IMG/VR virus record: IMGVR_UViG_3300020048_000115
Coordinates: 6,053-70,052 of that record
Strand: one strand, 5' to 3'
Length of the DNA stretch: 64,000 nucleotides
Source: a virus
A model generated the notes under the pieces. It was not told where the DNA came from and searched no databases. It saw only the letters and a program-made list of their open reading frames with translations. The position numbers and the translations under genes were made by a program. Shown here piece after piece: positions 1-64,000 of this stretch. How positions within the stretch are numbered: the stretch's first letter is position 1; every line of letters begins with the position of its first letter.

Positions 1-685
1 TATATAACAAGGCGTTGGAGCCCCAAGTTCTCATTATTTTTTGTAGTTGTTGTCTATCAACATCATTAATATACTCAAGATCAAAAGATAAGGTTTCACT
101 AATAGGTTTCCTATCTGAGTAAGTATTACCACTACGAGTAGTAGTAAGTTCACTTGAGTCTTGATATCCTAGAGTAATGCCACGACTTACTTGTCGTGAG
201 CTTTCCCAGTACTGTCCACAGATTATTCTGGCGCAGTCAATAGTGCTAGTGCTTGTTACTGTTATTACTATTTTTGTAGTAGACAATAAGGAACTAAACC
301 ATACACTAGTCTTAGTAGCTCCGCCAAAACCAAAATCAGTATAGCTTGGTGCATTGGTGTTATTATAAAGTACTATATCTCTGGTTTTACATGCTTGTAG
401 TGCCGGGCCTGTATCTGATATTAACTGTGTGGAGTCACTTGCACTATAAACCTGAACTCGTATTGTAGCACCAGATTCTAAATTTGTTGCGGGTAAGGCT
501 ACACCGTTTATACTTTGTGTGGTGTCCCACGTCAAAGTATAAACCACACTATTACCAGTACTGCGATGTACGCTGGTTTTATTATTGTTTTTTAAATTAT
601 CAGTACTAAAACCTGCGGCAGTATTAGATGCTGTTATTGTTGCTGTATCTGCTAAGTTATTATAGAGTATTCTTAAATTTGACAT
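1..685 (-). CDS. tail fibre / distal tail protein, partial (continues past window start)
   Basis: Minus-strand frame is open from ATG (685-683) to the window edge (>=228 codons; MSNLRILYNNLADTATITASNTAAGF...). Ser/Thr/Asn-rich like tail fibres. Missing from the ORF track because there is no stop in the window. Confidence 0.5.
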   Translation of the reverse strand, partial: MSNLRILYNNLADTATITASNTAAGFSTDNLKNNNKTSVHRSTGNSVVYTLTWDTTQSINGVALPATNLESGATIRVQVYSASDSTQLISDTGPALQACKTRDIVLYNNTNAPSYTDFGFGGATKTSVWFSSLLSTTKIVITVTSTSTIDCARIICGQYWESSRQVSRGITLGYQDSSELTTTRSGNTYSDRKPISETLSFDLEYINDVDRQQLQKIMRTWGSNALLY

Positions 686-693
686 TTGATTCC

Positions 694-2814
694 TTAAACC
701 GTTATACTAATATATTTGTTAGCTAAATCAATAACAAATAAACCGTCTGAGCTTTTTAGTAGTGCGGCTTCTACCGTGCCACCAAAAGTGGCATTTCCAT
801 CAGTACCTATTGTAAAGGTAGTTTTTGTGCCATTATGGCCAACTAAACCACCAGGAGTCATTGCTACACCGCTTCCCGAAGTTCTTACTCCGGAGGCGTT
901 CCAAGTTAGCGTACCCGCCACAAATCCAGCACCTGCTGTAGCATCCATAGATATGGTACCCGACAAGATGGTAGCACCGGTTTTTGCAATCTTATTATCT
1001 ACTGCGGTTATTAAATCTTGAGCTAATACTCCACTAACATAACTTCCGTTTGGAGCACCTACTGTGGCACTATCTTGCGGTTTAGTAGCCCCTGTTACAG
1101 CAGACCATTCAAATCTTCCTGCGCTTAAAATAGCTGTATTGGTTGGGCTATAAACTACTAAGCCATTACCATCCCACTCTACTCTAGCTCCTAAAGATTT
1201 ACCTATACGAAACTTACCATCACTAGCTAAATAGTATCCGTCTCCAGCGGCAAGACTAGTAGCTGTTCCGCCTTTAATACTTCCTGTGACCGTTAAGGCC
1301 CCAGTATTAGCACTAATTGCTTGTAGGTTACCAACTTTTAGTGTACTAATATAAGGGAATCCCCAAGTAGTGTTGCCGTCAGCTATATATATACCGTCAC
1401 TTTGGTAGACTGTTTCGCCTTCGAGTAATGCCGTACTTGGTGCGGTTGAAGTCCATGTTTTGCCTACAAACCACGTTCCTGTTACCGGTAAGGCATCTCC
1501 TGTAGATACATAAGTTGTAGGAGTAGTTGCAGGTGTAGTAGTTACTACCACATACGCACGGCGAGCACTTGAGCCGTCTGAGCCGTCTGAGCCGTCTGTG
1601 CCGTAATAACTTAGTGGAGTTATTGATGACTGAGCCCAGTCTACGGTACTTGTGGTTTGTGCTTGTGCAGCTTGTACTAATACTTGGGCAATGTACAATA
1701 CCTGCCCTGGAGCTTCTGTGGGTGCAGTTAAGCTCCAGTTAGCTGGTGCAGCAAAAGTATTATTACTCCATGTAAGTGTACTAGTACCAATTATACCTGG
1801 AATACTAATGGCATTTTTATATACTTTAGCAGTATACGTTTTTATTAACTCATTGGCTTCTGTGGTTACCAATTTAATAGACGAACCCGAGGTCCAAGTA
1901 GTAGAAATTTGAGTATTTACTAAACTTGCTTCTGAGGTTATTAACTTAGTTGCTTTCCATAAGCCTATACCTACGTTACCTGGATTTGTGGGTACTGTGC
2001 TTGCCCAATCAGTGCCACTATAAGAGTGAGTATTAGTAGTCCAAGTATATAAACTAGTTCCAGTAGGTAGTGCTGGCTGCCCCACACTCCACTTATATAC
2101 GTATATTTCATTGGCCTGTATGCCGCCTGCTCCGGCTTTGGCTTTGGTTATATTATACGTTGCTGTATATGTTATAAGGTTTTTTAATGCTGTAACAGTA
2201 AAGTTCTCCACAGAACCTGTCCAGGTATTTGGTGCAGACTGTGATAAAGTTATCTGTCCAGTACTAGAATTAACTGCTAGCGTTAAACCATTTTTAGTTT
2301 GTGTTGCTGGGCCATAAACCAACGTTTCCGTAACCTTATTAACGCCATTGTATAGCTCAACATAGTTAGCTTCTGTAGGTAAAGTATATCCGGTACCATC
2401 ATTATAGCTTGGTACTAAATCAATTGGTCGCTGTACTTTTGCTACTAATTGATTATAGATTTTACTAATACTAATAGGTACTGCTTGATACGCAGCTCCT
2501 TGCCAGCTCACAGAAGCATTTATGGTTACAAAATCACCAGTAAAACTATTTGGTAGAATTATTAGTTGATTAGGAATATTTGGGTTTACTACTGGTGCAG
2601 GACTTAGGCCTGTGGACGTAAACGTCACAGTGCCCTCTAGTCTGCCTAATAAACTTGCGGTTACTATAATTTGAGTAGGTTGTGGTAAGTTATCTGAGCC
2701 ATATTTAAACTGCAAACTAGGTGCAGTTAAAACTAAATAATTTGTACTAACTTGTAGTACTCTTGGAACTACTGCTTGTAGTGCTAGGTCACGTGAATTA
2801 ATTGGTGTTGTCAT
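694..2814 (-). CDS. tail fibre / receptor-binding protein (706 aa)
   Basis: Last large gene of the tail operon. Thr/Ser/Gly/Asn-rich composition. Internal GSDGSDGSDGS repeat encoded by 3x gagccgtct at about 1557-1592. Confidence 0.55.
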   Translation of the reverse strand: MTTPINSRDLALQAVVPRVLQVSTNYLVLTAPSLQFKYGSDNLPQPTQIIVTASLLGRLEGTVTFTSTGLSPAPVVNPNIPNQLIILPNSFTGDFVTINASVSWQGAAYQAVPISISKIYNQLVAKVQRPIDLVPSYNDGTGYTLPTEANYVELYNGVNKVTETLVYGPATQTKNGLTLAVNSSTGQITLSQSAPNTWTGSVENFTVTALKNLITYTATYNITKAKAGAGGIQANEIYVYKWSVGQPALPTGTSLYTWTTNTHSYSGTDWASTVPTNPGNVGIGLWKATKLITSEASLVNTQISTTWTSGSSIKLVTTEANELIKTYTAKVYKNAISIPGIIGTSTLTWSNNTFAAPANWSLTAPTEAPGQVLYIAQVLVQAAQAQTTSTVDWAQSSITPLSYYGTDGSDGSDGSSARRAYVVVTTTPATTPTTYVSTGDALPVTGTWFVGKTWTSTAPSTALLEGETVYQSDGIYIADGNTTWGFPYISTLKVGNLQAISANTGALTVTGSIKGGTATSLAAGDGYYLASDGKFRIGKSLGARVEWDGNGLVVYSPTNTAILSAGRFEWSAVTGATKPQDSATVGAPNGSYVSGVLAQDLITAVDNKIAKTGATILSGTISMDATAGAGFVAGTLTWNASGVRTSGSGVAMTPGGLVGHNGTKTTFTIGTDGNATFGGTVEAALLKSSDGLFVIDLANKYISITV

Positions 2815-2815
2815 A

Positions 2816-4285
2816 TTAAACTAATACTCCTATGTCAACAAATCCTGTAATCCAGTCTCGATTTATTGAGTAAACTAAACCTAGTTTACCGCTAGATAAA
2901 CCGAATCTATTCGACGTTACTTGTACTATATCGCCTAGTTGTACAAAAATTAATTCTGGTAAATATTTTGCTGTTATTATGTATCTTTGTTGTTCCCAAA
3001 GAGCTAGTCTTTTTGCAGCTTCTGTATCTGCATTAGCTGTGGTTATTAACAAAGTTGGTTCTTCTGTTACTGTTCCACTATCTCTATACAGTGTTTGTTT
3101 TGTAGTGTTTATTGCTGTAGAGTATAACCACTCAGTATCAAACTTGCTTTCTGGATTTAATCCTTCTGCGACAGTTGCCTGTATAGTATAATTTTTACAA
3201 TAAGCTAGTTTAATACTTGGCTTTACTGCGAACATTTCTGAAATAGATAGTGTATTGATTACCATATTGTTATCATTAAGATAATACTTTGGGGTTCCTG
3301 TAGGAACTTTTAACTCAACTAATCTTAATTTGCTAGTACTAACTACGTCATTGGTTACTACAATTGAGGGACATATTAAGTTCGCATTTACACTTTTAGC
3401 AATTTCAGTACAAGTTTCTAAAATATTTTTTCTATCATTACAGTATATGCCTACTGGACTTAGATTAGTAAAATCTGAAAAACTAATATCCGACAGAGAA
3501 AACTTGTTTTCTGTGGTTCCATACGTGGTTACTATTTTTGATATAATACTAGGTACAGTGCTTGTTGTTCCCTGAACACTACAAGTTATTGTTCCATAGG
3601 GCTGCGTCAATAACGCAAAAGTACCTAAAGTAGTATTTGGTGTAACTATAATAGGTACCCCATTGTCACGTACTTCAACAAAACCAGTAATAGCACCATC
3701 ATGTGCCATATATACTTGACCCGTGTTGGCGGTAGAACCATTATCTACAAGTAATGGCTGTATGTTAAAACACTCGCCAAATAATAACGGAAGTACGGTA
3801 TCTAGTGTATTTTGTGAGTACGCGGTACTAGCTAAAGTTTTTTCACTTATAGGTTCATTTAATCTTTGTAGTTTATCGAATAAACTAAAGCTTAGTGTTT
3901 GTTCACTTGGAGCAACTATTTCTTGAATTAAACCATCAAAAATTAATACAAAGTCGTCTTTAACCCAACTTGGATCTCCTAAGTATATTTTAATAGGGCG
4001 CTTGTTCCAGACATACTGTAAAAAATCGTCATAAATTCCGCTAGTATTAACTATATCTAAGCTGCCAAAGCTAATACTTGTGGTTCCTGTTATACTTAAA
4101 GATTCTGAAAAATTTAAGCCTCCAAGAATACAAGCATTATACGAAACATTATTCCCAAAATATGCTAAACTAGATAAAAAGAAGTCGGAAACTACTGTGT
4201 TTCCGACTTCTGTGATATCAGCTAGTATACACTTTAAGTGCCCCGGCGTATTAAGCCAGGTAATTACTTCGCTTACTGTTTTCAT
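2816..4285 (-). CDS. distal tail / tail-tip (baseplate hub-like) protein, 489 aa
   Basis: Lies immediately downstream of the tape measure gene and is packed tightly against the fibre gene. Assigned by position only. Confidence 0.4.
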   Translation of the reverse strand: MKTVSEVITWLNTPGHLKCILADITEVGNTVVSDFFLSSLAYFGNNVSYNACILGGLNFSESLSITGTTSISFGSLDIVNTSGIYDDFLQYVWNKRPIKIYLGDPSWVKDDFVLIFDGLIQEIVAPSEQTLSFSLFDKLQRLNEPISEKTLASTAYSQNTLDTVLPLLFGECFNIQPLLVDNGSTANTGQVYMAHDGAITGFVEVRDNGVPIIVTPNTTLGTFALLTQPYGTITCSVQGTTSTVPSIISKIVTTYGTTENKFSLSDISFSDFTNLSPVGIYCNDRKNILETCTEIAKSVNANLICPSIVVTNDVVSTSKLRLVELKVPTGTPKYYLNDNNMVINTLSISEMFAVKPSIKLAYCKNYTIQATVAEGLNPESKFDTEWLYSTAINTTKQTLYRDSGTVTEEPTLLITTANADTEAAKRLALWEQQRYIITAKYLPELIFVQLGDIVQVTSNRFGLSSGKLGLVYSINRDWITGFVDIGVLV

Positions 4286-7200
4286 TTAATATTTGCCTTA
4301 TTCTGTAAACGATTGGCCTGAATAGTTTTATCAGAACCCTCAACAACTGCTTGTGCAATTTGTTCAGTATTACGGTCAGTGGCTTTTGCATTTATTATTG
4401 CACCCTCAGCTACTGTACTTTCTAGACTATCGATTTTTTGATTGAGCTTACTAATTTGTACTAACATTTCGCGAGAATACGCGTCATTATTACCCATTTG
4501 AGTCATTAACTTAAAGTTATCGGCTGCAGGAATAATACGCTCGCCTTTATGAATTTTAGCAATCATATCATTAGGAACATAATTTGTACCTACTGCAAAA
4601 CTTTCAGTTGATACGCCCGTACCACCCAAAGTTATATATGTTTGTAATAATTCAGCAGTTGTTTTACTAGCAGTACTAATACTTTCTAAGAAACTATTTG
4701 CAGTTTCTAGTGCAGTTAGTTGTCTCTCGGAATCAGTTAATTGCTGGGTTAATGAGCTGCCTACATTATCAACTAGGGCCATTACGCTATTAAAGTCTAC
4801 AGTATACTGAGCACCGCTTGCATATAAGCCGCGAGACAGCGCCAAGAACTTATCTGTTGAAGAACTTAGCTTACTAAGTGCTGAGTTTTTTGCTTCGATT
4901 TCTTCAGGAGTAGTAGCGGTTTTAGTAATAGTAGCAGTTAATTTTTCTATTTCAGATTTAGCTAAAGCATATTGCTGTGACGCAGTTAGTGTAGAATTAG
5001 CACCAGACTGTAAAGCAAGTTTATAGTCTTGTAGACTTGTAATCTGTGTTTTTATAGTTTTAGTTACGTTTTGTAAACTAGTTTGAAGTGCTTTTGCTGC
5101 AGCAACTTGATCTTCTTTTAACCAGATTTCGCGCTGTAATGCACGATTACCTTCGTATAAAGCATCAAGTTCTAATTGACGTAAAGCTTCTTTGCTAGCA
5201 CCTAGTTGAGATAATTTTTTATCTAGTGTTTTACGTTCTTCTGCTTCTTTTACGGCTTCTGCTGTTACTGCTACAAAACCTTCTGAAACATTCATAAGTG
5301 CTTGATACGTGGCTTTTCCAGACTCAGTAGATAAATCTAAACTCTGTACAAGTGATTTAAACTCATCGCGAGTATCAACACCAGCATAACCAAGTCTAGT
5401 CATTTCTGCTGTAACAGCCTTTTGAATAGGTGCGATTTGTTCTGCTTCTGTTAAGAAGTTGGTTTTAAAGAAATCGTACTGTGCTACAAAGTTATCTAAG
5501 CCACCTGCTAATTTCGATAAGCTTTCTGTAATGTCGTATACACCTGCAACAGTTTGGTCAATACCCATATTTGTAAGTACTTGCTGAATCTTAGTATTAG
5601 TATCAACTACACGTACTACGGTAGTTAAATAACTTTCACCAAATTTCTTGTACTTGTCAAAACTAGAGAATAGTGACTTTGCAGCATCGTCTAATCTACT
5701 ACCAATTACTGCGTTTAGTTCTGCTGTGATCTGATCTCCAGTTAAGCCTTTTAAATCAATATCAATATTTGTAGCCATGTTGTTGAAAACACTTTGTACA
5801 GTTGCGGCAGTTATTCCCGCGCTAGCTCCAATTTCTATAAATAGATTTTTTGACTCTATGAATACATCACGAATTGCAGAAGTGGCTTGTGCGCTGATTT
5901 CTGCGATCTCTCTGCGACGCTCGGTCCAGTCACTATCACTACCAAACCAGCCACCATCTTCATGAAATTGTGTTACTATGTCTTTATATTGTTTAACGCT
6001 TCCTGTCGTATCATCAATAAGTTTTTGGAAACTTCCACGTAGTTGAATACCGGCACTTTCAATACTAGAACTAGCAGTAGTTCCACCACCAAATATACTA
6101 CCAAGTATTCCGCCAACTAGTGGTATGCTGCCAAAAAATCCTGCATTACTAGTAGTTCCAGTTTGGCTACCGAAACTAGTACCACCCTGACGTAGACCAG
6201 GAATAGCATAAATAGCTGTAGCTGCTCCAGTTAAAGCATCGCTTAAACCTTGTAGTGCTTTAAGCATTTTGTTATCATAAGTTAATCCTTCTACAGAATT
6301 ATCTCTGATAATTTCTAATGACTTATTAATACTATCTACTTTAGCAGAGCTATCGCCAAATACACCACCACCAGTTTCTACTTTATTGCCCATGGCATCA
6401 TAAGTAATTCCAGTACCTTGTGTTTCTTGACGCTGTTCACTATTCATGGCAAATGCTGCACTTGATTTACTTCCGCCGCCAAAAGCTGAACCTAATAGTC
6501 CTGCTACAATAGCGGCCATTGCTGCACCGGCTATAAAACCCAGTGGAAAAGGTGCAGCCAATGCCTTTGTAATTGCTTCTAGTCCCGAAGCTCCTGCACG
6601 TGCTAAAGAATTAGCAATACTGGACCCGGTTTTAGCTGTATCAAAAAACATTTCTTTGATATCCATAGCTAAACGAGCAATATGTAATCCCTTTTCTAAA
6701 GTAGCTAATGCTTTATATGCAAAGGTCTTTTCTTTGAATAGTCCCTTAGTAGCACCTACAACGCTAGCCATTCCGCTTATTTCGGCTTTAGTATTTTTTG
6801 TTTGTTGCTTAGAAATTTCATTTTCTATTAATAGTCGCTTTTTAGGGTCATCCTGCGCGTCTCTTTCAAACTCTAAGTCAGCTAGTGCTTTAGCACCTTT
6901 CTCACTAGATATAGCTATTTGTGTTAGTGCCGTAGTTAGCCCGCCAAGTTTGCTACCTAAGTCACCAAAAACATTAGTTAAACTAGTAGCTAGTTGAGTA
7001 CTATTATTTAGTAGTTCATTATAGCGCTCTTGTTCTAAGTTAATTTCTTTGGTCTTTTCTAGTAAAGCTATCTTGGAGTTATACTGCAGGCCTAGCCCTG
7101 CTATAGTATTATTATTAATTGTTTCTTGTCTAGATAACTCAGCATTTGCTGCATCAATTAATGCTTTATTCTTTTCAGCACCATCTTGTTGCAATATAGT

Positions 7201-10200
7201 TATTCTAGCTTGTGCTTCTTCTCGTTTTTGTGCAATAGTATCTTGAGCCTGTTGCATAGCAACGCTTGTGTCAAGCAAAGCTTTTTCTTTGTCTAGAGCG
7301 GATTGGGTACTAATTACATATTCTTGCGAATATTGATTAGCAGTACTTTGCAGACCCAATAATTGGCTCTGAGTATTTAGTCTTTCACTAGCAGTTAAAT
7401 TTTCTAGATCACTAGTAGATTTGAGTAATTCGTATCGCTTAGAAATACTAGATAATTCTTCTGTTAATAGCTCTTGCTTATTTTTGACTATGGTTAGCGA
7501 ATTATCTGCCGCTTGAGCTTTTTGAGTCTCGGATCTAACTTTTCCTAACTGTGTAATTTGCTTATCTTGTGCCGCAACAACTGCGTCGCTTTCTTTAGTA
7601 TTTTGTTTAGCGGCACTATTACGTAAGGCTTGAGCTTCGGCTATTTTTGAATCAATATCTGCTATTTCACGTTTTTGCTTAGCTTCTGTGTTTGTTATTT
7701 CTAGTAACTGTTTACCAGAAATAATTTCTGCACTGGTAACACCAGCAATACTTTTAAGTATGTCTGAGCGTGCCAGTAAACTAGTATTAGTTCTGTCTGC
7801 AATCTTCTTTAGTTCTTCTGCTTGTGCTGCTTCTGCTCCTGGCAGCTGTGCACCTGTAGAAAGCTTACTAGCAGTCATCTGACTAGTAATACCTATTCTA
7901 GCTGCTTGTAGACCTTTTTTGCGTAGTTGTTCCGTAGTACTGATTTCTTTAGCAATTCTTGCTCTGTCGAGTTCGTCTAGTCCTTCTGCACCAAGGTCTC
8001 CTAGTCTACCGCGAGCCATAGAAACTGCTTTAGAAGCGGCCTCATTTTGCTTTATGGAAATTTCATCAGTTTTATTAGCATTCTTTACAAGAACATTAGA
8101 CTCAGCCTGTAACGCGTTAGCTAGTTTCATTTCATTAACTAACTGGGTTTGGCTATCTAATAGGCTCTCTGATATATCTATAGCAGCTAATTGGTTCTGT
8201 AGTTCTTTCTGTCTAAGGGCATTGTCTACTTCTAGCTTTTGTGGACCGGTTAAATTAAATGTTAGTGCTCTAGCAATTGTAAGAGACGCCGCATTCTGTG
8301 CCTCTCTGATAGCTTTGTTAATATACTCCATGCCTTTAGCAAACAGTACTTTAGCAGAGTCTTGAATTAACTTAAGTCCTTGGTCTATAGCTTCACGGGA
8401 AAGCTTATTACCGGCAGATTGTGCTTCTCTGAAGTTCATTGAAGCAACCTCGGCCGCTGCTTGAAGCTCTTGTCGTTTTCTTGTGTTAACAGAACCGCCA
8501 ACTGCAGCTCCTCCGCCTGTTTCTGTAAAACGAGCTTGATTAGTTGCAACAGCTTCGTTAGCTACGTCTAGTTTCTTTTTGTAGTCTACTAAAGCAAGCT
8601 TAGAAGCATCAATAGCTTGTTTTTGTGCTACGAATGCCTGGCTTATTTGTGCAAATCCAGATACAAAGTCTTTTCCGAACATGGCACTTTTTTCCATGTT
8701 TTTACCAAGCTCTTCTAGAGCTTGGGCAACTCTTTCTGGGCCCATAGAAGATAACTCGTCTAAGCTTTGGCTTACGGCTATTAAACTTTCGCCATATTTA
8801 AAAGCAGGGCTAGAGTCTACAAAACTATTAGATAAAGTTTTAAGTGCTTTAAGTGCTTCATCAGTTTTATCTTTAAAACCCTGTAGTGCGGAACTTGCAT
8901 TACCAAGAGCTCGATTTGCATCATTTTGAATGCCAATTAAAGCATCTTGTTGATCTTTTCTTAGATTCTTAAATGCTGTCGCAACTTTATCAACATTGTT
9001 CAAAGAATCTACATTTAGTATTTTCTTTATTTGTGCTTCGTATTCTTCTGCTAGACCTTCTCGGCCCAACAGAGTAATACTTGATTGTATTTGTTGAGCA
9101 ATTGTTTTAGCTAATTTAGTTGCACGATCTTGACCAGCTACTGAAAATACACTATCCCAGAATCTATCCCAAGCACCGGCGGCTTTATCAGCTTCGCGAG
9201 CAAGTTTAATTATTTCTGTGGCGCTACTAGTTAGTTCATTTAGTGCATTAGATAGTGCTACTGTATTAGCAATATTTTTTGTTGCAAAGCCCTCAATAGA
9301 GCTAGCTGCTGTTAGTGTTCTTGCGACATTTGCAATTGACTCTTCGGCACCAGTTAAGGCTTTGTTAAATTTCTCTGCTTGTTTGGCATTTTTACTCAAC
9401 CAACCATCTAATAACATAAAGCCAGCTACACCTAAAGCGATTGCTTGAGCAACGCCCCCCAAAGCACCAACTACTCCCATAATGCGAGTACCAACTGCAG
9501 CTAGACCACCTTGTGCTAAAGTACTATACTTAGCGAAACCAGTTATACCTTTATCCGCTATTTCTTTGTTTAGTAATCCCCAAGACGCGCGTACACCAGC
9601 TACACTTGCAACTTGTGCTGCATTAGAAATAGCATTTGTTTGATCTACTTTAATACGTAATTTTTGATATTTTTCAAGAGCAATAACTTCTGGATCAAAT
9701 CTACCCACGGGCCTATCTGCTAATGCTTCAGTGCCGGCACGGCCTTCTGCTAAAGCTTGTTTTTGCTTATATAAAACTAAAGCTTTTTCTATGTATGATA
9801 CTTCTTGCTTAGCTGCTGAGATTTGAGCATCGCTGGCCTTTTTGTTACCCCTCATGCCGGATTCAATTAAAGCATTGCGCGTAGATAAAGCTCGGTTTAT
9901 ATTAGCTTGACTAAGTTCGCCTTCACCTAGTCTTTGAACAGACACAGGCATTTTTCCAGCAAACTTTAGCTTAGCTAAATCAGCTTCCGCTTTTTTAACG
10001 CCGGCTTCAAGATCTGGTATTTGGAAACGCTTTTCTAAGATTGTTTGAAACTCATCGCCAAAAGATTCTCTGAAAGTAATTGAGGCTTTTAAAGCTTCTT
10101 CTGCAGTATTACGTAATCCAGCTCTTAACTGGCCAATAGCCGGTAAAGCTTGTTTTAGTAGTACATAACCGATACCCGTTAAAACCGCAGTTAAAGCAGT

Positions 10201-11100
10201 AGGTGAGTTAGCTAGTAAGCTAACTATAGGAGATAATACTTTATTGATTAATTCGCCGCCGCTTTGTAGTACGTTCTTTAAAGAGGCTAGTAATTTATCG
10301 TAAGGATTTGATGCAGCTTCTGCTAAAGCCCCGAATTTCTTTTCGCCTTCTTCTAGTACGGCGTTAGCAAACGCTTGGCGACGTTCAAAGTCAGATAGTG
10401 AACTAGCAGATTTTCCTAGCTCTAGGGCATATTTTTCTGTAGCAGGGCCAATTTTAGTAAATAATCCTAATTCATCTAATAATTCTGGTTCTAGCTTAAC
10501 GATACCGCGGCTGATACGGCTTAGTGCATCCGGCATAGATACGCCTAGTGCTAAACTAGCATTCTTTGCTACAAGTGCTAGTCTTTCAATGTTTTTTCCA
10601 CTCATACCGGCACTACTAGCTTGTGCCGTCGCTGTCATAGCTTCGCGCATACTAACTGCACCATCTGTGACTTCTACTAATCGCTTACTTAAAGTACCTA
10701 AGCTTCTACCGCTGGCTGCACCAAGAGTATCCAAGCCCTTTATTAAGTTTGTGGTATCGGCAGCAGACTTTAATGCAGTAAATGCAGCGCCAACAGCAAA
10801 TAAGTTAGCAGCATAAGTAGCGTATAAACGTACTAACCCGCCTAAGCCTTGTGCTTGATTTGCGAAATCTCTAGCACCTGCTCCAGTAGCACCAGCGGCA
10901 CCCCGTGCACGGCCATACTCCTGCCCAGACATAAGGGCTTCGCTACCCCGAGGAGCTGCTTTAGCAGATACACTAATATTTTGTGCAGTTTTTTGAGTTG
11001 CTTTTAATGCAGAGTGTAAAATCTCTACATCTTTAATTGTTTTCTTGGAACTTCCATTATCACTAATGTTTATACCAACATTTACGTTTTGTGTGGCCAT
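4282..11100 (-). CDS. tail tape measure protein (2272 aa)
   Basis: Very long ORF with coiled-coil composition rich in A/L/Q/E/K. Glycine-rich hydrophobic segment GFIAGAAMAAIVAGLLGSAFGGG. Lies directly after the G/G-T chaperone pair. Confidence 0.85.
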   Translation of the reverse strand: MATQNVNVGINISDNGSSKKTIKDVEILHSALKATQKTAQNISVSAKAAPRGSEALMSGQEYGRARGAAGATGAGARDFANQAQGLGGLVRLYATYAANLFAVGAAFTALKSAADTTNLIKGLDTLGAASGRSLGTLSKRLVEVTDGAVSMREAMTATAQASSAGMSGKNIERLALVAKNASLALGVSMPDALSRISRGIVKLEPELLDELGLFTKIGPATEKYALELGKSASSLSDFERRQAFANAVLEEGEKKFGALAEAASNPYDKLLASLKNVLQSGGELINKVLSPIVSLLANSPTALTAVLTGIGYVLLKQALPAIGQLRAGLRNTAEEALKASITFRESFGDEFQTILEKRFQIPDLEAGVKKAEADLAKLKFAGKMPVSVQRLGEGELSQANINRALSTRNALIESGMRGNKKASDAQISAAKQEVSYIEKALVLYKQKQALAEGRAGTEALADRPVGRFDPEVIALEKYQKLRIKVDQTNAISNAAQVASVAGVRASWGLLNKEIADKGITGFAKYSTLAQGGLAAVGTRIMGVVGALGGVAQAIALGVAGFMLLDGWLSKNAKQAEKFNKALTGAEESIANVARTLTAASSIEGFATKNIANTVALSNALNELTSSATEIIKLAREADKAAGAWDRFWDSVFSVAGQDRATKLAKTIAQQIQSSITLLGREGLAEEYEAQIKKILNVDSLNNVDKVATAFKNLRKDQQDALIGIQNDANRALGNASSALQGFKDKTDEALKALKTLSNSFVDSSPAFKYGESLIAVSQSLDELSSMGPERVAQALEELGKNMEKSAMFGKDFVSGFAQISQAFVAQKQAIDASKLALVDYKKKLDVANEAVATNQARFTETGGGAAVGGSVNTRKRQELQAAAEVASMNFREAQSAGNKLSREAIDQGLKLIQDSAKVLFAKGMEYINKAIREAQNAASLTIARALTFNLTGPQKLEVDNALRQKELQNQLAAIDISESLLDSQTQLVNEMKLANALQAESNVLVKNANKTDEISIKQNEAASKAVSMARGRLGDLGAEGLDELDRARIAKEISTTEQLRKKGLQAARIGITSQMTASKLSTGAQLPGAEAAQAEELKKIADRTNTSLLARSDILKSIAGVTSAEIISGKQLLEITNTEAKQKREIADIDSKIAEAQALRNSAAKQNTKESDAVVAAQDKQITQLGKVRSETQKAQAADNSLTIVKNKQELLTEELSSISKRYELLKSTSDLENLTASERLNTQSQLLGLQSTANQYSQEYVISTQSALDKEKALLDTSVAMQQAQDTIAQKREEAQARITILQQDGAEKNKALIDAANAELSRQETINNNTIAGLGLQYNSKIALLEKTKEINLEQERYNELLNNSTQLATSLTNVFGDLGSKLGGLTTALTQIAISSEKGAKALADLEFERDAQDDPKKRLLIENEISKQQTKNTKAEISGMASVVGATKGLFKEKTFAYKALATLEKGLHIARLAMDIKEMFFDTAKTGSSIANSLARAGASGLEAITKALAAPFPLGFIAGAAMAAIVAGLLGSAFGGGSKSSAAFAMNSEQRQETQGTGITYDAMGNKVETGGGVFGDSSAKVDSINKSLEIIRDNSVEGLTYDNKMLKALQGLSDALTGAATAIYAIPGLRQGGTSFGSQTGTTSNAGFFGSIPLVGGILGSIFGGGTTASSSIESAGIQLRGSFQKLIDDTTGSVKQYKDIVTQFHEDGGWFGSDSDWTERRREIAEISAQATSAIRDVFIESKNLFIEIGASAGITAATVQSVFNNMATNIDIDLKGLTGDQITAELNAVIGSRLDDAAKSLFSSFDKYKKFGESYLTTVVRVVDTNTKIQQVLTNMGIDQTVAGVYDITESLSKLAGGLDNFVAQYDFFKTNFLTEAEQIAPIQKAVTAEMTRLGYAGVDTRDEFKSLVQSLDLSTESGKATYQALMNVSEGFVAVTAEAVKEAEERKTLDKKLSQLGASKEALRQLELDALYEGNRALQREIWLKEDQVAAAKALQTSLQNVTKTIKTQITSLQDYKLALQSGANSTLTASQQYALAKSEIEKLTATITKTATTPEEIEAKNSALSKLSSSTDKFLALSRGLYASGAQYTVDFNSVMALVDNVGSSLTQQLTDSERQLTALETANSFLESISTASKTTAELLQTYITLGGTGVSTESFAVGTNYVPNDMIAKIHKGERIIPAADNFKLMTQMGNNDAYSREMLVQISKLNQKIDSLESTVAEGAIINAKATDRNTEQIAQAVVEGSDKTIQANRLQNKANIK

Positions 11101-11239
11101 TTGTTCTCCTAATAGCGTGACACCATTCCATGATTAAAACTAATTATGGATTTATAGTTATCACGATTATATCATACAAGCATAATTTTGTCAAACCGAA
11201 ATTTTTAAGGTACAAAAAAAGCCCTTAAATTATAGAAAT

Positions 11240-11644
11240 TTAAGAGCTTTTTGCTTTAATTTTGTCGGAGATTAATTTTGAGCGAACACTGTCTATATTT
11301 TGCAAGAAATCTAGCGATAACAATGTTTCTGTTTTATCAACTACGTCGTATATTTCAAATAATTTAAACACAATGGAATAATCTTTACCTAAGTAATTAC
11401 CACCCATTGGGTCCCAGTTGTCTGATAGTATTCCGTATATAACAAAGCATTGTTGAACTAAATCTGGAAAGTCAGAAAGTTCAGTTGGGATTTCTGATTC
11501 TATAGGTTCTTGCTTTAGCATTTCACACATTTCAAAGTATGTATCTTTGGTCATGTGTACATCACTATTTTGTAGGTAGTAACGTATGCTTTCTTTTAGT
11601 TCAGTTATTTGCTCATGGAAAAGTTTCCCAGATCTGTGACCTGT
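11240..11644 (-). CDS. T extension of the tail chaperone, reached by a -1 frameshift (G-T product)
   Basis: The -1 frame is open from 11644 and overlaps the end of G. Slipping at GGGAAAC gives ...DLGKLFHEQITELKESIRYYLQNSDVHMTKD... The ATG at 11554 in the ORF track is probably internal. Confidence 0.6.
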   Translation of the reverse strand, partial: TGHRSGKLFHEQITELKESIRYYLQNSDVHMTKDTYFEMCEMLKQEPIESEIPTELSDFPDLVQQCFVIYGILSDNWDPMGGNYLGKDYSIVFKLFEIYDVVDKTETLLSLDFLQNIDSVRSKLISDKIKAKSS

Positions 11645-12012
11645 TCACTAATAAACGAATCAAAGTTTGAAGAATTCTTCATTAAATACAAAGCGTTTTC
11701 TTCCGAATATTCAAGTTCCGTTTCTGGATCTTGACCAGTTAAATCTACTGGAGCTAATTGCTCAAGGTATTTGAGTTTTAAACCATCCCAACCTTTTAGG
11801 CTGGCTTTGACATATAGTTCTAAGAATAAGTCATCATTCAGTTCTTCGACTGGTTGACGATTTTTGAAACTAGTTTTTGTTGATTTTTTGCGGATAGCTT
11901 GTAGCGTTTCGCGCGACAAGAACGCAACCTGTACCTTGAAATCAGGCATTCCAGGATATTCAACTTCTAGGGCTTTACTGGGAACTAACAGTGTTTTGAG
12001 AGATAAAGACAT
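11605..12012 (-). CDS. tail assembly chaperone G (135 aa)
   Basis: Located between the major tail protein and tape measure genes. Slippery heptamer G_GGA_AAC (minus strand, 11629-11623) lies 18 nt before its stop. Confidence 0.7.
   Translation of the reverse strand: MSLSLKTLLVPSKALEVEYPGMPDFKVQVAFLSRETLQAIRKKSTKTSFKNRQPVEELNDDLFLELYVKASLKGWDGLKLKYLEQLAPVDLTGQDPETELEYSEENALYLMKNSSNFDSFISEQVTDLGNFSMSK
11623..11629 (-). other. programmed -1 ribosomal frameshift slippery site GGGAAAC (X_XXY_YYZ)
   Basis: Minus-strand reading ctg GGA AAC ttt at the end of chaperone G. The -1 frame continues for 134 codons. Confidence 0.65.
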
Positions 12013-12049
12013 GATTACCTTTAGTAATTATTATTTTATAAGGACAGAA

Positions 12050-12083
12050 AAAGTGGAGCAGGAGATCAACCCTGCTCCGTAAA
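12050..12083 (-). terminator. rho-independent terminator after the major tail protein gene
   Basis: ggagcagg-agatcaac-cctgctcc hairpin with a T-run on the minus strand. Confidence 0.6.
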
Positions 12084-12096
12084 AACTACTTAATTA

Positions 12097-13233
12097 TTAA
12101 GCAGCATTAGTTGTGTAGTAACGAACTTCGAATTCATTAGCAGCACCGATATCAAAAGCACTGCTTGCAGAACCTTGAGCGGTAAAGTTAATTGTTGTAG
12201 AAATAACCTGTTCAGTTGAAACTGAAGGGATTGTTAGTACAGAAGCTGGCATCTCGAACTCAACACGAGTAGCACTAGCAGCGCCGCCCATTTCTAGTTG
12301 AATGTAGAAAGCTGGGTCAACATCGGTAGTAGAACCTGCTAACATGTCGGCCAATAGACCGGCTGTATTACTTGCACCTGCGCGTAAGTAAGCATTAATT
12401 GTTCCACTTACAGAGCGAGTACCTGTAAAGTATGTGAACGGACGATTAACAACACCTAAGTTAGCTGGAGTTAAGTACGTTAAGTTATTAGCGATTGATA
12501 ATGAACCACCCGTTAGTGCAACTGTGTATGTATCACCAGTACCGTCAATTCCAGCGGTAACTGTTAGAGTTGATAGTTTGTTAGCGATATAAGCTGCAGT
12601 AGTGTTCTTGCCTTTGGCAACACCAGTTAAACCGCCACCGAAAGTAACTGTAGCACCACTTGTAGCTGTTAGACCACTTAACTGACGAAGAATAGCACCT
12701 TTACCGGCCCATGCAATCATAGAGATAGCATCTAAACCGAAATCAACAGTTGCTGTGTCTAGAGCACAGTTATCGATAACGTATGAAACGCCGTCAATAA
12801 CAATAATCATACCAAATTTTTGTAACTGGTGAGACTGTGAGTTTGTGGCTACCACAGTAGCTGCAGTTGTACTTTCTGTCCAGGCGGCTCCTGCGCTACC
12901 AACAGCAACAGTACCTAGTAGTGCATTCCATAATACGCCTTCTTCGGCAGTAATATTTACACCACCATCAGCAGGGCGAATATACGTTGAGAACGAGAAA
13001 TCTACTGGCTCAAGAGCAGTGTTGAAACTACGTTGACCACGAACTGGTGCTGCACCGGCTTCGTTTAAGGTAACTGTTTCAGCAGTTGTATTTTGTGAAA
13101 AACTGAATCCATCCAGTACTTGGATTTCACGAGTATTAGTAGTTGTAAAATCAGCGGACGCTACAACACCAGTTTCAGCATTTACGTTAGTCGTGAAGAA
13201 AACACGACTATTACGAATTAAATTAAATGACAT
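12097..13233 (-). CDS. major tail (tube) protein, 378 aa
   Basis: Lies immediately upstream of G/G-T and the tape measure gene. Thr/Ala/Gly-rich. Followed by a strong terminator hairpin. Confidence 0.6.
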   Translation of the reverse strand: MSFNLIRNSRVFFTTNVNAETGVVASADFTTTNTREIQVLDGFSFSQNTTAETVTLNEAGAAPVRGQRSFNTALEPVDFSFSTYIRPADGGVNITAEEGVLWNALLGTVAVGSAGAAWTESTTAATVVATNSQSHQLQKFGMIIVIDGVSYVIDNCALDTATVDFGLDAISMIAWAGKGAILRQLSGLTATSGATVTFGGGLTGVAKGKNTTAAYIANKLSTLTVTAGIDGTGDTYTVALTGGSLSIANNLTYLTPANLGVVNRPFTYFTGTRSVSGTINAYLRAGASNTAGLLADMLAGSTTDVDPAFYIQLEMGGAASATRVEFEMPASVLTIPSVSTEQVISTTINFTAQGSASSAFDIGAANEFEVRYYTTNAA

Positions 13234-13311
13234 ATTTCATTTCCTTTTTAGTTTGATACTGTAGTATCTTAACTAGATATTTATCTGTTGACGATACTTT
13301 AGTACGATTGC

Positions 13312-13749
13312 TTACATTATTGCATAACGCACTTGTAAGTTTATTTCACCGACTGCATATGGGGCTAGTAAGCCTTCATCAGTAGTGATTGACTGAACTA
13401 GAATTTCTGTTGTTTCGTAACCGCGAGTAGTATCGTATACTAGTACGCGATTTTTATCAACACAGTGCTCTATATCCTCAAGCAATAGTTCTAGCTGTTC
13501 TTGGCCGTCTTCGCCTTGGCAATATACTTTAATACTAATACCTAGGAATCCCCAAGTAAAGTCTGCCGGTAAATATTCTCGCATTTCCGAGCCAGGAGTT
13601 AAGAATACGCTGGGGAAGTCCTCGACTTCATCCCAGAACTTTAACTTAGCGTATGCATTAGTATATAGATTTGTATTATATCCTGTAGCTACACTAATTA
13701 ATTTTATTTTTTCTGTTAAGGCTTTTACAATAGATGTTCTACGACTCAT
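13312..13749 (-). CDS. tail terminator / tail completion-like protein (145 aa)
   Basis: Position between the head and tail gene blocks. Overlaps the upstream gene by 4 nt. Confidence 0.35.
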   Translation of the reverse strand: MSRRTSIVKALTEKIKLISVATGYNTNLYTNAYAKLKFWDEVEDFPSVFLTPGSEMREYLPADFTWGFLGISIKVYCQGEDGQEQLELLLEDIEHCVDKNRVLVYDTTRGYETTEILVQSITTDEGLLAPYAVGEINLQVRYAIM

Positions 13750-15143
13750 AATGCGATTGCTCTCATTCTATTACCAACCTGCGTTGCTGCAATTTCACGA
13801 ATTGAGCTGCCTATTAGTAATTTAGGGTCTCGTGAACGTGGACTACTTTGACGACCGCCTTCTGAAAAGGTTGCGTAAGGGTTCTTCATGTAACTATAAA
13901 AAGCTGTAATCATTCCAGCTCGGGACTCTGTAATAGACTCTACTCTCGCCGATGCCGCAAGGCGGCCAGTGCGGTAGTTTAAAACGCCCCGTCTACTACC
14001 ATCCCCCATATTAGCACTTATTACATCTTGTAATTGGCTATTAATTAATATCTGCAGAGCAGTTAAATTAAATGTTTCTGGTGTAGGCTTTTTGAATTTT
14101 GGTACGGCTTTAACCGACTGTTTTAGTTTTTTAACTTGAGCCAGTTCTTTTTTGATCTGTGTGTTAATAGCTTTAGTATCAATTTTAGCTGATTTAGACT
14201 CTGCTATTTTTATGTTTGGCGAAGTATACTGTTTGTCAGAAACTCTTTTACCTTTAATCGTATCTACAACAGCTGCCTGTATAAGATCTAACATAGAAGG
14301 CGAGCCTTTAGTACCTATTAGCTTTTCTACATTATCTTCCATTAATTTACGAATACGTTGCTCAGCTTCGCCTTCAGTAAATTTAATACCTTTACTAGTA
14401 AAAGTAACTGCGCCTGGATTTAAGTATTTACGTATAGCTTTTGATAGTGTAGCTTGTGCCCGTCCGGCGGCTACGTTTTCTTCTATCAATTGCATTTCTA
14501 CTAAGTAACTACTAGTACGTTTTTTGTACTTTGCATATAAACCATACTTAGCTGTTTTAAGATTAGAAGTAGCTAAGTCTTCTTCTTCTAGTTGTTTTTC
14601 TAAATCAGTTAAGAACCCTACTAATAAGTTTTTTGCTTCTTCAGTTAAAGTACTATTTGCTGCCAAAGACTTTTTAGTTTGTGTTAGCTTTTTAGGAAAG
14701 ATCCCAAATACGTGTCCTTTTTGAAAAAAGCTACTTATCTTTATTTCTGGATCTCTTGTTCGTGCATCTGCTAATACGTCTTCGAATCCAGTATCTAGAA
14801 TAGTACTTATATTATCAGTACTTATTCGTGGATAGTACAAGGCTTTACCTTCTACGTACGGTTCACTTATAGATCTAGCGCTGACGTTTCTTCCGTATTT
14901 GGCTTTAGCCAATTTAGCAAAAACTTTAGTAACTTGCTCTGGATTAGCTTGCGCTCCAGAAAGCTTTTCAATTATGTCTGATACTGTTTTTGTAGTAATA
15001 TAAAAAGAGTTAAACTCTTTTCCAGATTCTTTTTTACGTATATCTTTTGCAGACATTTTTAAAATATTATCTGTACTCAGTCTCTGAAACCATGCTTTTA
15101 AGGCGTTTGATTTTAAAGCAGTACTAAACTCTTGAATGCTCAT
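13746..15143 (-). CDS. morphogenesis protein of unknown function (465 aa)
   Basis: Translationally coupled within the structural operon. Lys/Glu-rich N-terminal half and basic C-terminus. Confidence 0.35.
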   Translation of the reverse strand: MSIQEFSTALKSNALKAWFQRLSTDNILKMSAKDIRKKESGKEFNSFYITTKTVSDIIEKLSGAQANPEQVTKVFAKLAKAKYGRNVSARSISEPYVEGKALYYPRISTDNISTILDTGFEDVLADARTRDPEIKISSFFQKGHVFGIFPKKLTQTKKSLAANSTLTEEAKNLLVGFLTDLEKQLEEEDLATSNLKTAKYGLYAKYKKRTSSYLVEMQLIEENVAAGRAQATLSKAIRKYLNPGAVTFTSKGIKFTEGEAEQRIRKLMEDNVEKLIGTKGSPSMLDLIQAAVVDTIKGKRVSDKQYTSPNIKIAESKSAKIDTKAINTQIKKELAQVKKLKQSVKAVPKFKKPTPETFNLTALQILINSQLQDVISANMGDGSRRGVLNYRTGRLAASARVESITESRAGMITAFYSYMKNPYATFSEGGRQSSPRSRDPKLLIGSSIREIAATQVGNRMRAIAL

Positions 15144-15757
15144 GTATAGTCCGATACATAAAGATCTAACACTCGTTTGATATGTGCTGGAAGATTAGTA
15201 TTCATGATGTACTCTAGCTGAACACTTCCACCACCGCCGGGTGTCTTTTGATTGTGAACAGCGCCGTCATTTTTACGGTAGTATGTTAGTAGATCCATTA
15301 CGGCTAGTGCTAAGTCTTGTGGTACGTCATCGTAACCTGCATAGTATACTGCACGATAACCATTTAGTTGCTCAACAAATCCTAAAGAGCTTAACGATAC
15401 AACAGTATCTTTTTGCTGTACCCAGTCTGTGAACTTTGTTAGTTCAGTGTATGTTTGTCCATAGTCAGCGCTGTACTCTACACGTAAAATGTTTACAACT
15501 GGAGTTTCTGATAAGATAAACTTATTGAAACCACCGTCAAATATTTCGTTTTTTGCACCGTCCATGAAGTCCACGAATGTTCTGCGGCAGTAGTTTTTTA
15601 CAAACTCTGAAACTCGTGGAATAAGAACATCAATTTCTGAATCATAATTAGTACTTTTGATTCCGGCATATGTCTTATATTCTGTTTTTGTAATTAAATT
15701 TAATGACATATTAACCTCTCTTGTTTTGTAAATGCACCATATACATTTACAAAACAA
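15140..15757 (-). CDS. head-tail connector / adaptor-like protein (205 aa)
   Basis: First gene after the capsid gene and its terminator. Assigned by position only. Confidence 0.35.
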   Translation of the reverse strand: MFCKCIWCIYKTREVNMSLNLITKTEYKTYAGIKSTNYDSEIDVLIPRVSEFVKNYCRRTFVDFMDGAKNEIFDGGFNKFILSETPVVNILRVEYSADYGQTYTELTKFTDWVQQKDTVVSLSSLGFVEQLNGYRAVYYAGYDDVPQDLALAVMDLLTYYRKNDGAVHNQKTPGGGGSVQLEYIMNTNLPAHIKRVLDLYVSDYT

Positions 15758-15786
15758 GACCCCGAAGGGTCTTGTTAAATATCACT
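15756..15786 (-). terminator. rho-independent terminator after the capsid gene
   Basis: caagaccc-gaag-gggtcttg hairpin with TTTTG on the minus strand. Confidence 0.65.
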
Positions 15787-15792
15787 TAAAGA

Positions 15793-17721
15793 TTAAGCAA
15801 CGTAACGTAGAGCTGAAACACCAGCACCTAGGTTAGTAGTAACTTGAGTCATACCAGTGCGTAGGCTAGCTACCATGACACGACGTTGTGTTTCTACTAG
15901 GTCTTGTGTGTCAACACGTAGACCACGCTGATTACCAACTAAGAAGTTACCTGGGTTGAAACAGATAGCACCAACTGCCGTGTCTGCTTTATCAGCAAAC
16001 TCACCGCTTACGATAACTGGTGTGTTACCGATAGCACCGATTTGACCAGTTAGTAGAGTAGCTTGTTGGCCAACTTTGTCTACAGTTAGGAAACTTGCGT
16101 CTTCTAGTAGGTCAAAGTAGTTTTCTGTGCTTACGATGTAGATAAGTTCAGCTGGGTCAAGACCCCATGTACCTAGATCACGACGTAGAAGCTGTAGCTT
16201 GGCAACAGTCATCTTGTCTGCAGCAGAAATATCTAAAGTTACAGAGCTAACTGCATCGTATGCTGCTAGACCTTTAACTGGATCGCTACCGGAGCCTGCA
16301 CCACGTAGCATAGCACGGTCAACAGCGCGAGCAACACGACGAATCATAGCATCACGTATAACAGGCATAATTGCTAGTAGAGCGTCTTCTTCTTCTTCGT
16401 AAGCAACGTACTCGTTAGTAGCTACTTTGTATGCATTTAGAGTAATCTCTTTTAGTGCATGAGTAGCGTTACTACCAGCGGAGTCCGCACTACCGAAGGC
16501 TGTGTTAGCCATCCAAGTAGCAACACCGGCTTCTGGATTTACTGGAATAGTCATTACGTTGGTTTGCATTGCGATACCACGTAGGTTAGGCGCAACAACT
16601 AAACGACGACGTACTTCGTTTTCCATGTTTAGGCTAACTTCTAATTCCCAGGTAGCTGACGGAACGTGAGCACCGTATTTTTGTACCATTTCACGACCAT
16701 ACTTGGAACCTTCTAGGCCCTTGCCAGTCATTTTAGCTAGTAAAACAGCTTTTTCTTTGTCTGCGTAAGACATTTCGTTAGACTTACCGTCTTGGAATTG
16801 CATACGTGACTTTGTAATTGCTTCTAGCTCTACGGACTTCTCTTTTAAGGAAGCTTCTAGACCTGCAACAACAGATTTTGTTTCTTCAGCCTGAGCAGCG
16901 AAACGCTTCTCAACTTCAGCCATAAGGGCTTCAGCACCGGTAGTAGATGGTGTTGCTAGAGCAACAGCAGCTTTAATACGGCTTTGTAGTTCAGCTTCTG
17001 CTTTGTCGGCAGTTGCTTTATCACTAGCAGCTTTTTCTTGAGCAGCTAGTAAGGATTTTGTGGCTTGTTCAGCGGCTTTAGTAGCAGCGTCGGCCAACAT
17101 TTGTTCTAATTGTTTTGGATCCATTTTCCATTCCTCGGTAATTTCGCTGTTTACATCGCTGGAGGCTTCTAGCCCATTAGCTGAGTCGCTTTTGCTTGCA
17201 AACTGCATTTTAAAAGATTTAAATTCTTCGGCCGTATCAAACGCCTTAGAAAGACTAAATAGTGTATTTTGATTTGCTGGTACAGACACAATTGATATTT
17301 CGTGTAGTTCCAGTTCTTTTACAACAAACAGCTCTAAGGCTGAATTATATTCCGCATCAACGATGCGAAAACCAATGCTAAAGGCGGTTAGCACGCCGTC
17401 TTTTACAAGATTGAAGACGTCTTCAGCTGCAGCAGATACTCGGGCTTTTACATACAGTCCTTTTTCGTCTACTCTGTGATCAGTCATTCTACCTACAGGC
17501 TCATCGTGTTGATGGTATGCAAGAATTACTGGATTTTTCAAGTAATTTTGAATACCGGCTTCCCACACACTTGCAGGAACGATATCGCCATGTCTGTCAA
17601 CGTCATTTGTTGATGCGTAACCTTCAATGGTTACGGAATCAATTTTTCCGTCAGCAGTAGGTAGAGGTTCACTCTTTGTAAAAGAACTGTTAATAAACAG
17701 GACTTTACTTTTATCTACCAT
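15793..17721 (-). CDS. prohead protease - scaffold (delta) domain - major capsid protein fusion (642 aa)
   Basis: N-terminus matches the HK97 prohead protease family (DRHGDIVP, LAYHQHDEPVG, DEKGLYVKARV, LTAFSIGF). The middle is an A/E/K-rich coiled coil. The C-terminal roughly 350 aa is an HK97-fold capsid-like region (PNLRGIAMQTNVMTIP ... NPGNFLVGNQRGLRVDTQDLVETQRRVMVASLR). Confidence 0.75.
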   Translation of the reverse strand: MVDKSKVLFINSSFTKSEPLPTADGKIDSVTIEGYASTNDVDRHGDIVPASVWEAGIQNYLKNPVILAYHQHDEPVGRMTDHRVDEKGLYVKARVSAAAEDVFNLVKDGVLTAFSIGFRIVDAEYNSALELFVVKELELHEISIVSVPANQNTLFSLSKAFDTAEEFKSFKMQFASKSDSANGLEASSDVNSEITEEWKMDPKQLEQMLADAATKAAEQATKSLLAAQEKAASDKATADKAEAELQSRIKAAVALATPSTTGAEALMAEVEKRFAAQAEETKSVVAGLEASLKEKSVELEAITKSRMQFQDGKSNEMSYADKEKAVLLAKMTGKGLEGSKYGREMVQKYGAHVPSATWELEVSLNMENEVRRRLVVAPNLRGIAMQTNVMTIPVNPEAGVATWMANTAFGSADSAGSNATHALKEITLNAYKVATNEYVAYEEEEDALLAIMPVIRDAMIRRVARAVDRAMLRGAGSGSDPVKGLAAYDAVSSVTLDISAADKMTVAKLQLLRRDLGTWGLDPAELIYIVSTENYFDLLEDASFLTVDKVGQQATLLTGQIGAIGNTPVIVSGEFADKADTAVGAICFNPGNFLVGNQRGLRVDTQDLVETQRRVMVASLRTGMTQVTTNLGAGVSALRYVA

Positions 17722-17735
17722 AATACCCCTTTGTG

Positions 17736-18920
17736 TTATTCCTTAGCGGAGGCGGGTCGTCCCCCTGTACTAGGATTTGCGGCTGATCCTGCAATGTTTG
17801 CAGGAATTCGTAAATCATCGTTACCAGTTTTTGACTCGTAACGTAATTCTATGCGCGCTTCATTTGGTGAAATAATCCCAGCATTAACTAATGTTGAGTG
17901 GTAAGCGGCAATGTCTTTTAATTCAGGCTGTAGTGCCGATACGGAGCTAGTAATAGCTTCAACGTCGTAACCGAAATATCTTTCGATGGCACTAATAAAC
18001 TTGCGATTAATTGGTAGTACTGTTTCTAAGTAGAACAATCGTAAGTTCGGGGAAATATTGGCATTGTTACCACCTTCTAGTAAGATAGGCGGAACACCAA
18101 TAGCTCGTATAATTTTTTCATCGTGAGTTTTGATTGACTGATCAAAATCCATGTCTTTGAAACTGGTTTGTGCTAATTGCTGTGGCTTTAGTCCCGAGTC
18201 TAAGATAACGGGCCTTTTTCCACCAGCTTTCGAACTATAACGCTGCAACCAGTAAGCAATTGTTTTTTCTTTGGCAACTTGTGACAATGTATTTTCGGTA
18301 GTTAATACTAAACCAAAGATTGCACCGTTATCAAAGAAGTTTTCTTGAAACTGCTGCATTGAATACAAGATATTTATGCTGCGTTCTGCTGACTGTAGTC
18401 GTGATGCGCCGCGATAAATTGATTCTGAACTAATATCGCGAAAATAAAACACTTCGGTTTCTTTGAAGTCTACCGCACCGTTGTAACGATAGCCGCGAAT
18501 AAATGTTTTTGAATCTGTTAAGATTTCTACATTTGCAGCCGGTAGGTGATACATAAAAGTACCATCAAAATGCACAAATGCGTTGCCTTCGAGTATGTAG
18601 TCTGTGAAGACTGAAGAACGAAAGTCTTGTGCCGACTGATACGGATTAGGCCTGAAGTTTAATAAAGTATTAAGCGTTTTTTGACGAATGCCTGTGGCAA
18701 CTCCATCATGTGCTTTGTCTTTGATATCGTAGTCAAGTGATGCACACGCCGATACTAGCATACTAACTGGTCGGTTAATAGACTCTAGTTTCTTGAATGC
18801 TTGAGTATAACTTAGTTTGGCGCTGGTACCAATGTGGTCGCCTTCGCCTTCTGCAATTCGTGTTTGCGCTGGATTCAGCTTTGTGCGAATCCAGTCTTGT
18901 GATTTTATAATCCAACTCAT
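17736..18920 (-). CDS. portal protein (394 aa)
   Basis: Size and position between terminase and capsid genes, with HK97-family portal-like composition. Confidence 0.6.
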   Translation of the reverse strand: MSWIIKSQDWIRTKLNPAQTRIAEGEGDHIGTSAKLSYTQAFKKLESINRPVSMLVSACASLDYDIKDKAHDGVATGIRQKTLNTLLNFRPNPYQSAQDFRSSVFTDYILEGNAFVHFDGTFMYHLPAANVEILTDSKTFIRGYRYNGAVDFKETEVFYFRDISSESIYRGASRLQSAERSINILYSMQQFQENFFDNGAIFGLVLTTENTLSQVAKEKTIAYWLQRYSSKAGGKRPVILDSGLKPQQLAQTSFKDMDFDQSIKTHDEKIIRAIGVPPILLEGGNNANISPNLRLFYLETVLPINRKFISAIERYFGYDVEAITSSVSALQPELKDIAAYHSTLVNAGIISPNEARIELRYESKTGNDDLRIPANIAGSAANPSTGGRPASAKE

Positions 18921-18928
18921 TTTGTTCC

Positions 18929-19360
18929 CTAGGTAAACTCTGAGAAAAACGAGCCAAAACTTTGTTGAGGAATGCTAGATCCACCAGTTAAATATTTTTC
19001 GCGCTGTATCCCGATCCAACGGGCCTGCTTAGCTTCGCTACCAGGTTTAGGTGCTTTTCCATAAACACTATGTAGCGCAACATGATGCTTGTTACATAGG
19101 GTGTAAACTTGCTCATATAACTCGTGATGATGTTCTTGAATAAACTCGTCTCTTACTGCTAAAATACCTTCGTCGGAAGATATATCATAGCCTTTTCGTT
19201 CAGCCCACGTTTCCAAAAGTATTGTTACTGAGTGTAAGTGATGCAATTCTAAATCTTCAGTCTTGTCACAGACAAAACACTCAGATTTCTTTTCATAGGC
19301 TGCTTTAGCCTTATCGCGTACCCATTTTACTGGAATACGGTTGTTTGTGTTTTTAGCCAT
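18929..19360 (-). CDS. HNH endonuclease (143 aa)
   Basis: CxxC ... ELHHLHS ... CNKHHVALH motifs. Sits in the classic position next to the terminase and portal genes. Confidence 0.7.
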   Translation of the reverse strand: MAKNTNNRIPVKWVRDKAKAAYEKKSECFVCDKTEDLELHHLHSVTILLETWAERKGYDISSDEGILAVRDEFIQEHHHELYEQVYTLCNKHHVALHSVYGKAPKPGSEAKQARWIGIQREKYLTGGSSIPQQSFGSFFSEFT

Positions 19361-19451
19361 TTTTAATGTATAGCTTTCAATATACTAGTATTATATACTA
19401 TAGGCACCAAAAAGTCAATACCTAAATTTTCACAACAGCTTGTAACTCTGA

Positions 19452-19481
19452 CTTGCTTTATTGTGTTATTTCGGGTATAAT
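19452..19481 (+). promoter_or_regulatory. sigma70-type promoter of the GIY-YIG gene
   Basis: TTGCTT-17-TATAAT (cgggTATAAT), 18 nt before the ATG. Confidence 0.5.
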
Positions 19482-19499
19482 TGAATTTTTAGGACAAAT

Positions 19500-20072
19500 A
19501 TGGATTCTGGAATATACCAAATAACTTTTCCGAACGGGTACTTTTACCTAGGAAAATCTGAAACAATATCACAGCGATGGAAAACACACCAAAAGAACTT
19601 TATCCAAAACACGCATACTAAAAAGATGCAAGCTGCTTACAACGAGTTTGGTGAGCCTGAGTACAAAGTTTTACTAAGAGTACACGCAGAGCATGTGGGC
19701 ATTTTTGAATCAGTGTTTATTAATCGTGCTTGGGGTCCGGGTATTTTAAATACTACTAAGCCCAAACCTCTGGACACCGAAACTGCGGAAGCGTATTTAG
19801 ATGCGTACGATAATATTGTGTTTAACAATACGTCGTGTATGTTGTATTCAACTCTAGAACACGTAACAAAACTCAAAGAGACTCACCTAGAGCTAACAGA
19901 GGCTAACGCAAGAATCAAGTCTTTAACAACTCAAGGATTTGTGCTACCCGATGAAGCACTTGATGCCATGGATGATTTAAAAGCTATTTGTTTAAAGCAA
20001 AACACAGAGCTACTACGACTAGCTAATCTCAGTGTGTATGACAGAATGTTTAATTACAGTGTATACGTGTAA
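19500..20072 (+). CDS. GIY-YIG homing endonuclease (190 aa)
   Basis: N-terminal GIYQITFPNGYFYLGKS motif. Opposite strand to its neighbours, with its own TTGCTT-17-TATAAT promoter. Overlaps the terL 3-prime end by 19 nt. Confidence 0.75.
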   Translation: MDSGIYQITFPNGYFYLGKSETISQRWKTHQKNFIQNTHTKKMQAAYNEFGEPEYKVLLRVHAEHVGIFESVFINRAWGPGILNTTKPKPLDTETAEAYLDAYDNIVFNNTSCMLYSTLEHVTKLKETHLELTEANARIKSLTTQGFVLPDEALDAMDDLKAICLKQNTELLRLANLSVYDRMFNYSVYV

Positions 20073-21340
20073 AGCGCATAACGGATAGCATCAGCCATGT
20101 GAGAGTAGTCGTCATGCTTTGGACGCTCGCGCTGTAAACCCTCTTTGGTATCCCAACGATACTGGTCAAACACAGCTAAGGCATGTGTACAGTGTGGCGC
20201 TACTTTTATGCGGTTTTGAGCTACTAAAGTTTGAGTATACGCAATACCAGGTAAGACGTCTTTTTTAGCTTTAGTAGTTGCTAGGTCGTAGGTGTACGCT
20301 AAGTCCGACGCAAACTGTGCAGCAGCCGAGTCAATAAAGATTGTTTCGACGCCGTGTTTGGCACAAAGCTCATGAAATACTTTAGCATGTTCGGCTGTGG
20401 TTGTTTCATTTTTTAAGTACTCGTCTACAATCCAAAACACATCCGACTCGAAATCGTAGATAATTATTACAAATGCAGTATAATCTCTGTAGCCAGGGTC
20501 ACAGCCAGCAATGGCTTCACCACGTAAACCTTCCGGAGGTTCACAAATGTCAGACACAGCTAGTGAGTAAATTTGACCCTCAAACACTGTAAACGACGCT
20601 AAATACTCTTGTTCGAATTCAGCGCGTGACATGCTACGGCGGGCTTCCGACACATCGGATTCTGACATACGAGTGTTTTCAGTATAGTCAGCCTGCATTG
20701 AAACCCACTCTGGAAAGTTGTTATCAAATCCACGATCCCAGAATTGAGAGAACCAGTTGTTGCGACCACGAGGTGTGGAAATAAATATGGCTTTGGCAGT
20801 GGGTTTGTCCAGGGTAGGTCTTAACGCAACGTTAAATGCCGCCTCACCGTCTTCGCCTAATGCGGCCTCGTCGAATATGATTAGGTCGTAGCTACGACCA
20901 ACACACGAGTCTACTGTGGATAACGAACCCATGCGAATAGTCGAGCCGTTTGATAGCTCAATAATTTTATCCTTTAAGTTATCGCGTGTGACTTCGAGAT
21001 CAAAGTGCTTGATTAGTTTACGTTGTAGTTCAAAACTAATACCCGATAAGTTGTAGTTCGGCGACATGATTAGTACATTAGACCCAGGTACTAGTGAAAC
21101 CAACTGCCCAACAACATTGGCGATATAAGTTTTGCCGAGTCTGCGAGCTAGTGCAGCGCAGACGAATCGGTATTTAGGGTCGTTGACAGCATTAATTAAA
21201 GCGATTTGGGGTCGGTTGATAGTATCGTAGATGCCTAGCAACTTAAGATAATTTGTGATCGGTAATTTAATAAATCTTTTGCTGGCGTCAAACTCCTCAA
21301 TTACATCACAGTTGACATCCGGACGTGAAATAGTTAACAT
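20054..21340 (-). CDS. terL: terminase large subunit (428 aa)
   Basis: Walker A AALARRLGKT and Walker B LIIFDEAA, followed by a C-terminal nuclease-like region. Confidence 0.85.
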   Translation of the reverse strand: MLTISRPDVNCDVIEEFDASKRFIKLPITNYLKLLGIYDTINRPQIALINAVNDPKYRFVCAALARRLGKTYIANVVGQLVSLVPGSNVLIMSPNYNLSGISFELQRKLIKHFDLEVTRDNLKDKIIELSNGSTIRMGSLSTVDSCVGRSYDLIIFDEAALGEDGEAAFNVALRPTLDKPTAKAIFISTPRGRNNWFSQFWDRGFDNNFPEWVSMQADYTENTRMSESDVSEARRSMSRAEFEQEYLASFTVFEGQIYSLAVSDICEPPEGLRGEAIAGCDPGYRDYTAFVIIIYDFESDVFWIVDEYLKNETTTAEHAKVFHELCAKHGVETIFIDSAAAQFASDLAYTYDLATTKAKKDVLPGIAYTQTLVAQNRIKVAPHCTHALAVFDQYRWDTKEGLQRERPKHDDYSHMADAIRYALYTYTL

Positions 21341-21813
21341 TAAACACCGTCTCCAGAGATAAGTCGAGAAATTAAACTCGAGTACTTCGACCCGTCTAGT
21401 CCCTCGTTGATTTGTACGTTGACTTGTTTTGATGGTGCTGTACCGGCCCGGAGCTTTTCCAGCTGAATTTCACGGTCTAGTAAGTCCATTGACATTTTAT
21501 GACTTAGTGAGAGTAATTCCGAAATATCCTTGGTTGACCCAGCTTGAGCTTCTTCGAGTTCAGTGAACTTTTGCTTGATTAAGGCGTCCATGGCCTTGCG
21601 CATTAAAAAGCGGTTATTGTAGCCGGTGTCCATAAACACTGCATCTACATACGCCTTGACTTCGCGACGTTTTAAGATCTCGGTGACAACTTCCACACTT
21701 AAATCCAGTTCATCCGCAACTTTACGTGGATCGTTGAGCTGCAGGTAGCAATTGGCTACTTCTAGGGATTCCGGTGCAATTTGTATGGTTTCTGCGGGTA
21801 GGTTTTGGGTCAT
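21340..21813 (-). CDS. terminase small subunit candidate (157 aa)
   Basis: Lies immediately upstream of terL and overlaps it by 1 nt. Reiterated direct repeats upstream. Confidence 0.45.
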   Translation of the reverse strand: MTQNLPAETIQIAPESLEVANCYLQLNDPRKVADELDLSVEVVTEILKRREVKAYVDAVFMDTGYNNRFLMRKAMDALIKQKFTELEEAQAGSTKDISELLSLSHKMSMDLLDREIQLEKLRAGTAPSKQVNVQINEGLDGSKYSSLISRLISGDGV

Positions 21814-21844
21814 AGATTAATCCTGTTTTGGTGATTATATCATG

Positions 21845-21940
21845 GGTGGTGTTATTGTGCAAGTGTGATTTTTTTGTGGGGTTTGGGTAAGTTGATGCAT
21901 GGTTGTGTGTGGTTGTGGTGGTGGTTAATGCGTGGGTCGG
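21845..21940. other. about 95-nt tract that is G+T-rich on the plus strand (C+A-rich for the minus operon), with several G-runs
   Basis: gggtggtgttattgtgcaagtgtgatttttttgtggggtttgggtaagttgatgcatggttgtgtgtggttgtggtggtggtt. Almost no C/A. Confidence 0.5.
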
Positions 21941-21943
21941 AAC

Positions 21944-22058
21944 TAAGTTTGTTGAGATTTTCTTTAAATAGGCCCATTGTGGCTACACCGTCTGTTACTG
22001 TAGTTTAGGGTCGGTTACGGCACCGAAAGTTTTGTTGAGATTTTCTTTAAATAGGCCG
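21944..22058. repeat. two 30-bp direct repeats (AAGTTTGTTGAGATTTTCTTTAAATAGGCC) 84 bp apart, upstream of terS
   Basis: Copy 1 at 21944-21973, copy 2 at 22028-22058. Each is followed by a gtgggt(c/g)gg box. Confidence 0.6.
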
Positions 22059-22170
22059 CGTGTGGGTGGGTCCATAGGCTTGTATGAAACCTATAGTCTA
22101 CTAACCGCCCTAGTCTTGTGAACCAAGGTATACATAGGGTAAACACCTAGTAAATAATTGTAGACAACCT

Positions 22171-22197
22171 ATAAATTTTGGGTATAATGGATTCATG
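22171..22197 (+). promoter_or_regulatory. early promoter, TGGGTATAAT -10 with ATG 7 nt downstream (leaderless type)
   Basis: tttTGGGTATAATggattcATG. Candidate -35 TAGACA. Confidence 0.5.
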
Positions 22198-22413
22198 ACA
22201 ACGAAAGACACTATGACAATATCTCTGCTGACCTCTTGCCTTGCCCGTTCACTCATCGAGCGTGAGCTGGACTGCTACAAATCTAACATGCGTCGCAAAT
22301 GCTATGACCATGACGTTAGCGTCAAGGCTGACGTTGCTCAGATCATTGAGAACTTAGAATTTGCTCTTGATGAAATCGAAGCTATCCGGTCTGAAAAAAT
22401 CTCTAACCTGTGA
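22195..22413 (+). CDS. early small protein (72 aa)
   Basis: ATG 7 nt after a TGGGTATAAT -10 element. Cys-containing. Confidence 0.5.
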   Translation: MTTKDTMTISLLTSCLARSLIERELDCYKSNMRRKCYDHDVSVKADVAQIIENLEFALDEIEAIRSEKISNL

Positions 22414-22425
22414 TATAATTGCATC

Positions 22426-22659
22426 ATGAACACACTCACTCTCTCTTTCCAAGACTTGAACATCAAGCCCCAAGACTTCAACGCCCAGACCTTTTCAATG
22501 GCACGCGCTGAGATCATCAATAAAGCCTGCGACACTATCATGCATTTTTATTTCACTGATGAGGATGAAATGGAATGCTTGTTTAATGTTGCTGATGCCC
22601 ATGTTGACATGGTGTTGCAAACTGTTACAATTAAAACTGCTGCTTACGATACACACTAA
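22426..22659 (+). CDS. early small protein (77 aa)
   Basis: ATG 6 nt after a TATAAT element. Confidence 0.5.
   Translation: MNTLTLSFQDLNIKPQDFNAQTFSMARAEIINKACDTIMHFYFTDEDEMECLFNVADAHVDMVLQTVTIKTAAYDTH
22598..22627 (+). promoter_or_regulatory. TTGACA-16-TACAAT promoter, copy 1 of an about 65-bp duplication
   Basis: ttgacatggtgttgcaaactgttacaatt. The same element recurs at 22823-22852. Confidence 0.45.
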
Positions 22660-22660
22660 C

Positions 22661-22813
22661 ATGATTAATTTTCTTTTCAAAGAGCGTATTGAAGTAGGTA
22701 CATACGGGTTTACCTCTTATCGTGTAATATATTTCTTTATTTTTCCCGGTATGCCTATCGCTTTTGTTGCTTATCTATTTGTTGTGGGCTGTATCGGTGT
22801 AGGTTGTAAATAA
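22661..22813 (+). CDS. small hydrophobic peptide (50 aa; MINFLFKERIEV...)
   Basis: In-frame internal start of track ORF 22559..22813. Lies downstream of a TTGACA-16-TACAAT promoter copy at 22598-22627. Confidence 0.4.
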   Translation: MINFLFKERIEVGTYGFTSYRVIYFFIFPGMPIAFVAYLFVVGCIGVGCK

Positions 22814-22822
22814 TTAAAGGGT

Positions 22823-22852
22823 TGACATGGTGTTGCAAACTGTTACAATTGA
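22823..22852 (+). promoter_or_regulatory. TTGACA-16-TACAAT promoter, copy 2
   Basis: About 65-bp direct repeat of 22598-22665 with 8 mismatches. Confidence 0.45.
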
Positions 22853-22967
22853 GACTTCAGCTTACGCTACACATTAACATGATTACATTACGCGAAATCA
22901 TCGAGGCGGTTATTCTTGCCGCACTTATTGCTTCTCCCTTTATTGTTTACTTTTGGAACATGAAACC

Positions 22968-23162
22968 ATGAAATACATTTATCTTGAAGGTGCATATGGT
23001 CGCACATATGACAACGGTTGGCAGGCTGAGGCTGATTGGCTAGCGGGTAAGGACTTTAAGATTGTGGATGGCCCTTACTGTAGCATCCGTGATGCTGAGG
23101 CCCTTAAAGAATTGGGTATGATCTGGTTTATGACTAGAGCAATGGACGAATTAGCAATGTAA
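22968..23162 (+). CDS. early protein (64 aa; MKYIYLEGAYGRTYDNGWQ...)
   Basis: In-frame start inside track ORF 22953..23162. A second copy of the duplicated promoter lies upstream. Confidence 0.45.
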   Translation: MKYIYLEGAYGRTYDNGWQAEADWLAGKDFKIVDGPYCSIRDAEALKELGMIWFMTRAMDELAM

Positions 23163-23260
23163 ACTTTTGTTTTCAAATGCAAACCATTGTAATACTTTGG
23201 TTTGCGGCCGCGCCGATTATACCATGTATAATCGCCCCGTGTCAAGGGGTTTTCTCACTT
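23163..23260 (+). repeat. early intergenic cassette copy 1 (hairpin + 21-bp palindrome + GTGTCAAGG box)
   Basis: Hairpin caaacca-ttgtaatactt-tggtttg. Perfect palindrome cgattataccatgtataatcg (23219-23239), then ccgtgtcaagggg. Confidence 0.6.
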
Positions 23261-23327
23261 ATTTTATAGGTGTTTACCCCTAGAAAATAGTTGTTGACGC
23301 TAGGCTAAATCGCGGTATAATAGACTC

Positions 23328-23456
23328 ATGAACACACAATACACTACTAAACAAATCGCAGAATTCATGGCCTTTGCTACTCGCCATGAGTTGCGCTTTA
23401 ACAACACTACAGAATTTAATTCTGCTATTCGTCAATTCTTTATGGTATAATTGATT
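23328..23456 (+). CDS. small protein (42 aa)
   Basis: ATG 6 nt after TATAAT (cggTATAATagactcATG). Confidence 0.4.
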
Positions 23457-23547
23457 TATCAAAACGAAAGGCTCTTATGAGTTTACTGTGCAACCGGATG
23501 CACAATTTAATCCGGTATGTTTCCCCTTAACTTTTTAGGATTTCCCC

Positions 23548-23871
23548 ATGACTACAAAAACCGTGAATTACACCCCTGAGCAAACCTTGAAAATGGTTGC
23601 TGACTATCAATCCGGTGTAACTGTTGAATCTATTGCTGAGGCATTGGGTAAAACTGTTCGCTCTGTTGTTGCTAAACTTTCGCGTGAGAAAGTTTATCAA
23701 GCCAAGACTTATAAAACTAAATCCGGTGATGCGGTAGTTAAAAAAGATGAGTTTGCCGATTATATCGCGCAAGCTCTTAGCCTGAGCGAGAATGATGCGG
23801 AATCACTCACCAAAGCTAATAAGACTGCACTCGCTAAGATTGTGGATTTTATCAAGGCTGAGAAAATGTAA
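23548..23871 (+). CDS. small HTH protein, paralog family A (107 aa)
   Basis: Motif VESIAEALGKTVRSVVAKLSREKVY. One of several paralogs. Terminator follows. Confidence 0.6.
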   Translation: MTTKTVNYTPEQTLKMVADYQSGVTVESIAEALGKTVRSVVAKLSREKVYQAKTYKTKSGDAVVKKDEFADYIAQALSLSENDAESLTKANKTALAKIVDFIKAEKM

Positions 23872-23872
23872 G

Positions 23873-23902
23873 CACTGCAAGGGCGCAAGCCCTTGCTTTT
23901 AT
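23873..23902 (+). terminator. intrinsic terminator
   Basis: gcaagggc-gcaa-gcccttgc, followed by TTTTAT. Confidence 0.55.
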
Positions 23903-24010
23903 ATTAATTAAAAGGATTAAAAATGTCTACTCTGTCTTTATTGTTGGTTTTTGTTGGGTTTCTTGTTATTGTTGCGTTTAAGATGTGGCTTGTAACAAAA
24001 ACTGGCAAAT

Positions 24011-24110
24011 AAACTTTTGTTTGCAATGAAAACCACTGTAATACTTTGGTTTTCAAACGCGCCAATTATACCATGTATAATTGGGCCATGTCAAGGGTTT
24101 TTGCATTTAT
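24011..24110 (+). repeat. early intergenic cassette copy 2
   Basis: Same hairpin. Palindrome ccaattataccatgtataattgg (24063-24085), then ccatgtcaaggg. Confidence 0.6.
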
Positions 24111-24172
24111 TTATTTATGTTGTATTTTTGCACTGACGCGGTTTTTCTGTAAAAATTGGGTATAATCTATAC

Positions 24173-24412
24173 ATGAACACAAAATACACTCTCAAAGATG
24201 CTGAAAAGCTGGTTTCTTGGCTTGGCACTGTGACTTCAATTGTAGGCGCTTTTATGGTTGCTTCGCAAGTTATCTTTTTTGGATATATTGCTTTTATCGT
24301 GGGTTCTGTATCATGGTTAATTGTCGGAATTACTAAAAAAGACAAGCCGCTGATTGTATTAAATGGAACTTTCTTTTTGGCTAACTTATTGGGTTTATAT
24401 AATGTTCTTTGA
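24173..24412 (+). CDS. small membrane protein (79 aa, 2 TM)
   Basis: Leaderless-type start 7 nt after TGGGTATAAT. Hydrophobic. Confidence 0.5.
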   Translation: MNTKYTLKDAEKLVSWLGTVTSIVGAFMVASQVIFFGYIAFIVGSVSWLIVGITKKDKPLIVLNGTFFLANLLGLYNVL

Positions 24413-24483
24413 GATTATTAAATTTGTGTTTTATACTCCACTGGTGGCACTGGTGGCTTTGATTACTTTTATACTGGAATAAT

Positions 24484-24678
24484 ATGACTAATAAAACTTT
24501 TCTTGAGAATCTGCAAACTGAATTGTGGGATATGTACAAAGATGTTAATAATCAGCGGCCGCGTCATTGGACATTGGAACAATGGGATTCTATTGAGTTT
24601 TTAGAAACTCAGCGCGAGTTACTGCTTAATATATTAAATGCAAAAACATTTAATAACTGGACTGTTATAGAATCATGA
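24484..24678 (+). CDS. hypothetical protein (64 aa)
   Basis: ORF translationally coupled to the next gene by ATGA overlap. Confidence 0.4.
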   Translation: MTNKTFLENLQTELWDMYKDVNNQRPRHWTLEQWDSIEFLETQRELLLNILNAKTFNNWTVIES

Positions 24679-25034
24679 TTAAATCCGCTACTGTTAGATT
24701 ATTCGAGAATATCCTGCGAGATGAATTCAAACTAAAATCTACAATACATATTAATAAATGTCGAGTTATTCGTTATGATGGTGATTCTTGTTTTGGTGAT
24801 TATCGAGGTGAATCTATTGGTCGTGGTAAATTCATGCACAAAATCAGAATTGCCACTAGTGAAGTGAAATCAGATACTGATTTATTTGCTACTCTCGCGC
24901 ATGAATATGTTCATGCTTGGCAAATGGAAAAACTGTTCGATTTAAACCATGATACTAAATCAGGGTTTACAAATTGGAAAAATTATTTCAAAACATATTA
25001 TCAAATTGATATTGAATCTATGCAGCCGGACTGA
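24675..25034 (+). CDS. SprT-like HExxH metalloprotease-domain protein (119 aa)
   Basis: LAHEYVHAWQ motif. Paralog of 26348..26728. Confidence 0.5.
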   Translation: MIKSATVRLFENILRDEFKLKSTIHINKCRVIRYDGDSCFGDYRGESIGRGKFMHKIRIATSEVKSDTDLFATLAHEYVHAWQMEKLFDLNHDTKSGFTNWKNYFKTYYQIDIESMQPD

Positions 25035-25135
25035 ATACTTTTGTTTTCAGCCCCAAACAAAACTAATACTTTTGTTTGCGCCAAATTATACCATATAATT
25101 TGCGTTTGTGTCAAGGATTTTTTACTAGGGGTTTT
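25035..25135 (+). repeat. early intergenic cassette copy 3
   Basis: Palindrome caaattataccatataatttg (25072-25092), gtgtcaagga, then ttttcacctatgttgtatttttgcac. Confidence 0.6.
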
Positions 25136-25218
25136 CACCTATGTTGTATTTTTGCACGGATGGTTTTTTGTGCGGTTTTTGGGTATAATCTACTCATACA
25201 CTATGAAAGGCTTTCAAA

Positions 25219-25695
25219 ATGGCAAAAATTTCCCGCGTTAGTATTTATGATATGGACGGTACAATTGTTTGCAGTATGCATCGATACAAAACTATTATTG
25301 ATAATAATGGCGAAAGAATTGATTTGCAATATTGGCGCGAAAATGAGTATCGCGCAATGGATGATGAATTATTGCCATTGGCTGAACAATATAGGGCTGA
25401 TTTGAATGATGAAAACTGTTATGTTATTATTGCTACTGCCCGTGTTTTGCATACCGCTGATAATACATTTATTGCTGACATACTCGGCGAGCCTGATTAT
25501 ATTATTTCCCGCGCTGACGGCGATACTAGCTCAGGCGGTAAATTGAAAATTGCGGGTTTGGCTAAGTTTTTTAATCTAGTTACTTTTCGTGATGCAGAGT
25601 TTACATTTTATGAGGATAATACTACATACTTGAAAGCGGTTTGTGACCGATTCAATATTCGTGGGGTATATGTTCCTTCAAAGCAAGGCCATTAA
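25219..25695 (+). CDS. HAD-superfamily phosphatase (158 aa)
   Basis: HAD motif I, IYDMDGTIV, at the N-terminus. Confidence 0.6.
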   Translation: MAKISRVSIYDMDGTIVCSMHRYKTIIDNNGERIDLQYWRENEYRAMDDELLPLAEQYRADLNDENCYVIIATARVLHTADNTFIADILGEPDYIISRADGDTSSGGKLKIAGLAKFFNLVTFRDAEFTFYEDNTTYLKAVCDRFNIRGVYVPSKQGH

Positions 25696-25778
25696 ATGTT
25701 ATACTATATCCAGCTTTTTATTTTAAGTTATCTATTAGGCGGGTTTATTGGATTTATTTTTAGTTATTGAAAAATAAA

Positions 25779-25803
25779 TTCAAAAAATAATAACCCTTCG
25801 GGG
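25779..25803 (+). terminator. intrinsic terminator (ataacccttcggggttat)
   Basis: GC hairpin with a TTCG loop and a T-run. The same hairpin recurs at 27487-27510. Confidence 0.55.
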
Positions 25804-25826
25804 TTATTTAATAAAATTATATATAT

Positions 25827-26081
25827 ATGGATAAAATAGGCTGGATTGGTTCTTTATTGTTGGCATTATGTGCCGTACCGCAAGCAATAGAATCATATAA
25901 AACAAAATCATCGGCGGGTTTAACATGGGGATTTATTTCCATGTGGTTTGTGGGCGAGATTTGCACTTTTATTTATATTATACCTAAAATGGATTTTCCC
26001 TTATTAGTTAACTATGGCGCAAATATTTGTTTCTTGACAGTTATTATATATTATAAAATTAATCCGAAAAAACCCCTGTAA
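25827..26081 (+). CDS. semiSWEET-like PQ-loop membrane protein (84 aa, 3 TM)
   Basis: GWIGSLLLALCAVPQAIESYKTKS ... IIYYKINP resembles bacterial semiSWEET / PQ-loop proteins. Paralog of 28543..28788. Confidence 0.5.
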   Translation: MDKIGWIGSLLLALCAVPQAIESYKTKSSAGLTWGFISMWFVGEICTFIYIIPKMDFPLLVNYGANICFLTVIIYYKINPKKPL

Positions 26082-26175
26082 TACTTTGGTTTGCGAACAA
26101 AAGTACTTTGTAGTACTTTTGGCGCCAAAATTATACCATATAATTTTGGCCCCTGTCAAGCGGTATTTGCGTTTA
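26078..26175 (+). repeat. early intergenic cassette copy 4
   Basis: Perfect 25-bp palindrome ccaaaattataccatataattttgg (26125-26149), then cctgtcaagcgg. Confidence 0.65.
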
Positions 26176-26197
26176 TTTTCTAGGTGTTTACACCTAA

Positions 26198-26290
26198 AAC
26201 TTTTGTTTTCAAAAGCCCGAGCAAACGAATACCTTTGTTTGCGCCAAAATTATACCACACCCTGTAGAGTTTGTCTATAGGGGTTTACAC
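26198..26290 (+). repeat. early intergenic cassette copy 5 (half-palindrome variant)
   Basis: gcgccaaaattataccacac (half site only), then ggtttacacctatgttgtatttttgcac. Confidence 0.5.
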
Positions 26291-26347
26291 CTATGTTGTA
26301 TTTTTGCACACTTAACTTTTTCGCTGATTTATTGGTATAATAAACGC

Positions 26348-26728
26348 ATGGACAAAAAAGCACTATTAAAGCACATCAGGCTTGAAACTGTAATGATTTG
26401 GGATTCACTTTGTGAATTGTATACTCCTTTGGTTCACTATAATGAACCCAAGATAGAACTAAATCCTTACACTTGGCGCACTGCGGGAAGCTGTTTTCAA
26501 ACTGAAAATGTAATTCAATTGGGTTACAAATTTTTCAAAGCTAAAACAGAATACTTCAATTATATGATAGATGTAATTTTGCCGCATGAAATTATTCATC
26601 AGGCTGATTTTAATTTATTCGGAGAATCAGAAAAAATTTGCGGTCATGGTGAAAATTGGCAAAAAATCATGTTAGAATATGGGCTTGATGCTGACCCGTA
26701 TCACACAATGAAGATTTCTAGAAAATAA
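26348..26728 (+). CDS. SprT-like HExxH zinc metalloprotease-domain protein (126 aa)
   Basis: ILPHEIIHQ followed by CGHGENW. Confidence 0.5.
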   Translation: MDKKALLKHIRLETVMIWDSLCELYTPLVHYNEPKIELNPYTWRTAGSCFQTENVIQLGYKFFKAKTEYFNYMIDVILPHEIIHQADFNLFGESEKICGHGENWQKIMLEYGLDADPYHTMKISRK

Positions 26729-26785
26729 TTCGGGCATTTTGCTCAATATGCGAATTCCGGCATTATCCGGTAATAAGGTTTTATA

Positions 26786-27484
26786 ATGGCTAAAAAACAA
26801 TTCTTTTGTATTCTTGATACTGAAACTACTATTAATGATACTGTGGCGGATTTTGCCATGATTATCGTTGACCGCGAGGGTATTATTCATAATCAATGCG
26901 CGGTATTAGTTGCCGGTCATTATAATAACTTTGAGTTATTCCATGATAAAGCCGCGAATGATATTTGGGGTTATGAGGGTTTGAATAAACGCAAATTTAA
27001 TTATATTAATATGCTTGATTCTGGTACTCGCGTTCTCGCGTCAGTTAATGCAATTAATAAATGGATTAATCAAGCCATTGGTAAATATAACCCACAATTG
27101 ACGGCATATAATCTGGCATTTGATAAATCAAAATGCCTTAATACTGGTATTGATTTGTCGGGTTTTAATTCTGAATTTTGTTTGTGGCAAGCTGCCGTGG
27201 GTAATATCTGCAATAAAAAACAATATCGTCAGTTTGCCTTAGATAATCACGCATTTAATAAAGTTACTGGTGCGGGTAATATGACTTTTCAAACTAATGC
27301 TGAGATTGTATGCGGTTTTATTAATGGTGAATTTATTAAAGAGCCACATACTGCCCTAGAAGATGCGCGAGATTTTGAATTGCCTATTCTCAAAGCTATT
27401 ATTAAAAAGCGAGATTGGAAAGATAATATCAAGCCTTATAACTGGCGCGACTTTCAAACTAAAGATTGGTTTGCCGCTAAATAA
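26786..27484 (+). CDS. DnaQ-like 3-prime to 5-prime exonuclease (DEDDh), 232 aa
   Basis: Exo I motif ILDTETT, Exo II YNLAFD, Exo III HTALEDARD. Confidence 0.7.
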   Translation: MAKKQFFCILDTETTINDTVADFAMIIVDREGIIHNQCAVLVAGHYNNFELFHDKAANDIWGYEGLNKRKFNYINMLDSGTRVLASVNAINKWINQAIGKYNPQLTAYNLAFDKSKCLNTGIDLSGFNSEFCLWQAAVGNICNKKQYRQFALDNHAFNKVTGAGNMTFQTNAEIVCGFINGEFIKEPHTALEDARDFELPILKAIIKKRDWKDNIKPYNWRDFQTKDWFAAK

Positions 27485-27486
27485 AT

Positions 27487-27512
27487 AATAACCCTTCGGG
27501 GTTATTATTAAT
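27487..27512 (+). terminator. intrinsic terminator (duplicate of 25779)
   Basis: aataacccttcggggttatt. Confidence 0.55.
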
Positions 27513-27705
27513 AATTTATGAAATCACTTTATATTATAGCCCTAGTTTTGCACTTACTAGATGATAAGCGTCTAGATACTGTGGCAGATACTAGATTTAC
27601 TTACTTTGATACTACGATTGGCGCATTATATGATTAAACAAGTTTATTATATGCTTTTGATTCTCATTATTGAGATTCTAGTATATCAGAGTATTATTAG
27701 GTGAT

Positions 27706-27810
27706 GTAATACTTGAGTTTGCAAACAAAAGTACGATGTAGTACTTTTGTTTGCGCCAATATTATAACATATAATATTGGGCCGTGTCAAGCATTATTTG
27801 CTAGGTGTTT
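27706..27810 (+). repeat. early intergenic cassette copy 6
   Basis: Perfect palindrome ccaatattataacatataatattgg (27755-27779), then ccgtgtcaagca. Confidence 0.65.
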
Positions 27811-27819
27811 TCCCTTAGA

Positions 27820-27915
27820 ACCTTGGTTCTCAAGGTCTGGCGCAAACGAATACCTTTGTTTGCGCCAAAATTATACCACACGGCGCGCAGGCTGTCAATA
27901 GGGGTTTGCCCCTAT
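27820..27915 (+). repeat. early intergenic cassette copy 7 (half-palindrome variant)
   Basis: gcgccaaaattataccacacggcgcg, then ggtttgcccctatgttgtattttcacac. Confidence 0.5.
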
Positions 27916-28018
27916 GTTGTATTTTCACACAAATAAAAAATAACTTGTTTTTGCTGGGTTTTTCCCTTATAATAGACTCATGGCAGGCAATAGGGCAGGC
28001 CAGAAAAAAGGAAAATTT

Positions 28019-28345
28019 ATGACTAGCAAAACTGTCAATTATACCCCAGAGCAAACCCTGAAAATGGTTTCCGATTATCAATCCGGTGCGACTGTGGAAA
28101 CCATCGCTGAAAACATGGGCAAAACTGTCCGTTCGGTTGTGGCGAAATTGTCACGCGAAAAAGTTTATGTGGCAAAATCTTATGTAACCAAAACGGGCGC
28201 ACCCGTGGTTAAAAAAGACGCGCACGCTGACGCAATCGCGGCAATTTTGGGCCTGAGCGAAGCCGAAGCCGATTCACTGACAAAAGCGAATAAAACCGCA
28301 CTAGAGAAAATTTTCTCTGCGCTGGCGAATTCTCGCCCAATCTGA
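28019..28345 (+). CDS. small HTH protein, paralog family A (108 aa)
   Basis: MTSKTVNYTPEQTLKMVSDYQSG ... AKLSREKVY. In-frame start inside track ORF 27980..28345. Confidence 0.6.
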   Translation: MTSKTVNYTPEQTLKMVSDYQSGATVETIAENMGKTVRSVVAKLSREKVYVAKSYVTKTGAPVVKKDAHADAIAAILGLSEAEADSLTKANKTALEKIFSALANSRPI

Positions 28346-28542
28346 CACAATAGGGCGAAAGCCCTATTATCTGAATATTATCTAAGTAAATTCCCCGAAC
28401 TTGCGGAAAATGTTTAATTACAAATTACTGTCTTTATTAGGGAAAAACCTTTAATATTCAGATAATAGGATTTTTATTATGATTAAAGCTGGACGAATTA
28501 CTTTCAAGTAAGATTTAATATAGATATTGTAAGGATAGTATA

Positions 28543-28788
28543 ATGGAATATATCGGCTGGATTGGCTCAATACTATTTGCAGCCTGTGGAATACCACAGG
28601 CTTATGAATCATATAATAAGGGTAATTCAAATGGCCTTACTTGGGCGTTTCTATTAATGTGGTTTTTTGGTGAGGTTTTAACCTTAATTTATATTATCCC
28701 CAAACTAGATTATCCGCTATTATTTAATTACTCTTGTAATCTAATATGTCTGCTTATTATCTTGAGATATAAAATTAAGCCGCGATAA
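28543..28788 (+). CDS. semiSWEET-like PQ-loop membrane protein (81 aa)
   Basis: GWIGSILFAACGIPQAYESYNKG ... ILRYKIKP. Paralog of 25827..26081. Confidence 0.5.
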   Translation: MEYIGWIGSILFAACGIPQAYESYNKGNSNGLTWAFLLMWFFGEVLTLIYIIPKLDYPLLFNYSCNLICLLIILRYKIKPR

Positions 28789-28797
28789 TATATAATA

Positions 28798-28822
28798 ACC
28801 CGCTTCGGCGGGTTTTATACTA
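28798..28822 (+). terminator. intrinsic terminator
   Basis: aacccgc-ttcg-gcgggtttt. Confidence 0.55.
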
Positions 28823-28823
28823 T

Positions 28824-28935
28824 GTAATACTTGAGTTTTCAACTCGAAACGAAAAGTAGTACTTTCGTTTGCGCCAAAATTATACCATAATTTTGGCATC
28901 GGTGTCAAGGATTATTTGCTAGGTGTTTACACTTA
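28824..28935 (+). repeat. early intergenic cassette copy 8
   Basis: Palindrome ccaaaattataccataattttgg (28874-28896), ggtgtcaagga, then ggtgtttacacttatgttgtttttacgcac. Confidence 0.6.
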
Positions 28936-28942
28936 TGTTGTT

Positions 28943-28957
28943 TTTACGCACTTGGCA
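28943..28957 (+). promoter_or_regulatory. sigma54-type -24/-12 element TGGCACGATTCTTGC (copy 1)
   Basis: Exact match to TGGCAC-N5-TTGC with G at position 7. Confidence 0.45.
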
Positions 28958-28969
28958 CGATTCTTGCGC

Positions 28970-28984
28970 CAGAAAAACCTGGCA
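28970..28984 (+). promoter_or_regulatory. sigma54-type -24/-12 element TGGCACGATTCTTGC (copy 2)
   Basis: Identical 16-mer, 27 bp downstream of copy 1. Confidence 0.45.
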
Positions 28985-29014
28985 CGATTCTTGCTTATAA
29001 TTAAAAATGCATAA

Positions 29015-29082
29015 TTTATAATTATCCAGACGCGAATGATTGTCGTTTACAAATGCAAATGATTCGTATTTGCACCCTGGAT
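29015..29082 (+). repeat. three iteron-like 17-mers GCRAATGAKTSGTMTTT
   Basis: gcgaatgattgtcgttt (29015), gcaaatgattcgtattt (29037), gcgaatgagtcgtatta (29066), with regular spacing of about 22-29 bp. Confidence 0.5.
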
Positions 29083-29175
29083 GCGAATGAGTCGTATTAC
29101 CGCGATTTAGGGTCATGTAGTACTTTTGGGCTATATCAGCACTGGTTTTTAGAACTTTAGTACTACAAAAGTGTG

Positions 29176-29240
29176 CTGCGCCAGTGGAAAACCTTGCGCC
29201 AGTGGAAAAACTCAGAGGTTTCCTGCGCCAGTGGCCCGTC
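29176..29240 (+). repeat. three CTGCGCCAGTGG(AAAA) direct repeats
   Basis: At 29177, 29197 and 29225. Covered only by a spurious ORF. Confidence 0.5.
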
Positions 29241-29311
29241 AAGTGCAAAATCTTGCATGTGGGTTACGCGCCCATTATATAGTGGAAAACCTTGCGTGTC
29301 AAGTAAAAAAT

Positions 29312-29347
29312 TTCTTTATTGAACAAAGTGTTGGAGTTTTGTATAAT
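29312..29347 (+). promoter_or_regulatory. sigma70 promoter TTGAAC-17-TATAAT for the 44-aa gene
   Basis: ttgaacaaagtgttggagttttgtataat. Confidence 0.55.
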
Positions 29348-29374
29348 TGTTTTATCAACAGGAGAGAACCACAC

Positions 29375-29509
29375 ATGACAGACGCCGAATTTTTCGCACA
29401 AATCCAAGAAGACTACTTCCACGAATTTGTGGGAACCGAACTCCGAGAAATTTTCGTGTGTACCGATGCACACGATGAAATTTTTGAATTTGACGATGTT
29501 CCCTTCTAA
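29375..29509 (+). CDS. small acidic protein (44 aa, MTDAEFFAQIQEDYFHEF...)
   Basis: TTGAAC-17-TATAAT promoter and AGGAGAG ribosome-binding site. In-frame within spurious track ORF 29171..29509. Confidence 0.5.
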   Translation: MTDAEFFAQIQEDYFHEFVGTELREIFVCTDAHDEIFEFDDVPF

Positions 29510-29555
29510 TGATATAATAATATCTTAAACAGCGCAGAAACCAACTAAAGGACAT

Positions 29556-29867
29556 ATGATGACTAAAGAAATCAAACAAAACTACACCCCAGCCCAAACC
29601 CTGGATCTCGTTAACCGCTACAAGGCGGGCGAGGCCGTTGAGACCATCGCAGAAGCCCTGGGCAAGACTACTCGCTCAGTGGTTGCCAAACTTTCACGCG
29701 AAGGCGTGTACCAGGCCAAGACTGCGACTAAGGGTCAGGCCCGAGTCAAAAAATCTGAGCTGGTTGACCAACTTGCACACCTCTGTGGTGTTGCTCCAGA
29801 AATGTTTGACTCACTGGAGAAAGCCAACCACGACGTTCTCGAAGCACTGGTTGCAAAAATTGCTTAA
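29556..29867 (+). CDS. small HTH protein, paralog family A (103 aa)
   Basis: NYTPAQTLDLVNRYKAGEAVETIAEALGKTTRSVVAKLSREGVY. Confidence 0.6.
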   Translation: MMTKEIKQNYTPAQTLDLVNRYKAGEAVETIAEALGKTTRSVVAKLSREGVYQAKTATKGQARVKKSELVDQLAHLCGVAPEMFDSLEKANHDVLEALVAKIA

Positions 29868-29892
29868 CCTTAGGGTCAAGAAATTTTATCTT

Positions 29893-29918
29893 GATTTAGA
29901 ATACAAAAACTAGTATAA
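29893..29918 (+). promoter_or_regulatory. sigma70 promoter TTGATT-17-TATAAT (drives the small RNA candidate)
   Basis: ttgatttagaatacaaaaactagtataat. Confidence 0.55.
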
Positions 29919-29924
29919 TAGTTA

Positions 29925-30047
29925 TATAAACAGTCGGGAAGGCAAGAGGGCTAGGGAGCCATTGCCGTTTGATTACCCTCGGCCACAGCCACTAACCAGT
30001 TACTATAAGTACTTATATCTGTGCGACACGAGTGGGCGTCAACGACT
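29925..30047 (+). ncRNA. candidate small RNA (about 120 nt) between promoter and U-tract
   Basis: TTGATT-17-TATAAT promoter at 29893-29918. 5-prime aaacagtcg (29929-29937) pairs perfectly with 3-prime cgactgttt (30034-30042), followed by TTTATTT. No ORF. Confidence 0.4.
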
Positions 30048-30058
30048 GTTTTTATTTA

Positions 30059-30087
30059 CTTGATTGTATAGTTTGTTTACTGTATAA
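30059..30087 (+). promoter_or_regulatory. sigma70 promoter TTGATT-17-TATAAT (drives the large RNA candidate)
   Basis: ttgattgtatagtttgtttactgtataat. Confidence 0.55.
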
Positions 30088-30093
30088 TAGATT

Positions 30094-30826
30094 TATTGGG
30101 TGACAGCGGAAACGGGATTTATCTGTTATGCGTCTTAATTGTGGGGAATACGTTCCGAGCCACAGCCCTTAGCTTCTAGAATTGATTGTTTTGGCTAGGC
30201 ATAGCTTTACAACCTGACACATATACTTGCACGCATGGCTACCTCGGCCGAGGTTTTAAACGCGCTTCTTGCAAGGTACTAAGATCAGCGCGTATTCGCA
30301 AAGCAATCAATTCTAGGTGTTATGAACCCAGATTTCGATCTGGATAACAACTTAATAATAACCGAAGTCTAGTTATTACCTAGTCTATTATGGGTACCTT
30401 CTGAAGATGGCTTGACCCTAAACTAACGCAAAATGTATCCGGTATGCAAACCGTTGTTAGTTTTAAATAAGCCGAAACCCTCATCACACGGCAGCCTTAC
30501 GCGATGTATTCCCATATGTCCAAGGCAGCAGTTGAGGGTCAAGGTGTAGGACTTTAGCCAAGCCTGTTAGCACTGGTGAAAGAACACCTAAAAATACAGC
30601 TATCTGCCAAACCAAGGCTCTGGCCGGCCCCAGGAATGTAGACAAGCGGGATTTGTGAACCCGGCATCGGCTAATCGCTGTTGCGCAAACACGCCAACCG
30701 ACTCTACTAGCGACCTTAATCCGTAACCACAGAGGAAACCTGCACGGATGGTACTAGACAACCATTAAAAAATCTCGAGATTCAACTGCCCGCACGGACT
30801 TGCTCCCGTAGCGGGCTTTTGTTTGT
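30094..30826 (+). ncRNA. candidate large structured noncoding RNA (about 730 nt)
   Basis: No ORF of at least 60 aa in any frame across 29914-31013. TTGATT-17-TATAAT promoter at 30059-30087. Internal long-range inverted repeats (ctagaattgattg at 30176 / caatcaattctag at 30307). Intrinsic terminator at 30788-30826. Confidence 0.4.
30788..30826 (+). terminator. intrinsic terminator at the end of the ORF-free RNA locus
   Basis: gcccgcacgg-acttgctc-ccgtagcgggc, followed by TTTTGTTTGTGTTT. Confidence 0.55.
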
Positions 30827-30940
30827 GTTTAATTTTACACTTAAAAATATTGTGGTGCTGCGCCAAATTATAAGTGGTTAGGCAATTTAACGCAAGTGGA
30901 TTTTTTAACATCTGACCCTAAGCCGAGCTTGCAACACACG

Positions 30941-30990
30941 CAAAAAAGCCGTATATCGTTACAGATATACGGCTTTTGCGCTTTTAAGTT
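30941..30990. terminator. bidirectional terminator flanked by inverted ATCTGACCCTAA elements
   Basis: aagccgtatatc-gttacag-atatacggctt with A-run and T-run flanks. Motif copies at 30909-30921 (plus) and 31024-31036 (minus). Confidence 0.6.
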
Positions 30991-31013
30991 AAATTAAATG
31001 CAATTAAGTCGAT

Positions 31014-31325
31014 TTACGTTGCTTTAGGGTCAGATAGCGCAGTGCTAATCATAACCAAGACGTTTTTGTTGACTTTTTCTAGCGATTCCAGCAATTCTAG
31101 GTCGCAGTCTAGTAATTCAGCAATTTGCTCTATGTGCTCCGACTTTTTCACCGGAATTTCACCACGTTTGTTAACATAAGTCTTTTTCTGGTACACACCA
31201 ACGGAGCTTAGCTTAGCAATCACCGATCGCTCTGGCACGTCCAGCTCCTTAGCTATAACCAAAACTGGCACCTTGTTGGTGTACAGCTCGATTATACGGT
31301 CAGTAATTTCTTTGGTATAACGCAT
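31014..31325 (-). CDS. small HTH protein, paralog family A (103 aa)
   Basis: ELDVPERSVIAKLSSVGVYQKK, same family. A bidirectional terminator lies downstream. Confidence 0.55.
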   Translation of the reverse strand: MRYTKEITDRIIELYTNKVPVLVIAKELDVPERSVIAKLSSVGVYQKKTYVNKRGEIPVKKSEHIEQIAELLDCDLELLESLEKVNKNVLVMISTALSDPKAT

Positions 31326-31326
31326 T

Positions 31327-32169
31327 TTAAACTGCCTCCGCTAGCCAAGGCAGATTACAAGGGGCATTGTCCGACCCTAAGTCAGTGCCTGCAACGTACT
31401 CGTGACGAAAAATAGCTCCCTGCACTAGTGGGTTTGGCATCAAGTCCCAGTCATTGGGTTCCAAGACCATGTACTCAGTGCGTAAGCTAGGGTTAGCTAC
31501 CCAAATCTGCGTTAACATAGTGCCCACAAGTTTCGGCGCTTTGCCTAGCTCTGTGTTTTGCATTCCTCGCAAACACCAAGCAGTGGTTGGTGATTGTTTG
31601 GTTCCGGCTCGTAGTCCCGATTTAATTGTTAGGCCCTGATCTCGTAGCTCTAGTAATCGTTCCGGCCCTAAGCCATAGCAAATTTCGTTGGGTAGTAAAT
31701 CTAGTTCTAAATGCGACTCGTCCGGCTGCCAGAGCATTGCTTCGAGCAAGTTCTTGTCGATAAGCGGACAACTCTCAGTAATATTCCATCGTGAATAGTT
31801 GATGCCTTGGAATTTTTTAGCTCCCATTAAGATTAAAGGAACTAGAGCTGAGTACGATGCAAATTCAGGATTGACCTGAGATTTTACTAAGCTACCCCTT
31901 TTAAGCTTTGTAGCTACTCGCCACAAGCCTATGTCGTAGTCTGTGACGATGTTGTGTCTGGCAGTGGCTGCACAGTCTACTAAGTTATCTTTGAATACTA
32001 GTCTCCACGAACCAAAATAACTACCAATCTGTGGCAGCATCCATGAATTGTAAGTGGTTAAGTGATGGGTTTTAGCTAGGTCTTCTAGCTGTGAGTCGTT
32101 TAAGCGGGCGTATAGCTCGAACGGAAAGTCAGTGATGTTGTTTGATTTTAGTTTTAACATGAATAACAT
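31327..32169 (-). CDS. hypothetical protein (280 aa)
   Basis: Long ORF that overlaps the downstream gene by 1 nt. Confidence 0.5.
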   Translation of the reverse strand: MLFMLKLKSNNITDFPFELYARLNDSQLEDLAKTHHLTTYNSWMLPQIGSYFGSWRLVFKDNLVDCAATARHNIVTDYDIGLWRVATKLKRGSLVKSQVNPEFASYSALVPLILMGAKKFQGINYSRWNITESCPLIDKNLLEAMLWQPDESHLELDLLPNEICYGLGPERLLELRDQGLTIKSGLRAGTKQSPTTAWCLRGMQNTELGKAPKLVGTMLTQIWVANPSLRTEYMVLEPNDWDLMPNPLVQGAIFRHEYVAGTDLGSDNAPCNLPWLAEAV

Positions 32170-32519
32170 TAGCTTCTCAGTAGCTAAAATAACTGTGGGG
32201 TTATTGGCAAAATAGCGGAAAATTCCACAAAAACCTTAATTTGCGGAATAGTTGTCAAAAATACAATAGTTTAATAAATAAAAATATAGAACTCCTCGAT
32301 AAGCGGCTAGAGATTGCGGAAATTACCAAAACCTACAGTAAACGATCTATATCAGGGGCCCTCGCTCCTGCCGTCCCGTCCCATATAGATCTTACTGTAA
32401 TTTTAAATTTCACAATCTCTTAGTTTGTTGATGTTGTTCAATAACTAAATTATAGCACACATTTTTCCAGAATACAAGTGTGTTTTTAGTTGTGCATAAG
32501 ATTTTCATGACACAGAGTT

Positions 32520-32783
32520 TCAGTTTGAGGATTTCAGCAACTCAATTGTTTTATTTCTAATACTGCTGTGACTTAGGGTCAGGTCGATGTATTCTAGTGA
32601 TTCTAAGGTTGCAATGATTGCAAGGAAATCTTCGAGTTCTGTGACAAACTCTTGGTGATTAGTAGTTGTTCGTTCAGGGTGAGTATTATTATCCCCAAAT
32701 CGCCTAATCTTCGAAACTGCTTGGATAACCTCAGCGGCTTCTTCTTGTAGTTTGGCGGTTAGATATTCTATTTTATTCTGCAT
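32520..32783 (-). CDS. hypothetical protein (87 aa)
   Basis: ORF in a co-directional gene string. Confidence 0.4.
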   Translation of the reverse strand: MQNKIEYLTAKLQEEAAEVIQAVSKIRRFGDNNTHPERTTTNHQEFVTELEDFLAIIATLESLEYIDLTLSHSSIRNKTIELLKSSN

Positions 32784-33141
32784 CTATGAACTCCAGGAAT
32801 TTAAAAAGTGTGAGTGTTGTAGGGTCGTAGGTAATATTGTTGATTACGAACGCCATGTTGCGAGTTCCGTTGTCGGTTTCGTACATCCACCACATTAGCC
32901 AGGTAAATAGTTCTTCGCCGAGTAATTCAGCGACTAGTTTAGTATACGCAGACTTAATGGGCTCTGCGAGTTCAAAGATCTGGTTATCTGACCCTAAAGC
33001 TTGGAAGGCCTTACTGACTGCGTCTTCGCCGTGTTGTTGCTGAATCATTGCCATTGAGTAGTCATAAGCAATTTTATGTGTGGGTTTCATTGACTCAGAG
33101 TCCATTTTTAGCTTTAACGAGTGCTTCGAGGGCTCTAGCAA
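32773..33141 (-). CDS. hypothetical protein (122 aa)
   Basis: ORF in a co-directional gene string. Confidence 0.4.
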   Translation of the reverse strand: MLEPSKHSLKLKMDSESMKPTHKIAYDYSMAMIQQQHGEDAVSKAFQALGSDNQIFELAEPIKSAYTKLVAELLGEELFTWLMWWMYETDNGTRNMAFVINNITYDPTTLTLFKFLEFIDAE

Positions 33142-33693
33142 ACTCCATGTAGCCTTGGTAGTTTTTTAGTAAGTTAGCGATCTCGGAGTCTGTGGGCGAG
33201 TTGTAGTTATTTTTGTTCATAGCGGGGTAAGTCAAAGCTTTTGTTGGTAAATAACTCAACTGGCTTCCAGTAGGTGTGTAGCAAGTTGTTGACGAATACC
33301 GCAGCTATGATAATTACTGTGGCTGCTAGTGAAAGCAAAATGCTTGCTGCTAAGAATACTGCTGCTTGTTCCATTAGATACAATCCTTTAAGAAATCTTG
33401 TGTAATGTCTTGCCAGTGATGCTCTTGATCACCAAACCGCGTTCTCGTGGTTCTAAGTCGTTGCAAGACTAGCTTGTTGTTCCAGGTACTGCGAAACTGA
33501 AAGTAGTTCATCTGCCCATTGCCTCCGGATATAGTTGCCAACCCAAGTCACTGTTAGCTTTTTCAAGCTCAGCGACCTTAAATCTCAGTACAACAACTTC
33601 TTCAAGAAGTTGATCTAAACAAGGATTATTACCGAATTGTTCGTGTACTGCAATACGAATAGCTAGTTTTTGTCGTAAATTTAGTTGCATGGT

Positions 33694-33957
33694 TTAAAGC
33701 TCAACATAAGCCTCGTTGAGTTGTAGATCAAATACCTCAAGCTGTTGTTCATCGTCTTCAAACACTTGGGTGAGATAAGGCACGACTTCGTCAAAAAGCC
33801 TGTAAGTACTGGGGTCTCGCCACAGTACTTGTGGGTTTAGTGTTGGGTTAACCAGTGTTCTGATGTGTTCAAGACGCTGGATTAGTTGATTTAGTTGCAT
33901 ATTAGCTTTTGGGGTGTTGGACGTTGCAAAGTACTTGTAGTGCTGCAAACTCGCCAA
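33694..33957 (-). CDS. hypothetical protein (87 aa)
   Basis: ORF in a co-directional gene string. Confidence 0.35.
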   Translation of the reverse strand: MASLQHYKYFATSNTPKANMQLNQLIQRLEHIRTLVNPTLNPQVLWRDPSTYRLFDEVVPYLTQVFEDDEQQLEVFDLQLNEAYVEL

Positions 33958-34528
33958 AGGTTAACTGAAAGTTTCTGTTAGCAACGGCAACATCCCAGCC
34001 TTCACCATTCGCCCACTCCGTAACCTCGATGATTTCGTATGGCTTGGCCAGGTGGCAGTAGTTGTTTAGATCAGTGTGTACGCACTTGCGTGTTGAGAAG
34101 TTCATGTTATTTCCTTTTTAATAAAACTATTATAACCCAAAAACACCAAAGCCACAAGTGCAGTTATGCAAATGTGGCTTAGAATTGTTGTGTTTTAGCA
34201 ACATTGTGTTTACCAGGCTTCTGAACCCGTAACTTCCATTGTAAACTTACCAGCAACATCATTTACAATAACGTCAATGGTTAAGGTAATAGTGCTGCCA
34301 ATACCGCTGGTACTATCTATACTAAGTAAAAACGCGTCGTGGTCTGGAAACTTGTTCATAAGCTCCAGCATTGTTTCGGCATCTTGTTTGAGAATATAGC
34401 TCATGGTTTTTTACTTGTTGGAAAAGGCCACGTAGCTTGCATACAAGTACAGTTTCTGCCTTGATTGCATTGCTGCGTACAAGGGCTAGGAAACGGTGGA
34501 GTCTGCAATAGTTTTAATAGTTTAGCGA

Positions 34529-35194
34529 TCAGTCCCATAGTGCCTCGTAGTATTTACCAAATAAACGGAATCCGTTAGAGATTTTGGCTTGCTGTACAGC
34601 CATTGCTGCGTAATCACAAACATAAGTATCTTTTGGGCCTGCAGTCATTTCGTAACTAACTGGATCGCCTTTAGCGTCCAGTTGTTCACTAGGCTTCCAA
34701 ACAATGTCGTGTGTACCACTGTGGTACTGATCTTGCCAAGTGTCATCCACTTTGCAAGCAAAAGCAAAGATCATTTGATCAAGCACCCAGTCCCAACGTT
34801 TGAAGTGGTTGTCGTCCGTATCCCACTCAGACTCTTTTTTGGGTGCACTAGTAGATTTTAGCTCATCTGGAACGTCCTCGTCTGACACACAGGGAGCACC
34901 GTGTTTAGTTGCTTGTAACTGCTTAAGCATTGGTAACACGATCATGGCTAGTGTAGAGTCCATGCCCCAAGTATCGTAAGCATCAATACACACATACTCT
35001 TGACGAGTACGTCGAGCCTCAATCCACTGGCAGGCTCTGGTAAGTAGGGTATCACTACCGTCTTTTTTCTCTGCAAGCCATGTGCCAAACTCATGTACTC
35101 TGGCATCCTCGTGCTTGTCTAACCACCACAGTAGTGCTTCAGCAATCTGGTACGGCCCTACCCAGTTTTTATACGGGCCAATTATTACTTTCAT
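34529..35194 (-). CDS. hypothetical protein (221 aa)
   Basis: Long Trp-rich ORF, coupled to the upstream gene. Confidence 0.5.
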   Translation of the reverse strand: MKVIIGPYKNWVGPYQIAEALLWWLDKHEDARVHEFGTWLAEKKDGSDTLLTRACQWIEARRTRQEYVCIDAYDTWGMDSTLAMIVLPMLKQLQATKHGAPCVSDEDVPDELKSTSAPKKESEWDTDDNHFKRWDWVLDQMIFAFACKVDDTWQDQYHSGTHDIVWKPSEQLDAKGDPVSYEMTAGPKDTYVCDYAAMAVQQAKISNGFRLFGKYYEALWD

Positions 35195-35511
35195 TTAAAT
35201 AGTTCCTGTTGTGTATAAACATAGCCATGCAAGTTCTCACGAGCACGATCATAGACTTCGCTTGGAGTTAGTAACTCTGGGTCTAGACCCTCAGTTGCGC
35301 AAGCATAGGCAAGTAGTGTATTGTTGACGTCAGTCCACATTGCTTCGGCTCCAGCTTTGTAACACTCTCGCATCCAGTAGTCACGGTTTTCTTTGTTCAT
35401 GGGATTGCCATAACTAAACACCATACTACGATTGCTGCCCATTTCTGGATAGGTGTCTTCAAAAAACCATTGAATAAATTCACGGTCTAGACTAAATTGT
35501 TTGTTTCTCAT
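35191..35511 (-). CDS. hypothetical protein (106 aa)
   Basis: ATGA-type overlap with the downstream gene. Confidence 0.45.
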   Translation of the reverse strand: MRNKQFSLDREFIQWFFEDTYPEMGSNRSMVFSYGNPMNKENRDYWMRECYKAGAEAMWTDVNNTLLAYACATEGLDPELLTPSEVYDRARENLHGYVYTQQELFK

Positions 35512-35847
35512 AATTTAATAAATATGCTGGTAATATTGTAAAGGATAGCTATTAAAATCAATAGCCAAAAACTGAAAAATAGTGTGATTGCGGAATAGAT
35601 TAAAGACTTAACCACAAACACTAATGTTTTGTCTAGTGGGTTCATTCTTCAACTCCGAATGTGTTCATCAAAAGGCTAGCAGCCTCATCACCATTTTCTA
35701 ATCCCTTGTAGCAAATGCTGGAACATTCCAGCACAATCAACTCGGCAAACTTTTCAATCATCTCTGGACTCATACTGTACCAATCTGCCTTGTTCCAGTT
35801 GTCAGTGACCCCAGCTTGTTTTAAAAGTTCTTGAATTCGTGAATTCA

Positions 35848-36054
35848 TTAGTACGGCCCTTCATTGTGGTCACAGGCAATAGTAATATCTGGAAAAAAGT
35901 TTTGAACAACTCGTACTACATCGGCATCTGTGCCATGCTTTTGTGCATTACGAAATGCAATACGCAAGTCGCTTAACAAGTTGTGATACTCTGGTGCATT
36001 TAAATACATTCGTGCTTCTGAAGCCGACTCACAAGAAATTTTAAGTTCAAGCAT
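35848..36054 (-). CDS. hypothetical protein (68 aa)
   Basis: Coupled within a small-gene string. Confidence 0.35.
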   Translation of the reverse strand: MLELKISCESASEARMYLNAPEYHNLLSDLRIAFRNAQKHGTDADVVRVVQNFFPDITIACDHNEGPY

Positions 36055-36235
36055 ATTTGTTCAGTTGTTTGAGTAGTGAAAGGTCAGTTACAGGCTGGTA
36101 GTTTGACTTGGCAAACGGCACAATACAGTGTTTGTGTGCACGAGCACGAAGCTCGCCACAGTCCAAACAAAAATGAAACCCAAGGCTCCAACGAGCCTTG
36201 GCAACTTCCTGACCACAAGCACGGCAATAAAACAT
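36047..36235 (-). CDS. TraR/DksA-type C4 zinc-finger protein (62 aa)
   Basis: CRAC-x17-CLDC arrangement typical of TraR/DksA-family zinc fingers. Confidence 0.5.
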   Translation of the reverse strand: MFYCRACGQEVAKARWSLGFHFCLDCGELRARAHKHCIVPFAKSNYQPVTDLSLLKQLNKYA

Positions 36236-36290
36236 AACAATCCCCTTAAATCAATAATTAATTATAAAGGATTTCAACACACAAATCAAA

Positions 36291-36662
36291 TTAATTTTTT
36301 CGCATTGCTTTGATTAGGCTAGTTGTTAGACTACGGATTGCCTTCTGATAGCCTTGGATTGCTCCACGCTGCCCAGGCAACCACTCAGGTCGTAGCATTA
36401 GGGCAAGTTCTTCGTCTCGAGTAACCAAAATAGTTTTTATTTGTCCGTTTCGCCAATGAAGTTTTTCACAGTAAATAGTCACAGTATCTGGCATATCAAC
36501 GCTGCCAACTGGAACTTTACCTACTTGATTAACTTCAAACTGTAATGGGCGTAACACAGCTACCCTAACAGCACCTTCTTTTTCCATTTGTTCTAGCAGC
36601 CAAAGAGGTAAGTCTAGTATAGTAATTGGCTCTAGGTCTTCTGTGTATAAGACTATATTCAT
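36291..36662 (-). CDS. hypothetical protein (123 aa)
   Basis: ORF only. Confidence 0.4.
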   Translation of the reverse strand: MNIVLYTEDLEPITILDLPLWLLEQMEKEGAVRVAVLRPLQFEVNQVGKVPVGSVDMPDTVTIYCEKLHWRNGQIKTILVTRDEELALMLRPEWLPGQRGAIQGYQKAIRSLTTSLIKAMRKN

Positions 36663-36987
36663 AGTTTCTTTCTAAGTGACCAACTACCATCGCCTTGGTC
36701 TAACCATTTTAGTGTATCACCAATTTGCCAGTCTAGTTCATCTAGTAATTCTTGTGGAAGCGGTAATATAAGGTCATCACCATCTTCTTCTAAGATAGCT
36801 GTAAAAGTAGTATTCATATTAAGCCTTGCTATCTGGGCGAATTATATAAGTTATTGTTGGTATTTTACTACCTAGTGGAATAGCTAAAGCATAGCCTTCT
36901 GATAGTAAGTGTATTATCTGCCATTCTTTATCATGTGCAGTAACAGTTTTACCAAAATTCAATGGGTTAAAAAGTTCTTGCATCATA

Positions 36988-37911
36988 TTACCACCGAGCC
37001 TCATTTGCGATAAGTTTACGAAACTGAATCCAGCCGCGTAAGTTACCTGACCATAAATCGCTGTTGGCTGAAACGTGTGAGACACCTGGTTCCCAAGTTT
37101 CTGGCTCAAATCTACACATAGACTCCACATTCATTGGTGAGGCTTGATGCTCAACCGGAGATGCGTGAGCTGGCTCAGATTCAATTAGTTGCTGATAAAT
37201 CTTTAAGGCCTTTTCATAGCTATCGTCCGATTTACGATACGACACTTGAGCACAACAGCTAGAGCTGATAACAAGCGCTTCTTGCGCTGTGATATAATTA
37301 TCTTTACTATCAACATAGTGCAAAACACCGCTACGGCTATCACGGTAAACATGAACATAAGGGACATGCCATTCTCCTGGGTTTAGTAGTTGCGGCTGAC
37401 TAGCTGTATAAGCTAGGCGCATTTTATTAGCTAGTACAGCAATTTCCGGCTGTGCATCGGCATGGTCTCGCAACCAAAAGAAATTTGCCCATTCAGTTCC
37501 TGAAATTACAGTTTTCATCAACATCCAAGGCTCTGTGATGCGATTAGTAATTTGTTTATGCAATTCTAGGGCATTAAGGTCTAAGGCAAAACTAATTGCG
37601 CTATCTCGGGCAGCGTTCCAAGTTCTACGAGCCCTTTCCTGGTCCAAGTCATCTAGTTCAACTTTGGCTTTCATACCCGGCTGGTTTTTACCCCAGTACA
37701 CTGGAGTAGCGGTATTATGCTTGATATGATTTAACATTGCCGTTACAGGAATTGCCCGAGAACTTGCTGAGTTCTTAGACAACATACGATGAGTATTGAG
37801 TTCAGCTAAGATAAACCTAGGATACTCGATTTCCATAGTAACCATACGATTATTTTCTGCGTCAATACTATCAGCAATAATTTTAGCAGTAATCAAATCT
37901 TTGGGGTTCAT
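36988..37911 (-). CDS. ThyX-like (flavin-dependent thymidylate synthase-like) protein, 307 aa
   Basis: LNTHRMLSKNSASSRAIP resembles the ThyX signature RHRx7S, but with T in place of the first R. Confidence 0.35.
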   Translation of the reverse strand: MNPKDLITAKIIADSIDAENNRMVTMEIEYPRFILAELNTHRMLSKNSASSRAIPVTAMLNHIKHNTATPVYWGKNQPGMKAKVELDDLDQERARRTWNAARDSAISFALDLNALELHKQITNRITEPWMLMKTVISGTEWANFFWLRDHADAQPEIAVLANKMRLAYTASQPQLLNPGEWHVPYVHVYRDSRSGVLHYVDSKDNYITAQEALVISSSCCAQVSYRKSDDSYEKALKIYQQLIESEPAHASPVEHQASPMNVESMCRFEPETWEPGVSHVSANSDLWSGNLRGWIQFRKLIANEARW

Positions 37912-38248
37912 TTAGTAATACTTTTGTAATTGTTAGTGGTAAAAGGCCGGTGCCTTGAGGAGAAAACAATGCACGATATTCATGAGTCCGATCTTGATAG
38001 ACCTCAATCCAAAGCGCACATTTTGCAGCAAATTTATATTCGTAGTCGATAAGTAAACACGAATCACGAATCTCTTGATAACCTTTATTGCCCAAAACAA
38101 TACTCCTCTAAATAGTTTTTAACTTCGTCTTCAGGAACATCTTTGGGGCAGCGATTACCAAAGCCTCGGTTAGGCCCGTTCCACCAGCGGGTAGCTAGCT
38201 CTTCGGTACCCACCAAGGATAGTAACAACATATTTAAGTACGGGTCGT

Positions 38249-39007
38249 TCATACAACAATAGTCTTGTATGCATCAAAGCCAACACCGTCGTTTACAGCA
38301 GTGTAGTAGCCATGAGGATTAGCAACAACACGGGTGTCACCAAGCACAATGTCGGTAGCGTCGTGTGTATGTCCAAACATCCAAGTAGTATCAGACATAT
38401 TGCTGATATAATCGCCCAAGTTATTAGCAAAGTAGTCATTGATTAAGTCCGGGCCACGAAAGCGTTCGGCAATGCACTCACGCGCTGGTAAAAAGTGTGT
38501 GACAACAACAGTTTTTTGTTGTGGTTTACGATTTTCGTATTGATCTTTAATATACGCAACGTGGTCGCAGTAAGTACGGACGCATCTATTAACATCAAAG
38601 TTTTTAATTACTCTGAAGTCATTGATGCCGCGCTTAGCTGCTGACTGACTAAAAGGATTATCAGCAAAGTTAGTCCATAGCGTACCGCCTACAAACAACA
38701 CACCATCAATCTCAACACTTCCAGGATTCAAAAAATGCACACCCTCAACCTCGGCACACTTAGCAGTCATTTTAGTATTAAAATCGTCATAGTCGCCACC
38801 GTAATACTCGTGATTACCTGCAACAAAAATGATTTGTGGAAAGCCCAAGTCTTTAAAGAACTTAATAACTCTCATGGTGTTGGTACTACCAGACGCAATA
38901 TCTCCGGCCAATACCAGCACATCTTCGCCACGATAAGTGCTCATGGCGTGTGTAGTATAAGGTAACCGAAACTCGGTATGTAGATCGCTGAGTAGTCTGA
39001 TTTTCAT
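38249..39007 (-). CDS. calcineurin-like metallophosphoesterase (252 aa)
   Basis: Motifs SDLH, GDIAS, GNHEY, VVTHFLP. Confidence 0.65.
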   Translation of the reverse strand: MKIRLLSDLHTEFRLPYTTHAMSTYRGEDVLVLAGDIASGSTNTMRVIKFFKDLGFPQIIFVAGNHEYYGGDYDDFNTKMTAKCAEVEGVHFLNPGSVEIDGVLFVGGTLWTNFADNPFSQSAAKRGINDFRVIKNFDVNRCVRTYCDHVAYIKDQYENRKPQQKTVVVTHFLPARECIAERFRGPDLINDYFANNLGDYISNMSDTTWMFGHTHDATDIVLGDTRVVANPHGYYTAVNDGVGFDAYKTIVV

Positions 39008-39093
39008 TTTATTTCTCGTGTTAAGCCTTTATTATATCACTTAAAGCTACGGCCCACAAGTCTAAAATAGTCTTTGTGAGCCGTAAAAGTAGT

Positions 39094-39555
39094 TTAAGAA
39101 TAGAATATGTGGTTGCCGATTTTAGCAATTATTTGCTTTTTGTGACTCCACTTAGGATTTACTTGTTTAGTATGAAAGTAAAGTGCTTTGAAGTTAGATA
39201 CAGTGATTTTTCTTGCTAGTATAGCATCTGCAATCTTTAAGCTACTTTGCCAAGCTTTCATATCTTGTATAGGTTTTAGTGGTTCGTCAGTCCAGGAAAA
39301 CTGTTTGTCTGCGTACACAACTCCACACACAGTAGGGTGGAAGTCACGAGATTTAACTCGGTTTAGTGTGACTTGTGCTACTGCAATTTGACCCTCAAGT
39401 GGTTCACCTCGGGCCTCGTGGTAGATGTTTTGTGCTAGACAAACCAAGTCTTTTTTATTTACCTTGATTGGGTTTTCCCGAGCTAAGGTACTAGGGGATA
39501 CGTAAGAAGCCCACAGTAGTGCTGTGAGTATTACGCTTATTTTGAATGTTTTCAT
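39094..39555 (-). CDS. SleB/CwlJ-family cell-wall hydrolase with signal peptide (endolysin candidate), 153 aa
   Basis: N-terminal signal peptide. NIYHEARGEPLEGQIAVAQVTLNRV matches the SleB hydrolase_2 core. Confidence 0.65.
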   Translation of the reverse strand: MKTFKISVILTALLWASYVSPSTLARENPIKVNKKDLVCLAQNIYHEARGEPLEGQIAVAQVTLNRVKSRDFHPTVCGVVYADKQFSWTDEPLKPIQDMKAWQSSLKIADAILARKITVSNFKALYFHTKQVNPKWSHKKQIIAKIGNHIFYS

Positions 39556-39608
39556 TTAGCATCTCTATGATACACTCAAATGCTCTAGATTCTAAGTCTG
39601 TGCCTATA

Positions 39609-39935
39609 TTATGGTCCAACTTCTCCGCTAGTTGTTGGAGCAGTAACAGTCTGTCTAAGTAGTTCATATTCTTGAATTAAGTTATTCAGTTGTTGCTGTA
39701 GGTTAAGATTAGTCTGAGACACTGAGTCAATTTGTTGATGTAGGCGCTCGATAACCCGCGCTGCTTTTATTGATAGCGAAGTAGGTGGGTTATTTACCTG
39801 AAAAGGCTCACCAACTCCATTATTTACTACATAGCTTTCGCCATGCTTAAGTCGTTGAACAAGCCAATTAATATCCATATATATTGTAAAATTTTTAAAG
39901 GAACCTTCATTATATCTCAAATAGCTCAACACCAC
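39609..39935 (-). CDS. hypothetical protein (108 aa)
   Basis: ORF only. Confidence 0.35.
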   Translation of the reverse strand: MVLSYLRYNEGSFKNFTIYMDINWLVQRLKHGESYVVNNGVGEPFQVNNPPTSLSIKAARVIERLHQQIDSVSQTNLNLQQQLNNLIQEYELLRQTVTAPTTSGEVGP

Positions 39936-40192
39936 AAGTCAAAATTTTATAAACTCTGCGCCAACGAATAAAAATTTTAGTATTGACTTTGGGTGGTGTT
40001 TGGGTTATAATTAACGATCTAGCACACATGGGTATTATTAAATGACTTTTAGCGAATATATGGCAACCTTGGCTGTTAAACAGTATCTTATATATTGTAA
40101 ACAAAATAACTTAAAGCCAGAATTTGATGTTGAAGTACCCAAACCAAAACTATGTGCACTAGTACTACCTAAAACAAAAACCTAAATAAATA

Positions 40193-40636
40193 ATGCCTAA
40201 AATAGAAGAAATAACCACGCAACTAGAACATATTACAGTATTTGGAACTAGACCTATTGATAACGTCTCCATTCCGCCAGAAACTATGGTAGCAATACAA
40301 AAACAGCTAGGCACTGCACTAAAGTTTGACACAGATAAACTTCCACTACACTTACTGAGTACTGAAGCCATGAACCAAACAGCCGCAGTGTTGGCATTTG
40401 GTGCAGAAAAGTACGCAGCCCACAACTGGCGTAATGGCTTTGCATGGAGCCGACCCTTAAGCGCAGCAATGCGACATATCACAGCATTTAATGATGGTGA
40501 AGATACCGACCCTGAAAGTGGTTTATCACACCTAGCACATGCAGCTTGCTGCATTATGTTCCTTTTAGAATTTGAAAAGACCCATCCTCACCTAGATGAC
40601 CGATACAAACCCAATTTACCGAAAACTAGTAACTAA
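40193..40636 (+). CDS. hypothetical protein, possible nucleotide pyrophosphohydrolase-like (147 aa)
   Basis: Resembles phage dATP/dGTP pyrophosphohydrolase-like families (KYAAHNWRNG ... ESGLSHLAHAA). Weak. Confidence 0.3.
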   Translation: MPKIEEITTQLEHITVFGTRPIDNVSIPPETMVAIQKQLGTALKFDTDKLPLHLLSTEAMNQTAAVLAFGAEKYAAHNWRNGFAWSRPLSAAMRHITAFNDGEDTDPESGLSHLAHAACCIMFLLEFEKTHPHLDDRYKPNLPKTSN

Positions 40637-40893
40637 TTTAAAAAATACTAGAAAAACCCTGTTTCAAGCCTGCAAAGAAGCAGACGTTGACCTAGAAGAC
40701 GTAGACGATACACAACTAGATAAAGTCATCAAACAGTGTACTCACTGCGATATTTGGGGTACTCAACATAAACCAGACTTAGATGATAACCCTATCTGTG
40801 GCGTTTGTTTACGCATTGTAGGCGCATAAATTTACATTTGACACATGGTGTATAATTTGATATAATTAGTGCTTAAATACAAATATAACTACT

Positions 40894-41892
40894 ATGTTCA
40901 ATCAAACTATTAATCGTGTTGGCTTTGCATGTAAAATTCAAGAATCAGAATCTAAAGTCGATCCTAAACTGAATATCAAAGGCACAACCATTACTTGGCT
41001 TAATGCCCAGACTCGTGACCGTGCAGTTGAACGACTCTGGGACTTAATGCGCGGTAATATTACTGCACTAAGTAACCAAGTAGACTATATAGGCAAATTG
41101 CCTGCAAATCAGCGTATGTTTCGTATTAGCTCAGATGTATTGACTGCATACACACATGATTCATGGATGTGGTTTTACTTTGAACCAGATGTTGTGGCTT
41201 TTTTAGAATCGAACTTATCAAAAATCGGCGACAAAGCCAGGGCTTTGGACGTTAAATTATCTTTTCACCCTGGACAATTTTGTGTATTAGCATCGGAAAC
41301 AGATTATGTGGTTGAACGAAGTATTCTTGAGTTTGAGTATCATTGCGACCTCATCAGGTACATGGGCTTTGGTCGAGAGTTTCAAGATTTTAAATGCAAT
41401 GTTCACATCGGCGGTAGACAAGGTCCTGGAGGAATACGGGCAGCTCTAAAAAAGCTCAGCCCCGAAGCACGCAACGTCTTGACTATTGAAAACGCAGAGT
41501 TTACCTGGGGCTTAGACGCGTCACTAGAGTTGATGTTTGACTGTGCCTTAGTCTTGGATATTCATCATCACTGGATTCATACTGGTGAATACATTACCCC
41601 GGACTCTGACGACTTCAAAGCTGTGTGTGAATCTTGGCGTGGCGTTAGACCCACAATTCACTATTCAGTATCGCGTGAAGATATACTAGTTGAACATAGT
41701 GCCAGTATTCTGCCTGATCTGAGTGCACTTAAAGTCGCTAAATTTACTAGTGCCAAGCTCAGAGCACACTCAGAATACTACTGGAATACGGCTGCAAATA
41801 ATTGGGCCTTGACTTTTAGTCCTCATGCTGATATAATGTGTGAATCAAAACAAAAAAACTTGGCATCACAGCAACTAATTGATATGCTATGA
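40894..41892 (+). CDS. uvdE: UV-damage endonuclease UvdE (332 aa)
   Basis: RVGFAC, FRISSDVL, SFHPGQF, NVHIGG, LTIENAE and LDIHHHWIH align with conserved UvdE TIM-barrel motifs. Confidence 0.7.
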   Translation: MFNQTINRVGFACKIQESESKVDPKLNIKGTTITWLNAQTRDRAVERLWDLMRGNITALSNQVDYIGKLPANQRMFRISSDVLTAYTHDSWMWFYFEPDVVAFLESNLSKIGDKARALDVKLSFHPGQFCVLASETDYVVERSILEFEYHCDLIRYMGFGREFQDFKCNVHIGGRQGPGGIRAALKKLSPEARNVLTIENAEFTWGLDASLELMFDCALVLDIHHHWIHTGEYITPDSDDFKAVCESWRGVRPTIHYSVSREDILVEHSASILPDLSALKVAKFTSAKLRAHSEYYWNTAANNWALTFSPHADIMCESKQKNLASQQLIDML

Positions 41893-42058
41893 GCCCAGAC
41901 GAACAAAAAAGATTTAATCAGTGTATGGAGTATGTAAAGGCTATTCAAAAAAAGAATACTTCAGCACACTTTACTGGTTTACTAATGGGAATAATTTGCA
42001 GAATTGCAATACATAATTATGACCTTTTTGCAGAACTAAAACAACGAAGCCAAACAAA

Positions 42059-42505
42059 ATGAACGAAAATTTTAATATCGGTTTTGCCGAAGGTACAAAA
42101 AATGCCGCTATCTTTAAAACTAACGCTCCGTATTCCAACCCTTATCAAGGTACTCATCCTCGCTGGCTTTTTGTGTGCAGTGCTGGTCTCTTGCGGAGTC
42201 CAACCGGTGCCGCTTTAGCCATTGAGCACGGCATAAATGCCCGTAGTTGTGGTAGTAATTTTAACTACGCGCTAATTCCTTGTAGTGCTAATCTCATTAA
42301 TTGGGCTGAGAAAATCATTTTTGTTAACGAAGATAATCTACATCAGCTAGAAGATAATTATGTGGGTATGTTCGACCTGCTAAAGCAAATCGAAGACAAG
42401 GCAATTGTTTTAGAAATCGAAGACGATCACGAGTACATGGCTCCGGAACTTGTTCGAATGTTTAATACTCAGTTGTTTAAGCCTTATGGCCCAGTAACTA
42501 TGTAA
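42059..42505 (+). CDS. CX5R-motif phosphatase-like protein (148 aa)
   Basis: VCSAGLLRSP P-loop of the low-molecular-weight tyrosine phosphatase / ArsC type. Confidence 0.45.
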   Translation: MNENFNIGFAEGTKNAAIFKTNAPYSNPYQGTHPRWLFVCSAGLLRSPTGAALAIEHGINARSCGSNFNYALIPCSANLINWAEKIIFVNEDNLHQLEDNYVGMFDLLKQIEDKAIVLEIEDDHEYMAPELVRMFNTQLFKPYGPVTM

Positions 42506-42509
42506 TATC

Positions 42510-42584
42510 CGGCCGTTCGTATAATGGATAATACAGCAATCTTCTAAGTTGTGAATATGGGTTCGATTCCTGTACGGCCGACCA
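42510..42584 (+). tRNA. tRNA-Arg (anticodon UCU)
   Basis: Acceptor cggccgt/acggccg, T-loop GGTTCGATTCC, anticodon loop cTTCTAa, CCA encoded. Confidence 0.6.
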
Positions 42585-42650
42585 GTTAAATTACAAACTT
42601 GATTGTTTGCTTAAATCAGATTATAATATAGTCTGATTTGGAGAAATAAT

Positions 42651-42974
42651 ATGAACGCATACACACCAGACCGTTGGGTCGTCTTAAAAATTATAACTCC
42701 CAAAGAAACTATTCGCAAAGTATTTGCTGGATGGTATGGTGGTTATGCTGGCAGCGATTTGTGGAAACTTAATTCAGGAATCACTGATATTCGTGAACAA
42801 GATGACTTGTTTGAGTTTGATGGTTATTCGGGCAGTACTTACTTCTGCCACCGTAATAGCTACGGCATGAGCGGCTATATGCACAGCGTGCTGACTTCAT
42901 GGCTTAACCAAGCTGAAACACGGGGTGATGTTCAGATTGATATAATTGATCTTGCGGATATTGTCGTTGTGTGA
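42651..42974 (+). CDS. hypothetical protein (107 aa)
   Basis: ORF with a GGAG ribosome-binding site. Confidence 0.4.
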   Translation: MNAYTPDRWVVLKIITPKETIRKVFAGWYGGYAGSDLWKLNSGITDIREQDDLFEFDGYSGSTYFCHRNSYGMSGYMHSVLTSWLNQAETRGDVQIDIIDLADIVVV

Positions 42975-43491
42975 TATAATATAGGCTAATTAGGAGATAT
43001 TATGGCAGGCTATTCACGAGAGTTTTTGATTGATGCGTATCTTAGCAGGTACTTGAAAGTTACAGGAAATCTTCCAGCACTGCGTAATATGACTGAGCAG
43101 CACTATGACAGAGTTGGCAAGGACAGTTTCCGTGTGTCTGCCTCGCTAGATGCTGATGCCCTCAAAAAATTTAAACTTGATTCCGGACGCAAATCGTAGT
43201 ATAATTAATGTTCTTTCAGAGATTATGGCGTGGCCAGCGGAGAATAACGATCACTTCGGTGTAAAAATCGGCTCTCGTCGTAGTAACATAGTTTTTGAGA
43301 GACCTTTTTAGTATAATAAATACTTGGTTTGATTGATATGAAGATGACGGGCATAGTCAAGAGTCTCATTTTTAATCAAATCCATTTTAGAAGCATATTA
43401 CTCGCAGGACTGCCGAATCGGTCTGTGACCCCCAGTCGTAACTAAGCGTGAGAACTTACGGGGTGCGATTCTCATAATGTGTTTCTAAAAT

Positions 43492-43577
43492 GGAAGTATG
43501 GCTGAGAGGCTGAAGGCGGGGGACTGTAAATCCTCTCTGTAAAAAGCGCGGTGGTTCGAATCCATCTGCTTCCACCA
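43492..43577 (+). tRNA. tRNA-Tyr (GUA), type II
   Basis: Acceptor ggaagta/tgcttcc, loop cTGTAaa, long variable arm, T-loop GGTTCGAATCC. Confidence 0.6.
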
Positions 43578-43879
43578 ATCAACCCAGGGATGGGAAGACC
43601 AGATCAGACCAACAGTATCTAGGCCTAGAGCCAAGAATTCTACTGCGGTGGCGTAACAACTGACTGAACTAGGCTGTCGCCTTGACCTAGTTCCCATATA
43701 TTAGTACTCTGTAACTCAAGAGGCAGAGAGTCGATGTTTAAATTGATTGCGTGTAGGTTTCGAGTACCTACCAGAGTACTAATATATGGGTCGGTAGATT
43801 AACATGGTTAAATCACTGAAGTCGACATACAACACACTTGAGCAAATATATTGACCCTGGGGCCCCGCAAAGGTACATT

Positions 43880-43968
43880 CAATTGCCGTTCAACCTGAGT
43901 TCGAATACATGGTATCGTGTTGTATAATTTAAGGAAGCAGGTTCAAGTCCTGCCTGACCCACCATATT
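43880..43968 (+). tRNA. tRNA-like 3-prime module (5-prime partner ambiguous)
   Basis: T-arm gcaggTTCAAGTcctgc + ctgaccc + ACCA ending at 43968. The only matching 5-prime acceptor, gggtcgg, is at 43787, which implies an intervening sequence or a fragment. Confidence 0.3.
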
Positions 43969-44138
43969 TAAGCACAGTACTTCACTGATAAGGAAGACTG
44001 GTCGGCTGTATTCAACTGGCTAGTACTGTGCTTAATTATGGTTGCAGCAGACAGGGGTCTAGAACTCTGAATCGACTAGGAATAGGTTTGTAACCACCGG
44101 CAAGTTCCGACCGGCAATCATAACTAATAAAGGATGTT

Positions 44139-44279
44139 TATGCGTATTTTCACAAAAGTAGATAATAAATTGATTGTTTATGAAACCAATACTGATGATG
44201 TTGCGGTCGCAATTCAGCTAGTAAAAGACGAATTGGGTACAGCTCACAAAACTCCAGTTCTTGCATTAGTAAAGTATTA
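44139..44279 (+). CDS. small protein (46 aa)
   Basis: AAAGGA ribosome-binding site then ATG, between tRNAs. Confidence 0.35.
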
Positions 44280-44552
44280 AGAAAGTTATCTGAGTGTATT
44301 GTCAAAGGCAGACGGCCGGGTTTGGAACCTGGAGGTTGGGATCTCGGAATTCCCCACTCAGACCATTTTAGTTTGTATATTGCTAGATTCCGATTTAGTT
44401 ACGGAGCTTTACGTACTTGAGACGCATTAGTCCTAGGAAACTAATGTGGTATGGTATGAATTCTGGAATAGGTCTGTGTCATGAACAGAGTACGCCACGA
44501 TCACAGCCTTAGCGGGCTGGGTAGTAAACAATATACAAACTAAAATGAATTA

Positions 44553-44637
44553 AGCGCAAGTGGTGGAATGGTATACACGATGGTCTTAGAAGCCATTGCC
44601 GAAAGGATTGAGAGTTCGAGTCTCTCTTTGCGCACCA
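44553..44637 (+). tRNA. tRNA-Leu (UAG), type II
   Basis: Acceptor gcgcaag/tttgcgc, loop cTTAGaa, long variable arm, T-loop GAGTTCGAGTC. Confidence 0.65.
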
Positions 44638-44644
44638 GATATTA

Positions 44645-44720
44645 GGGGATGTAGCTCAGCTGGGAGAGCGGCTGCTTTGCAAGCAGTAGGTAGCGGGTTC
44701 GAGTCCTGTCATCTCCACCA
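44645..44720 (+). tRNA. tRNA-Ala (UGC)
   Basis: ggggatgtagctcagctgggagagc with a G3:U70 pair, loop tTTGCAa, GGTTCGAGTCC. Confidence 0.75.
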
Positions 44721-44969
44721 AGGATTAGTATGAAATACGACTTTATTAAGACTAGTTGGTTTAATGGGGAGTGGTTGTTGTGGAATGACTACTTTTATAA
44801 TGCCGGTAACAGTTACAGTGCCTACAGACTAGGCCCGATTATTTTAAGAATTTATCATGAAAACACGAAAACCTAGGAATCACGTAGTTATCGCTTTAAT
44901 CAAGCGTAACGGCAGTGGTTCTCACACAAAAACCCACAAGCAGCTTCGTGGTGAATGGAAGCGCATACT

Positions 44970-45044
44970 GGACGTATAACTTAGCGGCTAAAGTAACTGG
45001 CTTTTAACCAGTAAATCAGAGTTCGATTCTCTGTGCGTCTACCA
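44970..45044 (+). tRNA. tRNA-Lys (UUU)
   Basis: Anticodon stem actgg/ccagt, loop cTTTTAa, T-arm cagagTTCGATTctctg, CCA. Confidence 0.65.
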
Positions 45045-45130
45045 TATAAAAACACACTGCTTAAAAAGGAACGAAAGTTCTGGGCTAGGCCACGGCATCG
45101 CAAGGTGGGTAGTGTGTTTCTATATGGTAT

Positions 45131-45222
45131 AGCTCTATAGTTTAATGGTAAAACGGCGGATTTATATCCCGTAAGCAACAGATAATTGGTTCATCTGGGT
45201 TCGAGTCCCGGTGGAGCTACCA
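45131..45222 (+). tRNA. tRNA-like, type II scaffold with aberrant anticodon arm
   Basis: Acceptor agctcta/tggagct, D-arm gtttaatggtaaaac, T-arm ctgggTTCGAGTcccgg, CCA. The anticodon region ggcggatttatatcccgt does not fold into a canonical 7-nt loop. Confidence 0.35.
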
Positions 45223-45226
45223 AACT

Positions 45227-45311
45227 GGAAGATGTGCTGCAAGGTGCGGCAGGAGTTTGCTAAACTCTCGTTCAGAAATGGGCTGACAGGTTCGATTCCT
45301 GTATCTTCCGC
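45227..45311 (+). tRNA. tRNA-Ser (GCU), type II
   Basis: Acceptor ggaagat/atcttcc, loop tTGCTAa, long variable arm, GGTTCGATTCC. Confidence 0.65.
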
Positions 45312-45540
45312 CAACAAACAAAGGATTTATATGCCCTGTATGAAATGTGCTAATGGTAAGTGGAAGTATGGTGAAGCTGGCCGTTGCCAGTTTGATACTC
45401 TGAAGGCTTGTAAAGCAGCAGCCGCAGCTATTCATGCAAAACCTAAAAAAGAACTAGAAACCAAAGGTATGAATTCTAGTAGTAAGATTCTGGGTAACTC
45501 GTTTACTCATGTGATTTTTGATGAACTAAGTTCTTAGGTG

Positions 45541-45614
45541 TGACTATAGTGTAACGGCCAGCACCCGAGATTGTGATTCTTTTAGTCTGAGTTCGATTCT
45601 CAGTAGTCACCCCT
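45541..45614 (+). tRNA. tRNA-His (GUG)
   Basis: Acceptor gtgacta/tagtcac, discriminator C, loop tTGTGAt, T-arm ctgagTTCGATTctcag. Confidence 0.55.
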
Positions 45615-45625
45615 AAGAGCTTTCG

Positions 45626-45701
45626 CCATAGTAGCTCCAATGGTAGAGCAGCGGATTGAAAATCCGTGTGTTACTGGTTCGAGTCCAGTTTATGGTACCA
45701 T
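45626..45701 (+). tRNA. tRNA-Phe (GAA)
   Basis: D-arm tagctccaatggtagagc, loop tTGAAAa, GGTTCGAGTCC, CCA. Confidence 0.65.
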
Positions 45702-45763
45702 ACCTCTCCCTGACTGGCGGAGTATAATGTGATAAGTTGCCAGTCCTAATTCCTGCCCCGTAG

Positions 45764-45838
45764 CTCAGAGGAAGAGCAATCGGTCGATAACCGATAGGCC
45801 GACATTTCGAAATTGTCCGGGGCAACCAATTTAGTCTC
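45764..45838 (+). tRNA. tRNA-Ile (GAU), tentative
   Basis: Acceptor tgccccg/cggggca perfect, D-arm tagctcagagg, anticodon stem atcgg/ccgat with loop tcGATaa, T-loop TTCGAAA, CCA. Confidence 0.45.
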
Positions 45839-45886
45839 TTATACGAGGACTTTAAACTTCGTTAAACACACAACACAGGAGACATT

Positions 45887-46120
45887 ATGTCCACAAAAAC
45901 CCCTTTCGAACTTCGTGCAGAACTACTTCGTCAAGCACAAAACCTTCTTGAGTCTCAGTATGATGCTCAAATCGACTTTGCAACCAAGGCTTTTTATGCT
46001 TTGGTAAAAGAAGGAACTGCAACAGCAGATAACTTCAAGCAGTTTACACCTAAGTTCCCAACAACCGAAGATATTCTTAAGCAAGCTAAAGAATTCTACG
46101 CGTTTGTAAATGCTAAGTGA
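45887..46120 (+). CDS. hypothetical protein (77 aa)
   Basis: ACAGGAGA ribosome-binding site. Lies between tRNAs. Confidence 0.45.
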   Translation: MSTKTPFELRAELLRQAQNLLESQYDAQIDFATKAFYALVKEGTATADNFKQFTPKFPTTEDILKQAKEFYAFVNAK

Positions 46121-46426
46121 ACTAATGCAGCGTGTGCAGGCTATGTTTAAACCGTACACGCTGGAAGACTTCATGAACGATGCAAGTCCTCAAGATCACA
46201 AAGACGTTCAAAGACTTGAAAAAATTTGGAACGATTATCAAAGTCGCAAACTTTTCAATAGTTGTTATTAAATATTACGAAGTTTGATGTTTTTTGATAC
46301 AAAAATAACACCCAAGTAATTACTATAGACGGAGTCCTTTAGGGCTTTAAACAGCATAAATGTCTTCAGTGACAACGAAATGTCACGCCGGAGAGTGTAA
46401 CCGGCACTAATTATTCGGCCAGAGCT

Positions 46427-46455
46427 TGTCTCTGGCTTTTTAGTTTTGTAACACA
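46427..46455 (+). terminator. intrinsic terminator
   Basis: ggccagag-cttg-tctctggc, followed by TTTTT. Confidence 0.55.
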
Positions 46456-46524
46456 GTGATAGTGTACGGCCTTCATACGGCCTAGGTCAGTAGTTCGAAT
46501 ATACCTAAAATTGCTAAATAAAAT

Positions 46525-46600
46525 ATCTCCGTGGTGTAATTGGCAGCACGTTAATCTACAAAATTATTAGTCAAGGTTTGAGTCTATTGGGGCGCTAGTA
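46525..46600 (+). pseudogene. degenerate tRNA-like pseudogene (paralog of tRNA-Trp at 51686)
   Basis: Shares the D-arm tggtgtaattggcagcac and the T-loop GGTTTGAGTCT with the Trp tRNA. Acceptor and T stems no longer pair. Confidence 0.4.
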
Positions 46601-46665
46601 ATCTTTCTTGAAATTATTGCCTTAGAGTGTTATACTTAATTTTTTTAAGTCAATAAAATGAATAT

Positions 46666-47289
46666 ATGTTAGCAAATCAGTTAAATATAGAGTTAGTTAA
46701 ATCATTAGTACAATCAGGTGGTGGGTTGGTGTACAGTAATAGAGGTAAGCCTACTATTTCTTGTATAGATAAACCAATATTTAGATTGGTAGTATCTCGT
46801 AATATGACAGATATCATACGAGATACTATGAATAGTGAAAATATCATATATTTATTAATATCTGAAGATACTTTGCAAGGAAAAGAATATTTTCCTGATA
46901 AATACTTTGAGAATACTGAATATGTAGGCAGGCCTTACCTATATGGGTTATTCGATTGTTTTACTTTAGTAAAAGATTGGTTTAGCAGAGAAAAAAACGT
47001 AAATTTACCTTGGAACTTAGATAGACCTTTTAAATGGTGGGATACTGAAGCCAGTATTTATTTAAAAGAATATACTAAAGTAGGCTTTAGAGATACTACA
47101 GAACTAAATCCGGGGTCAGGTTTCTTCTCAAAAATGGGCGGAAGTACCGTGGCCAACCATGCTGGTATATATTTAGGAAATAATACTATTCTTCACCATC
47201 CTGCAGGTAGATTTTCCTGTATAGAACCAATCACAGTACCTATATTAAATAGTATAACTAATATAGTAGAGTATAAAGGATATACATGA
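46666..47289 (+). CDS. NlpC/P60-family peptidase (cell-wall hydrolase), 207 aa
   Basis: Catalytic Cys context GLFDCFTLVKDW and His context NHAGIYLGNNTILHH. First gene of an AT-rich module. Confidence 0.55.
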   Translation: MLANQLNIELVKSLVQSGGGLVYSNRGKPTISCIDKPIFRLVVSRNMTDIIRDTMNSENIIYLLISEDTLQGKEYFPDKYFENTEYVGRPYLYGLFDCFTLVKDWFSREKNVNLPWNLDRPFKWWDTEASIYLKEYTKVGFRDTTELNPGSGFFSKMGGSTVANHAGIYLGNNTILHHPAGRFSCIEPITVPILNSITNIVEYKGYT

Positions 47290-48176
47290 GATTATTAGTA
47301 GGACAAAGAGTACCCTATGATACAACAGGGATACCTAATACAGATTCCCCCACATTAATTAATATGGGAATAGGTGGCGCAGCTATTATACGAAATAATG
47401 ATAGTACTGTACTCAGTAATGCATTTACCCAAGAAAATTTAGAACAACTTGTATTTAATTCTTATAATTTTGACTATCTTTCTATTAATGAAGTTATTAC
47501 GGTTAATAATATATATTTACCGGAACGAAATCCACTAATAGTCACAACTGGTGGAAAACGCGGGGGCTCTTTTAAAAAGCCTCATACAGGAATAGCAAAA
47601 TATTTAGTAAAGTCTTTGCCTGGTAATTACACACCTATTACTTTTGGGTTTTGTATTACTACAGGTAAGGCTTTAAGTACTTCTACTCTATATGCTAATG
47701 GAGACTCATTTAGAGTTATTTCTTTAAATTCCTCAACTACAGAAGTTTCTATAAGTGAAGTTTACTATATAGGAAATACCGGATTACCTGCATTAAATTT
47801 AAGTTTTTCAATAATGATTTGCGATCAGGGGATTGATAGTTCCCAACTAAATACTAGTGACAAGGCTTTTTATGCAGACCCTAACAGGGTAATATTAGGA
47901 AATGGAAAAATAGATTCTACTAGAGATTATATAATAATGAATCCTTCTGGATTTGCCTTTAATATAGCCCCTTCTATTGAAATGAGTCTTACGACCGATG
48001 TTGTTTTATTTTATGGTCAAAGACTTACTTCAGCAGCAACTAGGTTACGTACTTATGAAAATGGTAATATAATAACCAGTATACAAAATGCCTACGGTAT
48101 CTGGCAAAGTGCTAATGGGGGCGATTGGCCTTACATCATAACACCTGGAACAACTGTAGGAATTTCTAGACCATGA
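47286..48176 (+). CDS. hypothetical protein (296 aa), AT-rich module
   Basis: Translationally coupled. Asn/Thr/Ser-rich, fibre-like composition. Confidence 0.45.
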   Translation: MRLLVGQRVPYDTTGIPNTDSPTLINMGIGGAAIIRNNDSTVLSNAFTQENLEQLVFNSYNFDYLSINEVITVNNIYLPERNPLIVTTGGKRGGSFKKPHTGIAKYLVKSLPGNYTPITFGFCITTGKALSTSTLYANGDSFRVISLNSSTTEVSISEVYYIGNTGLPALNLSFSIMICDQGIDSSQLNTSDKAFYADPNRVILGNGKIDSTRDYIIMNPSGFAFNIAPSIEMSLTTDVVLFYGQRLTSAATRLRTYENGNIITSIQNAYGIWQSANGGDWPYIITPGTTVGISRP

Positions 48177-48787
48177 CATTGTTAATTAATCCAGGTAAAA
48201 TTTTACTAACAAATAATACTGACGGACGCACTATTTTTAGTACTGATAATCAGATGCCTCATATAGTAGGAAAAGCTTCAGGTACCGTAACATTTACCGG
48301 ACCTCGAGTATATTACGCTTCTGCGGACACCAGCAATGTAGCTAAGAATGTATTTATAGCAGACTATCAAGCATGGAGTCTTAGTAGTCCTGCATGGAAT
48401 TTTCCAGGTGCTCGCTTAATTGCATTTATAAAAATAAACTCAGGTGGATATGCTTTTAATACTGATTTTAATAATAAGTGGCTGTGTGTCCAAGGCAGCT
48501 TACTTACTAGAGTATGGGGTTCCATAGATCCTAATAGTCAGGCTACTGGCCAGTTCTACGCCCCAACAGGCTTTGGTGGTGGAGAGCTATACACAATATC
48601 ATTATCTAACGGTAATATATCTATAATTAAAACTGTAGTTGCTGGTAATGCCTTAATCACCAATCCTATTGGTACCGGAATAGATGACTTATTGGGTAGA
48701 ACTAATAGTTTTTATGAATGGCCCTCTCCACCAATTGCTTCTTTTGCTGCAACTATGCAGTATACTTTCCTAATATATAGGACCTAA
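48173..48787 (+). CDS. hypothetical protein (204 aa), AT-rich module
   Basis: Translationally coupled by a 4-nt overlap. Confidence 0.45.
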   Translation: MTLLINPGKILLTNNTDGRTIFSTDNQMPHIVGKASGTVTFTGPRVYYASADTSNVAKNVFIADYQAWSLSSPAWNFPGARLIAFIKINSGGYAFNTDFNNKWLCVQGSLLTRVWGSIDPNSQATGQFYAPTGFGGGELYTISLSNGNISIIKTVVAGNALITNPIGTGIDDLLGRTNSFYEWPSPPIASFAATMQYTFLIYRT

Positions 48788-49071
48788 TGAAAAAAGCTAT
48801 TATATTTAAACTAGATCTACCTCCTGAGGGTAATACTACTACAGTGCGAGTAAATATAGAGAATAAAATTAATAATTTTACTATAATTGAAGAGGAACTA
48901 GAGCTTCCAATTACAGGTAGATTTAGTAATTTTGATAATTATTTACAGTATGCTGTAGAACAACTACTTTTAGACAATGGTTACGATTTATCTACCATAC
49001 CTAAACCGGAAGGTGAACGAAGTAACCCTCCCCCACATAATTTAATTATTCCTAAACCTGTTAGTATCTAA
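48787..49071 (+). CDS. hypothetical protein (94 aa)
   Basis: Coupled. Confidence 0.4.
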   Translation: MKKAIIFKLDLPPEGNTTTVRVNIENKINNFTIIEEELELPITGRFSNFDNYLQYAVEQLLLDNGYDLSTIPKPEGERSNPPPHNLIIPKPVSI

Positions 49072-49077
49072 GAATAT

Positions 49078-49332
49078 ATGTTATATAGAATTACAACAAC
49101 TTATGCCGATAATACTACTAATTCTACTACAGTTGCAGTAGAATTAATAGAACAAACTGGAATTATTAGTAAAATCACTGGTAAAGTACAGTTTAGTATA
49201 CCTGGAGTCTATGATTATGCCTCCGATATCCTTTATAGAGAAGTGGGTTTAGTTTTAGTGCAAGAAGGCTATAATGTTATAGTGCCCGAACTTACACCTA
49301 CTACACCACCTACTACACCACCTACATCTTAA
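49078..49332 (+). CDS. hypothetical protein (84 aa) with C-terminal TPTTPPTTPPTS tail
   Basis: ORF with a low-complexity PT-rich C-terminus. Confidence 0.4.
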   Translation: MLYRITTTYADNTTNSTTVAVELIEQTGIISKITGKVQFSIPGVYDYASDILYREVGLVLVQEGYNVIVPELTPTTPPTTPPTS

Positions 49333-49397
49333 AAATATATTGTTTAATAAATTGACTTGTATAGTTGACCCTAAACTGTTATAATTTAATCTAAATC

Positions 49398-49473
49398 GGA
49401 ACTATAGCACAGTTGGTAGTGCAGCAGATTCATATTCTGTTGGTCACAAGTTCGAGTCTTGTTAGTTCCACCA
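49398..49473 (+). tRNA. tRNA-Met (CAU), copy 1
   Basis: Acceptor ggaacta/tagttcc, loop tTCATAt, AGTTCGAGTCT, CCA. Preceded by a TGACCCTAAACTGTTATAAT element. Confidence 0.7.
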
Positions 49474-49520
49474 ATAAAAAAATTGACTTGTTTTGTAAAT
49501 CAAAACATTGTATAATTGAT

Positions 49521-49595
49521 CTTTCAGCAAAGAGAACGAGTATTCACTGAATAACTTCGATAAATATACTCTTGTTCTCTTTGCTAATTTCATAT
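49521..49595 (+). ncRNA. long imperfect hairpin RNA candidate
   Basis: TGnTATAAT at 49506-49514. agcaaagagaacgag (49527-) pairs with ctcttgttctctttgct (-49590), giving a stem of about 16 bp. No ORF. Confidence 0.3.
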
Positions 49596-49839
49596 ATAAT
49601 TGATACTTAAATTAAACGATTTAACTATAGCGACAGATGTACAGTTACTTCATAACTACTTGTACTATGATGTAACGACTCTACTACCGAATTAGTCGCG
49701 GTAGTGCAGCAATGCACTTTAATCTAAAGAGGTGGTTTAGGTAAAGCAACCACTTGAATCTAAAACTCCGGAACTGTTTTCGAACATTCTTAGTTAGATC
49801 GTTTAATTTAGGTATAGTGATAGAAACAATTACCTCAAT

Positions 49840-49930
49840 GCTAATGAAGTGGTCGTGGGTTCGAGTCCCCCCCGAGGCGAAAGCCAAGGTAGCTCAGTTG
49901 GTAGAGCACTAAAATATTTGTTTCGCATAG
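49840..49930 (+). ncRNA. circularly permuted tRNA-like element (Y-RNA/YrlA-like candidate) upstream of the Ro60-like gene
   Basis: Order is T-arm (gtgggTTCGAGTccccc), acceptor-like stem capped by a GAAA tetraloop (ccgaggc GAAA gccaagg), then a canonical D-arm (tagctcagttggtagagcac). There is no anticodon or CCA end. Lies 45 nt upstream of 49957. Confidence 0.4.
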
Positions 49931-49956
49931 TTCTTACTTATTAAAAAAGGAAATCC

Positions 49957-51267
49957 ATGTCTTCGATCAATCGCGCTGTGCGTACTCCAGTATTTAATTC
50001 TGTGGGTACGCAAGTATCCAAAATTAATGCCGAACGTCAGCTAAAGCGTATTACCCTAGCAGCCATGCTGTGGGAAAAGCAGTTTTATCTTGATGGTAAA
50101 TCTCACGCTGAATTGGTCAGAGAATTGGTAGCTAAAATTGCTCCTGAAAAGGTCGCTGCTTTAGCTTTGGAAGCCCGTACGAAATTCAAACTTCGTCATG
50201 TGCCTCTGCTGCTTGTTCGTGAACTCGCCCGCAGCGGGAAACTACAAGCTACTGCGTTAACTTCGGTTATCCAGCGTCCAGATGAAATGTCTGAGTTCTT
50301 GTCAATTTATTGGCAAGAAGGCAAAACAGCGGTATCAAACCAAGTTAAAAAAGGCTTAGCGGCTTGCTTTAATAAGTTCTCTGAATACCAGCTTGCCAAA
50401 TGGAATAAAAATAGCGCATCTATTAAACTGCGTGATGTAATGTTCCTTAGCCACCCTAAACCGCAATCAGTTGAACAAACTGAACTCTTTAAACGAGTAG
50501 CGGCTGACACACTTATTATTCCCGACACATGGGAAACACAGCTCTCAGCTGGTGCAGATAAGTGCGAAACTTTCTCCCGTCTAATGACTGAGAAAAAGTT
50601 GGGTGCACTAGCCTTTCTTCGTAACCTTCGCAATATGCGGGACAGTGGTGTGAACACTGATCTGATCCGTAGCTATGCTAGCTCGGTAGATGTTACTAAA
50701 GTTCTGCCTTTCCGATACGTGGCTGCCGCCCGCATCGTGCCAGAATTTGAAGATATGCTAGAGTCGATGATGTTCCGTAGCTTGGAATCTCACGACAAAA
50801 TCCCTGGAAAGACTGTTTTGGTAATCGACGTTAGTGGCTCAATGTTCGGTGCTCCAATCTCACAAAAATCTGATCTAGATCGCTTCGATGCGGCTGCTGC
50901 ACTTGCTATGTTGTGCCGTGAAGTTTGTGAAGAAGTCGAGATTTATAGCTTTAGTGGAGACGCTGTGCGTGTAGCACCTCGTCGTGGATTTGCTCTCCGC
51001 GAAGCAATTTCCGGCTCACAGCAACATGGCGGTACTCAACTGGGTCGTGCCATGGAAACAATCAACAAAGATACTAGCTATACTCGTTGCATTGTGTTTA
51101 CTGATGAACAAAGCTATGATCGTCCAGACGCTCCGCTTGGTAAAGGCTACGTTGTTAACGTAGCGAGCTACGAGCATGGAGTAAATCATCAGGCTTGGAC
51201 TGAGGTTAACGGGTTCAGTGAATCTGTAATCGACTATATCCAAGCACTGGAACGGGAAGCCGTTTAA
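49957..51267 (+). CDS. Ro60/Rsr-like protein (TROVE-like N-terminal domain + vWA domain), 436 aa
   Basis: C-terminal vWA domain with MIDAS VIDVSGSM. N-terminal helical region with a Ro-like QLKRITLAAMLWEKQFYLDG segment. This architecture is characteristic of Ro60 orthologs. Confidence 0.5.
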   Translation: MSSINRAVRTPVFNSVGTQVSKINAERQLKRITLAAMLWEKQFYLDGKSHAELVRELVAKIAPEKVAALALEARTKFKLRHVPLLLVRELARSGKLQATALTSVIQRPDEMSEFLSIYWQEGKTAVSNQVKKGLAACFNKFSEYQLAKWNKNSASIKLRDVMFLSHPKPQSVEQTELFKRVAADTLIIPDTWETQLSAGADKCETFSRLMTEKKLGALAFLRNLRNMRDSGVNTDLIRSYASSVDVTKVLPFRYVAAARIVPEFEDMLESMMFRSLESHDKIPGKTVLVIDVSGSMFGAPISQKSDLDRFDAAAALAMLCREVCEEVEIYSFSGDAVRVAPRRGFALREAISGSQQHGGTQLGRAMETINKDTSYTRCIVFTDEQSYDRPDAPLGKGYVVNVASYEHGVNHQAWTEVNGFSESVIDYIQALEREAV

Positions 51268-51332
51268 AATACTATTCCACGCTAACGCCGTAGTCAGCCG
51301 GCCAAATAAAGTGGTACTCTAAGTAAAGGCTT

Positions 51333-51417
51333 AGATTTGTATATGGTGCTTATAATCGTTACTTCTTGCTGATAAACGCGATTATTATTTATTCCTATAC
51401 AAATCTAAGCCTTTATT
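51333..51417 (+). terminator. large hairpin (20-bp perfect stem) downstream of the Ro60-like gene; terminator or Ro-binding stem candidate
   Basis: aaaggcttagatttgtatatgg (51333-51355) is the inverted repeat of cctatacaaatctaagccttta (51396-51417), followed by TTATTATTTT. The loop carries a nested inverted repeat. Confidence 0.45.
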
Positions 51418-51685
51418 ATTTTAAGGAAAACAATACTATGAACACAGAAGAATACTGGGAATGGATGCGTGAAAATGTCCAATGATGCTGGCAAAGGCGA
51501 TGCTCGCAGACCCTCAGGTGTATCAGCAGACCAATTTGCTGATAATTGGGATAAAATCTTTAATAAGCAATATAGAGTTCTAGAAGCCTTAGTTGCTGAA
51601 AACGAACGCCTAGAACTATACAAAGACTACGATAAAATTACTAGAAATAATACCGAAACGCAAAAAATAAAGCAATAGAACAGTG

Positions 51686-51759
51686 TCTCTCTGGTGTAAT
51701 GGCAGCACGTCGGTCTCCAAAACCGTTAGTAAGAGTTCGAGTCTCTTGGGGGATGCCAA
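51686..51759 (+). tRNA. tRNA-Trp (CCA)
   Basis: Loop cTCCAaa, T-arm aagagTTCGAGTctctt, CCA. The acceptor has three G:U pairs. Confidence 0.5.
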
Positions 51760-51823
51760 ATTTTATATTTGACTTTGTAGTTATTGTTTGATATAATTAT
51801 TGTTCTTTAGTAATATACAATAC

Positions 51824-51898
51824 GACGCTATCATCTATCGGTTAGGATAACGGGTTTTCATCCCGTAAAGCGGAGTTCGATTCTCCGTAGCGTTACCA
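51824..51898 (+). tRNA. tRNA-Glu (UUC)
   Basis: Anticodon stem acggg/cccgt, loop tTTTCAt, T-arm cggagTTCGATTctccg, CCA. Confidence 0.65.
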
Positions 51899-51905
51899 GA
51901 TTTTT

Positions 51906-51989
51906 GCGAGAGTGGTGGAATGGTATACACAAGAGACTTAAAATCTCTCGCCGCAAGGCTTACGGGTTCGAGTCCCGTCTCTCGTACCA
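51906..51989 (+). tRNA. tRNA-Leu (UAA), type II
   Basis: Acceptor gcgagag/ctctcgt, stem agaga/tctct, loop cTTAAaa, long variable arm, GGTTCGAGTCC. Confidence 0.7.
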
Positions 51990-52322
51990 GATTTGTCTAG
52001 TAAGGAAAGTAAACGGAGGATGGGCAGGTTGGGATGCCTCCTGACTAGATACCTCGCCGGCTAGACGATTTATAAGGGTATAAAGTGTTCATGGACGCAC
52101 ACCACACTGTCACTGTGGAAGAGTGGGGATCGTTACCCCCTATACCCGCCAAGACCTGCCTTAGGTTCGTTTGACGTAAACGGTTATGACAAGGGTTGTT
52201 CCTGTCTGGCGTCCGGATGAATAAGACTGTGCCTCGTTAGTGCACGCTGGAGAAAGTAACCAGCACTATTATTTTAGCGTATTGTGTCAGACTTGACGAC
52301 TATGAATATGCTAAAATAATAT

Positions 52323-52401
52323 TCCGTAGAATCCGAGCTAGGCGCACGGACTTGACTGTTAATCAATGACTAGATAGGTTCGAATCCTATATACGGAGCC
52401 A
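52323..52401 (+). tRNA. tRNA-Asn (GUU)
   Basis: Stem cttga/tcaat, loop cTGTTAa, T-arm ataggTTCGAATcctat, CCA. Confidence 0.5.
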
Positions 52402-52529
52402 TGTTTTAAACTGTAGCGACTTGTAGAGTTACTTCTTTACTGTTAATAAAAACGATTGCGGTTCGATTCCACAAATGCCGCTGGTGCACGGGCAAATCTC
52501 TCTACTACTTATTCTCAGTTTATTTATTG

Positions 52530-52603
52530 TTGGGGTATAGTGAAGTGGTATCACAACAGATTTTGATTCTGTCGTTCTAGGTTCGATTCCTAGTACCTCT
52601 GCC
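52530..52603 (+). tRNA. tRNA-Gln (UUG)
   Basis: D-arm gtgaagtggtatcac, stem acaga/tctgt, loop tTTTGAt, T-arm ctaggTTCGATTcctag, CCA. Confidence 0.6.
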
Positions 52604-52609
52604 AACTAC

Positions 52610-52684
52610 TAGGTCTTTAGTAAAATGAATATTACACAACGCTACGAACGTTGAAGTGGGAGTTTGATTCTCTCAGGACCTACC
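52610..52684 (+). tRNA. tRNA-Arg (ACG)
   Basis: Stem caacg/cgttg, loop cTACGAa, T-arm gggagTTTGATTctctc, CCA. Confidence 0.55.
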
Positions 52685-52693
52685 ACATATATC

Positions 52694-53161
52694 ATGCAAA
52701 AATTTAATATCCAAGAAGTCAAAGACTTTATCGTTGCTCAATCTGAATCCACTAAGATTTATCTTGGCGCGGATAGCGAACGAATTAAAGTAAATGGCGT
52801 ATGGCACGCAGACTATACTCTAGCTGTGGTAATACACATTGACGGTAATCACGGATGTAAAATCTTTGGTTCAGTTAGTCGTGAACGAGACTTTGATCAA
52901 AAAGTATCTAAGCCAGCAATGCGACTAATGCAAGAAGTATACAAAGTAAGCGATCTATTTCACGAACTAAGCGATGTACTACAAGATCGTCATGTTGAAG
53001 TACACTTAGATATTAACCCAAATTTAATGTACGGTTCTAGCTGTGTTGTACAGCAGGCCATTGGTTATATCAAAGGCACTTGTAATGTAGATGCTCAGGT
53101 TAAACCTAATGCTTTCGCAGCTAGTTATGCTGCCGATCGTTTAAAGTTTATATTAGCTTAA
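52694..53161 (+). CDS. hypothetical protein (155 aa)
   Basis: In-frame start (MQKFNIQ...) of track ORF 52664..53161. The track start would overlap a tRNA. Confidence 0.45.
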   Translation: MQKFNIQEVKDFIVAQSESTKIYLGADSERIKVNGVWHADYTLAVVIHIDGNHGCKIFGSVSRERDFDQKVSKPAMRLMQEVYKVSDLFHELSDVLQDRHVEVHLDINPNLMYGSSCVVQQAIGYIKGTCNVDAQVKPNAFAASYAADRLKFILA

Positions 53162-53271
53162 AATGATAACGCTATATCTAGACGCAGACTTAATAGAACA
53201 ATGTAAGCAATTAGCTAAACAAAGAAATATTACGCTAAATGAATTAATTGTAGAAGCAATAACCAAACTAA

Positions 53272-53487
53272 TTGAGAAACACAATGTCTGACCGCTTTGA
53301 CTTAGAACAACATATTATGAAATGCTGGAGTGTAACTGAGGATATTGAAAATCTTTATTATGCCTCAGAAACGATGACAGAAGATGAAATACAAAATTAT
53401 TTGCTTGGTCTAAAAGCAATTTACGAAGTAAAATTTCAAAAATTGTGGAGTACCTTTGAAGAGTGTACGCATACTCGTCAAATTTAA
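53272..53487 (+). CDS. hypothetical protein (71 aa)
   Basis: ORF. Confidence 0.35.
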   Translation: MRNTMSDRFDLEQHIMKCWSVTEDIENLYYASETMTEDEIQNYLLGLKAIYEVKFQKLWSTFEECTHTRQI

Positions 53488-53488
53488 T

Positions 53489-53564
53489 GTGCGCGTGTGC
53501 CGAATGGCTAGGCGTCGGATTGCAAATCCGTATAATGCAGGTTCGAGTCCTGTCGCGCACTCCA
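53489..53564 (+). tRNA. tRNA-Cys (GCA)
   Basis: Acceptor gtgcgcg/cgcgcac, loop tTGCAAa, AGGTTCGAGTCC, discriminator T, CCA. Confidence 0.65.
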
Positions 53565-53677
53565 GTTTCAGTCAGTTCCTATGTGACTTTAAAAAAGGCT
53601 GCGAAAATGTCAACGGTTTAGCTTAAGATCACAGTTGAGAGTTTTGTAGCGGGTGTTCTCCTAAAACACTTGCCCAT

Positions 53678-53751
53678 GCCCTTGTATCCTTAGTGGTAGA
53701 GGTCCGGTTTTGTAAGCCGGGTGTGGCAGTTCGATTCTGTCCTGGGGCACC
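53678..53751 (+). tRNA. tRNA-Thr (UGU)
   Basis: D-arm tagtggtagagg, stem ccggt/gccgg, loop tTTGTAa, T-arm ggcagTTCGATTctgtc, CCA. Confidence 0.6.
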
Positions 53752-53790
53752 ATATTTTAGCACACTACTTGCCACTTAACTCATATATGT

Positions 53791-53920
53791 GGAGTAGCCG
53801 TACGCACACCTTCCACGGGTAATCGGGAGCACCCGACATGGGTAGTGTGCTAAGATATGGTTGTATGAAGCCGATAGAAAAGAGTTTAAGACGCGGGTTC
53901 GACTCCCGCCAGCTCCACCA
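53791..53920 (+). tRNA. long tRNA-like element (about 130 nt) with canonical T-arm and CCA end
   Basis: T-arm gcgggTTCGACTcccgc + cagctcc + ACCA. The only 5-prime acceptor partner is ggagtag at 53791, which implies an insertion of about 55 nt or an unusual RNA. Confidence 0.3.
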
Positions 53921-54238
53921 AAAACACATTAAAGCTACTAGTCGCTGTGGGACACGTTCCCTCTTTAAGTGTAGTGTGTTTCTGAGGGGGCTGACCTGGC
54001 TTTCGATTAGGCTAAGAGTAAATACGTGGACAACTCGGCAATGCAGAAGCCGCAGGATTGAGGCACAGTGTAGTCGCTATACTCATAGTATAGAAAGACG
54101 CTCTACTCGGTCGCAAAAGCAAAACAAAAATAAACGCAAACGATAACACGTACGCTTTAGCAGCCTAAACACTGCTTAGGGTTTTCGTCGGTTCCTTGTA
54201 ACAGAATACCGACCCTAAATTAATGCAGACTGGATACT

Positions 54239-54811
54239 ATGGCAACTGATAAGCTAGACTTAGGTCTGAACTTTAATAATTCTTTTACCAAGACCACTGC
54301 ACGTCAGTATGAGTTTTATCTAAGTGGTGAAATTGTAGAAGCAACAGAATATGTAGAGTGGTTTGATACTATTCGTAGTGCACAAGCTAGTGACACAGTA
54401 ACTATTTATATTAATAGTTGTGGTGGTGATCTTTATACAGCAATCCAATTTTTACGAGTTCTAGCAGAAACTGAAGCAGAAGTAATTTGTTCAGTTGAAG
54501 GTGCTTGTATGAGTGCTGCTACTATGATCTTTTTATCAGCCGATACTTTTCAAGTAACCCCACACTCACTATTCATGTTTCACAACTACAGTGCCGGAGT
54601 ATTTGGCAAAGGTGGTGAAATGTATGACCAGCTACAGTTTGAACGAGCATGGTCAGAAGAATTTTTAAGCGAAGTATACAATAATTTTCTAACAGAAGCT
54701 GAAGTCAAAGAAATGTTGCACAACAAAGACATTTGGATGACTTCTGCACAAGTTGTAGACCGCTTAAGTAAGCTGCTAAAAGCAAGAGAAGCTGAAGCAC
54801 AAGCAAAATAA
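54239..54811 (+). CDS. ClpP-like (S14 family) serine peptidase, 190 aa
   Basis: TIYINSCGGDLY, catalytic Ser in EGACMSAAT, and His in MFHNYS. Confidence 0.6.
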   Translation: MATDKLDLGLNFNNSFTKTTARQYEFYLSGEIVEATEYVEWFDTIRSAQASDTVTIYINSCGGDLYTAIQFLRVLAETEAEVICSVEGACMSAATMIFLSADTFQVTPHSLFMFHNYSAGVFGKGGEMYDQLQFERAWSEEFLSEVYNNFLTEAEVKEMLHNKDIWMTSAQVVDRLSKLLKAREAEAQAK

Positions 54812-54816
54812 ATATC

Positions 54817-54885
54817 GCGGGGATTCAGGTGATCGAGAGGTCTCATAAGCCTTCTCTAGGGGTTCGAATCCTTCCCCCGCAACCA
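54817..54885 (+). tRNA. tRNA (CAU), copy 2 (Met, fMet or Ile2-type), tentative
   Basis: Acceptor gcgggga/cccccgc, anticodon stem gaggt/gcctt with loop cTCATAa, GGTTCGAATCC. Short D-arm. Confidence 0.4.
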
Positions 54886-54931
54886 AACATGAGTTGAAAT
54901 AACACTCCGGCAAGTGAAATGCTTGCACCTT

Positions 54932-55023
54932 GGAAAGTAATGCAGCGGGGCTGGTCCTGCGACTGGCCTTGAAAACCAGGTTCTCTTAATCGGGATGGGG
55001 TTCGACTCCTCTGCTTTCCGCCA
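54932..55023 (+). tRNA. tRNA-Ser (UGA), type II
   Basis: Acceptor ggaaagt/gctttcc, loop cTTGAAa, long variable arm, GGTTCGACTCC, discriminator G, CCA. Confidence 0.6.
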
Positions 55024-55085
55024 TAAGTAAACATATTAGGTGTTGAATATCACTCTTAATCCGGCTAGCTAGTACTAGCAGCCTA

Positions 55086-55388
55086 GTGTGTTTTCTTATG
55101 GCCATATCTTTTAAAAAATTAAACTCTCCGCTACTAGATATGCAGGACAGTATTACTGTTGGTAAACTAACAGGCTGTCGTGTATGTGACGTAATCGAAG
55201 AGCACTACGAATACTTAATCTGGGCGAATAAGCAAGGTATGTTAATGTTTACTAAAATAGTAACAGAAACTATTGCTGAACACGCCGGATACAAAAACAA
55301 ACAACAACATTACGACGAAGAAGTAGCTCCGTGGCTAGAACCCACAGAACCTACTGTGCCTTTTCTTAGTGAAGACATACCATTTTAA
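55086..55388 (+). CDS. hypothetical protein (100 aa)
   Basis: ORF between tRNAs. Confidence 0.35.
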   Translation: MCFLMAISFKKLNSPLLDMQDSITVGKLTGCRVCDVIEEHYEYLIWANKQGMLMFTKIVTETIAEHAGYKNKQQHYDEEVAPWLEPTEPTVPFLSEDIPF

Positions 55389-55389
55389 T

Positions 55390-55465
55390 GCGTGCTTAGC
55401 TCAGTTGGTAGAGCACTTCGTTGCCAACGAAGATGTCGCAGGTTCGAACCCTGTAGCCCGCACCA
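55390..55465 (+). tRNA. tRNA-Gly (GCC)
   Basis: D-arm tagctcagttggtagagc, stem cttcg/cgaag, loop tTGCCAa, AGGTTCGAACCC, CCA. Confidence 0.7.
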
Positions 55466-55495
55466 CTTCTATCTCCGCGCCAAAGTACCGAAATA

Positions 55496-55705
55496 ATGTA
55501 TAGAGTTTACTACACAGACCCAAACGAAATGCACATTGCACACTGGCAAGATATTGGTGATTTAACTAATGCCTTGCAATGCTGTGAGTACCTTCGTAAG
55601 TGTAATATGAGCTATGTTACTATGGTTTCGGACTATCATGACATGGTTGGTAAACCCGGTGTAAAAGCTGCCGGAGTGGAATGCATTCCACAAATGCTTA
55701 ACTAA
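55496..55705 (+). CDS. hypothetical protein (69 aa)
   Basis: ORF between tRNAs. Confidence 0.35.
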   Translation: MYRVYYTDPNEMHIAHWQDIGDLTNALQCCEYLRKCNMSYVTMVSDYHDMVGKPGVKAAGVECIPQMLN

Positions 55706-55709
55706 TACC

Positions 55710-55783
55710 GCGGGGTTCGTATAGTGGTAATACCTTAGCCTTCCAAGCTAAAGCGAGGAGTTCGATTCTCCTACCCCGCTCCA
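55710..55783 (+). tRNA. tRNA-Gly (UCC)
   Basis: Acceptor gcggggt/accccgc, stem ttagc/gctaa, loop cTTCCAa, GAGTTCGATTC, CCA. Confidence 0.7.
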
Positions 55784-55784
55784 C

Positions 55785-55860
55785 GCATCCTTAGCTCAGT
55801 GGTAGAGCGTCTCGTTTACACCGAGAGGGTCGGCAGTTCGAAACTGTCAGGATGTACCAA
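55785..55860 (+). tRNA. tRNA-Val (UAC)
   Basis: D-arm tagctcagtggtagagc, stem tctcg/cgaga, loop tTTACAc, AGTTCGAAACT, CCA. Confidence 0.7.
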
Positions 55861-55925
55861 AATTCAAAACTTGACACAAATCCCTGAATCTAGTATAATA
55901 ATTACTATTCGGGGATTTTCTACTT

Positions 55926-56462
55926 ATGCCAAACATATTTTTTGCCTCAGACCATCATTTTCATCATAAAAACATCTTGACGTTTAAAGATCAGGATCAA
56001 ACACCGCTACGCGTGTTTGATGACGTAGACCACATGAATGAACATATGGTCTGTTGTCACAATAACGTGGTAAAACCTACCGACAAAGTATACTTCTTAG
56101 GTGACGTTTCCATGAGTCGTAATGCCAAGGGCTTAGAGATTCTTAGGCGTATGAATGGCGAAAAGATTCTAATCAAAGGTAATCACGATCTTTGCAGTCT
56201 TGGCCAGTACCTAACCTACTTTAAAGATGTACGTGGGTCACACCAGTTTGATGGTATGATCTTAACACATATCCCTATCCACCCAGAGTCACTAGCTCGG
56301 TGGGGCGTAAATGTACACGGACACTTACATAATAATACAGTAATGATTCGTGGCTTTGCTGGTAAACCCGTCGAACCTGATTCTAGATACTTTAATGTAT
56401 CTATGGAACGAATTAATTATACACCTATTTCACTGGAAGAAGTAAAAAAACGATGTCAATAA
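55926..56462 (+). CDS. metallophosphoesterase (178 aa)
   Basis: Motifs SDHHFHH, LGDVSMS, GNHDL, HIPIHP. Confidence 0.6.
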   Translation: MPNIFFASDHHFHHKNILTFKDQDQTPLRVFDDVDHMNEHMVCCHNNVVKPTDKVYFLGDVSMSRNAKGLEILRRMNGEKILIKGNHDLCSLGQYLTYFKDVRGSHQFDGMILTHIPIHPESLARWGVNVHGHLHNNTVMIRGFAGKPVEPDSRYFNVSMERINYTPISLEEVKKRCQ

Positions 56463-56902
56463 CACTACAAAATCTAGAGTCTGCTCTAGCCGGAGAGTCA
56501 ATGGCTTTTACAAAGTATATGTACTTTGCTAAAATTGCACGAGAGTCTGGCTTTGATGATGTTGCAGAGCACTTTGAGCTTACCGCGCAACAAGAACTTA
56601 AACACGCCTGGGGTCACCTAGAATTGCTAATTGGCCGCCCTGATGTACCGGAGTGCTTGGCAATGGCTATTGCTGGCGAGACTTATGAATACACAGAAAT
56701 GTATCCACTTTTTGAAGCTAAAGCACTTCGTGAAGGCAACTACGAAGCCGCACAAGAAGCTAAACTTCAAGCCGAAGACTCACACGACCACGCGCTAGCA
56801 TTTATTGCAGTACTAAACAAAGCACAAAAACGCTTTGCAGCACTCAAGCGAGTAGAAAAACGCCACGCAGAAGCCTATCAACAAGTACTGGACAACCTAT
56901 AA
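56453..56902 (+). CDS. rubrerythrin / ferritin-like diiron protein (149 aa)
   Basis: Repeated E...ExxH ligand pattern (AGESMAFTKY, QELKHAWGHLE, AGETYEYTEMYP, AEDSHDHA). Confidence 0.6.
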   Translation: MSITLQNLESALAGESMAFTKYMYFAKIARESGFDDVAEHFELTAQQELKHAWGHLELLIGRPDVPECLAMAIAGETYEYTEMYPLFEAKALREGNYEAAQEAKLQAEDSHDHALAFIAVLNKAQKRFAALKRVEKRHAEAYQQVLDNL

Positions 56903-57041
56903 TGACTACTAAAACTTATATTTGTATTGTTTGTGGACATATTCATGACGACGAAACCGAAGGTGCTTGGGATACTCTTGATGATGAGTTTGAGTGTCCT
57001 GAGTGTGGCTGTGGTAAAGAAGACTATGATGCATTTGAGTA
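56902..57041 (+). CDS. rubredoxin (46 aa)
   Basis: CIVCGHIH ... CPECGCG, i.e. two CxxCG knuckles. Start overlaps the rubrerythrin stop (TAATG). Confidence 0.65.
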
Positions 57042-57178
57042 ATGGAGTCTCCATGTATTCAAAAGTGCACACTTGACCCTAAATCGGAATACTGCATTAG
57101 TTGTAAACGAACTATAGACCAGATAATGAACTGGAAACGCTATAGTACTGAACAACGAAAACAAATAATGGATAATCT

Positions 57179-57253
57179 GCGCTGATAGCTTAATGGTAAA
57201 GCAGTGAACTCATAATTCATTGAGTCTAGGTTCAATTCCTAGTCAGCGCACCA
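57179..57253 (+). tRNA. tRNA-Met (CAU), copy 3
   Basis: Acceptor gcgctga/tcagcgc, loop cTCATAa, T-arm ctaggTTCAATTcctag, CCA. Followed by a terminator. Confidence 0.65.
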
Positions 57254-57258
57254 CTTAA

Positions 57259-57285
57259 CCCACCGTCAAGGTGGGTTTTTTGTTT
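57259..57285 (+). terminator. intrinsic terminator after the last tRNA
   Basis: cccacc-gtcaa-ggtggg, followed by TTTTTTG. Confidence 0.65.
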
Positions 57286-57299
57286 GCAGAAATATTCAC

Positions 57300-57328
57300 T
57301 TGAAATCGCTACTACTTTTTGTTATAAT
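57300..57328 (+). promoter_or_regulatory. sigma70 promoter TTGAAA-17-TATAAT
   Basis: ttgaaatcgctactactttttgttataat. Confidence 0.55.
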
Positions 57329-57364
57329 AATTCTTTAACACAACAACTTAACTTTAAACTCAAT

Positions 57365-57715
57365 ATGAAAATTAATTTTGCTCAAGTTTCAAATCACGAC
57401 GTCGATATGTTTGGAGAAGACAATTTGTTTGGCCCTAACGAACAAGGTGACTTTTTTTACAACTATGTAGAATACGGCACTAATCCCGGTGGCACAGACG
57501 AAGTTGCTATTGTTGACGGCTGCAATCGTTTTATGCCAATTGCCATGGAACATATTCCAGACCTTGTAACCGCGCTGACTGAATGCTATAAAATTTACCT
57601 AGAGCTAACCAGTGCAGAGAATACCAAAGAATACGTTGAAACTAATTCGGAAGCATATGTTGACAATTCTAAAGTCGAATACGACACCCAATCCTTTTCA
57701 CAAGTTACTGGCTAA
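57365..57715 (+). CDS. hypothetical acidic protein (116 aa)
   Basis: Start MKINFAQ, downstream of a TTGAAA-17-TATAAT promoter. The track start at 57284 would overlap a tRNA terminator. Confidence 0.45.
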   Translation: MKINFAQVSNHDVDMFGEDNLFGPNEQGDFFYNYVEYGTNPGGTDEVAIVDGCNRFMPIAMEHIPDLVTALTECYKIYLELTSAENTKEYVETNSEAYVDNSKVEYDTQSFSQVTG

Positions 57716-57913
57716 CCTTTCCGACACTGAATATCAAACAGTAACGCTAGACTATCTTAAACAAGTCAGTGAAATAGTTAATGAATACTCAGTATTGGTT
57801 AAAACTTTTGGTGAAGCATTTCAAGTATTAGAGTTCTTGCAAGATGCTAAAGCAGTAGATTTAGTTTTACTTGACGAGTCTGAAAACGTTTATAAAATAA
57901 AGAAAAGAAAATA

Positions 57914-58303
57914 ATGGCAACAAAATCAAATAAACCCGCCGCATCTACTACTGCCGCACCCACGGGAGTTACTCGTACACAGGCTAATCGTAAGCGCAGG
58001 TTGCTGCGAACTATTAAGGCTCAGCCTAATAATATCCAGGTACAGAATGCTCTACTAGAGTCTGGCACAAAGCGTAAAGCACCGATTAATTCTCAATGGT
58101 CACATTCAGCTATTAGACTAGCTAAGTTGTTCAAAGAATTCTGTGGTCGTGCACCCAAAGAGTTATTCTCCAATAATCCTAAAGTGCAGCAAGCTGCACA
58201 AAGCGTGTCGTACACCAGAGTATTTACTAATTTGCCACAAGGTAAGGTAGACTTCTCCATTGGTGCACGTGCCTTTGTTCGTCAAGGTAGTACATGGAAC
58301 TAA
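57914..58303 (+). CDS. basic protein, possible nucleic-acid binding (129 aa)
   Basis: Lys/Arg-rich N-terminus. Confidence 0.4.
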   Translation: MATKSNKPAASTTAAPTGVTRTQANRKRRLLRTIKAQPNNIQVQNALLESGTKRKAPINSQWSHSAIRLAKLFKEFCGRAPKELFSNNPKVQQAAQSVSYTRVFTNLPQGKVDFSIGARAFVRQGSTWN

Positions 58304-58563
58304 TTGGATACTATGTACTCTTTGCTTTTAGTATCTCAATTGCTGCAACATATTTCTGGTTTTGGCCACTAATACAAGAAGCCAAAGATAATAGAATTAT
58401 CAATAGCTTTACTAATTTTCCAGTATTAAGTACTGTAATTTATATTTTACTTAGTGCGGTAGTTGCTCCTATTTTAGTCTTTCCTATGTTCAGCGAAGCA
58501 ATGGCTGAACGATTTAAACATGGACTACAAAACGAAATCTTAAAACCAGATCCGAAAATTTAA
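58294..58563 (+). CDS. small membrane protein (89 aa)
   Basis: Two hydrophobic helices. Confidence 0.4.
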   Translation: MELIGYYVLFAFSISIAATYFWFWPLIQEAKDNRIINSFTNFPVLSTVIYILLSAVVAPILVFPMFSEAMAERFKHGLQNEILKPDPKI

Positions 58564-58626
58564 AATTGCATTGACTGTGTTTATTTGATATAATATATAC
58601 TTATCAAAACACATAAAGACTCAAAC

Positions 58627-58899
58627 ATGAAACTCGTAGAATTCAAATACACAAAAGCTGACGGCACTACTAGCGACAGAGCTGTTATTGAAGTTGTGCA
58701 ACCAGTTGCATACTTTGAAGGCATTGATGTAACCAAAATGCCCGAAGCCGATTTTGCTGAATTCACCCTCGAATATCGTGACTTGATTGAGCAGCAATAT
58801 AATGCTAAAATGAGTATTATGCAGAAATATGATTTGAAGCATAACTATCGCCGTTTCATTCCTGAAAAAATGACCGACGTTACCTCAGACCACATCTAA
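58627..58899 (+). CDS. hypothetical protein (90 aa)
   Basis: ORF. Confidence 0.4.
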   Translation: MKLVEFKYTKADGTTSDRAVIEVVQPVAYFEGIDVTKMPEADFAEFTLEYRDLIEQQYNAKMSIMQKYDLKHNYRRFIPEKMTDVTSDHI

Positions 58900-58921
58900 A
58901 CAAACAACAGAAAGAAATAAA

Positions 58922-59287
58922 ATGGCAGCAACTTGGACACCAGAACTTAAAGCAAGCGTTATCGAGAAATACGAAGGCGCAAATCCAACTCCTGAAAACT
59001 CTACCGAAATCATCAAAGACATTGCCGAAGAAATCGAAATGTCTCCAAATGGTGTTCGTATGGTACTAGTGCAAGCCGGTGTGTATGTTAAAAAAGACCC
59101 AGCCGCACCTAGCACTTCGAAAACTAAAACCGCCGGTAGCGGCGATAAAGCTCCACGCGTATCTAAAGAGTCGGCTATTGCTGAACTCAAAACCGCGATT
59201 GAAGATGCAGGCAAAACAGCAGATGACGACATTCTCAGCAAACTTACCGGCAAAGCCGCAGTTTACTTCCTGAGCTTGCTCAAGTAA
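58922..59287 (+). CDS. HTH protein related to paralog family A (121 aa)
   Basis: IAEEIEMSPNGVRMVLVQAGVY resembles the family motif. Terminator follows. Confidence 0.5.
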   Translation: MAATWTPELKASVIEKYEGANPTPENSTEIIKDIAEEIEMSPNGVRMVLVQAGVYVKKDPAAPSTSKTKTAGSGDKAPRVSKESAIAELKTAIEDAGKTADDDILSKLTGKAAVYFLSLLK

Positions 59288-59291
59288 TACA

Positions 59292-59320
59292 AGGCGGCCT
59301 AGTGCCGCCTTTTCTTTTTA
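59292..59320 (+). terminator. intrinsic terminator
   Basis: aggcggc-ctagt-gccgcct, followed by TTTCTTTTT. Confidence 0.6.
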
Positions 59321-59329
59321 AGGATTATC

Positions 59330-59938
59330 ATGGCAACACGCGCAAACAAAGAAAACGAACTGCTAACTCCAGCTAATCTCGATCGCGTGATTGCTGGGCT
59401 TGAAGCTACACCCAAGATGACTAAAAAGGATGCTTGCGCTATTTTAGGCATTGCATACAACACAACTCGCTTAGATAGTCTTATCAATAGTTATCAAGAA
59501 AAGAATGCTCGCGACGCTAGTCGACGGGCTGCGCTTCGCGGTAAACCGGCTACTCAAGACGAGATTGTGTATGTAATCCAAGAGTATCTAGAAGGAAGTC
59601 CTATTGATGCTATTTCAAAAGCCACTTATCGAGGACCGACTTTTGTCAAAGCAATCTTGGAAAAATACGATGTTCCAGTACGAAAAAGCTCTACTGATTA
59701 CTACAACCCAGAGCTTATCCCAGATGGAGCAGTACGTGACCGATTTGTTGTCGGAGAAGTTGTATACTCGGCCAAGTACGACTCTACTGCTCGTATCGAC
59801 TCCGAGCAGTTACATGAAAAGTACGGCTACATTTACAGAATATATCTTCTTGCAGAAAAATGGCAGCAATCAGCATGGCAAGAACACTACGAGCTGGCTA
59901 GCTTAGAGCACCTTCGTAAACTAGGAGTACGCATTTGA
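59330..59938 (+). CDS. hypothetical protein with N-terminal HTH-like segment (202 aa)
   Basis: KKDACAILGIAYNTTRLDSLI. Confidence 0.45.
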   Translation: MATRANKENELLTPANLDRVIAGLEATPKMTKKDACAILGIAYNTTRLDSLINSYQEKNARDASRRAALRGKPATQDEIVYVIQEYLEGSPIDAISKATYRGPTFVKAILEKYDVPVRKSSTDYYNPELIPDGAVRDRFVVGEVVYSAKYDSTARIDSEQLHEKYGYIYRIYLLAEKWQQSAWQEHYELASLEHLRKLGVRI

Positions 59939-60092
59939 TACAAAGTATATTCGTACTATTAGTTTTAAGTATGTTACTATACGCAGGTTATAGGCTCATA
60001 AAAGAATTCAAACCTTTTAAACTAATCTTTACAGTGCTAGCTTTCTTTAGCTTAGCACTGCTTATCTTAACTACAATTACCTTACTATTCTA

Positions 60093-60890
60093 ATGAACAA
60101 ATTTTTCAAAATCTCTGTTATTGTTGCCGCACTTATTCTAGCTACTGGCTGTACTCGTATTGAAACTGGTGAAGTAGGTGTTCGGGTTGGCTTTGACAAA
60201 CAAGTTCAAAGCGGCGAATTGCTACCAGGCTCATTTAACCAAAGTCTAGTTGGTAGTATTTTGACATTCCCTGTCAAAGACGTTAACGTGGTACTAGAGA
60301 ATATGACTCCTGTGGCTAAAGACAACTCGACAATGAAAGATTTGGATGCTGTAGTTGTTTACAATATTAATTCTGCTCAGGTTGCCGAGCTGTATTCCAC
60401 TAAGAACAAGAGCTTCCATGCTGAAGCCAAAGGCGATACTTATGTGATGTATAATTACATTGTTCAAAATGCTCGTAATGCTATCTACAAGGCAGCACGA
60501 AAATACGAAGCTTTGGACATGGCAGACAACCGTACTGAAATGGAAAACTTTATCAAGGAAGAAATTGTTCGCAATCTTGCTGAAGAAAAGTTGGACGGCG
60601 CTATCATGATTAATCAGGTTATGATTCGTAATGTATTGCCCAGCGATACAGTTGTTGAGTCAGCCAATGCACTAGTTCGCAGCAAAAACGAATTGAAGCA
60701 AAAAGAAGTTGAAGTTAAAACTGCCGAAGCTGAATCACGTCGTATGGCAGCACTGGCTAACAACTCAGGTAGCTCGATTGCATTCATGCAAGCACAAGCT
60801 ATGTTGAATATCAGTGAAGGTATTAAGAACGGCAAAGTGCAAACTATTGTTGTTCCCAGCAACTTCAATGCCTTAATGATGCCTAAATAA
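60093..60890 (+). CDS. SPFH/band-7 domain lipoprotein (265 aa)
   Basis: Signal peptide with lipobox LATGC. GEVGVRVGF and a coiled-coil C-terminus typical of SPFH proteins. Confidence 0.55.
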   Translation: MNKFFKISVIVAALILATGCTRIETGEVGVRVGFDKQVQSGELLPGSFNQSLVGSILTFPVKDVNVVLENMTPVAKDNSTMKDLDAVVVYNINSAQVAELYSTKNKSFHAEAKGDTYVMYNYIVQNARNAIYKAARKYEALDMADNRTEMENFIKEEIVRNLAEEKLDGAIMINQVMIRNVLPSDTVVESANALVRSKNELKQKEVEVKTAEAESRRMAALANNSGSSIAFMQAQAMLNISEGIKNGKVQTIVVPSNFNALMMPK

Positions 60891-61140
60891 TATGCGTTAC
60901 TGGATTTACGCTGAACCTGTGAATGAAAAGTCTGTAGAACCAATATTTCAGATTTTTTCTGATAAGGCTATTTTAGCTAGTTATTGGGAGTACTGGTGTA
61001 AGCAGATGCGTAAGGTTAATAAGCCCGAAGAAATGACTGAAGCTAATTGTATTGACGATTGGGTAGCAGTACATTGGGCAGTATTAGCAACTACTGAAAG
61101 TATGCTTAGAATTATTTCTGCACCTAAGGCATAGCTATAA

Positions 61141-61503
61141 ATGACACAGATCACTTGGCCTAAGATTTACTTTGGGCCAATTAACTTATGGAACTTACCT
61201 AAAATGGATGAGAATATACAGTACTCAAAAATCATTGATGAAAACATGGAAAAAGGTTTCCAGATTCGTCTTGCCGTAAATGACTTTCGTGATATTACTT
61301 ATATCCAGCTACGTAAGTTCTTTTTGAGTTACGAAGGTGAGTGGATTCCTAGTCGTGAAGGCGTCTCAATTCCTGCTAGTACTGAGAATATTTATGCTAT
61401 ACTAGACGGACTGTTTGAGATATGTTCTAAAGCAGAGGGCGAAGAAATTATCAAGCACTATGCTGATAAATTGACTTGTCAAAGTGACCCTAAACTGGTA
61501 TAA
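61141..61503 (+). CDS. hypothetical protein (120 aa)
   Basis: ORF. Confidence 0.4.
   Translation: MTQITWPKIYFGPINLWNLPKMDENIQYSKIIDENMEKGFQIRLAVNDFRDITYIQLRKFFLSYEGEWIPSREGVSIPASTENIYAILDGLFEICSKAEGEEIIKHYADKLTCQSDPKLV
61485..61503 (+). promoter_or_regulatory. TGACCCTAAACTGGTATAAT promoter-like element, 8 nt upstream of the ligA ATG
   Basis: Near-identical to TGACCCTAAACTGTTATAAT at 49365-49384, upstream of a tRNA-Met. Confidence 0.5.
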
Positions 61504-61511
61504 TATACTTT

Positions 61512-62465
61512 ATGAACAAAATTACACAATTCTTAGACTCGGCTTCAGCGGCCTATTATGCCGGTAGTCCGTTTATCACAGACGCACAGTTTGATGCGCT
61601 TGCTGAAAGCGTAGGATACTTTGCAGTGGGCGCTAAGCAAAACTCAAAAACTGAGCGTCATCTTTATCAAATGTACTCACTGCAAAAGTTCTATGAGGAC
61701 GAAAGCAAGGCTAAGCCCTTAGCAGGTATCGCTAGTATTGCCACAAGCATTAAACTAGACGGCGCTGCATTGAGTTTGTTGTATGTTGATGGTTGCTTGG
61801 TCAGAGTACTGACTCGTGGTGATGGTACTGAAGGTCAGATTGTTACTGATAAGTTCTTGAATAATCCTATTGTACCACAAAATATCCCGTTTCACGGAGT
61901 TTATCAAATCACTGGAGAAATTGTTGCTCCAGTAAACATTGAGAATTCACGCAACTATGCTGCTGGTGCATTAAACCTAAAAGATGCAGATGAGTTCAAG
62001 ACTCGTGCCTTAAGTTTCTTTGCATACGGCATTCAGCCAAGTCTTGCTGATAAATTTAATCAAGACATGGAGTGTTTAAAACTAGCTGGCTTTGGTGTAA
62101 TCAATGAACCAGACTTGGATAAAATCTTTCCGTGTGATGGAGTTGTGTTCCGTGTCAACGACAATAAGTTGTTTTACGAAATGGGTTACACAGCCAAACA
62201 CCCGCGCGGTGCTTATGCTAAAAAAGAGCGTGCCGAACACGTCGAGACTAAGCTACTAGGAGTTGAGTGGCAAGTAGGTAAAAGTGGTAAAGTCACTCCT
62301 GTGGCTATCCTTGAGCCTGTGTTAGTTGGTGATGCTCTAGTGTCCCGAGCTACACTCAATAATCCTGGATTTATTGAAATGCTAGACCTGCAAATCGGCG
62401 ACACAGTAGCCGTTATCAGAGCCGGGGAAATTATTCCTTGCATCTTGCACAAAGTTGATGCTTGA
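61512..62465 (+). CDS. ligA: NAD-dependent DNA ligase, N-terminal part (Ia + adenylation + OB), 317 aa
   Basis: Ia-domain-like AAYYAGSPFITDAQFDAL, adenylation lysine KLDGAA, TRGDGTEGQ, and an OB-fold-like WQVGKSGKVTPVAILEPVLV. Confidence 0.7.
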   Translation: MNKITQFLDSASAAYYAGSPFITDAQFDALAESVGYFAVGAKQNSKTERHLYQMYSLQKFYEDESKAKPLAGIASIATSIKLDGAALSLLYVDGCLVRVLTRGDGTEGQIVTDKFLNNPIVPQNIPFHGVYQITGEIVAPVNIENSRNYAAGALNLKDADEFKTRALSFFAYGIQPSLADKFNQDMECLKLAGFGVINEPDLDKIFPCDGVVFRVNDNKLFYEMGYTAKHPRGAYAKKERAEHVETKLLGVEWQVGKSGKVTPVAILEPVLVGDALVSRATLNNPGFIEMLDLQIGDTVAVIRAGEIIPCILHKVDA

Positions 62466-62475
62466 GGTATGCTAA

Positions 62476-62504
62476 ATTTACACTTGTCACAGCAACCCTA
62501 ATCG
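62476..62504 (+). promoter_or_regulatory. sigma70 promoter TTGTCA-17-TATAAT inside the split ligase locus
   Basis: ttgtcacagcaaccctaatcggatataat. Confidence 0.5.
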
Positions 62505-62537
62505 GATATAATATAGTCTACAAAGTAATAAAAGAAC

Positions 62538-63305
62538 ATGAGAATCGAAATCCCAACAACCTGCCCGTGCTGTGAGTATAAATTAGAGCTGGTCAATGAC
62601 CAGCTCTTTTGTAGAAACACGGCCTGTGGTGCTCAACTTGGTAAAAAAGTCGAACACTTCTGCAAGACATTGGGCATCAAAGGTATGGGCCCAAAGTCAG
62701 TTGAAAAACTAGAACTACAAGACTTAACCGAGCTATTCTATCTTGATGTTCATACAGTTACCGAGGCTCTTGGTAGCGAAAAAACTGCGTTAAAACTGCT
62801 TGATGAAATCGAACGGGCTAAGTCCGCAGATTTGGCAACAGTGCTGGCCAGTTTCTCTATTACACTAGTAGGCAACACAGCCTCTAAAAAGATTTGTGAA
62901 GTTGTTGAACATATCAACGACATTACATACGAAACTTGTAAACAAGCTGGTCTAGGTGATAAAGTCACTGAAAATCTTATTACTTGGTTACAAACAGATT
63001 TTCAAGATTTAAAAGAGTTTCTTCCGTTCTCTTTTAAGTCTCAGAAGAATTCCAATACAAATAGTAACAATAACAATAAAACTGTTTGTATTACAGGAAA
63101 GTTATCTTCTTATAAAACTAAAGCCGAAGCCTACAAAGCATTAGAAGAGGCAGGCTATAGTCCAGTAGAGTCAGTAACTAAAACTACTGATTATCTGGTT
63201 GATGAAGAAGATAAAGCTAGTACAAAACGTAAAAAGGCCGAATCCCTTGGCATCTCAATTATCAAAAACTTAAATATTTTCTTGAAAGAAAAAACAAATG
63301 ACTGA
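62538..63305 (+). CDS. NAD-dependent DNA ligase, C-terminal part (Zn finger + HhH + BRCT), 255 aa
   Basis: CPCC ... CRNTAC zinc finger, HhH-like region, and a BRCT-like VCITGKLSSYKTKAEAYKALEEAGY. Own promoter TTGTCA-17-TATAAT at 62476-62504. Confidence 0.6.
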   Translation: MRIEIPTTCPCCEYKLELVNDQLFCRNTACGAQLGKKVEHFCKTLGIKGMGPKSVEKLELQDLTELFYLDVHTVTEALGSEKTALKLLDEIERAKSADLATVLASFSITLVGNTASKKICEVVEHINDITYETCKQAGLGDKVTENLITWLQTDFQDLKEFLPFSFKSQKNSNTNSNNNNKTVCITGKLSSYKTKAEAYKALEEAGYSPVESVTKTTDYLVDEEDKASTKRKKAESLGISIIKNLNIFLKEKTND

Positions 63306-64000
63306 AAAAACAACTAAGAACTGGTCTGACGAAGCTGTTGACCAACTGATGAAAATCGTTGGTAGCGAAAGCCCTGTTAGTGTTAGCAGCGTAGAGCGTG
63401 CTTCTGAAGCCCTCGGCAAAACTACTCGTAGTATTGCTTCTAAACTGCGTCAACTAGACCGTGAAGTTGCAAGTCTTGCTAAAGAAAAGACTAGTGCGTT
63501 TACCGCAAACGAAGGCGATGATCTTGCTGATTTCGTTAGCGCAAATGCAGGTAATCTTACTTACAAACAAATCGCTGAAAACTTTGCTTCAGGCAAGTTC
63601 AGTGCAAAACAGATTCAAGGCAAATTGCTTGCTCTTGAATTGACTGGTTCAGTAAAGCCAGCCGAAAAAGTTGAAGTTGCTCGTACTTACACTGAGTCCG
63701 AAGAAACTACTTTTATTAAAATGGCTGATGCCGGTAACTTCATTGAAGATATTGCTAGCAAGCTGAATAAAACTGTTGCCTCAGTTCGTGGTAAGGCTCT
63801 TAGCCTGACACGTAAAGGTCAAATTGCTAAGATTCCAGCACAGCGTGAAAGCCATGCTAAAGAATCTATTGACCAAGTAACTGCTCTGGGTGCATCTATT
63901 GCAACTATGACTGTTGCTGAAATCGCTCAAGCAGTTGACAAAACCGAGCGTGGTCTGCGTACATTGCTGACTCGCCGTGGTATTAAAGTTGCTGACTATG
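63299..64000 (+). CDS. multi-repeat HTH protein of paralog family A, partial (runs off window end)
   Basis: At least four tandem copies of the family HTH module (ASEALGKTTRSIASKLRQL, KQIAENFASGKFSAKQIQGKL, EDIASKLNKTVASVRGKAL, AEIAQAVDKTERGLRTLL). No stop in the window. Confidence 0.55.

What the first reader, a model, noticed from the sequence alone, without database searches (positions are those of the whole stretch)
22005..61495. TGACCCTAA 9-mer over-represented (at least 13 copies), mostly intergenic, sometimes as inverted pairs flanking terminators or fused to TATAAT
Instances lie at 22005, 29107, 29871, 30421, 30911, 31024, 31372, 32574, 32989, 49365, 54210, 57073 and 61485, in both orientations. 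A 9-mer is expected 0.5 times or fewer in 64 kb. At 30911 and 31024 the two copies form an inverted pair bracketing the bidirectional terminator. At 49365 and 61485 the motif is part of a near-identical TGACCCTAAACTG(T/G)TATAAT element immediately upstream of a tRNA and of ligA. It is too close to the -10 to be a sigma70 -35. This suggests a site for a phage-specific transcription factor or an alternative sigma-factor UP-like element. A nicking or packaging site is another option.
Basis: seen in the sequence. Interest (0 to 1): 0.6.

Follow-up and report, generated by a model that had tools for sequence, protein, structure and literature searches.

The report
Strand-polar DNA signal in T5-like phages
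A short DNA word, GACCCT(A/C)A, is about ten times too frequent in this uncultured T5-like phage and its many relatives, and it points away from one control region on both halves of the genome whichever way the genes run, so it looks like an orientation-dependent DNA signal rather than a promoter element.

Summary
The over-representation is real. TGACCCTAA occurs 11 times (0.34 expected), the core GACCCTAA 17 times (about 1), and GACCCT(A/C)A 22 times (2.2). It is the most enriched 8-mer in the window.

The window is a distant T5-like phage. Hundreds of uncultured relatives with maps of about 100 kb carry the same word, and T5 itself does not.

The new result is polarity by position. Copies are '-' left of about 30 kb and '+' right of about 33 kb. 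A conserved cluster of 8-11 copies with alternating orientation lies at 29-33 kb. This is an ORF-poor region flanked by A2-like DNA-binding genes, at the place where T5 has its terminal-repeat and injection-stop region.

On the circular map the polarity flips again on the opposite side, at about 80 kb. In the early block whose genes run leftward, 68 of 69 copies (25 of 26 independent sites) are antisense. Synonymous positions are constrained.

About 5% of sites sit in a fixed position inside the spacer of sigma-70 promoters, including those of ligA and tRNA-Met.

My best reading (confidence 0.4) is an asymmetric site, about 14-18 bp long, for a phage A2/D5-type multi-HTH protein that acts directionally on DNA. 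The rivals are T5-type nick sites and a Chi, KOPS or Ter-like signal. A general promoter or sigma-factor element is rejected.

The parts
6842..6849 (-). GACCCTAA copy, left arm, inside the tape-measure-size gene 4282-11100 (sense)
13822..13829 (-). GACCCTAA copy in the C-terminus of the 465-aa tail gene (codons R-D-P-K). The orthologous site is kept in 32 of 41 relatives while neighbouring synonymous positions vary.
20575..20582 (+). GACCCTCA variant in the large terminase gene. It is the only copy on an arm with the 'wrong' orientation, and it recurs in relatives.
21174..21181 (-). GACCCTAA copy in the 5' part of the large terminase gene
22005..22012 (-). Intergenic GACCCTAA copy upstream of the late operon. 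It is preceded by GGTGCC and followed by a C/A-rich, G-poor tract. This arrangement is conserved in relatives.
29107..32997 (.). Cluster of 9 copies with alternating orientation: 29107-, 29870-, 30414+, 30533- (the CA variant), 30914+, 31024-, 31373+, 32573-, 32990+. The polarity switch S1 lies here. The same pattern occurs in 20 relatives even where the surrounding sequence is not conserved.
29868..31013 (.). ORF-free region between two convergent A2-like genes. It contains two promoter-like sites (29891-29919 and 30060-30088), two convergent motif pairs (30414+/30533- and 30914+/31024-) and a bidirectional terminator at about 30943-30978. No Rfam family matches.
23548..23871 (+). A2-like HTH DNA-binding protein, paralog 1
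27980..28345 (+). A2-like HTH DNA-binding protein, paralog 2
29556..29867 (+). A2-like HTH DNA-binding protein, paralog 3. A motif copy starts 3 nt after its stop codon.
31014..31325 (-). A2-like HTH DNA-binding protein, paralog 4 (faint Pfam hit to Phage_T5_A2). A motif copy lies in its last codons (S-D-P-K).
31327..32169 (-). Conserved 280-aa protein of unknown function beside the cluster. It is all-alpha and has no fold match. It is present in 20 of 20 motif-bearing relatives.
35286..35293 (+). GACCCTCA copy, antisense inside the 106-aa gene 35191-35511(-). The orthologous site is present in 13 loci.
39390..39397 (+). GACCCTCA copy, antisense inside the endolysin gene 39094-39555(-). The orthologous site is present in 8 loci.
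47877..47884 (+). GACCCTAA copy inside gene 47286-48176 (sense)
49357..49385 (+). Sigma-70-type promoter of tRNA-Met. The -35 TTGTAT is at 49357-49362. The 17-bp spacer holds TGACCCTAA at 49366-49374, and TGTTATAAT ends at 49385.
51509..51516 (+). GACCCTCA copy, right arm
54211..54218 (+). GACCCTAA copy at the 3' end of the permuted tmRNA gene. It can pair with TTAGGGT at 54176, so it may be partly structural.
57075..57082 (+). Intergenic GACCCTAA copy about 100 nt upstream of the second tRNA-Met
61476..61504 (+). Sigma-70-type promoter of the ligA-ligB-D5-like operon. The -35 TTGTCA is at 61476-61481, TGACCCTAA is at 61485-61493 in the spacer, and TGGTATAAT ends at 61504. The same element is found in 19 IMG/VR contigs.
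63298..64000 (+). D5-like gene, which runs off the end of the window. It has three tandem A2-like HTH modules and is a candidate reader of the motif.

Best explanation
GACCCT(A/C)A is the conserved core of an asymmetric recognition site about 14-18 bp long, yT-GACCCTMA-A-Y-Y-G-y-a-g-c-a. I propose that a phage-encoded sequence-specific DNA-binding protein reads it on double-stranded DNA.

The most likely readers belong to the A2/D5 HTH family. The phage has four single-module A2-like paralogs around the cluster and a D5-like protein with three tandem modules.

The sites form a genome-wide polar array. A dense control region with both orientations lies at 29-33 kb, at the position of T5's terminal-repeat boundary and injection-stop region. 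From there all copies point outward, and they meet again at the early/late gene junction on the far side of the roughly 100-kb map.

Because the site is asymmetric, every bound complex faces the same way towards whatever travels along an arm. That could be replication forks, a DNA translocase or late transcription. The logic is that of Tus/Ter or KOPS.

Where a site lies in a promoter spacer (ligA-ligB-D5-like operon, tRNA-Met), occupancy would close that sigma-70 promoter. This would give autoregulation and early shut-off, which are functions genetically assigned to D5 in T5.

Shown here: the over-representation, the extended asymmetric consensus, the constraint at the DNA level, the positional polarity with two switch points, the conserved cluster anatomy, the promoter position, and the restriction to this clade.

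Inferred: that a protein rather than a nickase reads the site, which protein it is, and which moving machine the polarity serves.
For: Enrichment.

Consensus: only the exact core and the A/C variant are enriched. The extended asymmetric consensus comes from 260 non-redundant sites.

Constraint: at the orthologous SRDPKLLIS site, GAC is kept in 32 of 41 relatives and CCT in 39 of 41, while neighbouring codons vary freely.

Polarity: 246 '+' and 0 '-' in 994 kb of right-arm loci, and 102 against 11 in 911 kb of late-region loci. The second flip lies just beyond the 655-aa RNR gene. In the leftward early block there are 68 '+' and 1 '-', which is 25 against 1 independent sites lying antisense in solid ORFs.

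Single-contig maps.

Cluster: the pattern is conserved in 20 relatives although 30.2-30.85 kb is not conserved in sequence.

Candidate readers: the A2-like paralogs flank the cluster. The D5-like protein has three A2-like modules and is encoded in the operon whose promoter carries the site.

Promoter position: a -10 hexamer at offset 5 occurs in 12 of 262 site groups, against 1-5 at the other offsets.

Synteny places the cluster at T5's injection-stop region, which holds 8 DnaA boxes in T5. This window has no DnaA-box cluster.

The word is absent from T5. It occurs at chance in Burkholderiales DNA that shares the phage's tmRNA tag.
Against: No binding was tested or can be tested here. The link to A2/D5-like proteins rests on location and domain content.

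T5 has A2 and D5 but no such motif array. From my own knowledge, T5 D5 is described as a cooperative dsDNA binder without sequence specificity.

Ordinary transcription factors tolerate degenerate sites and show no polarity by genome arm, so the exactness of the core fits an enzyme such as a nickase equally well.

The 280-aa neighbour gave no functional clue.

No replication-linked base skew separates the arms (rough estimate).

The physical genome ends and the replication origin are unknown. Contig ends gave no clear signal.
Confidence: 0.4

Rival explanations
1. The sites are localized single-strand interruption (nick) sites. A phage nickase would cut one strand at each GACCCTMA site in mature DNA, as in T5 and BF23, the phiKMV-like phages and phage tf. 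Arm-specific orientation would keep nicks off the template strand of genes expressed during and after replication, and would avoid opposed nicks.
For: The phage is T5-like, and fixed-position nicks are a hallmark of T5-like phages. Phage tf has 14 copies of the 9-mer TACT/RTGMC, all on one strand of a 46-kb genome, at positions conserved among relatives, and one-mismatch variants are almost absent. The density, exactness and strand exclusivity match what is seen here. T5 has a major nick inside its injection-stop region, which is where the cluster lies here. The 'wrong' orientation is rare on the arms.
Against: In T5, tf and the phiKMV-like phages all nicks lie on a single strand. Here the strand changes at two points. 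The cluster would place nicks on both strands 100-230 bp apart. The T5 consensus (Pu/GCGC) is unrelated and is not over-represented. The fixed position inside promoter spacers is not predicted. No nickase gene was identified. Contig ends are not enriched at the sites, with 4 observed against 8 expected.
Confidence: 0.22
2. The motif is a Chi-, KOPS- or Ter-like polar signal read by a tracking machine that is not the A2/D5 family. Candidates are a host or phage helicase-nuclease, a translocase or the replisome. One switch point would be the replication origin and the other the terminus of a circular or concatemeric replicating form.
For: The motif is an exact 8-mer at about one copy per 4-7 kb on the arms. 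Its polarity diverges at one point and converges at the antipode of a map of about 100 kb, giving arcs of about 49 and 51 kb. Orientation is independent of transcription next to S1. Sites turn over while their density and orientation are kept. The reverse orientation is depleted on the arms. About 82% of the genome has genes co-oriented with the motif, as in bacterial replichores.
Against: A cluster with alternating orientation is not a feature of Chi or KOPS. With ends placed as in T5, the arm copies face the wrong way to stop RecBCD entering at the virion ends (inference). The word is at chance in 144 kb of betaproteobacterial DNA that shares the tmRNA tag, with 3 copies, although the true host is unknown. 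No base skew supports either switch point as an origin. Promoter-embedded copies are unexplained, apart from the Tus/TerB precedent, which I cite from my own knowledge.
Confidence: 0.22
3. The motif is a signal on the non-template strand for transcription elongation or antitermination, like ops/RfaH or the lambda Q-binding element. It would serve long transcripts that leave the 29-33 kb region in both directions and end at the convergent junction.
For: The polarity flips exactly where gene orientation flips at the far junction, genome by genome. Sites lie in promoter spacers, followed in one case by a terminator, as at lambda PR'. All 11 perfect TTGACA-N17/18-TATAAT promoters in the window are co-oriented with the motif on their arm. 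Eight of them run antisense to the pre-early ORFs.
Against: The model needs antisense transcription across the whole 31-40.5 kb block. No strong rightward promoter is seen inside that block, and terminators close the ORF-free region. The eight leftward promoters appear to make short terminated RNAs. About 25-30 reloading sites per genome has no precedent.
Confidence: 0.08
4. The motif would be a promoter element for a phage transcription factor or alternative sigma factor, acting as a UP-like or -35 substitute at each copy.
For: The ligA and tRNA-Met promoters, and about 5% of site groups, carry the motif at a fixed distance from a -10.
Against: Most copies have no -10 element. Many lie inside ORFs, 25 independent ones antisense. 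Orientation ignores gene direction near S1.
Confidence: 0.04

Closest known systems
Localized nick sites of phages T5/BF23, tf (5'-TACT/RTGMC-3') and the phiKMV group
   Same: The site is a short exact word that is strand-specific. There is one copy per 3-7 kb and positions are conserved among relatives. The word is specific to a phage clade. The phage family is T5-like, and T5 has a nick in its injection-stop region.
   Different: The sequence is unrelated. In the known cases all sites lie on one strand. Here the strand flips at two points, and a cluster carries both orientations. Nicking was not shown.
Tus/Ter, KOPS/FtsK and Chi/RecBCD polar sequences of bacterial chromosomes
   Same: The site has an asymmetric exact core. 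Its orientation is specific to each arm, with switch points on opposite sides of the map, and is independent of transcription. The reverse orientation is depleted. A copy inside a promoter recalls TerB at the tus promoter, which I cite from my own knowledge.
   Different: These systems are known in cellular chromosomes, not in a 100-kb virulent phage. None has a dense cluster of alternating copies. The reader protein and the moving machine are unknown here. The word is not enriched in candidate host-lineage DNA.
The eight DnaA boxes in the injection-stop (iss) repeat region of T5-like phages (Davison, bioRxiv 10.1101/866236)
   Same: About 8 copies of an asymmetric 9-mer occur in paired, inverted arrangement. 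They lie in the ORF-poor region at the inner end of the pre-early/terminal-repeat block, next to A2.
   Different: The sequence differs (TTATCCACA against TGACCCTAA). T5's boxes are confined to the repeat region. Here the word also covers the whole genome with polarity, and the window has no DnaA-box cluster.
Operators in promoter spacers, such as the lambda Q-binding element
   Same: The site sits at -26 to -18, between a -35 and an extended -10, in several promoters. One of these heads the operon that encodes a candidate binding protein.
   Different: This applies to only about 5% of sites. The rest are not at promoters.

Membership tests
Sigma-70 promoter element (-35, UP-like or sigma-factor site) | Sits at a fixed distance upstream of a -10 element and a transcription start, and is co-oriented with the downstream gene | tested here: not met
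   A -10-like hexamer at the fixed offset occurs in only 12 of 262 site groups. In the early-left block, 25 of 26 independent sites are antisense inside ORFs.
Transcription-factor operator | Overlaps the core promoter at some genes, and a cognate DNA-binding protein is encoded nearby | tested here: inconclusive
   The spacer position is shown for the ligA and tRNA-Met promoters and for others. A2-like and D5-like HTH genes are present. Binding was not tested.
T5-type localized nick sites | The phage belongs to a lineage with site-specific nicks | tested here: met
   The window shows T5-like synteny and proteins: portal, terminase, A2, SbcCD-like, FEN and a split NAD ligase.
T5-type localized nick sites | A physical single-strand break with 3'-OH and 5'-P at the site in virion DNA | not testable with these tools
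   This needs virion DNA or raw reads. Contig ends are not enriched at the sites.
T5-type localized nick sites | All sites lie on one strand of the genome | tested here: not met
   The strand flips at about 30.5 kb and at about 80 kb on the map. The cluster has both strands.
T5-type localized nick sites | Matches the T5 consensus (Pu/GCGC) | tested here: not met
   The sequence is unrelated.
Chi (host RecBCD/AddAB hotspot) | The same word is abundant and polar in the host chromosome | tested here: inconclusive
   The host is unknown. The tmRNA tag points to Burkholderiales. In 144 kb from such genomes there are 3 copies, which is chance level.
Chi, KOPS or Ter class of polar sequences | An asymmetric word whose orientation is set by the chromosome arm, not by genes, with two opposite switch points | tested here: met
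Chi, KOPS or Ter class of polar sequences | The switch points coincide with the replication origin and terminus | not testable with these tools
   No replication data exist, and no usable base skew is seen.
DnaA boxes of the T5 iss region | Matches TT(A/T)TNCACA | tested here: not met
   TTAGGGTCA does not match. There are 7 DnaA-box matches in the window against 9.9 expected, and none are clustered.
DNA uptake sequences (DUS/USS) | A host-genome-wide word, often as inverted pairs in terminators, without arm polarity | tested here: not met
   One inverted pair flanks a terminator. However, arm polarity is strict, and there is no enrichment in candidate host-lineage DNA.

The most novel reading that the evidence does not exclude
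A virulent phage organises its roughly 100-kb chromosome like a bacterial one. A phage-specific octamer, read by a phage-encoded protein, would mark two 'replichore-like' arms that diverge from a control region at the terminal-repeat and injection-stop boundary. It would act as a polar barrier or loader for forks, translocases or RNA polymerase, and the same sites would double as operators. This would be a self-encoded Ter-, KOPS- or Chi-like system in a phage.
Probability: 0.3. Interest if true: 0.85.

Novelty: new variant of a known kind. Interest (0 to 1): 0.66.

Why it matters
Polar genome words such as Chi, KOPS and Ter are known from cellular chromosomes. Strand-specific nick sites are a long-unexplained feature of T5-like phages.

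Here a widespread uncultured T5-like clade carries an exact, strongly selected word whose orientation is set by genome arm. Its densest cluster lies where T5 has its still unexplained injection-stop region.

Whichever reading proves right, this gives a defined sequence, defined candidate proteins (the A2-like paralogs and the triple-HTH D5-like protein) and clear predictions. These bear on three open questions in T5 biology: what the nicks are for, what stops and restarts DNA transfer, and how D5 and A2 control replication and the early-to-late switch.

Tried and rejected
1. tRNA duplications or one long repeat as the source of the copies: rejected, because the flanks are unrelated.

2. A known RNA family in the ORF-free cluster region: none was found.

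3. A known cultured relative or a published motif: there is no megablast or short-blastn hit in GenBank phages, and a literature search for the word found nothing relevant.

4. The motif as a general T5 feature: T5 has 2 copies in 100 kb and no comparable 8-mer.

5. DnaA boxes as in the T5 iss region: absent.

6. Phylogenetic profiling to find a gene that co-occurs with the motif: uninformative. The motif-free loci recovered through the thymidylate-synthase gene are unrelated phages.

8. Host identification through relatives in bacterial assemblies: none were found. The tmRNA tag gave only a lineage hint.

9. Contig ends as markers of nicks or termini: there is no enrichment at the sites. Two contigs end in the G/T-rich tract beside the small terminase gene, and the other ends are scattered.

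10. Replication-linked GC skew: none is separable from coding-strand skew.

11. A substitute word in more distant phages: none is obvious.

Full report
**Observation.** TGACCCTAA occurs 11 times in the window against 0.34 expected from dinucleotide-preserving shuffles. Three of them are CGACCCTAA, and one exact copy (6842) and three core-only copies were missed.

The enriched unit is the 8-mer GACCCTAA. It has 17 copies, while GACCCTA has 18 and ACCCTAA has 21. Under an order-2 Markov model it is by far the most over-represented 8-mer in the window, at 17 copies against 0.9 expected. The next independent words are the extended -10 of promoters and the tRNA T-arm.

The variant GACCCTCA is also enriched and behaves the same way. 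GACCCTMA has 22 copies against 2.18 expected. The remaining one-mismatch variants are at chance.

From 260 non-redundant sites in the window and its relatives, the consensus extends to yT-GACCCTMA-A-Y-Y-G, with weaker signal for about 6 more bases on the 3' side. It is asymmetric.

**What the window is.** The window has a portal, a fused protease-capsid gene, a large terminase and a T5-type tail-completion protein. The closest cultured relatives are Vibrio and Aeromonas T5-like phages, at only 34% capsid identity.

It carries 24 tRNA genes and a permuted tmRNA. It also carries a split NAD-dependent ligase, a Ro60/TROVE protein, a ClpP-like protein and a UvdE-like nuclease. Just beyond the window, relatives have a T5-like replication block: DnaB-like helicase, primase, Pol A, SNF2 helicase, SbcC-like protein, FEN and a class II RNR.

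The gene order matches T5.
- The late genes and terminase on '-' (1-21.8 kb) correspond to T5 81.8-108.4 kb.
- The 22-31 kb block corresponds to T5's terminal-repeat and pre-early region.
- The leftward block at 31-40.5 kb corresponds to T5's left early block. It holds MazG-like, thymidylate synthase, phosphoesterase and endolysin genes.

The 22-31 kb block holds four paralogs of the pre-early DNA-binding protein A2. One of them has a faint PF26822 Phage_T5_A2 hit.

No GenBank phage is close at the DNA level.

**Relatives.** The pattern TGACCCTAAACTGNTATAAT hit 19 IMG/VR contigs. Protein-anchored scans recovered hundreds of uncultured relatives. There were 182 portal hits at 70-92% identity, and some contigs reach about 100 kb.

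At least one 100-kb contig is circularly permuted relative to the window. The map with collapsed repeats is therefore about 100 kb.

GACCCTAA is the top 8-mer in every close relative examined. T5 has 2 copies in 100 kb and no comparable word.

**Selection acts on the DNA.** One site lies in a conserved peptide (SRDPKLLIS) of a tail gene. There the neighbouring Ser, Arg, Leu and Ile codons vary freely among 41 relatives, but Asp is GAC in 32 and Pro is CCT in 39.

In the cluster region, 30.2-30.85 kb is not alignable among relatives, yet the number and order of motif copies is kept.

**Polarity.** In the window all GACCCTAA copies left of 30.2 kb are '-' and all right of 33 kb are '+'.

In relatives the counts are as follows.
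- Right-arm loci hold 246 '+' and 0 '-' copies in 994 kb.
- Late-region loci hold 102 copies on the late-gene strand and 11 on the other. Most of the 11 lie in the part of those loci that reaches the cluster.
- The orientation flips a second time just beyond the RNR gene, at a map position of about 80 kb. This is where the rightward early genes meet the leftward late genes, and the flip occurs genome by genome.

The two switch points are about 49 and 51 kb apart on the circular map.

Next to the first switch point the polarity runs against transcription. In the leftward block at 31-40.5 kb, 68 of 69 copies are '+'. These are 25 of 26 independent sites, and they lie antisense inside solid ORFs such as the phosphoesterase, thymidylate synthase and endolysin genes. 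The few copies in the rightward pre-early block are '-'.

Orientation therefore follows position on the genome, not gene direction. This excludes an RNA-level signal or a promoter as the general explanation.

**The cluster.** Between 29.1 and 33.0 kb there are 9 copies with alternating orientation. The order is as follows: A2-like gene (rightward), M-, M+, (M+), M-, M+, M-, A2-like gene (leftward), the 280-aa gene with M+ inside or beside it, the MazG gene with M-, and the 122-aa gene with M+. This pattern is repeated in 20 relatives.

Two convergent pairs 100-230 bp apart lie in the ORF-free part, and one pair brackets the bidirectional terminator.

By synteny this is where T5-like phages have an ORF-free repeat region proposed as the injection stop signal. 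That region holds eight DnaA boxes in paired, inverted arrangement. The window has no DnaA-box cluster.

**Promoters.** At tRNA-Met (49398) and ligA (61512) the word fills -26 to -18 of a 17-bp spacer between TTGnnn and TGnTATAAT. In relatives the same arrangement stands before at least five other genes.

A -10-like hexamer exactly 5 nt after the core occurs in 12 of 262 site groups, against 1-5 at any other offset. A small class of sites is therefore built into sigma-70 promoters.

The ligA promoter heads an operon that continues into a D5-like gene (63298 to beyond the window end). That gene has three tandem A2-like HTH modules.

**Host.** No relative was found in bacterial assemblies. The tmRNA tag ANDNTYALAA occurs almost only in Burkholderiales and other betaproteobacterial genomes. 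In 144 kb from those genomes GACCCTMA occurs 3 times, which is chance level. This weakly argues against a host-derived word, but the host is not known.

**Interpretation.** The facts that need explaining are these:
- an exact asymmetric site of about 14-18 bp;
- about 25-30 copies per genome;
- polarity specific to each arm, with two opposite switch points;
- a conserved cluster containing both orientations beside four A2-like genes;
- depletion of the reverse orientation on the arms;
- a minority of sites acting as promoter-spacer elements.

I favour, at confidence 0.4, a site for a phage A2/D5-type HTH protein whose asymmetric complexes face one way along each arm. The logic would be Tus/Ter-like or KOPS-like, and the protein would also close the promoters that contain the site. 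This fits the roles genetically assigned to D5 in T5, namely replication, early shut-off and late switch, which I cite from my own knowledge.

Nick sites are the strongest rival (0.22). They are a family hallmark, and phage tf shows the same statistics. However, every known case uses one strand only, and the promoter position is not predicted.

A Chi-, KOPS- or Ter-like signal read by some other machine (0.22) explains the polarity but not the cluster. A non-template-strand elongation signal (0.08) would need antisense transcription for which I see no promoters. The promoter or sigma-factor reading fails as a general explanation (0.04).

**Limits.** Nothing here shows binding, nicking, the physical genome ends or the origin. 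Contig ends, base skew and the fold of the 280-aa neighbour gave no help.

Noticed in passing
window 23216-29302, '-' strand: Eight perfect TTGACA-N17/18-TATAAT promoters, most with a TG extension, sit in a repeated intergenic cassette. They point against the conserved rightward pre-early ORFs. Each appears to make a hairpin-rich RNA of about 80 nt that ends at a terminator. For example, 28872 to 28790 folds at -23.4 kcal/mol with z = -4.7. This may be a family of small antisense or decoy RNAs.
   Followed up: partly
window 53781-54259: A phage-encoded permuted (two-piece) tmRNA with the tag ANDNTYALAA. The same tag is found almost only in Burkholderiales and other betaproteobacterial genomes, which hints at the host lineage although the phage is only about 40% G+C.
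   Followed up: partly
window 49957-51267: A Ro60/TROVE plus vWA protein is encoded among the tRNA genes. Ro60 proteins bind Y RNAs (from my own knowledge), so one of the nearby unassigned RNAs could be a Y-RNA-like partner.
   Followed up: no
window 21860-21995 ('-' strand) and relatives (e.g. L053 near 7540, L072 near 2240): A C/A-rich, almost G-free tract of about 100 nt lies between the motif copy at 22005 and the late-operon promoter. It is conserved as a feature, not as a sequence. It could be a Rho-loading leader or a packaging-related tract. Two IMG/VR contigs end inside it.
   Followed up: partly
window 29900-30200: Two tandem units, each a promoter-like site plus about 110 nt, share the string CCACAGCC. 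They are conserved at the DNA level in relatives. No Rfam family matches. They may be small RNAs of the control region.
   Followed up: partly
[not shown]
   Followed up: yes
window 63298-64000 and L007 5604-6353: The D5-like protein consists of three tandem A2-like HTH modules. T5 A2, D5 and the four small paralogs therefore share one DNA-binding module.
   Followed up: partly
window 20575-20582: This is the only arm copy in the reverse orientation (GACCCTCA, '+', in the large terminase gene). It recurs at the same place in relatives, so it may be tolerated or may have its own role.
   Followed up: no
window, whole: CTTTAGCA/TGCTAAAG is also over-represented, with 19 copies against 4.4 expected. 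CAAAAGTA is strongly strand-biased in relatives, with 207 copies against 49. Neither word was examined further.
   Followed up: no

Follow-up and report, generated by a model that had tools for sequence, protein, structure and literature searches.

Proposed back-to-back promoter cassettes repeated between the small genes of an uncultured T5-like phage

What is the function of a control module of about 150 bp that is repeated between the small genes of an uncultured, distant relative of phage T5? We address this question in a 64-kb stretch of viral DNA, here called the window, and in related loci. The initial annotation had described a forward module before almost every small plus-strand gene: a terminator-like hairpin, a palindrome, a TGTCAAG box, and a TGnTATAAT element close to an ATG. 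The cassette recurs far above chance. Families of direct repeats of 20 to 143 nt, found by repeat search and alignment, join 23.16, 24.01, 25.03, 26.05-26.31, 27.70-27.94, and 28.82-28.95 kb and establish that the reiteration is real. Six intergenic cassettes between 23.2 and 28.9 kb carry eight promoter copies; a partial copy lies at 22.1 kb and a ninth promoter at 29.3 kb (29274-29302), beyond the range first described. The wording "almost every" overstated the case, since about 7 of roughly 19 plus-strand open reading frames (ORFs) have a cassette upstream.

The cassette region corresponds to the T5 pre-early region and is probably expressed first, in line with the early timing originally proposed. 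It encodes a Dmp homolog (E 7e-12), is collinear with the right end and terminal repeat of T5, and contains sequence at 29040-29110 that, like one hairpin type, resembles the T5 iss repeat AAATGAGAATCATT. The structural block of the window is likewise collinear with T5. Gene order is permuted among relatives (main orders n = 25, 17, and 9), and paralogs are duplicated between cassettes. Four HTH paralogs are found at 23548, 27980/28019, 29556, and 31014, and every relative has several HTH paralogs in this region. At 18929-19360 lies a gene for a homolog of T5.153 ("nicking site-specific endonuclease"), with 38% identity and E 4e-25; a tblastn search did not find a gpT5.026 homolog.

The consensus promoters of the array face the genes. 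The full form combines TTGACA, a spacer of 17-18 nt, and the extended -10 TGGTATAAT, matching the sigma-70 consensus at 12/12 positions, on the minus strand. An A-rich stretch lies upstream of TTGACA, and the spacer ends in TRTGn ahead of TATAAT. Behind the -10 come an invariant TTTGGCGC and a near-perfect hairpin; the plus-strand gene upstream has this hairpin at its 3' end. Eight matches of 11-12/12 with the TG and a ninth without it are all on the minus strand, and the supported genes of the same 6 kb are all on the plus strand. The antisense units are:

23179-23245, minus strand: unit A, with -35 TTGACA at 23240-23245, TGG plus TATAAT at 23216-23224, GGCGC at 23210-23214, predicted start near 23209, and hairpin at 23179-23205.
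24027-24094, minus strand: unit B, with -35 at 24089-24094, TGGTATAAT at 24065-24073, GGCGC at 24059-24063, and hairpin at 24027-24055.
25054-25114, minus strand: unit C, with -35 at 25109-25114, TGGTATAAT at 25085-25093, GGCGC at 25078-25082, and hairpin at 25054-25078.
26098-26159, minus strand: unit D1, with -35 at 26154-26159, TGGTATAAT at 26130-26138, GGCGCC at 26121-26126, and hairpin at 26098-26121, located within the perfect 25-nt palindrome 26125-26149.
26221-26277, minus strand: unit D2, initially a half-site, an 11/12 match with -35 TAGACA at 26272-26277, TGGTATAAT at 26249-26257, GGCGC at 26241-26245, and hairpin at 26221-26242.
27721-27790, minus strand: unit E1, with -35 at 27785-27790, TGTTATAAT at 27761-27769, GGCGC at 27753-27757, and a 14-bp hairpin at 27721-27754 (folding z -8.05).
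27842-27898, minus strand: unit E2, initially a half-site, with -35 at 27893-27898, TGGTATAAT at 27870-27878, GGCGC at 27862-27866, and hairpin at 27842-27863.
28797-28908, minus strand: unit F, with -35 at 28903-28908, TGGTATAAT at 28879-28887, GGCGC at 28871-28875, and hairpin at 28847-28870, behind which a second, terminator-like hairpin lies at 28797-28814; the RNA is predicted to be about 75-85 nt long.
29267-29302, minus strand: ninth consensus promoter, TTGACA-17-TATAAT without TG, then GGGCGCG, within the iss-like repeat field.

These units reassign the parts of the forward module. The TGTCAAG box is the minus-strand -35 (TTGACA), and the palindrome, read as a separate operator element, has the minus-strand extended -10 TGGTATAAT as its left half; the half-site copies retain exactly this -10. 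A divergent pair of -10 elements, also suggested, came near the mark; of the two, the minus-strand -10 alone is accompanied by a -35 and the TG. The terminator-like hairpin exists, yet it is the first sequence that the minus-strand promoter would transcribe and not the start of a forward module. Palindromes are present at the sites first listed: that at 26125-26149 reads CCAAAATTATA-CCA-TATAATTTTGG with arms of 11 bp, and perfect palindromes with shorter arms lie at 23213, 24063, 25082, and 27755. The 28874 site is still palindromic but has CATAAT in place of the plus-strand TATAAT, and at the half-sites 26249 and 27870 all that is left of the palindrome is ATTATACCA. The conserved segments GGTGTTTACACCTA and TGTTGTATTTTTGCAC are present, but each in some copies only.

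The promoter-GGCGC-hairpin unit defines a family of 265 distinct copies in 104 IMG/VR stretches from syntenic T5-like phages. A perfect TTGACA is found in 232 of the 265, and in 126 of the 159 copies outside the retrieval pattern, compared with 0.3% at random sites. In these loci, GGCGC follows 232 of 255 distinct full-consensus promoters; the remaining 23 stand mostly ahead of a Shine-Dalgarno (SD) sequence and the ATG of a co-directional gene. Because the full consensus also precedes such SD-led genes, we take it to be what the host polymerase uses. Orientation is strongly constrained: 241 of 288 family copies face opposite-strand ORFs, and 267 of 268 are on the strand opposite to the Dmp/SprT/p232/PQ small genes. 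In the window, TATAAT-TTGGCGC is found as well near 30.86 kb, at the head of what appears to be an ordinary non-coding transcript.

Folding places the predicted hairpins at the first transcribed bases, with z from -1.4 to -8.0; a hairpin score of at least 9 occurs within the first 50 nt in 65% of family copies and in 4.7% of random 50-mers. The 197 distinct hairpins have mismatches of about 3% and show no G:U strand bias (11 G:U versus 16 A:C), so they give no specific sign of a structured RNA from the promoter strand and resemble DNA palindromes or elements acting on both strands. A terminator-like site within 200 nt is seen in 45% of family copies versus 14% of random windows, and with relaxed rules and a limit of 60 nt the share is 42% in the promoter sense and 38% in the gene sense. 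A terminator can be recognised in only 40-45% of the family. The conserved element in the sublineage of the window is a 16-nt box; its copies are arranged as direct repeats here and as inverted repeats in relatives, a pattern more typical of a protein-binding site.

A plus-strand promoter with a consensus -10 and a weak or absent -35 lies about 60-90 nt to the right of the minus-strand one, and its predicted +1 is the A of an ATG. The sense features are:

22135-22197, plus strand: partial cassette in forward orientation (inverted repeats, promoter scan, N6-ATG count), with palindrome TAGGGTAAACACCTA at 22135-22149, -35 TAGACA at 22161-22166, and -10 TATAAT at 22183-22188; ATG 22195 (72 aa) is the predicted +1.
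22411-22428, plus strand: extended -10 promoter TGATATAAT-N6-ATG without a cassette upstream; ATG 22426 (77 aa) is the predicted +1.
23267-23330, plus strand: sense half of cassette A, with palindrome TAGGTGTTTACCCCTA at 23267-23282, -35 TTGACG at 23294-23299, and -10 at 23316-23321; ATG 23328 (40 aa) is the predicted +1.
24161-24175, plus strand: sense promoter B, TATAAT at 24161-24166; ATG 24173 (79 aa, DUF6552 membrane protein) is the predicted +1.
25126-25221, plus strand: sense half of cassette C, with palindrome 25126-25141 plus TGTTGTATTTTTGCAC, -10 at 25184-25189, and predicted start near 25196; ATG 25219 (Dmp-like, 158 aa) follows a 23-nt leader with SD and is not leaderless.
26278-26350, plus strand: sense half of cassette D, with palindrome 26278-26293 plus TGTTGTATTTTTGCAC and TGGTATAAT at 26333-26341; ATG 26348 (SprT-like, 126 aa) is the predicted +1.
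27899-27982, plus strand: sense half of cassette E, with palindrome 27899-27914 and -10 at 27968-27973; ATG 27980 is the predicted +1.

TATAAT-N6-ATG occurs eight times in the 64-kb window, against 0-2 occurrences for each of the other spacings (0 to 15), and six of the eight open plus-strand ORFs of 40-126 aa (22195, 22426, 23328, 24173, 26348, and 27980). In related loci, the spacings N6 (n = 192) and N7 (n = 94) stand out from the remaining ones (17-53). Of the 49 distinct sequences that precede SprT-like orthologs, 36 keep TAnnnT-N6-ATG while the six spacer bases drift; for orthologs of the ATG 23328 gene, 13 of 19 distinct upstream sequences keep the arrangement. The leaderless mRNAs first proposed are therefore likely for some small genes, because the ATG coincides with the predicted +1 and the spacing is conserved. 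The rule of an ATG 6-8 nt after the -10 applies to several genes, but not to cassette C, with its leader, nor to cassette F, where TTATAAT has no gene behind it. ATG 27980 has the spacing and is in frame with the HTH gene, but it is not conserved in relatives; the start that is conserved is ATG 28019, which has an SD. Nor is the sense -10 generally TGnTATAAT: it is mostly GGGTATAAT or CGGTATAAT, and the canonical form occurs only at 22411, 23443, and 26333.

We see an even chance that each cassette is an antisense promoter, for a short RNA or as an insulator, placed back-to-back with a leaderless sense promoter and linking gene modules that shuffle. Host RNA polymerase of the sigma-70 type would read both promoters. 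The minus-strand promoter would yield a short RNA with a 5' hairpin that runs antisense across the end of the adjacent gene; in about 40% of family members this RNA would stop at the 5' hairpin or at the bidirectional terminator of the gene, and otherwise it would enter the gene. Such RNAs may insulate gene units from read-through, damp the upstream mRNA, or both, in the manner of OOP RNA. In phage lambda, OOP RNA from pO is a 77-nt antisense RNA that overlaps the 3' end of cII and acts through RNase III-dependent decay. Both systems place a strong promoter just past the 3' end of the gene it faces and have a short transcript, here a predicted one, that is mostly hairpin and terminator and whose sequence complements the convergent mRNA at its 3' end. 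The lambda unit is single-copy with a defined terminator, whereas here there are 8-9 units per genome, and the terminators, predicted from sequence, belong to about 40-45% of units. The plus-strand promoter would supply leaderless mRNAs for part of the small genes. Lambda cI from PRM is a leaderless phage mRNA, and here too transcription is predicted to start at the A of AUG, 7 nt past the -10, which leaves no room for a Shine-Dalgarno sequence. In contrast to cI, the arrangement here is serial over several early small genes, conserved in the lineage, and mixed with SD-led genes in one region.

Interference would be expected at each gene that a constitutive consensus promoter faces, so the benefit of the minus-strand promoter is not obvious, and the invariance of TTTGGCGC and the palindromic spacer exceed what promoter function alone needs. 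The fixed discriminator and start sequence may mark a separately regulated promoter class. T5 uses host sigma-70 polymerase throughout, and its promoter classes share -35 and -10 but differ at -5/+2 (Klimuk et al. 2020, PMC7472727). In our phage, one class has the invariant TTTGGCGC at -5/+2, a region that varies among the leaderless promoters; T5 early promoters have ATATT instead, and for the window we can only infer class-specific regulation.

The palindromes could alternatively be candidate sites for phage DNA-binding proteins such as the four HTH paralogs, at the -10 palindrome CCAAAATTATA-N3-TATAATTTTGG or at a lineage-specific palindrome or box between +3 and +55. Protein binding at the latter would block the consensus promoter, and the cassette would be a switch timing antisense promoters on and off. 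We consider this unlikely, though it is compatible with, and not exclusive of, the back-to-back explanation. HTH proteins may still bind the palindrome, as 138 of 265 family copies retain the palindromic spacer, more than a promoter needs. The absence of G:U bias among near-perfect palindromes, the HTH paralogs of every relative, the resemblance of one hairpin type to iss repeats, and the few hairpin types, common to the copies of one genome yet mixed within genomes, fit such sites, as does the box AAACAAAAGTATTACA, with 14 matches in the window versus 2.7 expected, 11 of them minus-strand sites within cassettes. However, HTH operators do not usually have arms of 10-20 bp with loops of 3-12 nt, some hairpin types are not constant in loop length, and the copies at 26249 and 27870 lack the -10 palindrome while keeping all else. 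More doubtful is that the invariant G/GCGC beside the hairpin is a putative target of a T5-type nicking endonuclease, the cassettes marking single-strand interruptions in the structural-gene strand as in T5; relative to the antisense promoter, a nick would fall at its start, in the non-template strand, and relative to the plus-strand gene, at its end, in the template strand. The major nicks of T5 have the consensus R/GCGCRGG, also on the minus strand (PMC3517423; T5 annotation). The window is collinear with T5, has its GGCGC copies on the same strand, and encodes the T5.153 nickase homolog; G precedes GCGC in 232/232 copies. In T5, the terminal-repeat nick directly precedes a perfect hairpin (GCGC-AGGGCAATTGCCCT-GC); another nick adjoins a bidirectional terminator. 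The common core is only 4-5 nt, however, without the RGG after GCGC; T5 nick sites have no promoters, and the T5 terminal repeat lacks an array of consensus promoters. The rest of the window shows no depletion of GGCGC, the T5-type 8-mer RGCGCRGG is biased 6:1 towards the minus strand in the window but only 31:20 in relatives, a ratio that is not significant, and the TATAAT-TTGGCGC before the non-coding transcript better fits a promoter or start-site feature. A link to T5-type nicks is possible but weak, and nicks here are putative.

Least probable is that the minus-strand promoters serve TerS, TerL, and the structural genes, the hairpin after the start being a nut/put-like signal through which a lineage-specific factor makes polymerase ignore terminators, running antisense through the pre-early genes, as a shut-off, into the late operon. 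In 197 of 198 cases, family copies do lie on the strand that carries TerS, TerL, and portal, the hairpin is fixed in position and lineage-specific in sequence like lambdoid boxB, and a scan of the interval from copy A to TerS found no terminator on the minus strand. Lying opposite to the small genes explains the orientation equally well, though, and TerS has its own promoter-like site at 21834-21861, with 1.4-2.5 kb and intervening antisense genes between it and the nearest upstream copy. The 10-20 bp stems differ from known nut/put elements, and the job does not need nine tandem promoters.

Under the back-to-back explanation, a close parallel is the promoter-early stem-loop (PeSL), the reiterated regulatory cassette of T4-type phages (Arbiol et al. 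2010, PMC2839356; Comeau et al. 2014, PMC4122927). Both are short composite motifs repeated between small, variable, early genes, with a near-perfect sigma-70 promoter (TTGACA-N17-TATAAT), an AT-rich upstream region, and a stem-loop, and both are tied to module insertion, deletion, and reshuffling, here visible as three main gene orders and duplicated paralogs. The PeSL promoter is co-directional with its genes and its stem-loop terminates upstream transcription, whereas in this T5-like siphovirus the consensus promoter opposes the genes and transcribes the stem-loop, a weaker second promoter serves the gene, and an invariant GGCGC is added. As near-identical linkers, the cassettes may also mediate the duplication and reshuffling of small gene modules, much as PeSLs do in T4-type phages.

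The repeated module at 23.2-28.9 kb is a back-to-back promoter pair, in which the stronger promoter faces against the genes and is kept there by selection. The initial annotation had described a reiterated cassette with palindromes, a TGTCAAG box, and hairpins; direct-repeat search and alignment confirm the repeats, and these elements were found where it placed them. It had treated the palindrome and the box as separate elements, a division that does not hold: they are the halves of one minus-strand promoter, CTTGACA plus TGGTATAAT. On the minus strand, TGTCAAG reads CTTGACA and ATTATACCA reads TGGTATAAT, with 17-18 nt between them. The six intergenic cassettes, here termed A to F, hold eight such promoters. 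The -35 is TTGACA in 7 of the 8 copies and TAGACA in one; the -10 is TATAAT with an extended TGn, as TGGTATAAT in seven copies and TGTTATAAT in one. With the TG extension, the match to the sigma-70 consensus is 12/12 in all eight copies but one (11/12). A ninth copy, at 29274-29302, scores 12/12 without TG, and all nine promoters lie on the minus strand. Two copies had been called half-sites (26249 and 27870); the plus-strand half of the palindrome is indeed lost there, but a complete minus-strand promoter is kept.

Downstream of the -10, window copies carry TTTGGCGC (CGGCGC, TGGCGC or TTGGCGC in three copies). The next element is a hairpin, which starts 0-4 nt from the predicted transcription start and, on the plus strand, sits 20-60 nt beyond the upstream gene's stop codon; in the window, predicted minus-strand starts fall 42-84 nt from the stop codons of the upstream genes. 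We refer to the promoter, GGCGC, and hairpin together as the antisense unit.

The pattern TTGACA-N14-15-TGGTATAATTTTGG retrieved 104 stretches from IMG/VR, many of them from contigs of ~100 kb and many with multiple copies. These relatives are syntenic loci with 55-90% protein identity and a conserved order: portal, TerL, and TerS on one strand, then HTH, Dmp-like, SprT-like, p232, PQ-loop, HTH, and HTH paralog on the other. Across 265 distinct copies, the overall consensus is A-rich-cTTGACACGGgCcaAAATTaTaTGgTATAATTTTGGCGC, with a -10 consensus of TRTGnTATAAT and a perfect TTGACA in 232; the A fraction at -60 to -38 is 0.40 versus 0.30 overall. Among copies outside the retrieval pattern, 126/159 have a perfect TTGACA, versus 0.3% at random positions. 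Orientation is nearly invariant: the small genes are on the other strand for 267 of 268 family copies, and TerS, TerL, and portal are on the same strand for 197 of 198. GGCGC follows 232 of the 255 distinct full-consensus promoters in related loci, and the remaining 23 mostly precede the Shine-Dalgarno sequence (SD) and ATG of a gene on the same strand. Because the copies that lack GGCGC mostly serve such co-directional genes, the host polymerase presumably reads this consensus. By its -35 and -10 hexamers the minus-strand element is a sigma-70 type promoter, and on this indirect evidence it is predicted to initiate with the host holoenzyme.

A further palindrome, TAGGTGTTTACACCTA (TAGGnG..CnCCTA), precedes the minus-strand -35 by 0-23 nt. 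It recurs in a forward copy of the promoter at 22135, where it sits 11 nt upstream of the forward -35; for this reason we favor an upstream promoter element over a plus-strand terminator, probably one that belongs to the consensus-promoter type and not to the forward promoter. It is present in only 35 of 261 family copies and is therefore a sublineage feature.

A promoter-GGCGC-hairpin unit also occurs in 29870-30900 (minus strand), a stretch of ~1 kb without ORFs. At ~30895-30860 (minus strand), TTGCGT-17-TATAAT-TTGGCGCAG is followed by a GC-rich hairpin, and the unit is conserved in relatives; TATAAT-TTGGCGC also heads an apparent non-coding transcript at ~30.86 kb. In more than 20 loci, a 170-nt island at 30040-30210 shows 70-90% identity. 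The 29870-30900 region has no Rfam match and may hold one or more non-coding RNA genes.

In 65% of family copies, the 50 nt that follow GGCGC contain a hairpin scoring at least 9, versus 4.7% of random 50-mers. Their sequence is wholly different between lineages; types are shared within a genome, and genomes mix types.

Hairpin types that follow GGCGC
AAACAAAAGTATT
AACCCTAC-N5-GTAGGGTT
ATATAAGC-N4-GCTTATAT
CTGCTATCA...
ATGCGAAT...ATTCGCAT
TGTTGC-(A/T)6-8-GCAACA

With an equal penalty for all mismatches, 197 hairpins contain 11 G:U and 16 A:C pairs (~3% mismatches overall). Since G:U is not in excess over A:C, the hairpins are near-perfect DNA palindromes. An apparent G:U excess of 50 versus 6, suggestive of RNA-specific structure on the promoter strand, was an artefact of lenient wobble scoring. 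The palindromes may function as DNA; alternatively, they may work on both strands, giving the sense mRNA its 3' hairpin and the antisense RNA its 5' hairpin. About 40% of family copies resemble intrinsic terminators in each direction, and 99 of 222 copies (45%) have a terminator-like site no more than 200 nt away in the direction of the promoter, versus 14% of random windows; within the window, a terminator for the antisense transcript is clear only at copy F.

The forward half of the cassette, TATAAT with a usually poor -35, begins 60-90 nt rightward of the minus-strand -35; the TGnTATAAT form first proposed for this -10 is rare in its canonical shape. The closeness of the ATG was borne out: TATAAT-N6-ATG occurs eight times in 64 kb, versus 0-2 times for any other spacing from 0 to 15. 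Exactly six nucleotides separate TATAAT from ATG at 22195, 22426, 23328, 24173, 26348, and 27980, cassettes A, B, D, and E included, and plus-strand ORFs of 40-126 aa open at six of the eight sites. The proposed 6-8 nt spacing thus stands in A, B, D, and E, but not in C, which has a normal leader with SD, nor in F, where no gene follows the forward -10. Two further statements were too broad: the ATG at +1 at 27980 is not conserved among relatives, and only about a third of plus-strand ORFs, not almost every small gene, are preceded by the module.

In relatives, N6 and N7 spacings are enriched. Among SprT-like orthologs, TAnnnT-N6 abuts the conserved ATGGACAAAAAA in 36 of 49 distinct upstream sequences while the six bases vary, and the 23328 family keeps the leaderless arrangement in 13 of 19. 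It is this promoter geometry, with spacing held by selection as sequence drifts and with no room for an SD, that argues for leaderless mRNAs with a predicted start at the A of the ATG. The Dmp-like, p232, PQ-loop, and first HTH genes have 20-30-nt leaders with SD; with both kinds of gene in one region, the phage would use both modes. A second reiterated promoter module, distinct from the cassettes, is formed by a 65-nt direct repeat (22603-22667 and 22821-22885, 91% identical), each copy of which carries a strong forward promoter, TTGACA-16-TGTTACAAT, followed by a short membrane-like ORF.

The surrounding genes match the order of the T5 right end: major tail, capsid, portal, a 143-aa protein, TerL, TerS, and then small plus-strand genes.

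Structural and packaging genes of the siphovirus block
4282-11100, minus strand, tape measure
12097-13233, minus strand, major tail
15793-17721, minus strand, protease-capsid
17736-18920, minus strand, portal
20054-21340, minus strand, TerL
21340-21813, minus strand, TerS

The kinship is distant: the capsid protein is only ~34% identical to those of Vibrio and Aeromonas T5-like phages, and megablast found no DNA-level relatives of 22-30 kb among 50,697 phage records. The 143-aa protein between portal and TerL (18929-19360, minus strand) is a homolog of T5.153 (38% identity, E 4e-25, tblastn), a protein that carries the annotation "nicking site-specific endonuclease" in T5-like phages; it is 38-48% identical to such annotated endonucleases and has a precomputed Pfam match, PF26848. 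The phage probably nicks its own DNA in the manner of T5. Between TerL and the nickase gene, an ORF with a GIY-YIG domain, probably a homing endonuclease, is inserted on the opposite strand (19500-20072, plus strand). A 35-nt direct repeat at 21948-22065 (TTTGTTGAGATTTTCTTTAAATAGGCC..., 83 nt apart) separates TerS from the first plus-strand gene and may mark a genome terminus or a packaging signal. Farther along, 23 tRNA genes lie within 42.5-57.3 kb; in this cluster ARAGORN calls a permuted tmRNA (53828-54259, plus strand, tag ANDNTYALAA), a call that overlaps the ORF 53838-54146 and may be false.

In the cassette region, all ORFs with family matches are on the plus strand: HTH, DUF6552, two SprT-like, Dmp-like, and two PQ-loop. 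The ORF at 25219-25695 (plus strand), labelled "polynucleotide kinase" by PHROGs, is a homolog of T5 Dmp (41% identity over 81 aa, E 7e-12, tblastn), a 5'-deoxyribonucleotidase encoded by a pre-early gene in the T5 terminal repeat. A dense repeat field at 28950-29300 contains motifs of the GCGAATGATT type at 29040-29110, like the T5 injection-stop region, as well as ACYTGGCACGATTCTTGC twice, TGCGCCAGTGGAAAAMCT two to three times, and the ninth consensus promoter; in one repeat, GGCGCAGG (29222-29229, minus strand) fits the T5 nick consensus exactly. No homolog of T5 A1, A2, or gpT5.026 was found in the window by tblastn. On the strength of the Dmp homolog, the injection-stop-like motifs, and the synteny with T5, we infer that 22-30 kb would be the counterpart of the T5 pre-early, terminal-repeat region.

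Known systems resemble the cassettes in part. The promoter-early stem-loop (PeSL) cassettes of T4-type phages likewise combine a reiterated intergenic near-consensus early promoter with an AT-rich upstream region and a stem-loop, and go with modules gained, lost, or shuffled between related phages (PMC2839356, PMC4122927). In PeSL, however, the promoter runs in the direction of its flanking genes, and the stem-loop upstream of it terminates the preceding gene, whereas here the consensus promoter opposes the genes (267/268) and the stem-loop lies downstream of its start. Gene order varies in the relatives: among loci L001-L104, the order PNK(Dmp)-p232-PQ-SprT occurs in 25, PNK-SprT-p232-PQ in 17, and SprT-PNK-p232 in 9. 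Promoter-hairpin units sit at the junctions of the permuted modules, and paralog pairs lie between cassettes. Since the rearrangements of gene order fall at the cassettes, with duplicated paralogs in between, the cassettes behave like T4 PeSL linkers and would double as linkers for gene-module shuffling. In its placement beyond the 3' end of a gene and facing it, the antisense unit resembles the promoter of lambda OOP, an antisense RNA that damps cII.

This geometry suggests a mechanism. The antisense promoter would yield a short RNA that contains a hairpin and is complementary to the upstream mRNA at its 3' end; by analogy with OOP, this RNA would insulate the gene unit and/or damp the upstream mRNA. 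TTTGGCGC, which is invariant, may be the signature of a promoter class. In T5, the discriminator is the main difference between temporal promoter classes, and polymerase contacts at -5/+2 are modulated by a phage protein (PMC7472727).

The symmetry of the module also lends itself to a DNA-level role. The operator-type symmetry noted initially is real, with a dyad that overlaps the promoter and 9-11 bp arms around the minus-strand -10 in six window copies, and a search of related phages found the palindrome kept in 138 of 265 family copies. The palindromes could be candidate operators for the HTH paralogs, a rather doubtful proposal that fits the presence of these paralogs and the absent G:U bias of the hairpins. 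It also fits a 16-nt box (AAACAAAAGTATTACA) used as both a direct and an inverted repeat: the box, which is the conserved element in the window's sublineage, occurs 14 times versus 2.7 expected, 11 of the 14 being minus-strand sites inside cassettes. In the window its two copies are direct repeats separated by a complementary segment, and in relatives it forms an inverted repeat.

Alternatively, G/GCGC plus hairpin may be a candidate T5-type nick site, which we consider unlikely. Its core, Pu/GCGC, and its strand match T5 once the maps are aligned (G precedes GCGC in 232/232), a nickase homolog is encoded, and a perfect hairpin also follows the T5 terminal-repeat nick. The extended T5 consensus R/GCGCRGG is nevertheless unmet: here the base after GCGC is A or C, hairpin sequence comes next, and none of the eight window copies fits the 8-mer. 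Moreover, T5 nick sites stand without a promoter, and consensus promoters form no array in the T5 terminal repeat; nor is GGCGC depleted outside the cassettes. The full 8-mer RGCGCRGG occurs seven times in the window versus 2.9 expected, with a 6:1 excess on the minus strand, but its strand bias in relatives (31:20, p=0.16) is not significant.

RGCGCRGG sites in the window
1118, 5816, 12890, 25508, 29222, and 39755, minus strand
57993, plus strand

It is equally improbable that T5-type nicks are built into transcription signals here, with the T5.153-like nickase cutting at the G/GCGC and palindrome found at every antisense promoter start. In that case, on the DNA that enters first, a template-strand nick would close each pre-early gene unit and open a promoter that is already nicked. 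That the promoters feed the late operon through antitermination, in the direction of TerS, TerL, and portal, seems very unlikely.

The components are all known: consensus promoters, leaderless starts, antisense RNA, and reiterated promoter/stem-loop cassettes. Their arrangement, a consensus promoter fixed antisense and fused to GGCGC and a palindrome, is absent from the literature searched, where the motif strings had no match; Rfam gave nothing relevant at E<=1 for 21.5-31 kb. Blastn of the 40-nt promoter consensus returned chance matches only, and so no cultured GenBank phage carries the unit. In 596 Gb of genome contigs, TGGTATAATTTTGGCGC has 63 matches, with ~70 expected by chance for a 17-mer, and only four loci have the full unit, all on unbinned-looking MAG contigs. 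The arrangement stands at the end of each early gene throughout an uncultured T5-like lineage.

T5-like phages run their entire programme on host RNA polymerase; the ordering of pre-early, early, and late genes and the purpose of the nicks are long-standing questions. A very clean handle on them is available in this lineage: a perfectly conserved promoter-GGCGC-palindrome unit set against every early gene in more than 100 genomes, serial leaderless genes, and a nickase homolog. The interest of the arrangement rests mainly on its sharp conservation and direct testability, and the promoter would also be a compact, very strong, bidirectional ready-made part. If the antisense units are insulators or shut-off devices, they would represent a new way to build early phage transcription units; if the nick reading is true, it would give T5-type nicks a first function, either insulating transcription units or helping transcription to start on relaxed DNA just after injection. 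Either way, the cassettes appear to link shuffling gene modules outside the T4 group.

Follow-up and report, generated by a model that had tools for sequence, protein, structure and literature searches.

Results

The locus and its genomic setting

The 64,000 nucleotides of phage DNA analysed here (referred to throughout as the window) contain an ORF-free stretch of 586 bp, from position 28789 to 29374, which is located inside a block of small genes (Table 1). This block is classed as pre-early (first-step-transfer) in type because it contains a homologue of dmp, the T5 pre-early gene for 5'-deoxyribonucleotidase. The order of genes in the window is that of T5, with tail, head, portal, TerL and TerS genes followed by small plus-strand genes and then by converging minus-strand genes and tRNAs, and the predicted TerL is 49 % identical to that of Vibrio T5-like phages. 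Judged by its sequence, the window is part of the genome of an uncultured, distant and deep-branching T5-like phage. No cultured relatives were found among 50,697 phage records, in which megablast and blastn searches with the region, and tblastn with the A2-like protein, gave terminator-sized matches only. The phage tmRNA scores as beta_tmRNA and its tag, ANDNTYALAA, matches almost solely genomes of Burkholderiales and other betaproteobacteria. The host is thus probably a betaproteobacterium, a group in which rpoN is present.

Four homologues of the T5 pre-early DNA-binding protein A2 are encoded in the window, and alignment to T5 A2 with hhalign gave a probability of 90.6 % (E = 1.3e-6); the local copy of Pfam lacked PF26822 and left T5 A2 itself unmatched, and the homology therefore rests on hhalign. 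A homologue of A1 was not detected by tblastn between 21 and 41 kb of the window. The initial annotation had seen no credible ORF at the locus and had dismissed as spurious a 112-aa ORF that spans it. This holds for positions 28789–29374, but not for the last 44 codons of that ORF, which have an AGGAGA ribosome-binding site, are conserved in relatives and constitute a real small gene. Nor does the locus lie, as had been proposed, at the switch from the early genes to the RNA locus: it sits within the pre-early-type block, 13 kb upstream of the tRNA cluster.

Table 1. Genes and sequence elements in and around the ORF-free stretch (window coordinates)
Feature	Position	Strand	Sequence or remarks
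A2 paralogue	23548–23871	+	
dmp homologue	25219–25695	+	5'-Deoxyribonucleotidase; marks the pre-early-type block
A2 paralogue	28019–28345	+	
Bidirectional intrinsic terminator	28797–28818		CCCGCTTCGGCGGG and T-run; ends the upstream PQ-loop gene
P_L1, perfect sigma-70 promoter (leftward)	28879–28908	-	TTGACA, 18 bp, TG-TATAAT
'Module B'	28909–28952	+	TTATTTGCTAGGTGTTTACACTTATGTTGTTTTTACGCAC; common to other intergenic modules of the block and of relatives
Putative sigma-54 box 1	28953–28967	+	TGGCACGATTCTTGC then GCC; 14.2 bits; the copy kept in single-box relatives
Putative sigma-54 box 2	28980–28994	+	(C)TGGCACGATTCTTGC(TTA); 21.5 bits; predicted start ~29006
AT-rich tract	28995–29027		~88 % A+T; directly downstream of box 2; ends in TTATCCAGA
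Palindrome copy 1, apparently decayed T5-type	29032–29050		GCGAATGATTGTCGTTTAC
Palindrome copy 2, apparently decayed T5-type	29055–29073		GCAAATGATTCGTATTTGC; dyad TGCAAAT...ATTTGCA retained
Palindrome copy 3, apparently decayed T5-type	29083–29101		GCGAATGAGTCGTATTACC
Inverted repeat	29116–29167		TGTAGTACT...AGTACTACA; window version of the AGTAC-N5-GTACT palindrome, found here in nearly all relatives
Three repeat units	29177–29234 (29177, 29195, 29224)	+	TGCGCCAGTGG
P_L2, perfect sigma-70 promoter (leftward)	29274–29302	-	TTGACA, 17 bp, TATAAT
Sigma-70 promoter (rightward) for the 44-codon ORF and A2-like gene	29319–29347	+	TTGAAC, 17 bp, TATAAT
44-aa ORF	29375–29509	+	AGGAGA ribosome-binding site; kept in relatives
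A2 homologue, 103 aa	29556–29867	+	T5 pre-early DNA-binding protein
A2 paralogue	31014–31325	-	

Sigma-54 boxes and other elements of the stretch

The sequence TGGCACGATTCTTGC occurs exactly twice in the window, on the plus strand and with 27 bp between the two starts. Two exact tandem sigma-54 elements at this distance had been noted previously, at positions (28943 and 28970) that are about 10 bp too low (the boxes start at 28953 and 28980). The sole other exact TGGCAC-N5-TTGC in the 64 kb is intragenic (35073–35087, minus strand). Both boxes match YTGGCACG-N4-TTGCW without a mismatch, with the GG and GC 10 bp apart. Scored against a PSSM built from 29 ChIP-bound Salmonella sigma-54 sites (training range 15.9–22.7 bits, median 19.0), box 2 is the top match among 128,000 window positions and alone exceeds the training median, scoring like the best Salmonella sigma-54 promoters, and box 1 falls just below the weakest training site. 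The GC fraction drops to 0.25 straight after box 2. The sequence at the end of the AT-rich tract, TTATCCAGA, matches the DnaA box at eight of nine positions, a likeness that is probably due to chance. A sigma-70 promoter overlapping box 2 was considered and rejected, as the TATAAT at 28996 has neither a usable -35 hexamer nor an extended -10. In the window and in the main clade of its relatives, the boxes are oriented towards the 44-aa ORF and the A2-like gene.

P_L1 belongs to a set of nine modules of its type between 23.2 and 29.3 kb, and its -10 hexamer lies inside the palindrome GCCAAAATTAT-acc-ATAATTTTGGC (28873–28897). The short leftward transcript from P_L1 is likely to be stopped by the same terminator that ends the PQ-loop gene. 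Most relatives have P_L2 without mismatch and equally far from the A2-like gene. The palindromes upstream of the boxes are generic to all intergenic modules, and no enhancer specific to this site could be recognized among them. The three TGCGCCAGTGG repeats of the initial annotation were confirmed as exactly three, with no other exact copy in the window; at up to two mismatches there are 17 matches against 8.4 expected, a number reached in none of 100 shuffles, and relatives carry one to three copies, always on the plus strand. The GCGCCAGTGG units, like the three TGCGCCAGTGG repeats, are copies of the leftward sigma-70 promoter module from which the -10 hexamer is missing. A Chi-like role for GCGCCAGTGG was rejected, since 144 kb of betaproteobacterial DNA from candidate hosts showed no over-representation of the motif. 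RNA-level explanations were likewise set aside: Rfam (E-value mode) returned only a chance-level rsmX match for positions 28600–31200, and DNA palindromes account for the fold z-scores of both the plus strand (-1.35) and the minus strand (-2.9).

Relationship to Repeat Region 3 of T5

The three 17-mers downstream of the boxes, described at first as iteron-like and placed at 29015–29082, are indeed present, 17–19 bp further along (29032–29101) and with start-to-start spacings of 23 and 28 bp. Their degenerate pattern has 8 matches in the window, where 7.3 are expected, and shows no enrichment. Only the comparison with relatives and with T5 lends them significance. By that comparison they appear to be decayed copies of the T5 palindrome of DRC/palE-I type, AAATGAGAATCATTATCATTTGCATT. 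A 26-mer from the relatives is identical to T5 positions 9575–9601 at 25 of 26 nucleotides (score 47 versus 21 ± 2.3 for shuffles, z ~11); the window copies are degenerate, share GCGAATGA, a variant also found in one relative (L159), and taken alone do not align significantly with T5. A 38-mer from another relative, L160, matches 610 records of cultured phages, most of them with genomes of T5-like size and from Salmonella, Escherichia and Klebsiella hosts. Among the matches listed, its location is at ~9.1–9.7 kb or in the right terminal repeat, and one of the matched records annotates that region as 'similar to DNA injection stop signal'.

In T5, Repeat Region 3 is untranslated and is a candidate for the injection stop signal (Heusterspreute 1987; Wang 2005; Davison, bioRxiv 10.1101/866236). 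As in T5, the window has an untranslated, repeat-dense region at the inner end of the pre-early block, after small rightward pre-early genes (with dmp and A2 nearby) and before converging early genes, and a palindrome family, AAATG(A/C)GAATCATT(A/C)TCATTTGCATT, is common to both, the window copies being degenerate. The 586-bp stretch can accordingly be equated, by homology and synteny, with Repeat Region 3, which in T5 lies at the inner end of the first-step-transfer DNA. In both systems sites for host proteins adjoin the palindromes, in the form of DnaA boxes in T5 and in one relative, L162. There are also differences. The window has sigma-54 boxes where T5 has DnaA-box inverted repeats, and the homologous region lacks a sigma-54 box in T5 and in the cultured T5-like phages PWKp9S and S114; the window encodes A2 four times, and A1 escaped the tblastn search described above. 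Paired DnaA boxes of the IRD'/IRC' type were not encountered: the window has only the 8/9 match TTATCCAGA and no IRD/IRC-like repeat. In L162, however, four perfect DnaA boxes occupy a cassette slot neighbouring that of the sigma-54 boxes; given the DnaA boxes at the T5 position as well, the same region therefore accommodates sites for more than one host protein.

Conservation and geometry of the boxes in relatives

Absence of the sigma-54 elements from related phages had been named at the outset as evidence that would count against them; in fact, one to seven boxes are present at the same site in approximately 55–60 % of 78 metagenomic relatives. The syntenic DNA of these phages contains 100 exact boxes in 36.7 kb, compared with 13 in 738 kb of flanking DNA, a 155-fold local enrichment, and on these counts the boxes are evidently not a product of chance. 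Information is confined to YTGGCACG-N4-TTGC, the flanks carrying none. Mismatches occur at T(-27), as C-to-T changes and at the first T of TTGC, the same substitutions that are tolerated in natural sigma-54 promoters, and never at the GG, the A or the TGC. The spacer is N5 in 91 boxes, with no box at N4 or N6. Its sequence varies (GATTC, GAATC, GAATT, AGTTC, ACTTT, AATCC and others) among 33 distinct cores, both in the clade L173–L183 and in other phages. About 40 % of the close relatives have no boxes yet keep the rest of the region, and the boxes are therefore an optional cassette rather than the core of the locus.

The box cassette is almost always aimed at a palindrome, which is its constant downstream partner: 20 of 22 palindromes are faced by the box nearest to them, in 16 cases from within 40 nt, and this is true of both orientations of the cassette. 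Both box orientations occur at the same site among relatives, and most boxes of the clade L173–L183 and of L085 are directed away from the A2-like gene. Spacing can be very close. Convergent pairs lie 3–5 nt apart, boxes of alternating strand follow one another with 3–5 nt gaps in L100, L230 and L011, and tandem boxes recur with a period of 17 bp (2-nt gaps) in L231 and of 18 bp in L173–L177. Boxes so dense or convergent cannot each hold a holoenzyme or serve as separate promoters. Of the enhancer-dependent promoter proposed in the initial annotation, the perfect and conserved -24/-12 matches are thus borne out, but the inverted or overcrowded boxes of one sub-clade and of other phages do not fit it.

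Box arrays in other phages

Dense arrays of sigma-54 boxes, with up to 15 boxes each, were found in at least 20 further contigs of uncultured phages, often beside terminase genes, and 35 IMG/VR contigs ranging from 35 to 58 % GC share the identical 15-mer in close pairs. The gene next to the array is terS in L100 and L243, in both cases of phrog_3802, the family of the window's TerS, and terL is near the arrays of L245, L058, L060 and L224. In three T5-like relatives (L111, L054 and L119) a pair of boxes lies ~300 bp beyond terS; the boxes of the window itself are 7 kb from that gene, which spans 21340–21813. Many contigs end near arrays or near the A2-like gene. Their ends were not adopted as genome termini, since assembly breaks at repeats explain them equally well.

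Search for an activator or a linked gene

A six-frame scan of the window and ~250 loci for GAFTGA, the bEBP Walker A motif and the RpoN box gave a single match, in a capsid protein. Pfam and PHROG scans of the window ORFs revealed no phage-encoded activator or sigma-54 (no Sigma54_activat in the Pfam-scanned ORFs), the remaining large ORFs having structural PHROG matches or no match; these searches covered phage DNA, amounting to ~60 % of the genome, in which a host activator would not be visible. Genes for Rep, ParA/ParB or an NtrC-family activator were found neither in the window nor in the flanks of its relatives. Fisher tests on ORF clusters from 79 loci linked no accessory gene to the boxes (best p ~0.006, uncorrected), and no gene family within ±6 kb tracked their presence.

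Discussion

Our current working hypothesis, to which we attach slightly less than even confidence, is that the TGGCACGATTCTTGC copies are -24/-12 boxes on which host sigma-54 RNA polymerase may dock as a poised, activator-dependent promoter within the counterpart of T5 Repeat Region 3. The stretch would then be a modular set of putative protein-binding sites, flanked on each side by a perfect leftward sigma-70 promoter; within it the boxes would form an optional cassette in place of the DnaA-box cluster of T5. We infer that E-sigma54 would dock on the boxes, mainly on box 2, as a stable closed complex, silent until remodelled by an ATPase activator, and that firing would start a rightward transcript at ~29006, which would cross the AT-rich tract and the T5-type palindromes and head for the 44-codon ORF and the neighbouring A2-like gene. 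These palindromes may be bound by an A2-like protein or by a Fur-like host protein, and could be either the operator of the poised promoter or an obstacle that is cleared by its transcription. The Fur consensus GATAATGATAATCATTATC is matched at 14–16 of 19 positions by the T5 palindromes, at 14–15 by those of the relatives and at 12–13 by the window copies, and T5 contains 10 windows with a match of at least 14/19 in 14 kb, against 1.1 in shuffles. A prediction is that the palindromes of T5 itself are bound by either A2 or Fur.

The boxes resemble the sigma-54 promoters of Salmonella and Escherichia coli such as pspA, glnAp2, hydN and rsr (PMC3844500) in their signature, in the strict GG-N10-GC spacing, in the substitutions tolerated and, for box 2, in a score like that of the best natural ones. 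They are unlike them in that an activator gene or a site-specific upstream enhancer was not found, in that the phage boxes may be tandem, convergent or inverted (with the larger arrays in other phages), and in their location in the control region of a virulent phage, not in front of an operon for metabolism or stress. In addition, T5 uses sigma-70 for all of its gene classes (PMC7472727), which we count against a sigma-54 promoter.

An alternative is that sigma-54 or E-sigma54 does bind the boxes, but that occupancy, and not transcription, is the selected function. Free sigma-54 can bind DNA alone. Bound protein might serve, on the portion of the first-step DNA that enters last, as a roadblock or anchor, the role proposed for the DnaA boxes in T5; it might block leftward transcription from P_L2; or the boxes might be a decoy that titrates a scarce sigma-54 pool once the phage DNA replicates. 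Taken with its variants, we regard this explanation as somewhat doubtful, and a pure docking or decoy role as nearly as likely as a poised promoter. It would account for arrays too dense for one RNA polymerase per box (L231, L173–L177, L100, L230 and L011), for the two orientations at one site and for our failure to find an activator gene, and it sits well with the DnaA boxes at the T5 position and in the neighbouring slot of L162, and with the two zero-mismatch sigma-70 promoters that the region also carries. Moreover, the identity of the 15-mer across 35 contigs of such different GC content suggests that the binder is a universal host protein. However, a pure sponge has no need of boxes aimed at a palindrome, as 20 of the 22 are, the window has two copies only, and box 2 is equipped with ideal promoter-type -12 flanks and an AT-rich melting region. 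An experimental precedent was not found in the literature searched. The E. coli datA locus is a cluster of titration sites for DnaA; we know of no such cluster for sigma-54, and of none on a phage. With titration and decoy clusters (decoy arrays, PMC8599769) the boxes have in common clustered sites of consensus quality, a factor of low abundance and a location in non-coding DNA that is multiplied by replication, but the coupling of box orientation to the palindrome would not be expected of a simple sponge.

A phage protein might instead recognize a 15-mer that only resembles the sigma-54 consensus. The candidates would be TerS, for which the 15-mer would be a packaging or end-cutting signal at the edges of the terminal repeat, and one of the A2-like DNA-binding proteins. 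TerS sites are short, closely spaced repeats of either orientation that lie in non-coding DNA next to terS, as in the R sites of lambda cosB and the pac boxes of SPP1. The arrays too often adjoin terminase genes, with terS of phrog_3802 as the next gene in two phages, terL near four other arrays and a pair just past terS in three T5-like relatives, and they have the close repeats in both orientations typical of TerS sites; the boxes of the window family, for their part, adjoin A2-like genes. Against this, the window boxes are far from terS, 40 % of close relatives have no boxes although they share the TerS and A2 genes, and T5, PWKp9S and S114 have none in the homologous region despite a presumably related terminase. 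The same 15-mer is found in array phages with no A2-like gene in the DNA fetched, and with terS candidates that belong to PHROG families other than phrog_3802 or to none. The motif is asymmetric, its conserved and its tolerant positions are exactly those of sigma-54 promoters, and no gene family within ±6 kb tracks it. We therefore consider recognition by a phage protein to be decidedly unlikely.

The replication origin of iteron type, or partition (centromere-like) site, suggested in the initial annotation is highly improbable: T4-type origins do have a promoter followed by an unwinding element, which the locus resembles, and short repeats do lie beside an 88 % A+T tract and an 8/9 DnaA-box match, with phage-specific direct-repeat cassettes at the same place in relatives, but these cassettes are swapped or absent among close relatives, the 'iterons' are apparently decayed palindromes homologous to the candidate injection-stop region of T5, no gene for an initiator, a helicase loader or ParA/ParB is found among the neighbouring ORFs, and the origins of T5 are near the centre of its genome, its pre-early DNA not being thought to replicate first (10.1101/866236).

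Of the explanations considered, the poised sigma-54 promoter is the one that we prefer. What the sequences themselves show is the homology of the locus with T5, the conservation and the sigma-54 signature of the boxes, and the tie between boxes and palindrome. In the literature searched we found no report of enhancer-dependent sigma-54 sites in the control region of a virulent phage. It is possible, if unlikely in our judgement, that arrays of consensus sigma-54 boxes represent an undescribed, widespread phage DNA element that captures the sigma-54 of the host, or its holoenzyme, on non-coding DNA close to terminase genes and genome ends, and that here replaces the DnaA-box cluster of the injection-stop region. 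Decades of work have not settled how T5 injection stops and restarts, nor has its cis-acting stop signal ever been defined. In this deep-branching lineage the same region has kept the T5 palindromes and has exchanged DnaA boxes for sigma-54 sites, one relative adding four DnaA boxes, and this exchange suggests that host DNA-binding proteins are parts of the signal that can replace one another. Were the arrays the phage element envisaged above, DNA-binding proteins of the host would set the pause in two-step entry by occupying the DNA as it enters, with DnaA and sigma-54 polymerase at their boxes and a Fur-like protein or A2 on the palindromes, and the pause would end through ATP-driven remodelling or once the site was transcribed. 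As an alternative, the arrays would soak up sigma-54 as a sponge and silence the stress and defence responses that depend on it. The presence of arrays in at least 20 further contigs suggests that phages may have a general, as yet unstudied, way to engage or to neutralize the sigma-54 machinery of their hosts.

Genome context and probable host

The large terminase encoded in the window is 49 % identical to those of Vibrio T5-like phages, and the genes for tape measure, major tail, capsid/protease, portal, TerL and TerS follow one another on the − strand. After TerS come small + strand genes (22–29.9 kb), converging − strand genes, and 23 tRNAs with a tmRNA, an arrangement that is the T5 gene order with the terminal repeat collapsed. 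In the + strand block, one gene is homologous to dmp, a pre-early gene of T5 (E=2e-12; 41 % identity across 81 aa), and three others encode paralogous helix–turn–helix proteins of 103–108 aa, a fourth being encoded on the opposite strand. All four are homologues of T5 A2 (hhalign probability 90.6 %, E=1.3e-6, full length), with a weak precomputed match of the A2-like protein to PF26822; neither this protein nor the intergenic DNA has a match among cultured phages, and no A1 homologue was found at 21–41 kb of the window. Duplicated modules make up the pre-early block (see table).

The tmRNA is permuted (two-piece), scores as beta_tmRNA and is located among the tRNA genes; its tag, ANDNTYALAA, has 16 of 18 matches in Burkholderiales or other betaproteobacterial genomes. 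The tmRNA type and tag point, if weakly, to a host that is probably a betaproteobacterium, the tag being the one indication used. The NAD-dependent DNA ligase is encoded in two neighbouring ORFs, with the adenylation and OB domains in one and a BRCT domain in the other, a split that is also present in T5. Inside the tRNA/tmRNA region lies a gene for a Ro60/TROVE and vWA protein (an Rsr-like RNA chaperone), near which there may be partner Y-like RNAs; the Salmonella rsr operon is sigma-54-dependent (PMC3844500).

Organization of the ORF-free interval

To the left of the ORF-free interval an 81-aa PQ-loop gene ends with its stop codon and terminator; to the right follows a 44-codon ORF, which has a strong ribosome-binding site. 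The initial annotation had placed here a pair of sigma-54 (−24/−12) elements, iteron-like 17-mers and a third repeat, spanned by a spurious 112-aa ORF. All of these elements are present, the boxes about 10 bp and the 17-mers 17–19 bp further to the right than was given, and the 3′ part of the supposedly spurious ORF is the conserved 44-codon ORF. The box sequence TGGCACGATTCTTGC occurs twice, spaced 27 bp; a third exact TGGCAC-N5-TTGC match is intragenic, and the window contains no further ones. The GCGCCAGTGG cluster is above chance, the observed count being reached in 0 of 100 shuffles, and the 17-mer pattern alone is not enriched in the window (8 matches against 7.3 expected).

Positions of features in the window and in the loci compared with it
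Feature	Genome	Position	Strand	Remarks
Pre-early block	window	23548-31325
A2-like genes	window	23548, 28019, 29556, 31014		31014 on −
PQ-loop membrane proteins (three)	window	24173, 25827, 28543
SprT-like proteins (two)	window	24675, 26348
GGTATAAT examples	window	22180-22197, 23313-23330, 24158-24175	+
Leftward promoters (nine)	window	23245-29302	−
ORF-free interval	window	28789-29374
First leftward promoter (P_L1)	window	28908 to 28879	−	12/12 consensus positions
Module B	window	28909-28952
Boxes 1 and 2	window	28953-28967, 28980-28994	+
Related 19-mers (three)	window	29032, 29055, 29083		starts
TGCGCCAGTGG (three)	window	29177, 29195, 29224
Second leftward promoter	window	29302 to 29274	−	12/12 consensus positions
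44-codon ORF	window	29375-29509
Conserved non-coding element	window	30040-30210		core 30095-30170
Third exact box match	window	35073-35087	−
tRNA genes (23)	window	42.5-57.3 kb
Ro60/TROVE gene	window	49957-51267
tmRNA	window	53781-54222
Split ligase	window	61512-62465, 62538-63305
Cassette slot	L162 (IMGVR_UViG_3300044951_002831)	5526-5570		adjoins sigma-54 box and palindrome
Fur-like palindromes	T5 (L199, AY587007)	9468-9639
Same palindromes	Escherichia phage Ro121c4YLVW (L220)	2440-2560		26-nt exact match
Box arrays	L231	9266-9350
	L226	15-130
	L251	1-143
	L100	3562-3780
	L230	219-930
	L058	8824-9400
	L222	5661-5760

Scanning IMG/VR with the A2-like protein yielded 78 loci (49–77 % protein identity), and in nearly all of them the order of elements upstream of the orthologous A2-like gene is the same: a perfect leftward sigma-70 promoter (TTGACA-17/18-TATAAT), conserved module B, zero to two sigma-54 boxes (sometimes plus an inverted third), a slot for interchangeable repeat cassettes, a short palindrome AGTAC-N5-GTACT, one to three GCGCCAGTG units, on the + strand in every case, a second perfect leftward promoter, a weaker rightward promoter, the 44-codon ORF and then the A2-like gene. 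The recurring 'GTGTCAAG' and 'ATTATAC' strings are the reverse complement of the leftward sigma-70 promoter. Since GCGCC[CATTATAT]AGTGGAAAACCTTGCGTGTCAAG compares with GCGCC-AGTGGAAAACCTTGCG, the GCGCCAGTGG units can be recognized as the leftward-promoter module minus its −10.

The nine leftward sigma-70 promoters of the window (TTGACA-17/18-TATAAT; eight of the nine with zero mismatches) sit in a block in which every gene is on the + strand, and most are followed by (T)TTGGCGCAAAC...; at P_L1, the single case inspected, hairpins then lead into the bidirectional terminator of the upstream gene. This points to leftward small RNAs of ~85 nt that would form a family, or to sinks for RNA polymerase. 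Several + strand pre-early genes (22169–24190) have GGTATAAT ~7 nt before the ATG and no Shine–Dalgarno sequence, which suggests leaderless mRNAs. Past the A2-like gene, in a 1.1-kb ORF-free gap and downstream of a TTGATT-17-TATAAT promoter, lies a conserved non-coding element that possibly extends to a terminator at 30799–30815. A hairpin flanked by the element's invariant strands, GGGUGACAGCGG ... GCGUCUUAAUUGUGGG ... CCGAGCCACAGCCC, shows covariation in 12 relatives, with compensatory changes in six pairs; having no Rfam match, the element is a candidate new structured RNA.

Conservation of the sigma-54 boxes

The 15-mer, exact or with at most one mismatch, is found at the syntenic site in 43 of the 78 loci (42 of 68 distinct sequences), as a single box, a pair 26–27 bp apart, a pair plus an inverted third or, in clade L173–L183, five to seven boxes on both strands. 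The interval, 36.7 kb in total over these loci, contains 100 exact TGGCAC-N5-TTGC matches, against 13 in the other 738 kb of their sequence, a 155-fold enrichment. Across 101 distinct instances, information is present only in YTGGCACG-N4-TTGC and is zero in the flanks, the N5 sequence itself being variable; 91 boxes have the N5 spacer and none has N4 or N6. In one-mismatch boxes the substitution affects the first T, turns the C into T, or affects the first T of TTGC; GG, A and TGC are always intact. The ChIP-bound Salmonella promoters listed in PMC3844500 show the same spectrum. Against a PSSM built from 29 ChIP-bound Salmonella sites from that source (training median 19.0, maximum 22.7 bits), box 2 scores 21.5 bits and alone among 128 000 window positions lies above the training median; box 1, which is followed by GCC, scores 14.2 bits. 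A chance origin of the boxes is excluded, and the host sigma-54 holoenzyme would be their simplest binder. As far as is known, sigma-54 specificity hardly differs among bacteria, and this would account for an identical 15-mer in phages of 35–58 % GC.

Relationship to T5 Repeat Region 3

The contents of the cassette slot differ among relatives and include GGTCAnTTTGTGACT, ATGCTTATATAAGCA, AGTTAGTGAGCACTTACTAAC, AAATTTCACATTGTGAAATT and, in L162, DnaA boxes. The latter, three perfect (TTATCCACA) and one with one mismatch (TTGTCCACA), form two close pairs that echo the paired DnaA boxes of T5; those in T5 IRD′/IRC′ are a defining feature, whereas the window is without them. The palindrome AAATGCGAATGATTCTCATTTGCATT is found in about a third of distinct loci, and the three 19-mers of the window are evidently decayed copies of it, the variant GCGAATGATTCGTATTT being common to the window and one relative (L159). 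T5 9468–9637, where the copies of direct repeat C lie together with palindromes E to I, is built of AATGAGAATCATT cores, and the palindrome AAATGCGAATGATTCTCATTTGCATT is the building block of T5 Repeat Region 3. In three relatives (L160, L135 and L127) a 26-mer is identical to T5 9575–9601 at 24–25 of 26 positions, with alignment scores of 42–47 against 21±2.3 for shuffles; the window's own copies, too degenerate, gave no significant alignment to T5. A 38-mer from L160 matches 610 records of cultured phages, for the most part with genomes of T5-like size and with Salmonella, Escherichia and Klebsiella hosts; among the matches listed it lies at ~9.1–9.7 kb or in the right terminal repeat, and one record names the region holding it 'similar to DNA injection stop signal'. 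In T5, first-step-transfer DNA is delimited by a blender shear point at ~9618, inside the palindrome cluster. Given the palindrome homology to Repeat Region 3, the window locus is the counterpart of the untranslated injection-stop candidate region of T5, homology and synteny placing it among T5-type untranslated pre-early repeat regions. An iteron replication origin, one of the options initially named, is by the same homology very unlikely, the 'iterons' being decayed T5-type palindromes instead.

As to what binds the palindrome, A2 is a candidate: it is a DNA-binding dimer and is homologous between T5 and the window lineage. Scored against the Fur consensus, the palindrome resembles a Fur box at 14–16 of 19 positions in T5, 14–15 in relatives and 12–13 in the window; at ≥14/19 there are 10 such sites in the first 14 kb of T5 against 1.1 in shuffles. 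Davison's T5 preprint makes no mention of Fur (10.1101/866236). The palindromes of the T5 injection-stop candidate region recur in unrelated Phapecoctavirus myophages of 150 kb, within a non-coding gap of 1.2 kb.

Possible function of the boxes and their occurrence in other phages

Our preferred reading is that the boxes are a poised, activator-dependent promoter or a docking site for Eσ54, aimed at the palindromes: the holoenzyme would be poised or docked at the boxes and directed at the palindromes, and firing would need an activator. In 20 of 22 cases the box closest to the palindrome is directed at it, and in 16 the distance is ≤40 nt; these counts overstate the independent events because many relatives are phylogenetically non-independent. 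Independent lines come from the occurrence of the cassette in two orientations and from array-bearing phages that are unrelated. Since the orientation holds both in the main clade, with the cassette on the + strand, and in L173–L183 and a further locus, L085, with the cassette on the − strand, box and palindrome form an oriented unit. This, together with the 88 % A+T tract (GC 0.25), palindromes, 44-codon ORF and A2-like gene that lie 3′ of box 2, counts for a promoter against a purely occupancy-based role as roadblock, anchor or sponge. Occupancy is nevertheless a close second: convergent pairs have gaps of 3–5 nt and tandem copies periods of 17–18 bp, so that one polymerase per box is impossible there, and neither the window nor any of the loci yielded a gene for an enhancer-binding ATPase or for a sigma-54-like protein. 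Two further points count against an ordinary promoter: boxes are missing from about 40 % of relatives, and their presence is not tracked by any gene family within ±6 kb. That a phage protein such as TerS or A2 is the true binder of the boxes ranks third. T5, like Klebsiella phage PWKp9S and Salmonella phage S114, has no sigma-54 box in the homologous region; T5 is reported to use the sigma-70 polymerase for all gene classes (PMC7472727).

A targeted IMG/VR scan gave 35 contigs in which two exact 15-mers lie within 30 nt; 15 of these contigs encode an A2-like protein and 20 have none in the DNA fetched. Among these 20, at least L100 is T5-like by its TerL and TerS, L243 has a TerS of the same family, and one contig is 352 kb long. 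Their boxes form arrays of 2–15, mostly of at least three, in non-coding DNA, the surrounding ORF-free gaps measuring 1.4–2.6 kb (seven loci) and several adjoining terS or terL. Array-bearing contigs have a GC content of 35–58 %, and the boxes are in tandem at 17–28 bp periods or alternate in orientation. In the literature searched we came across no account of such sigma-54 box arrays in a phage genome, and there is a modest chance that the arrays are a distinct, new class of element.
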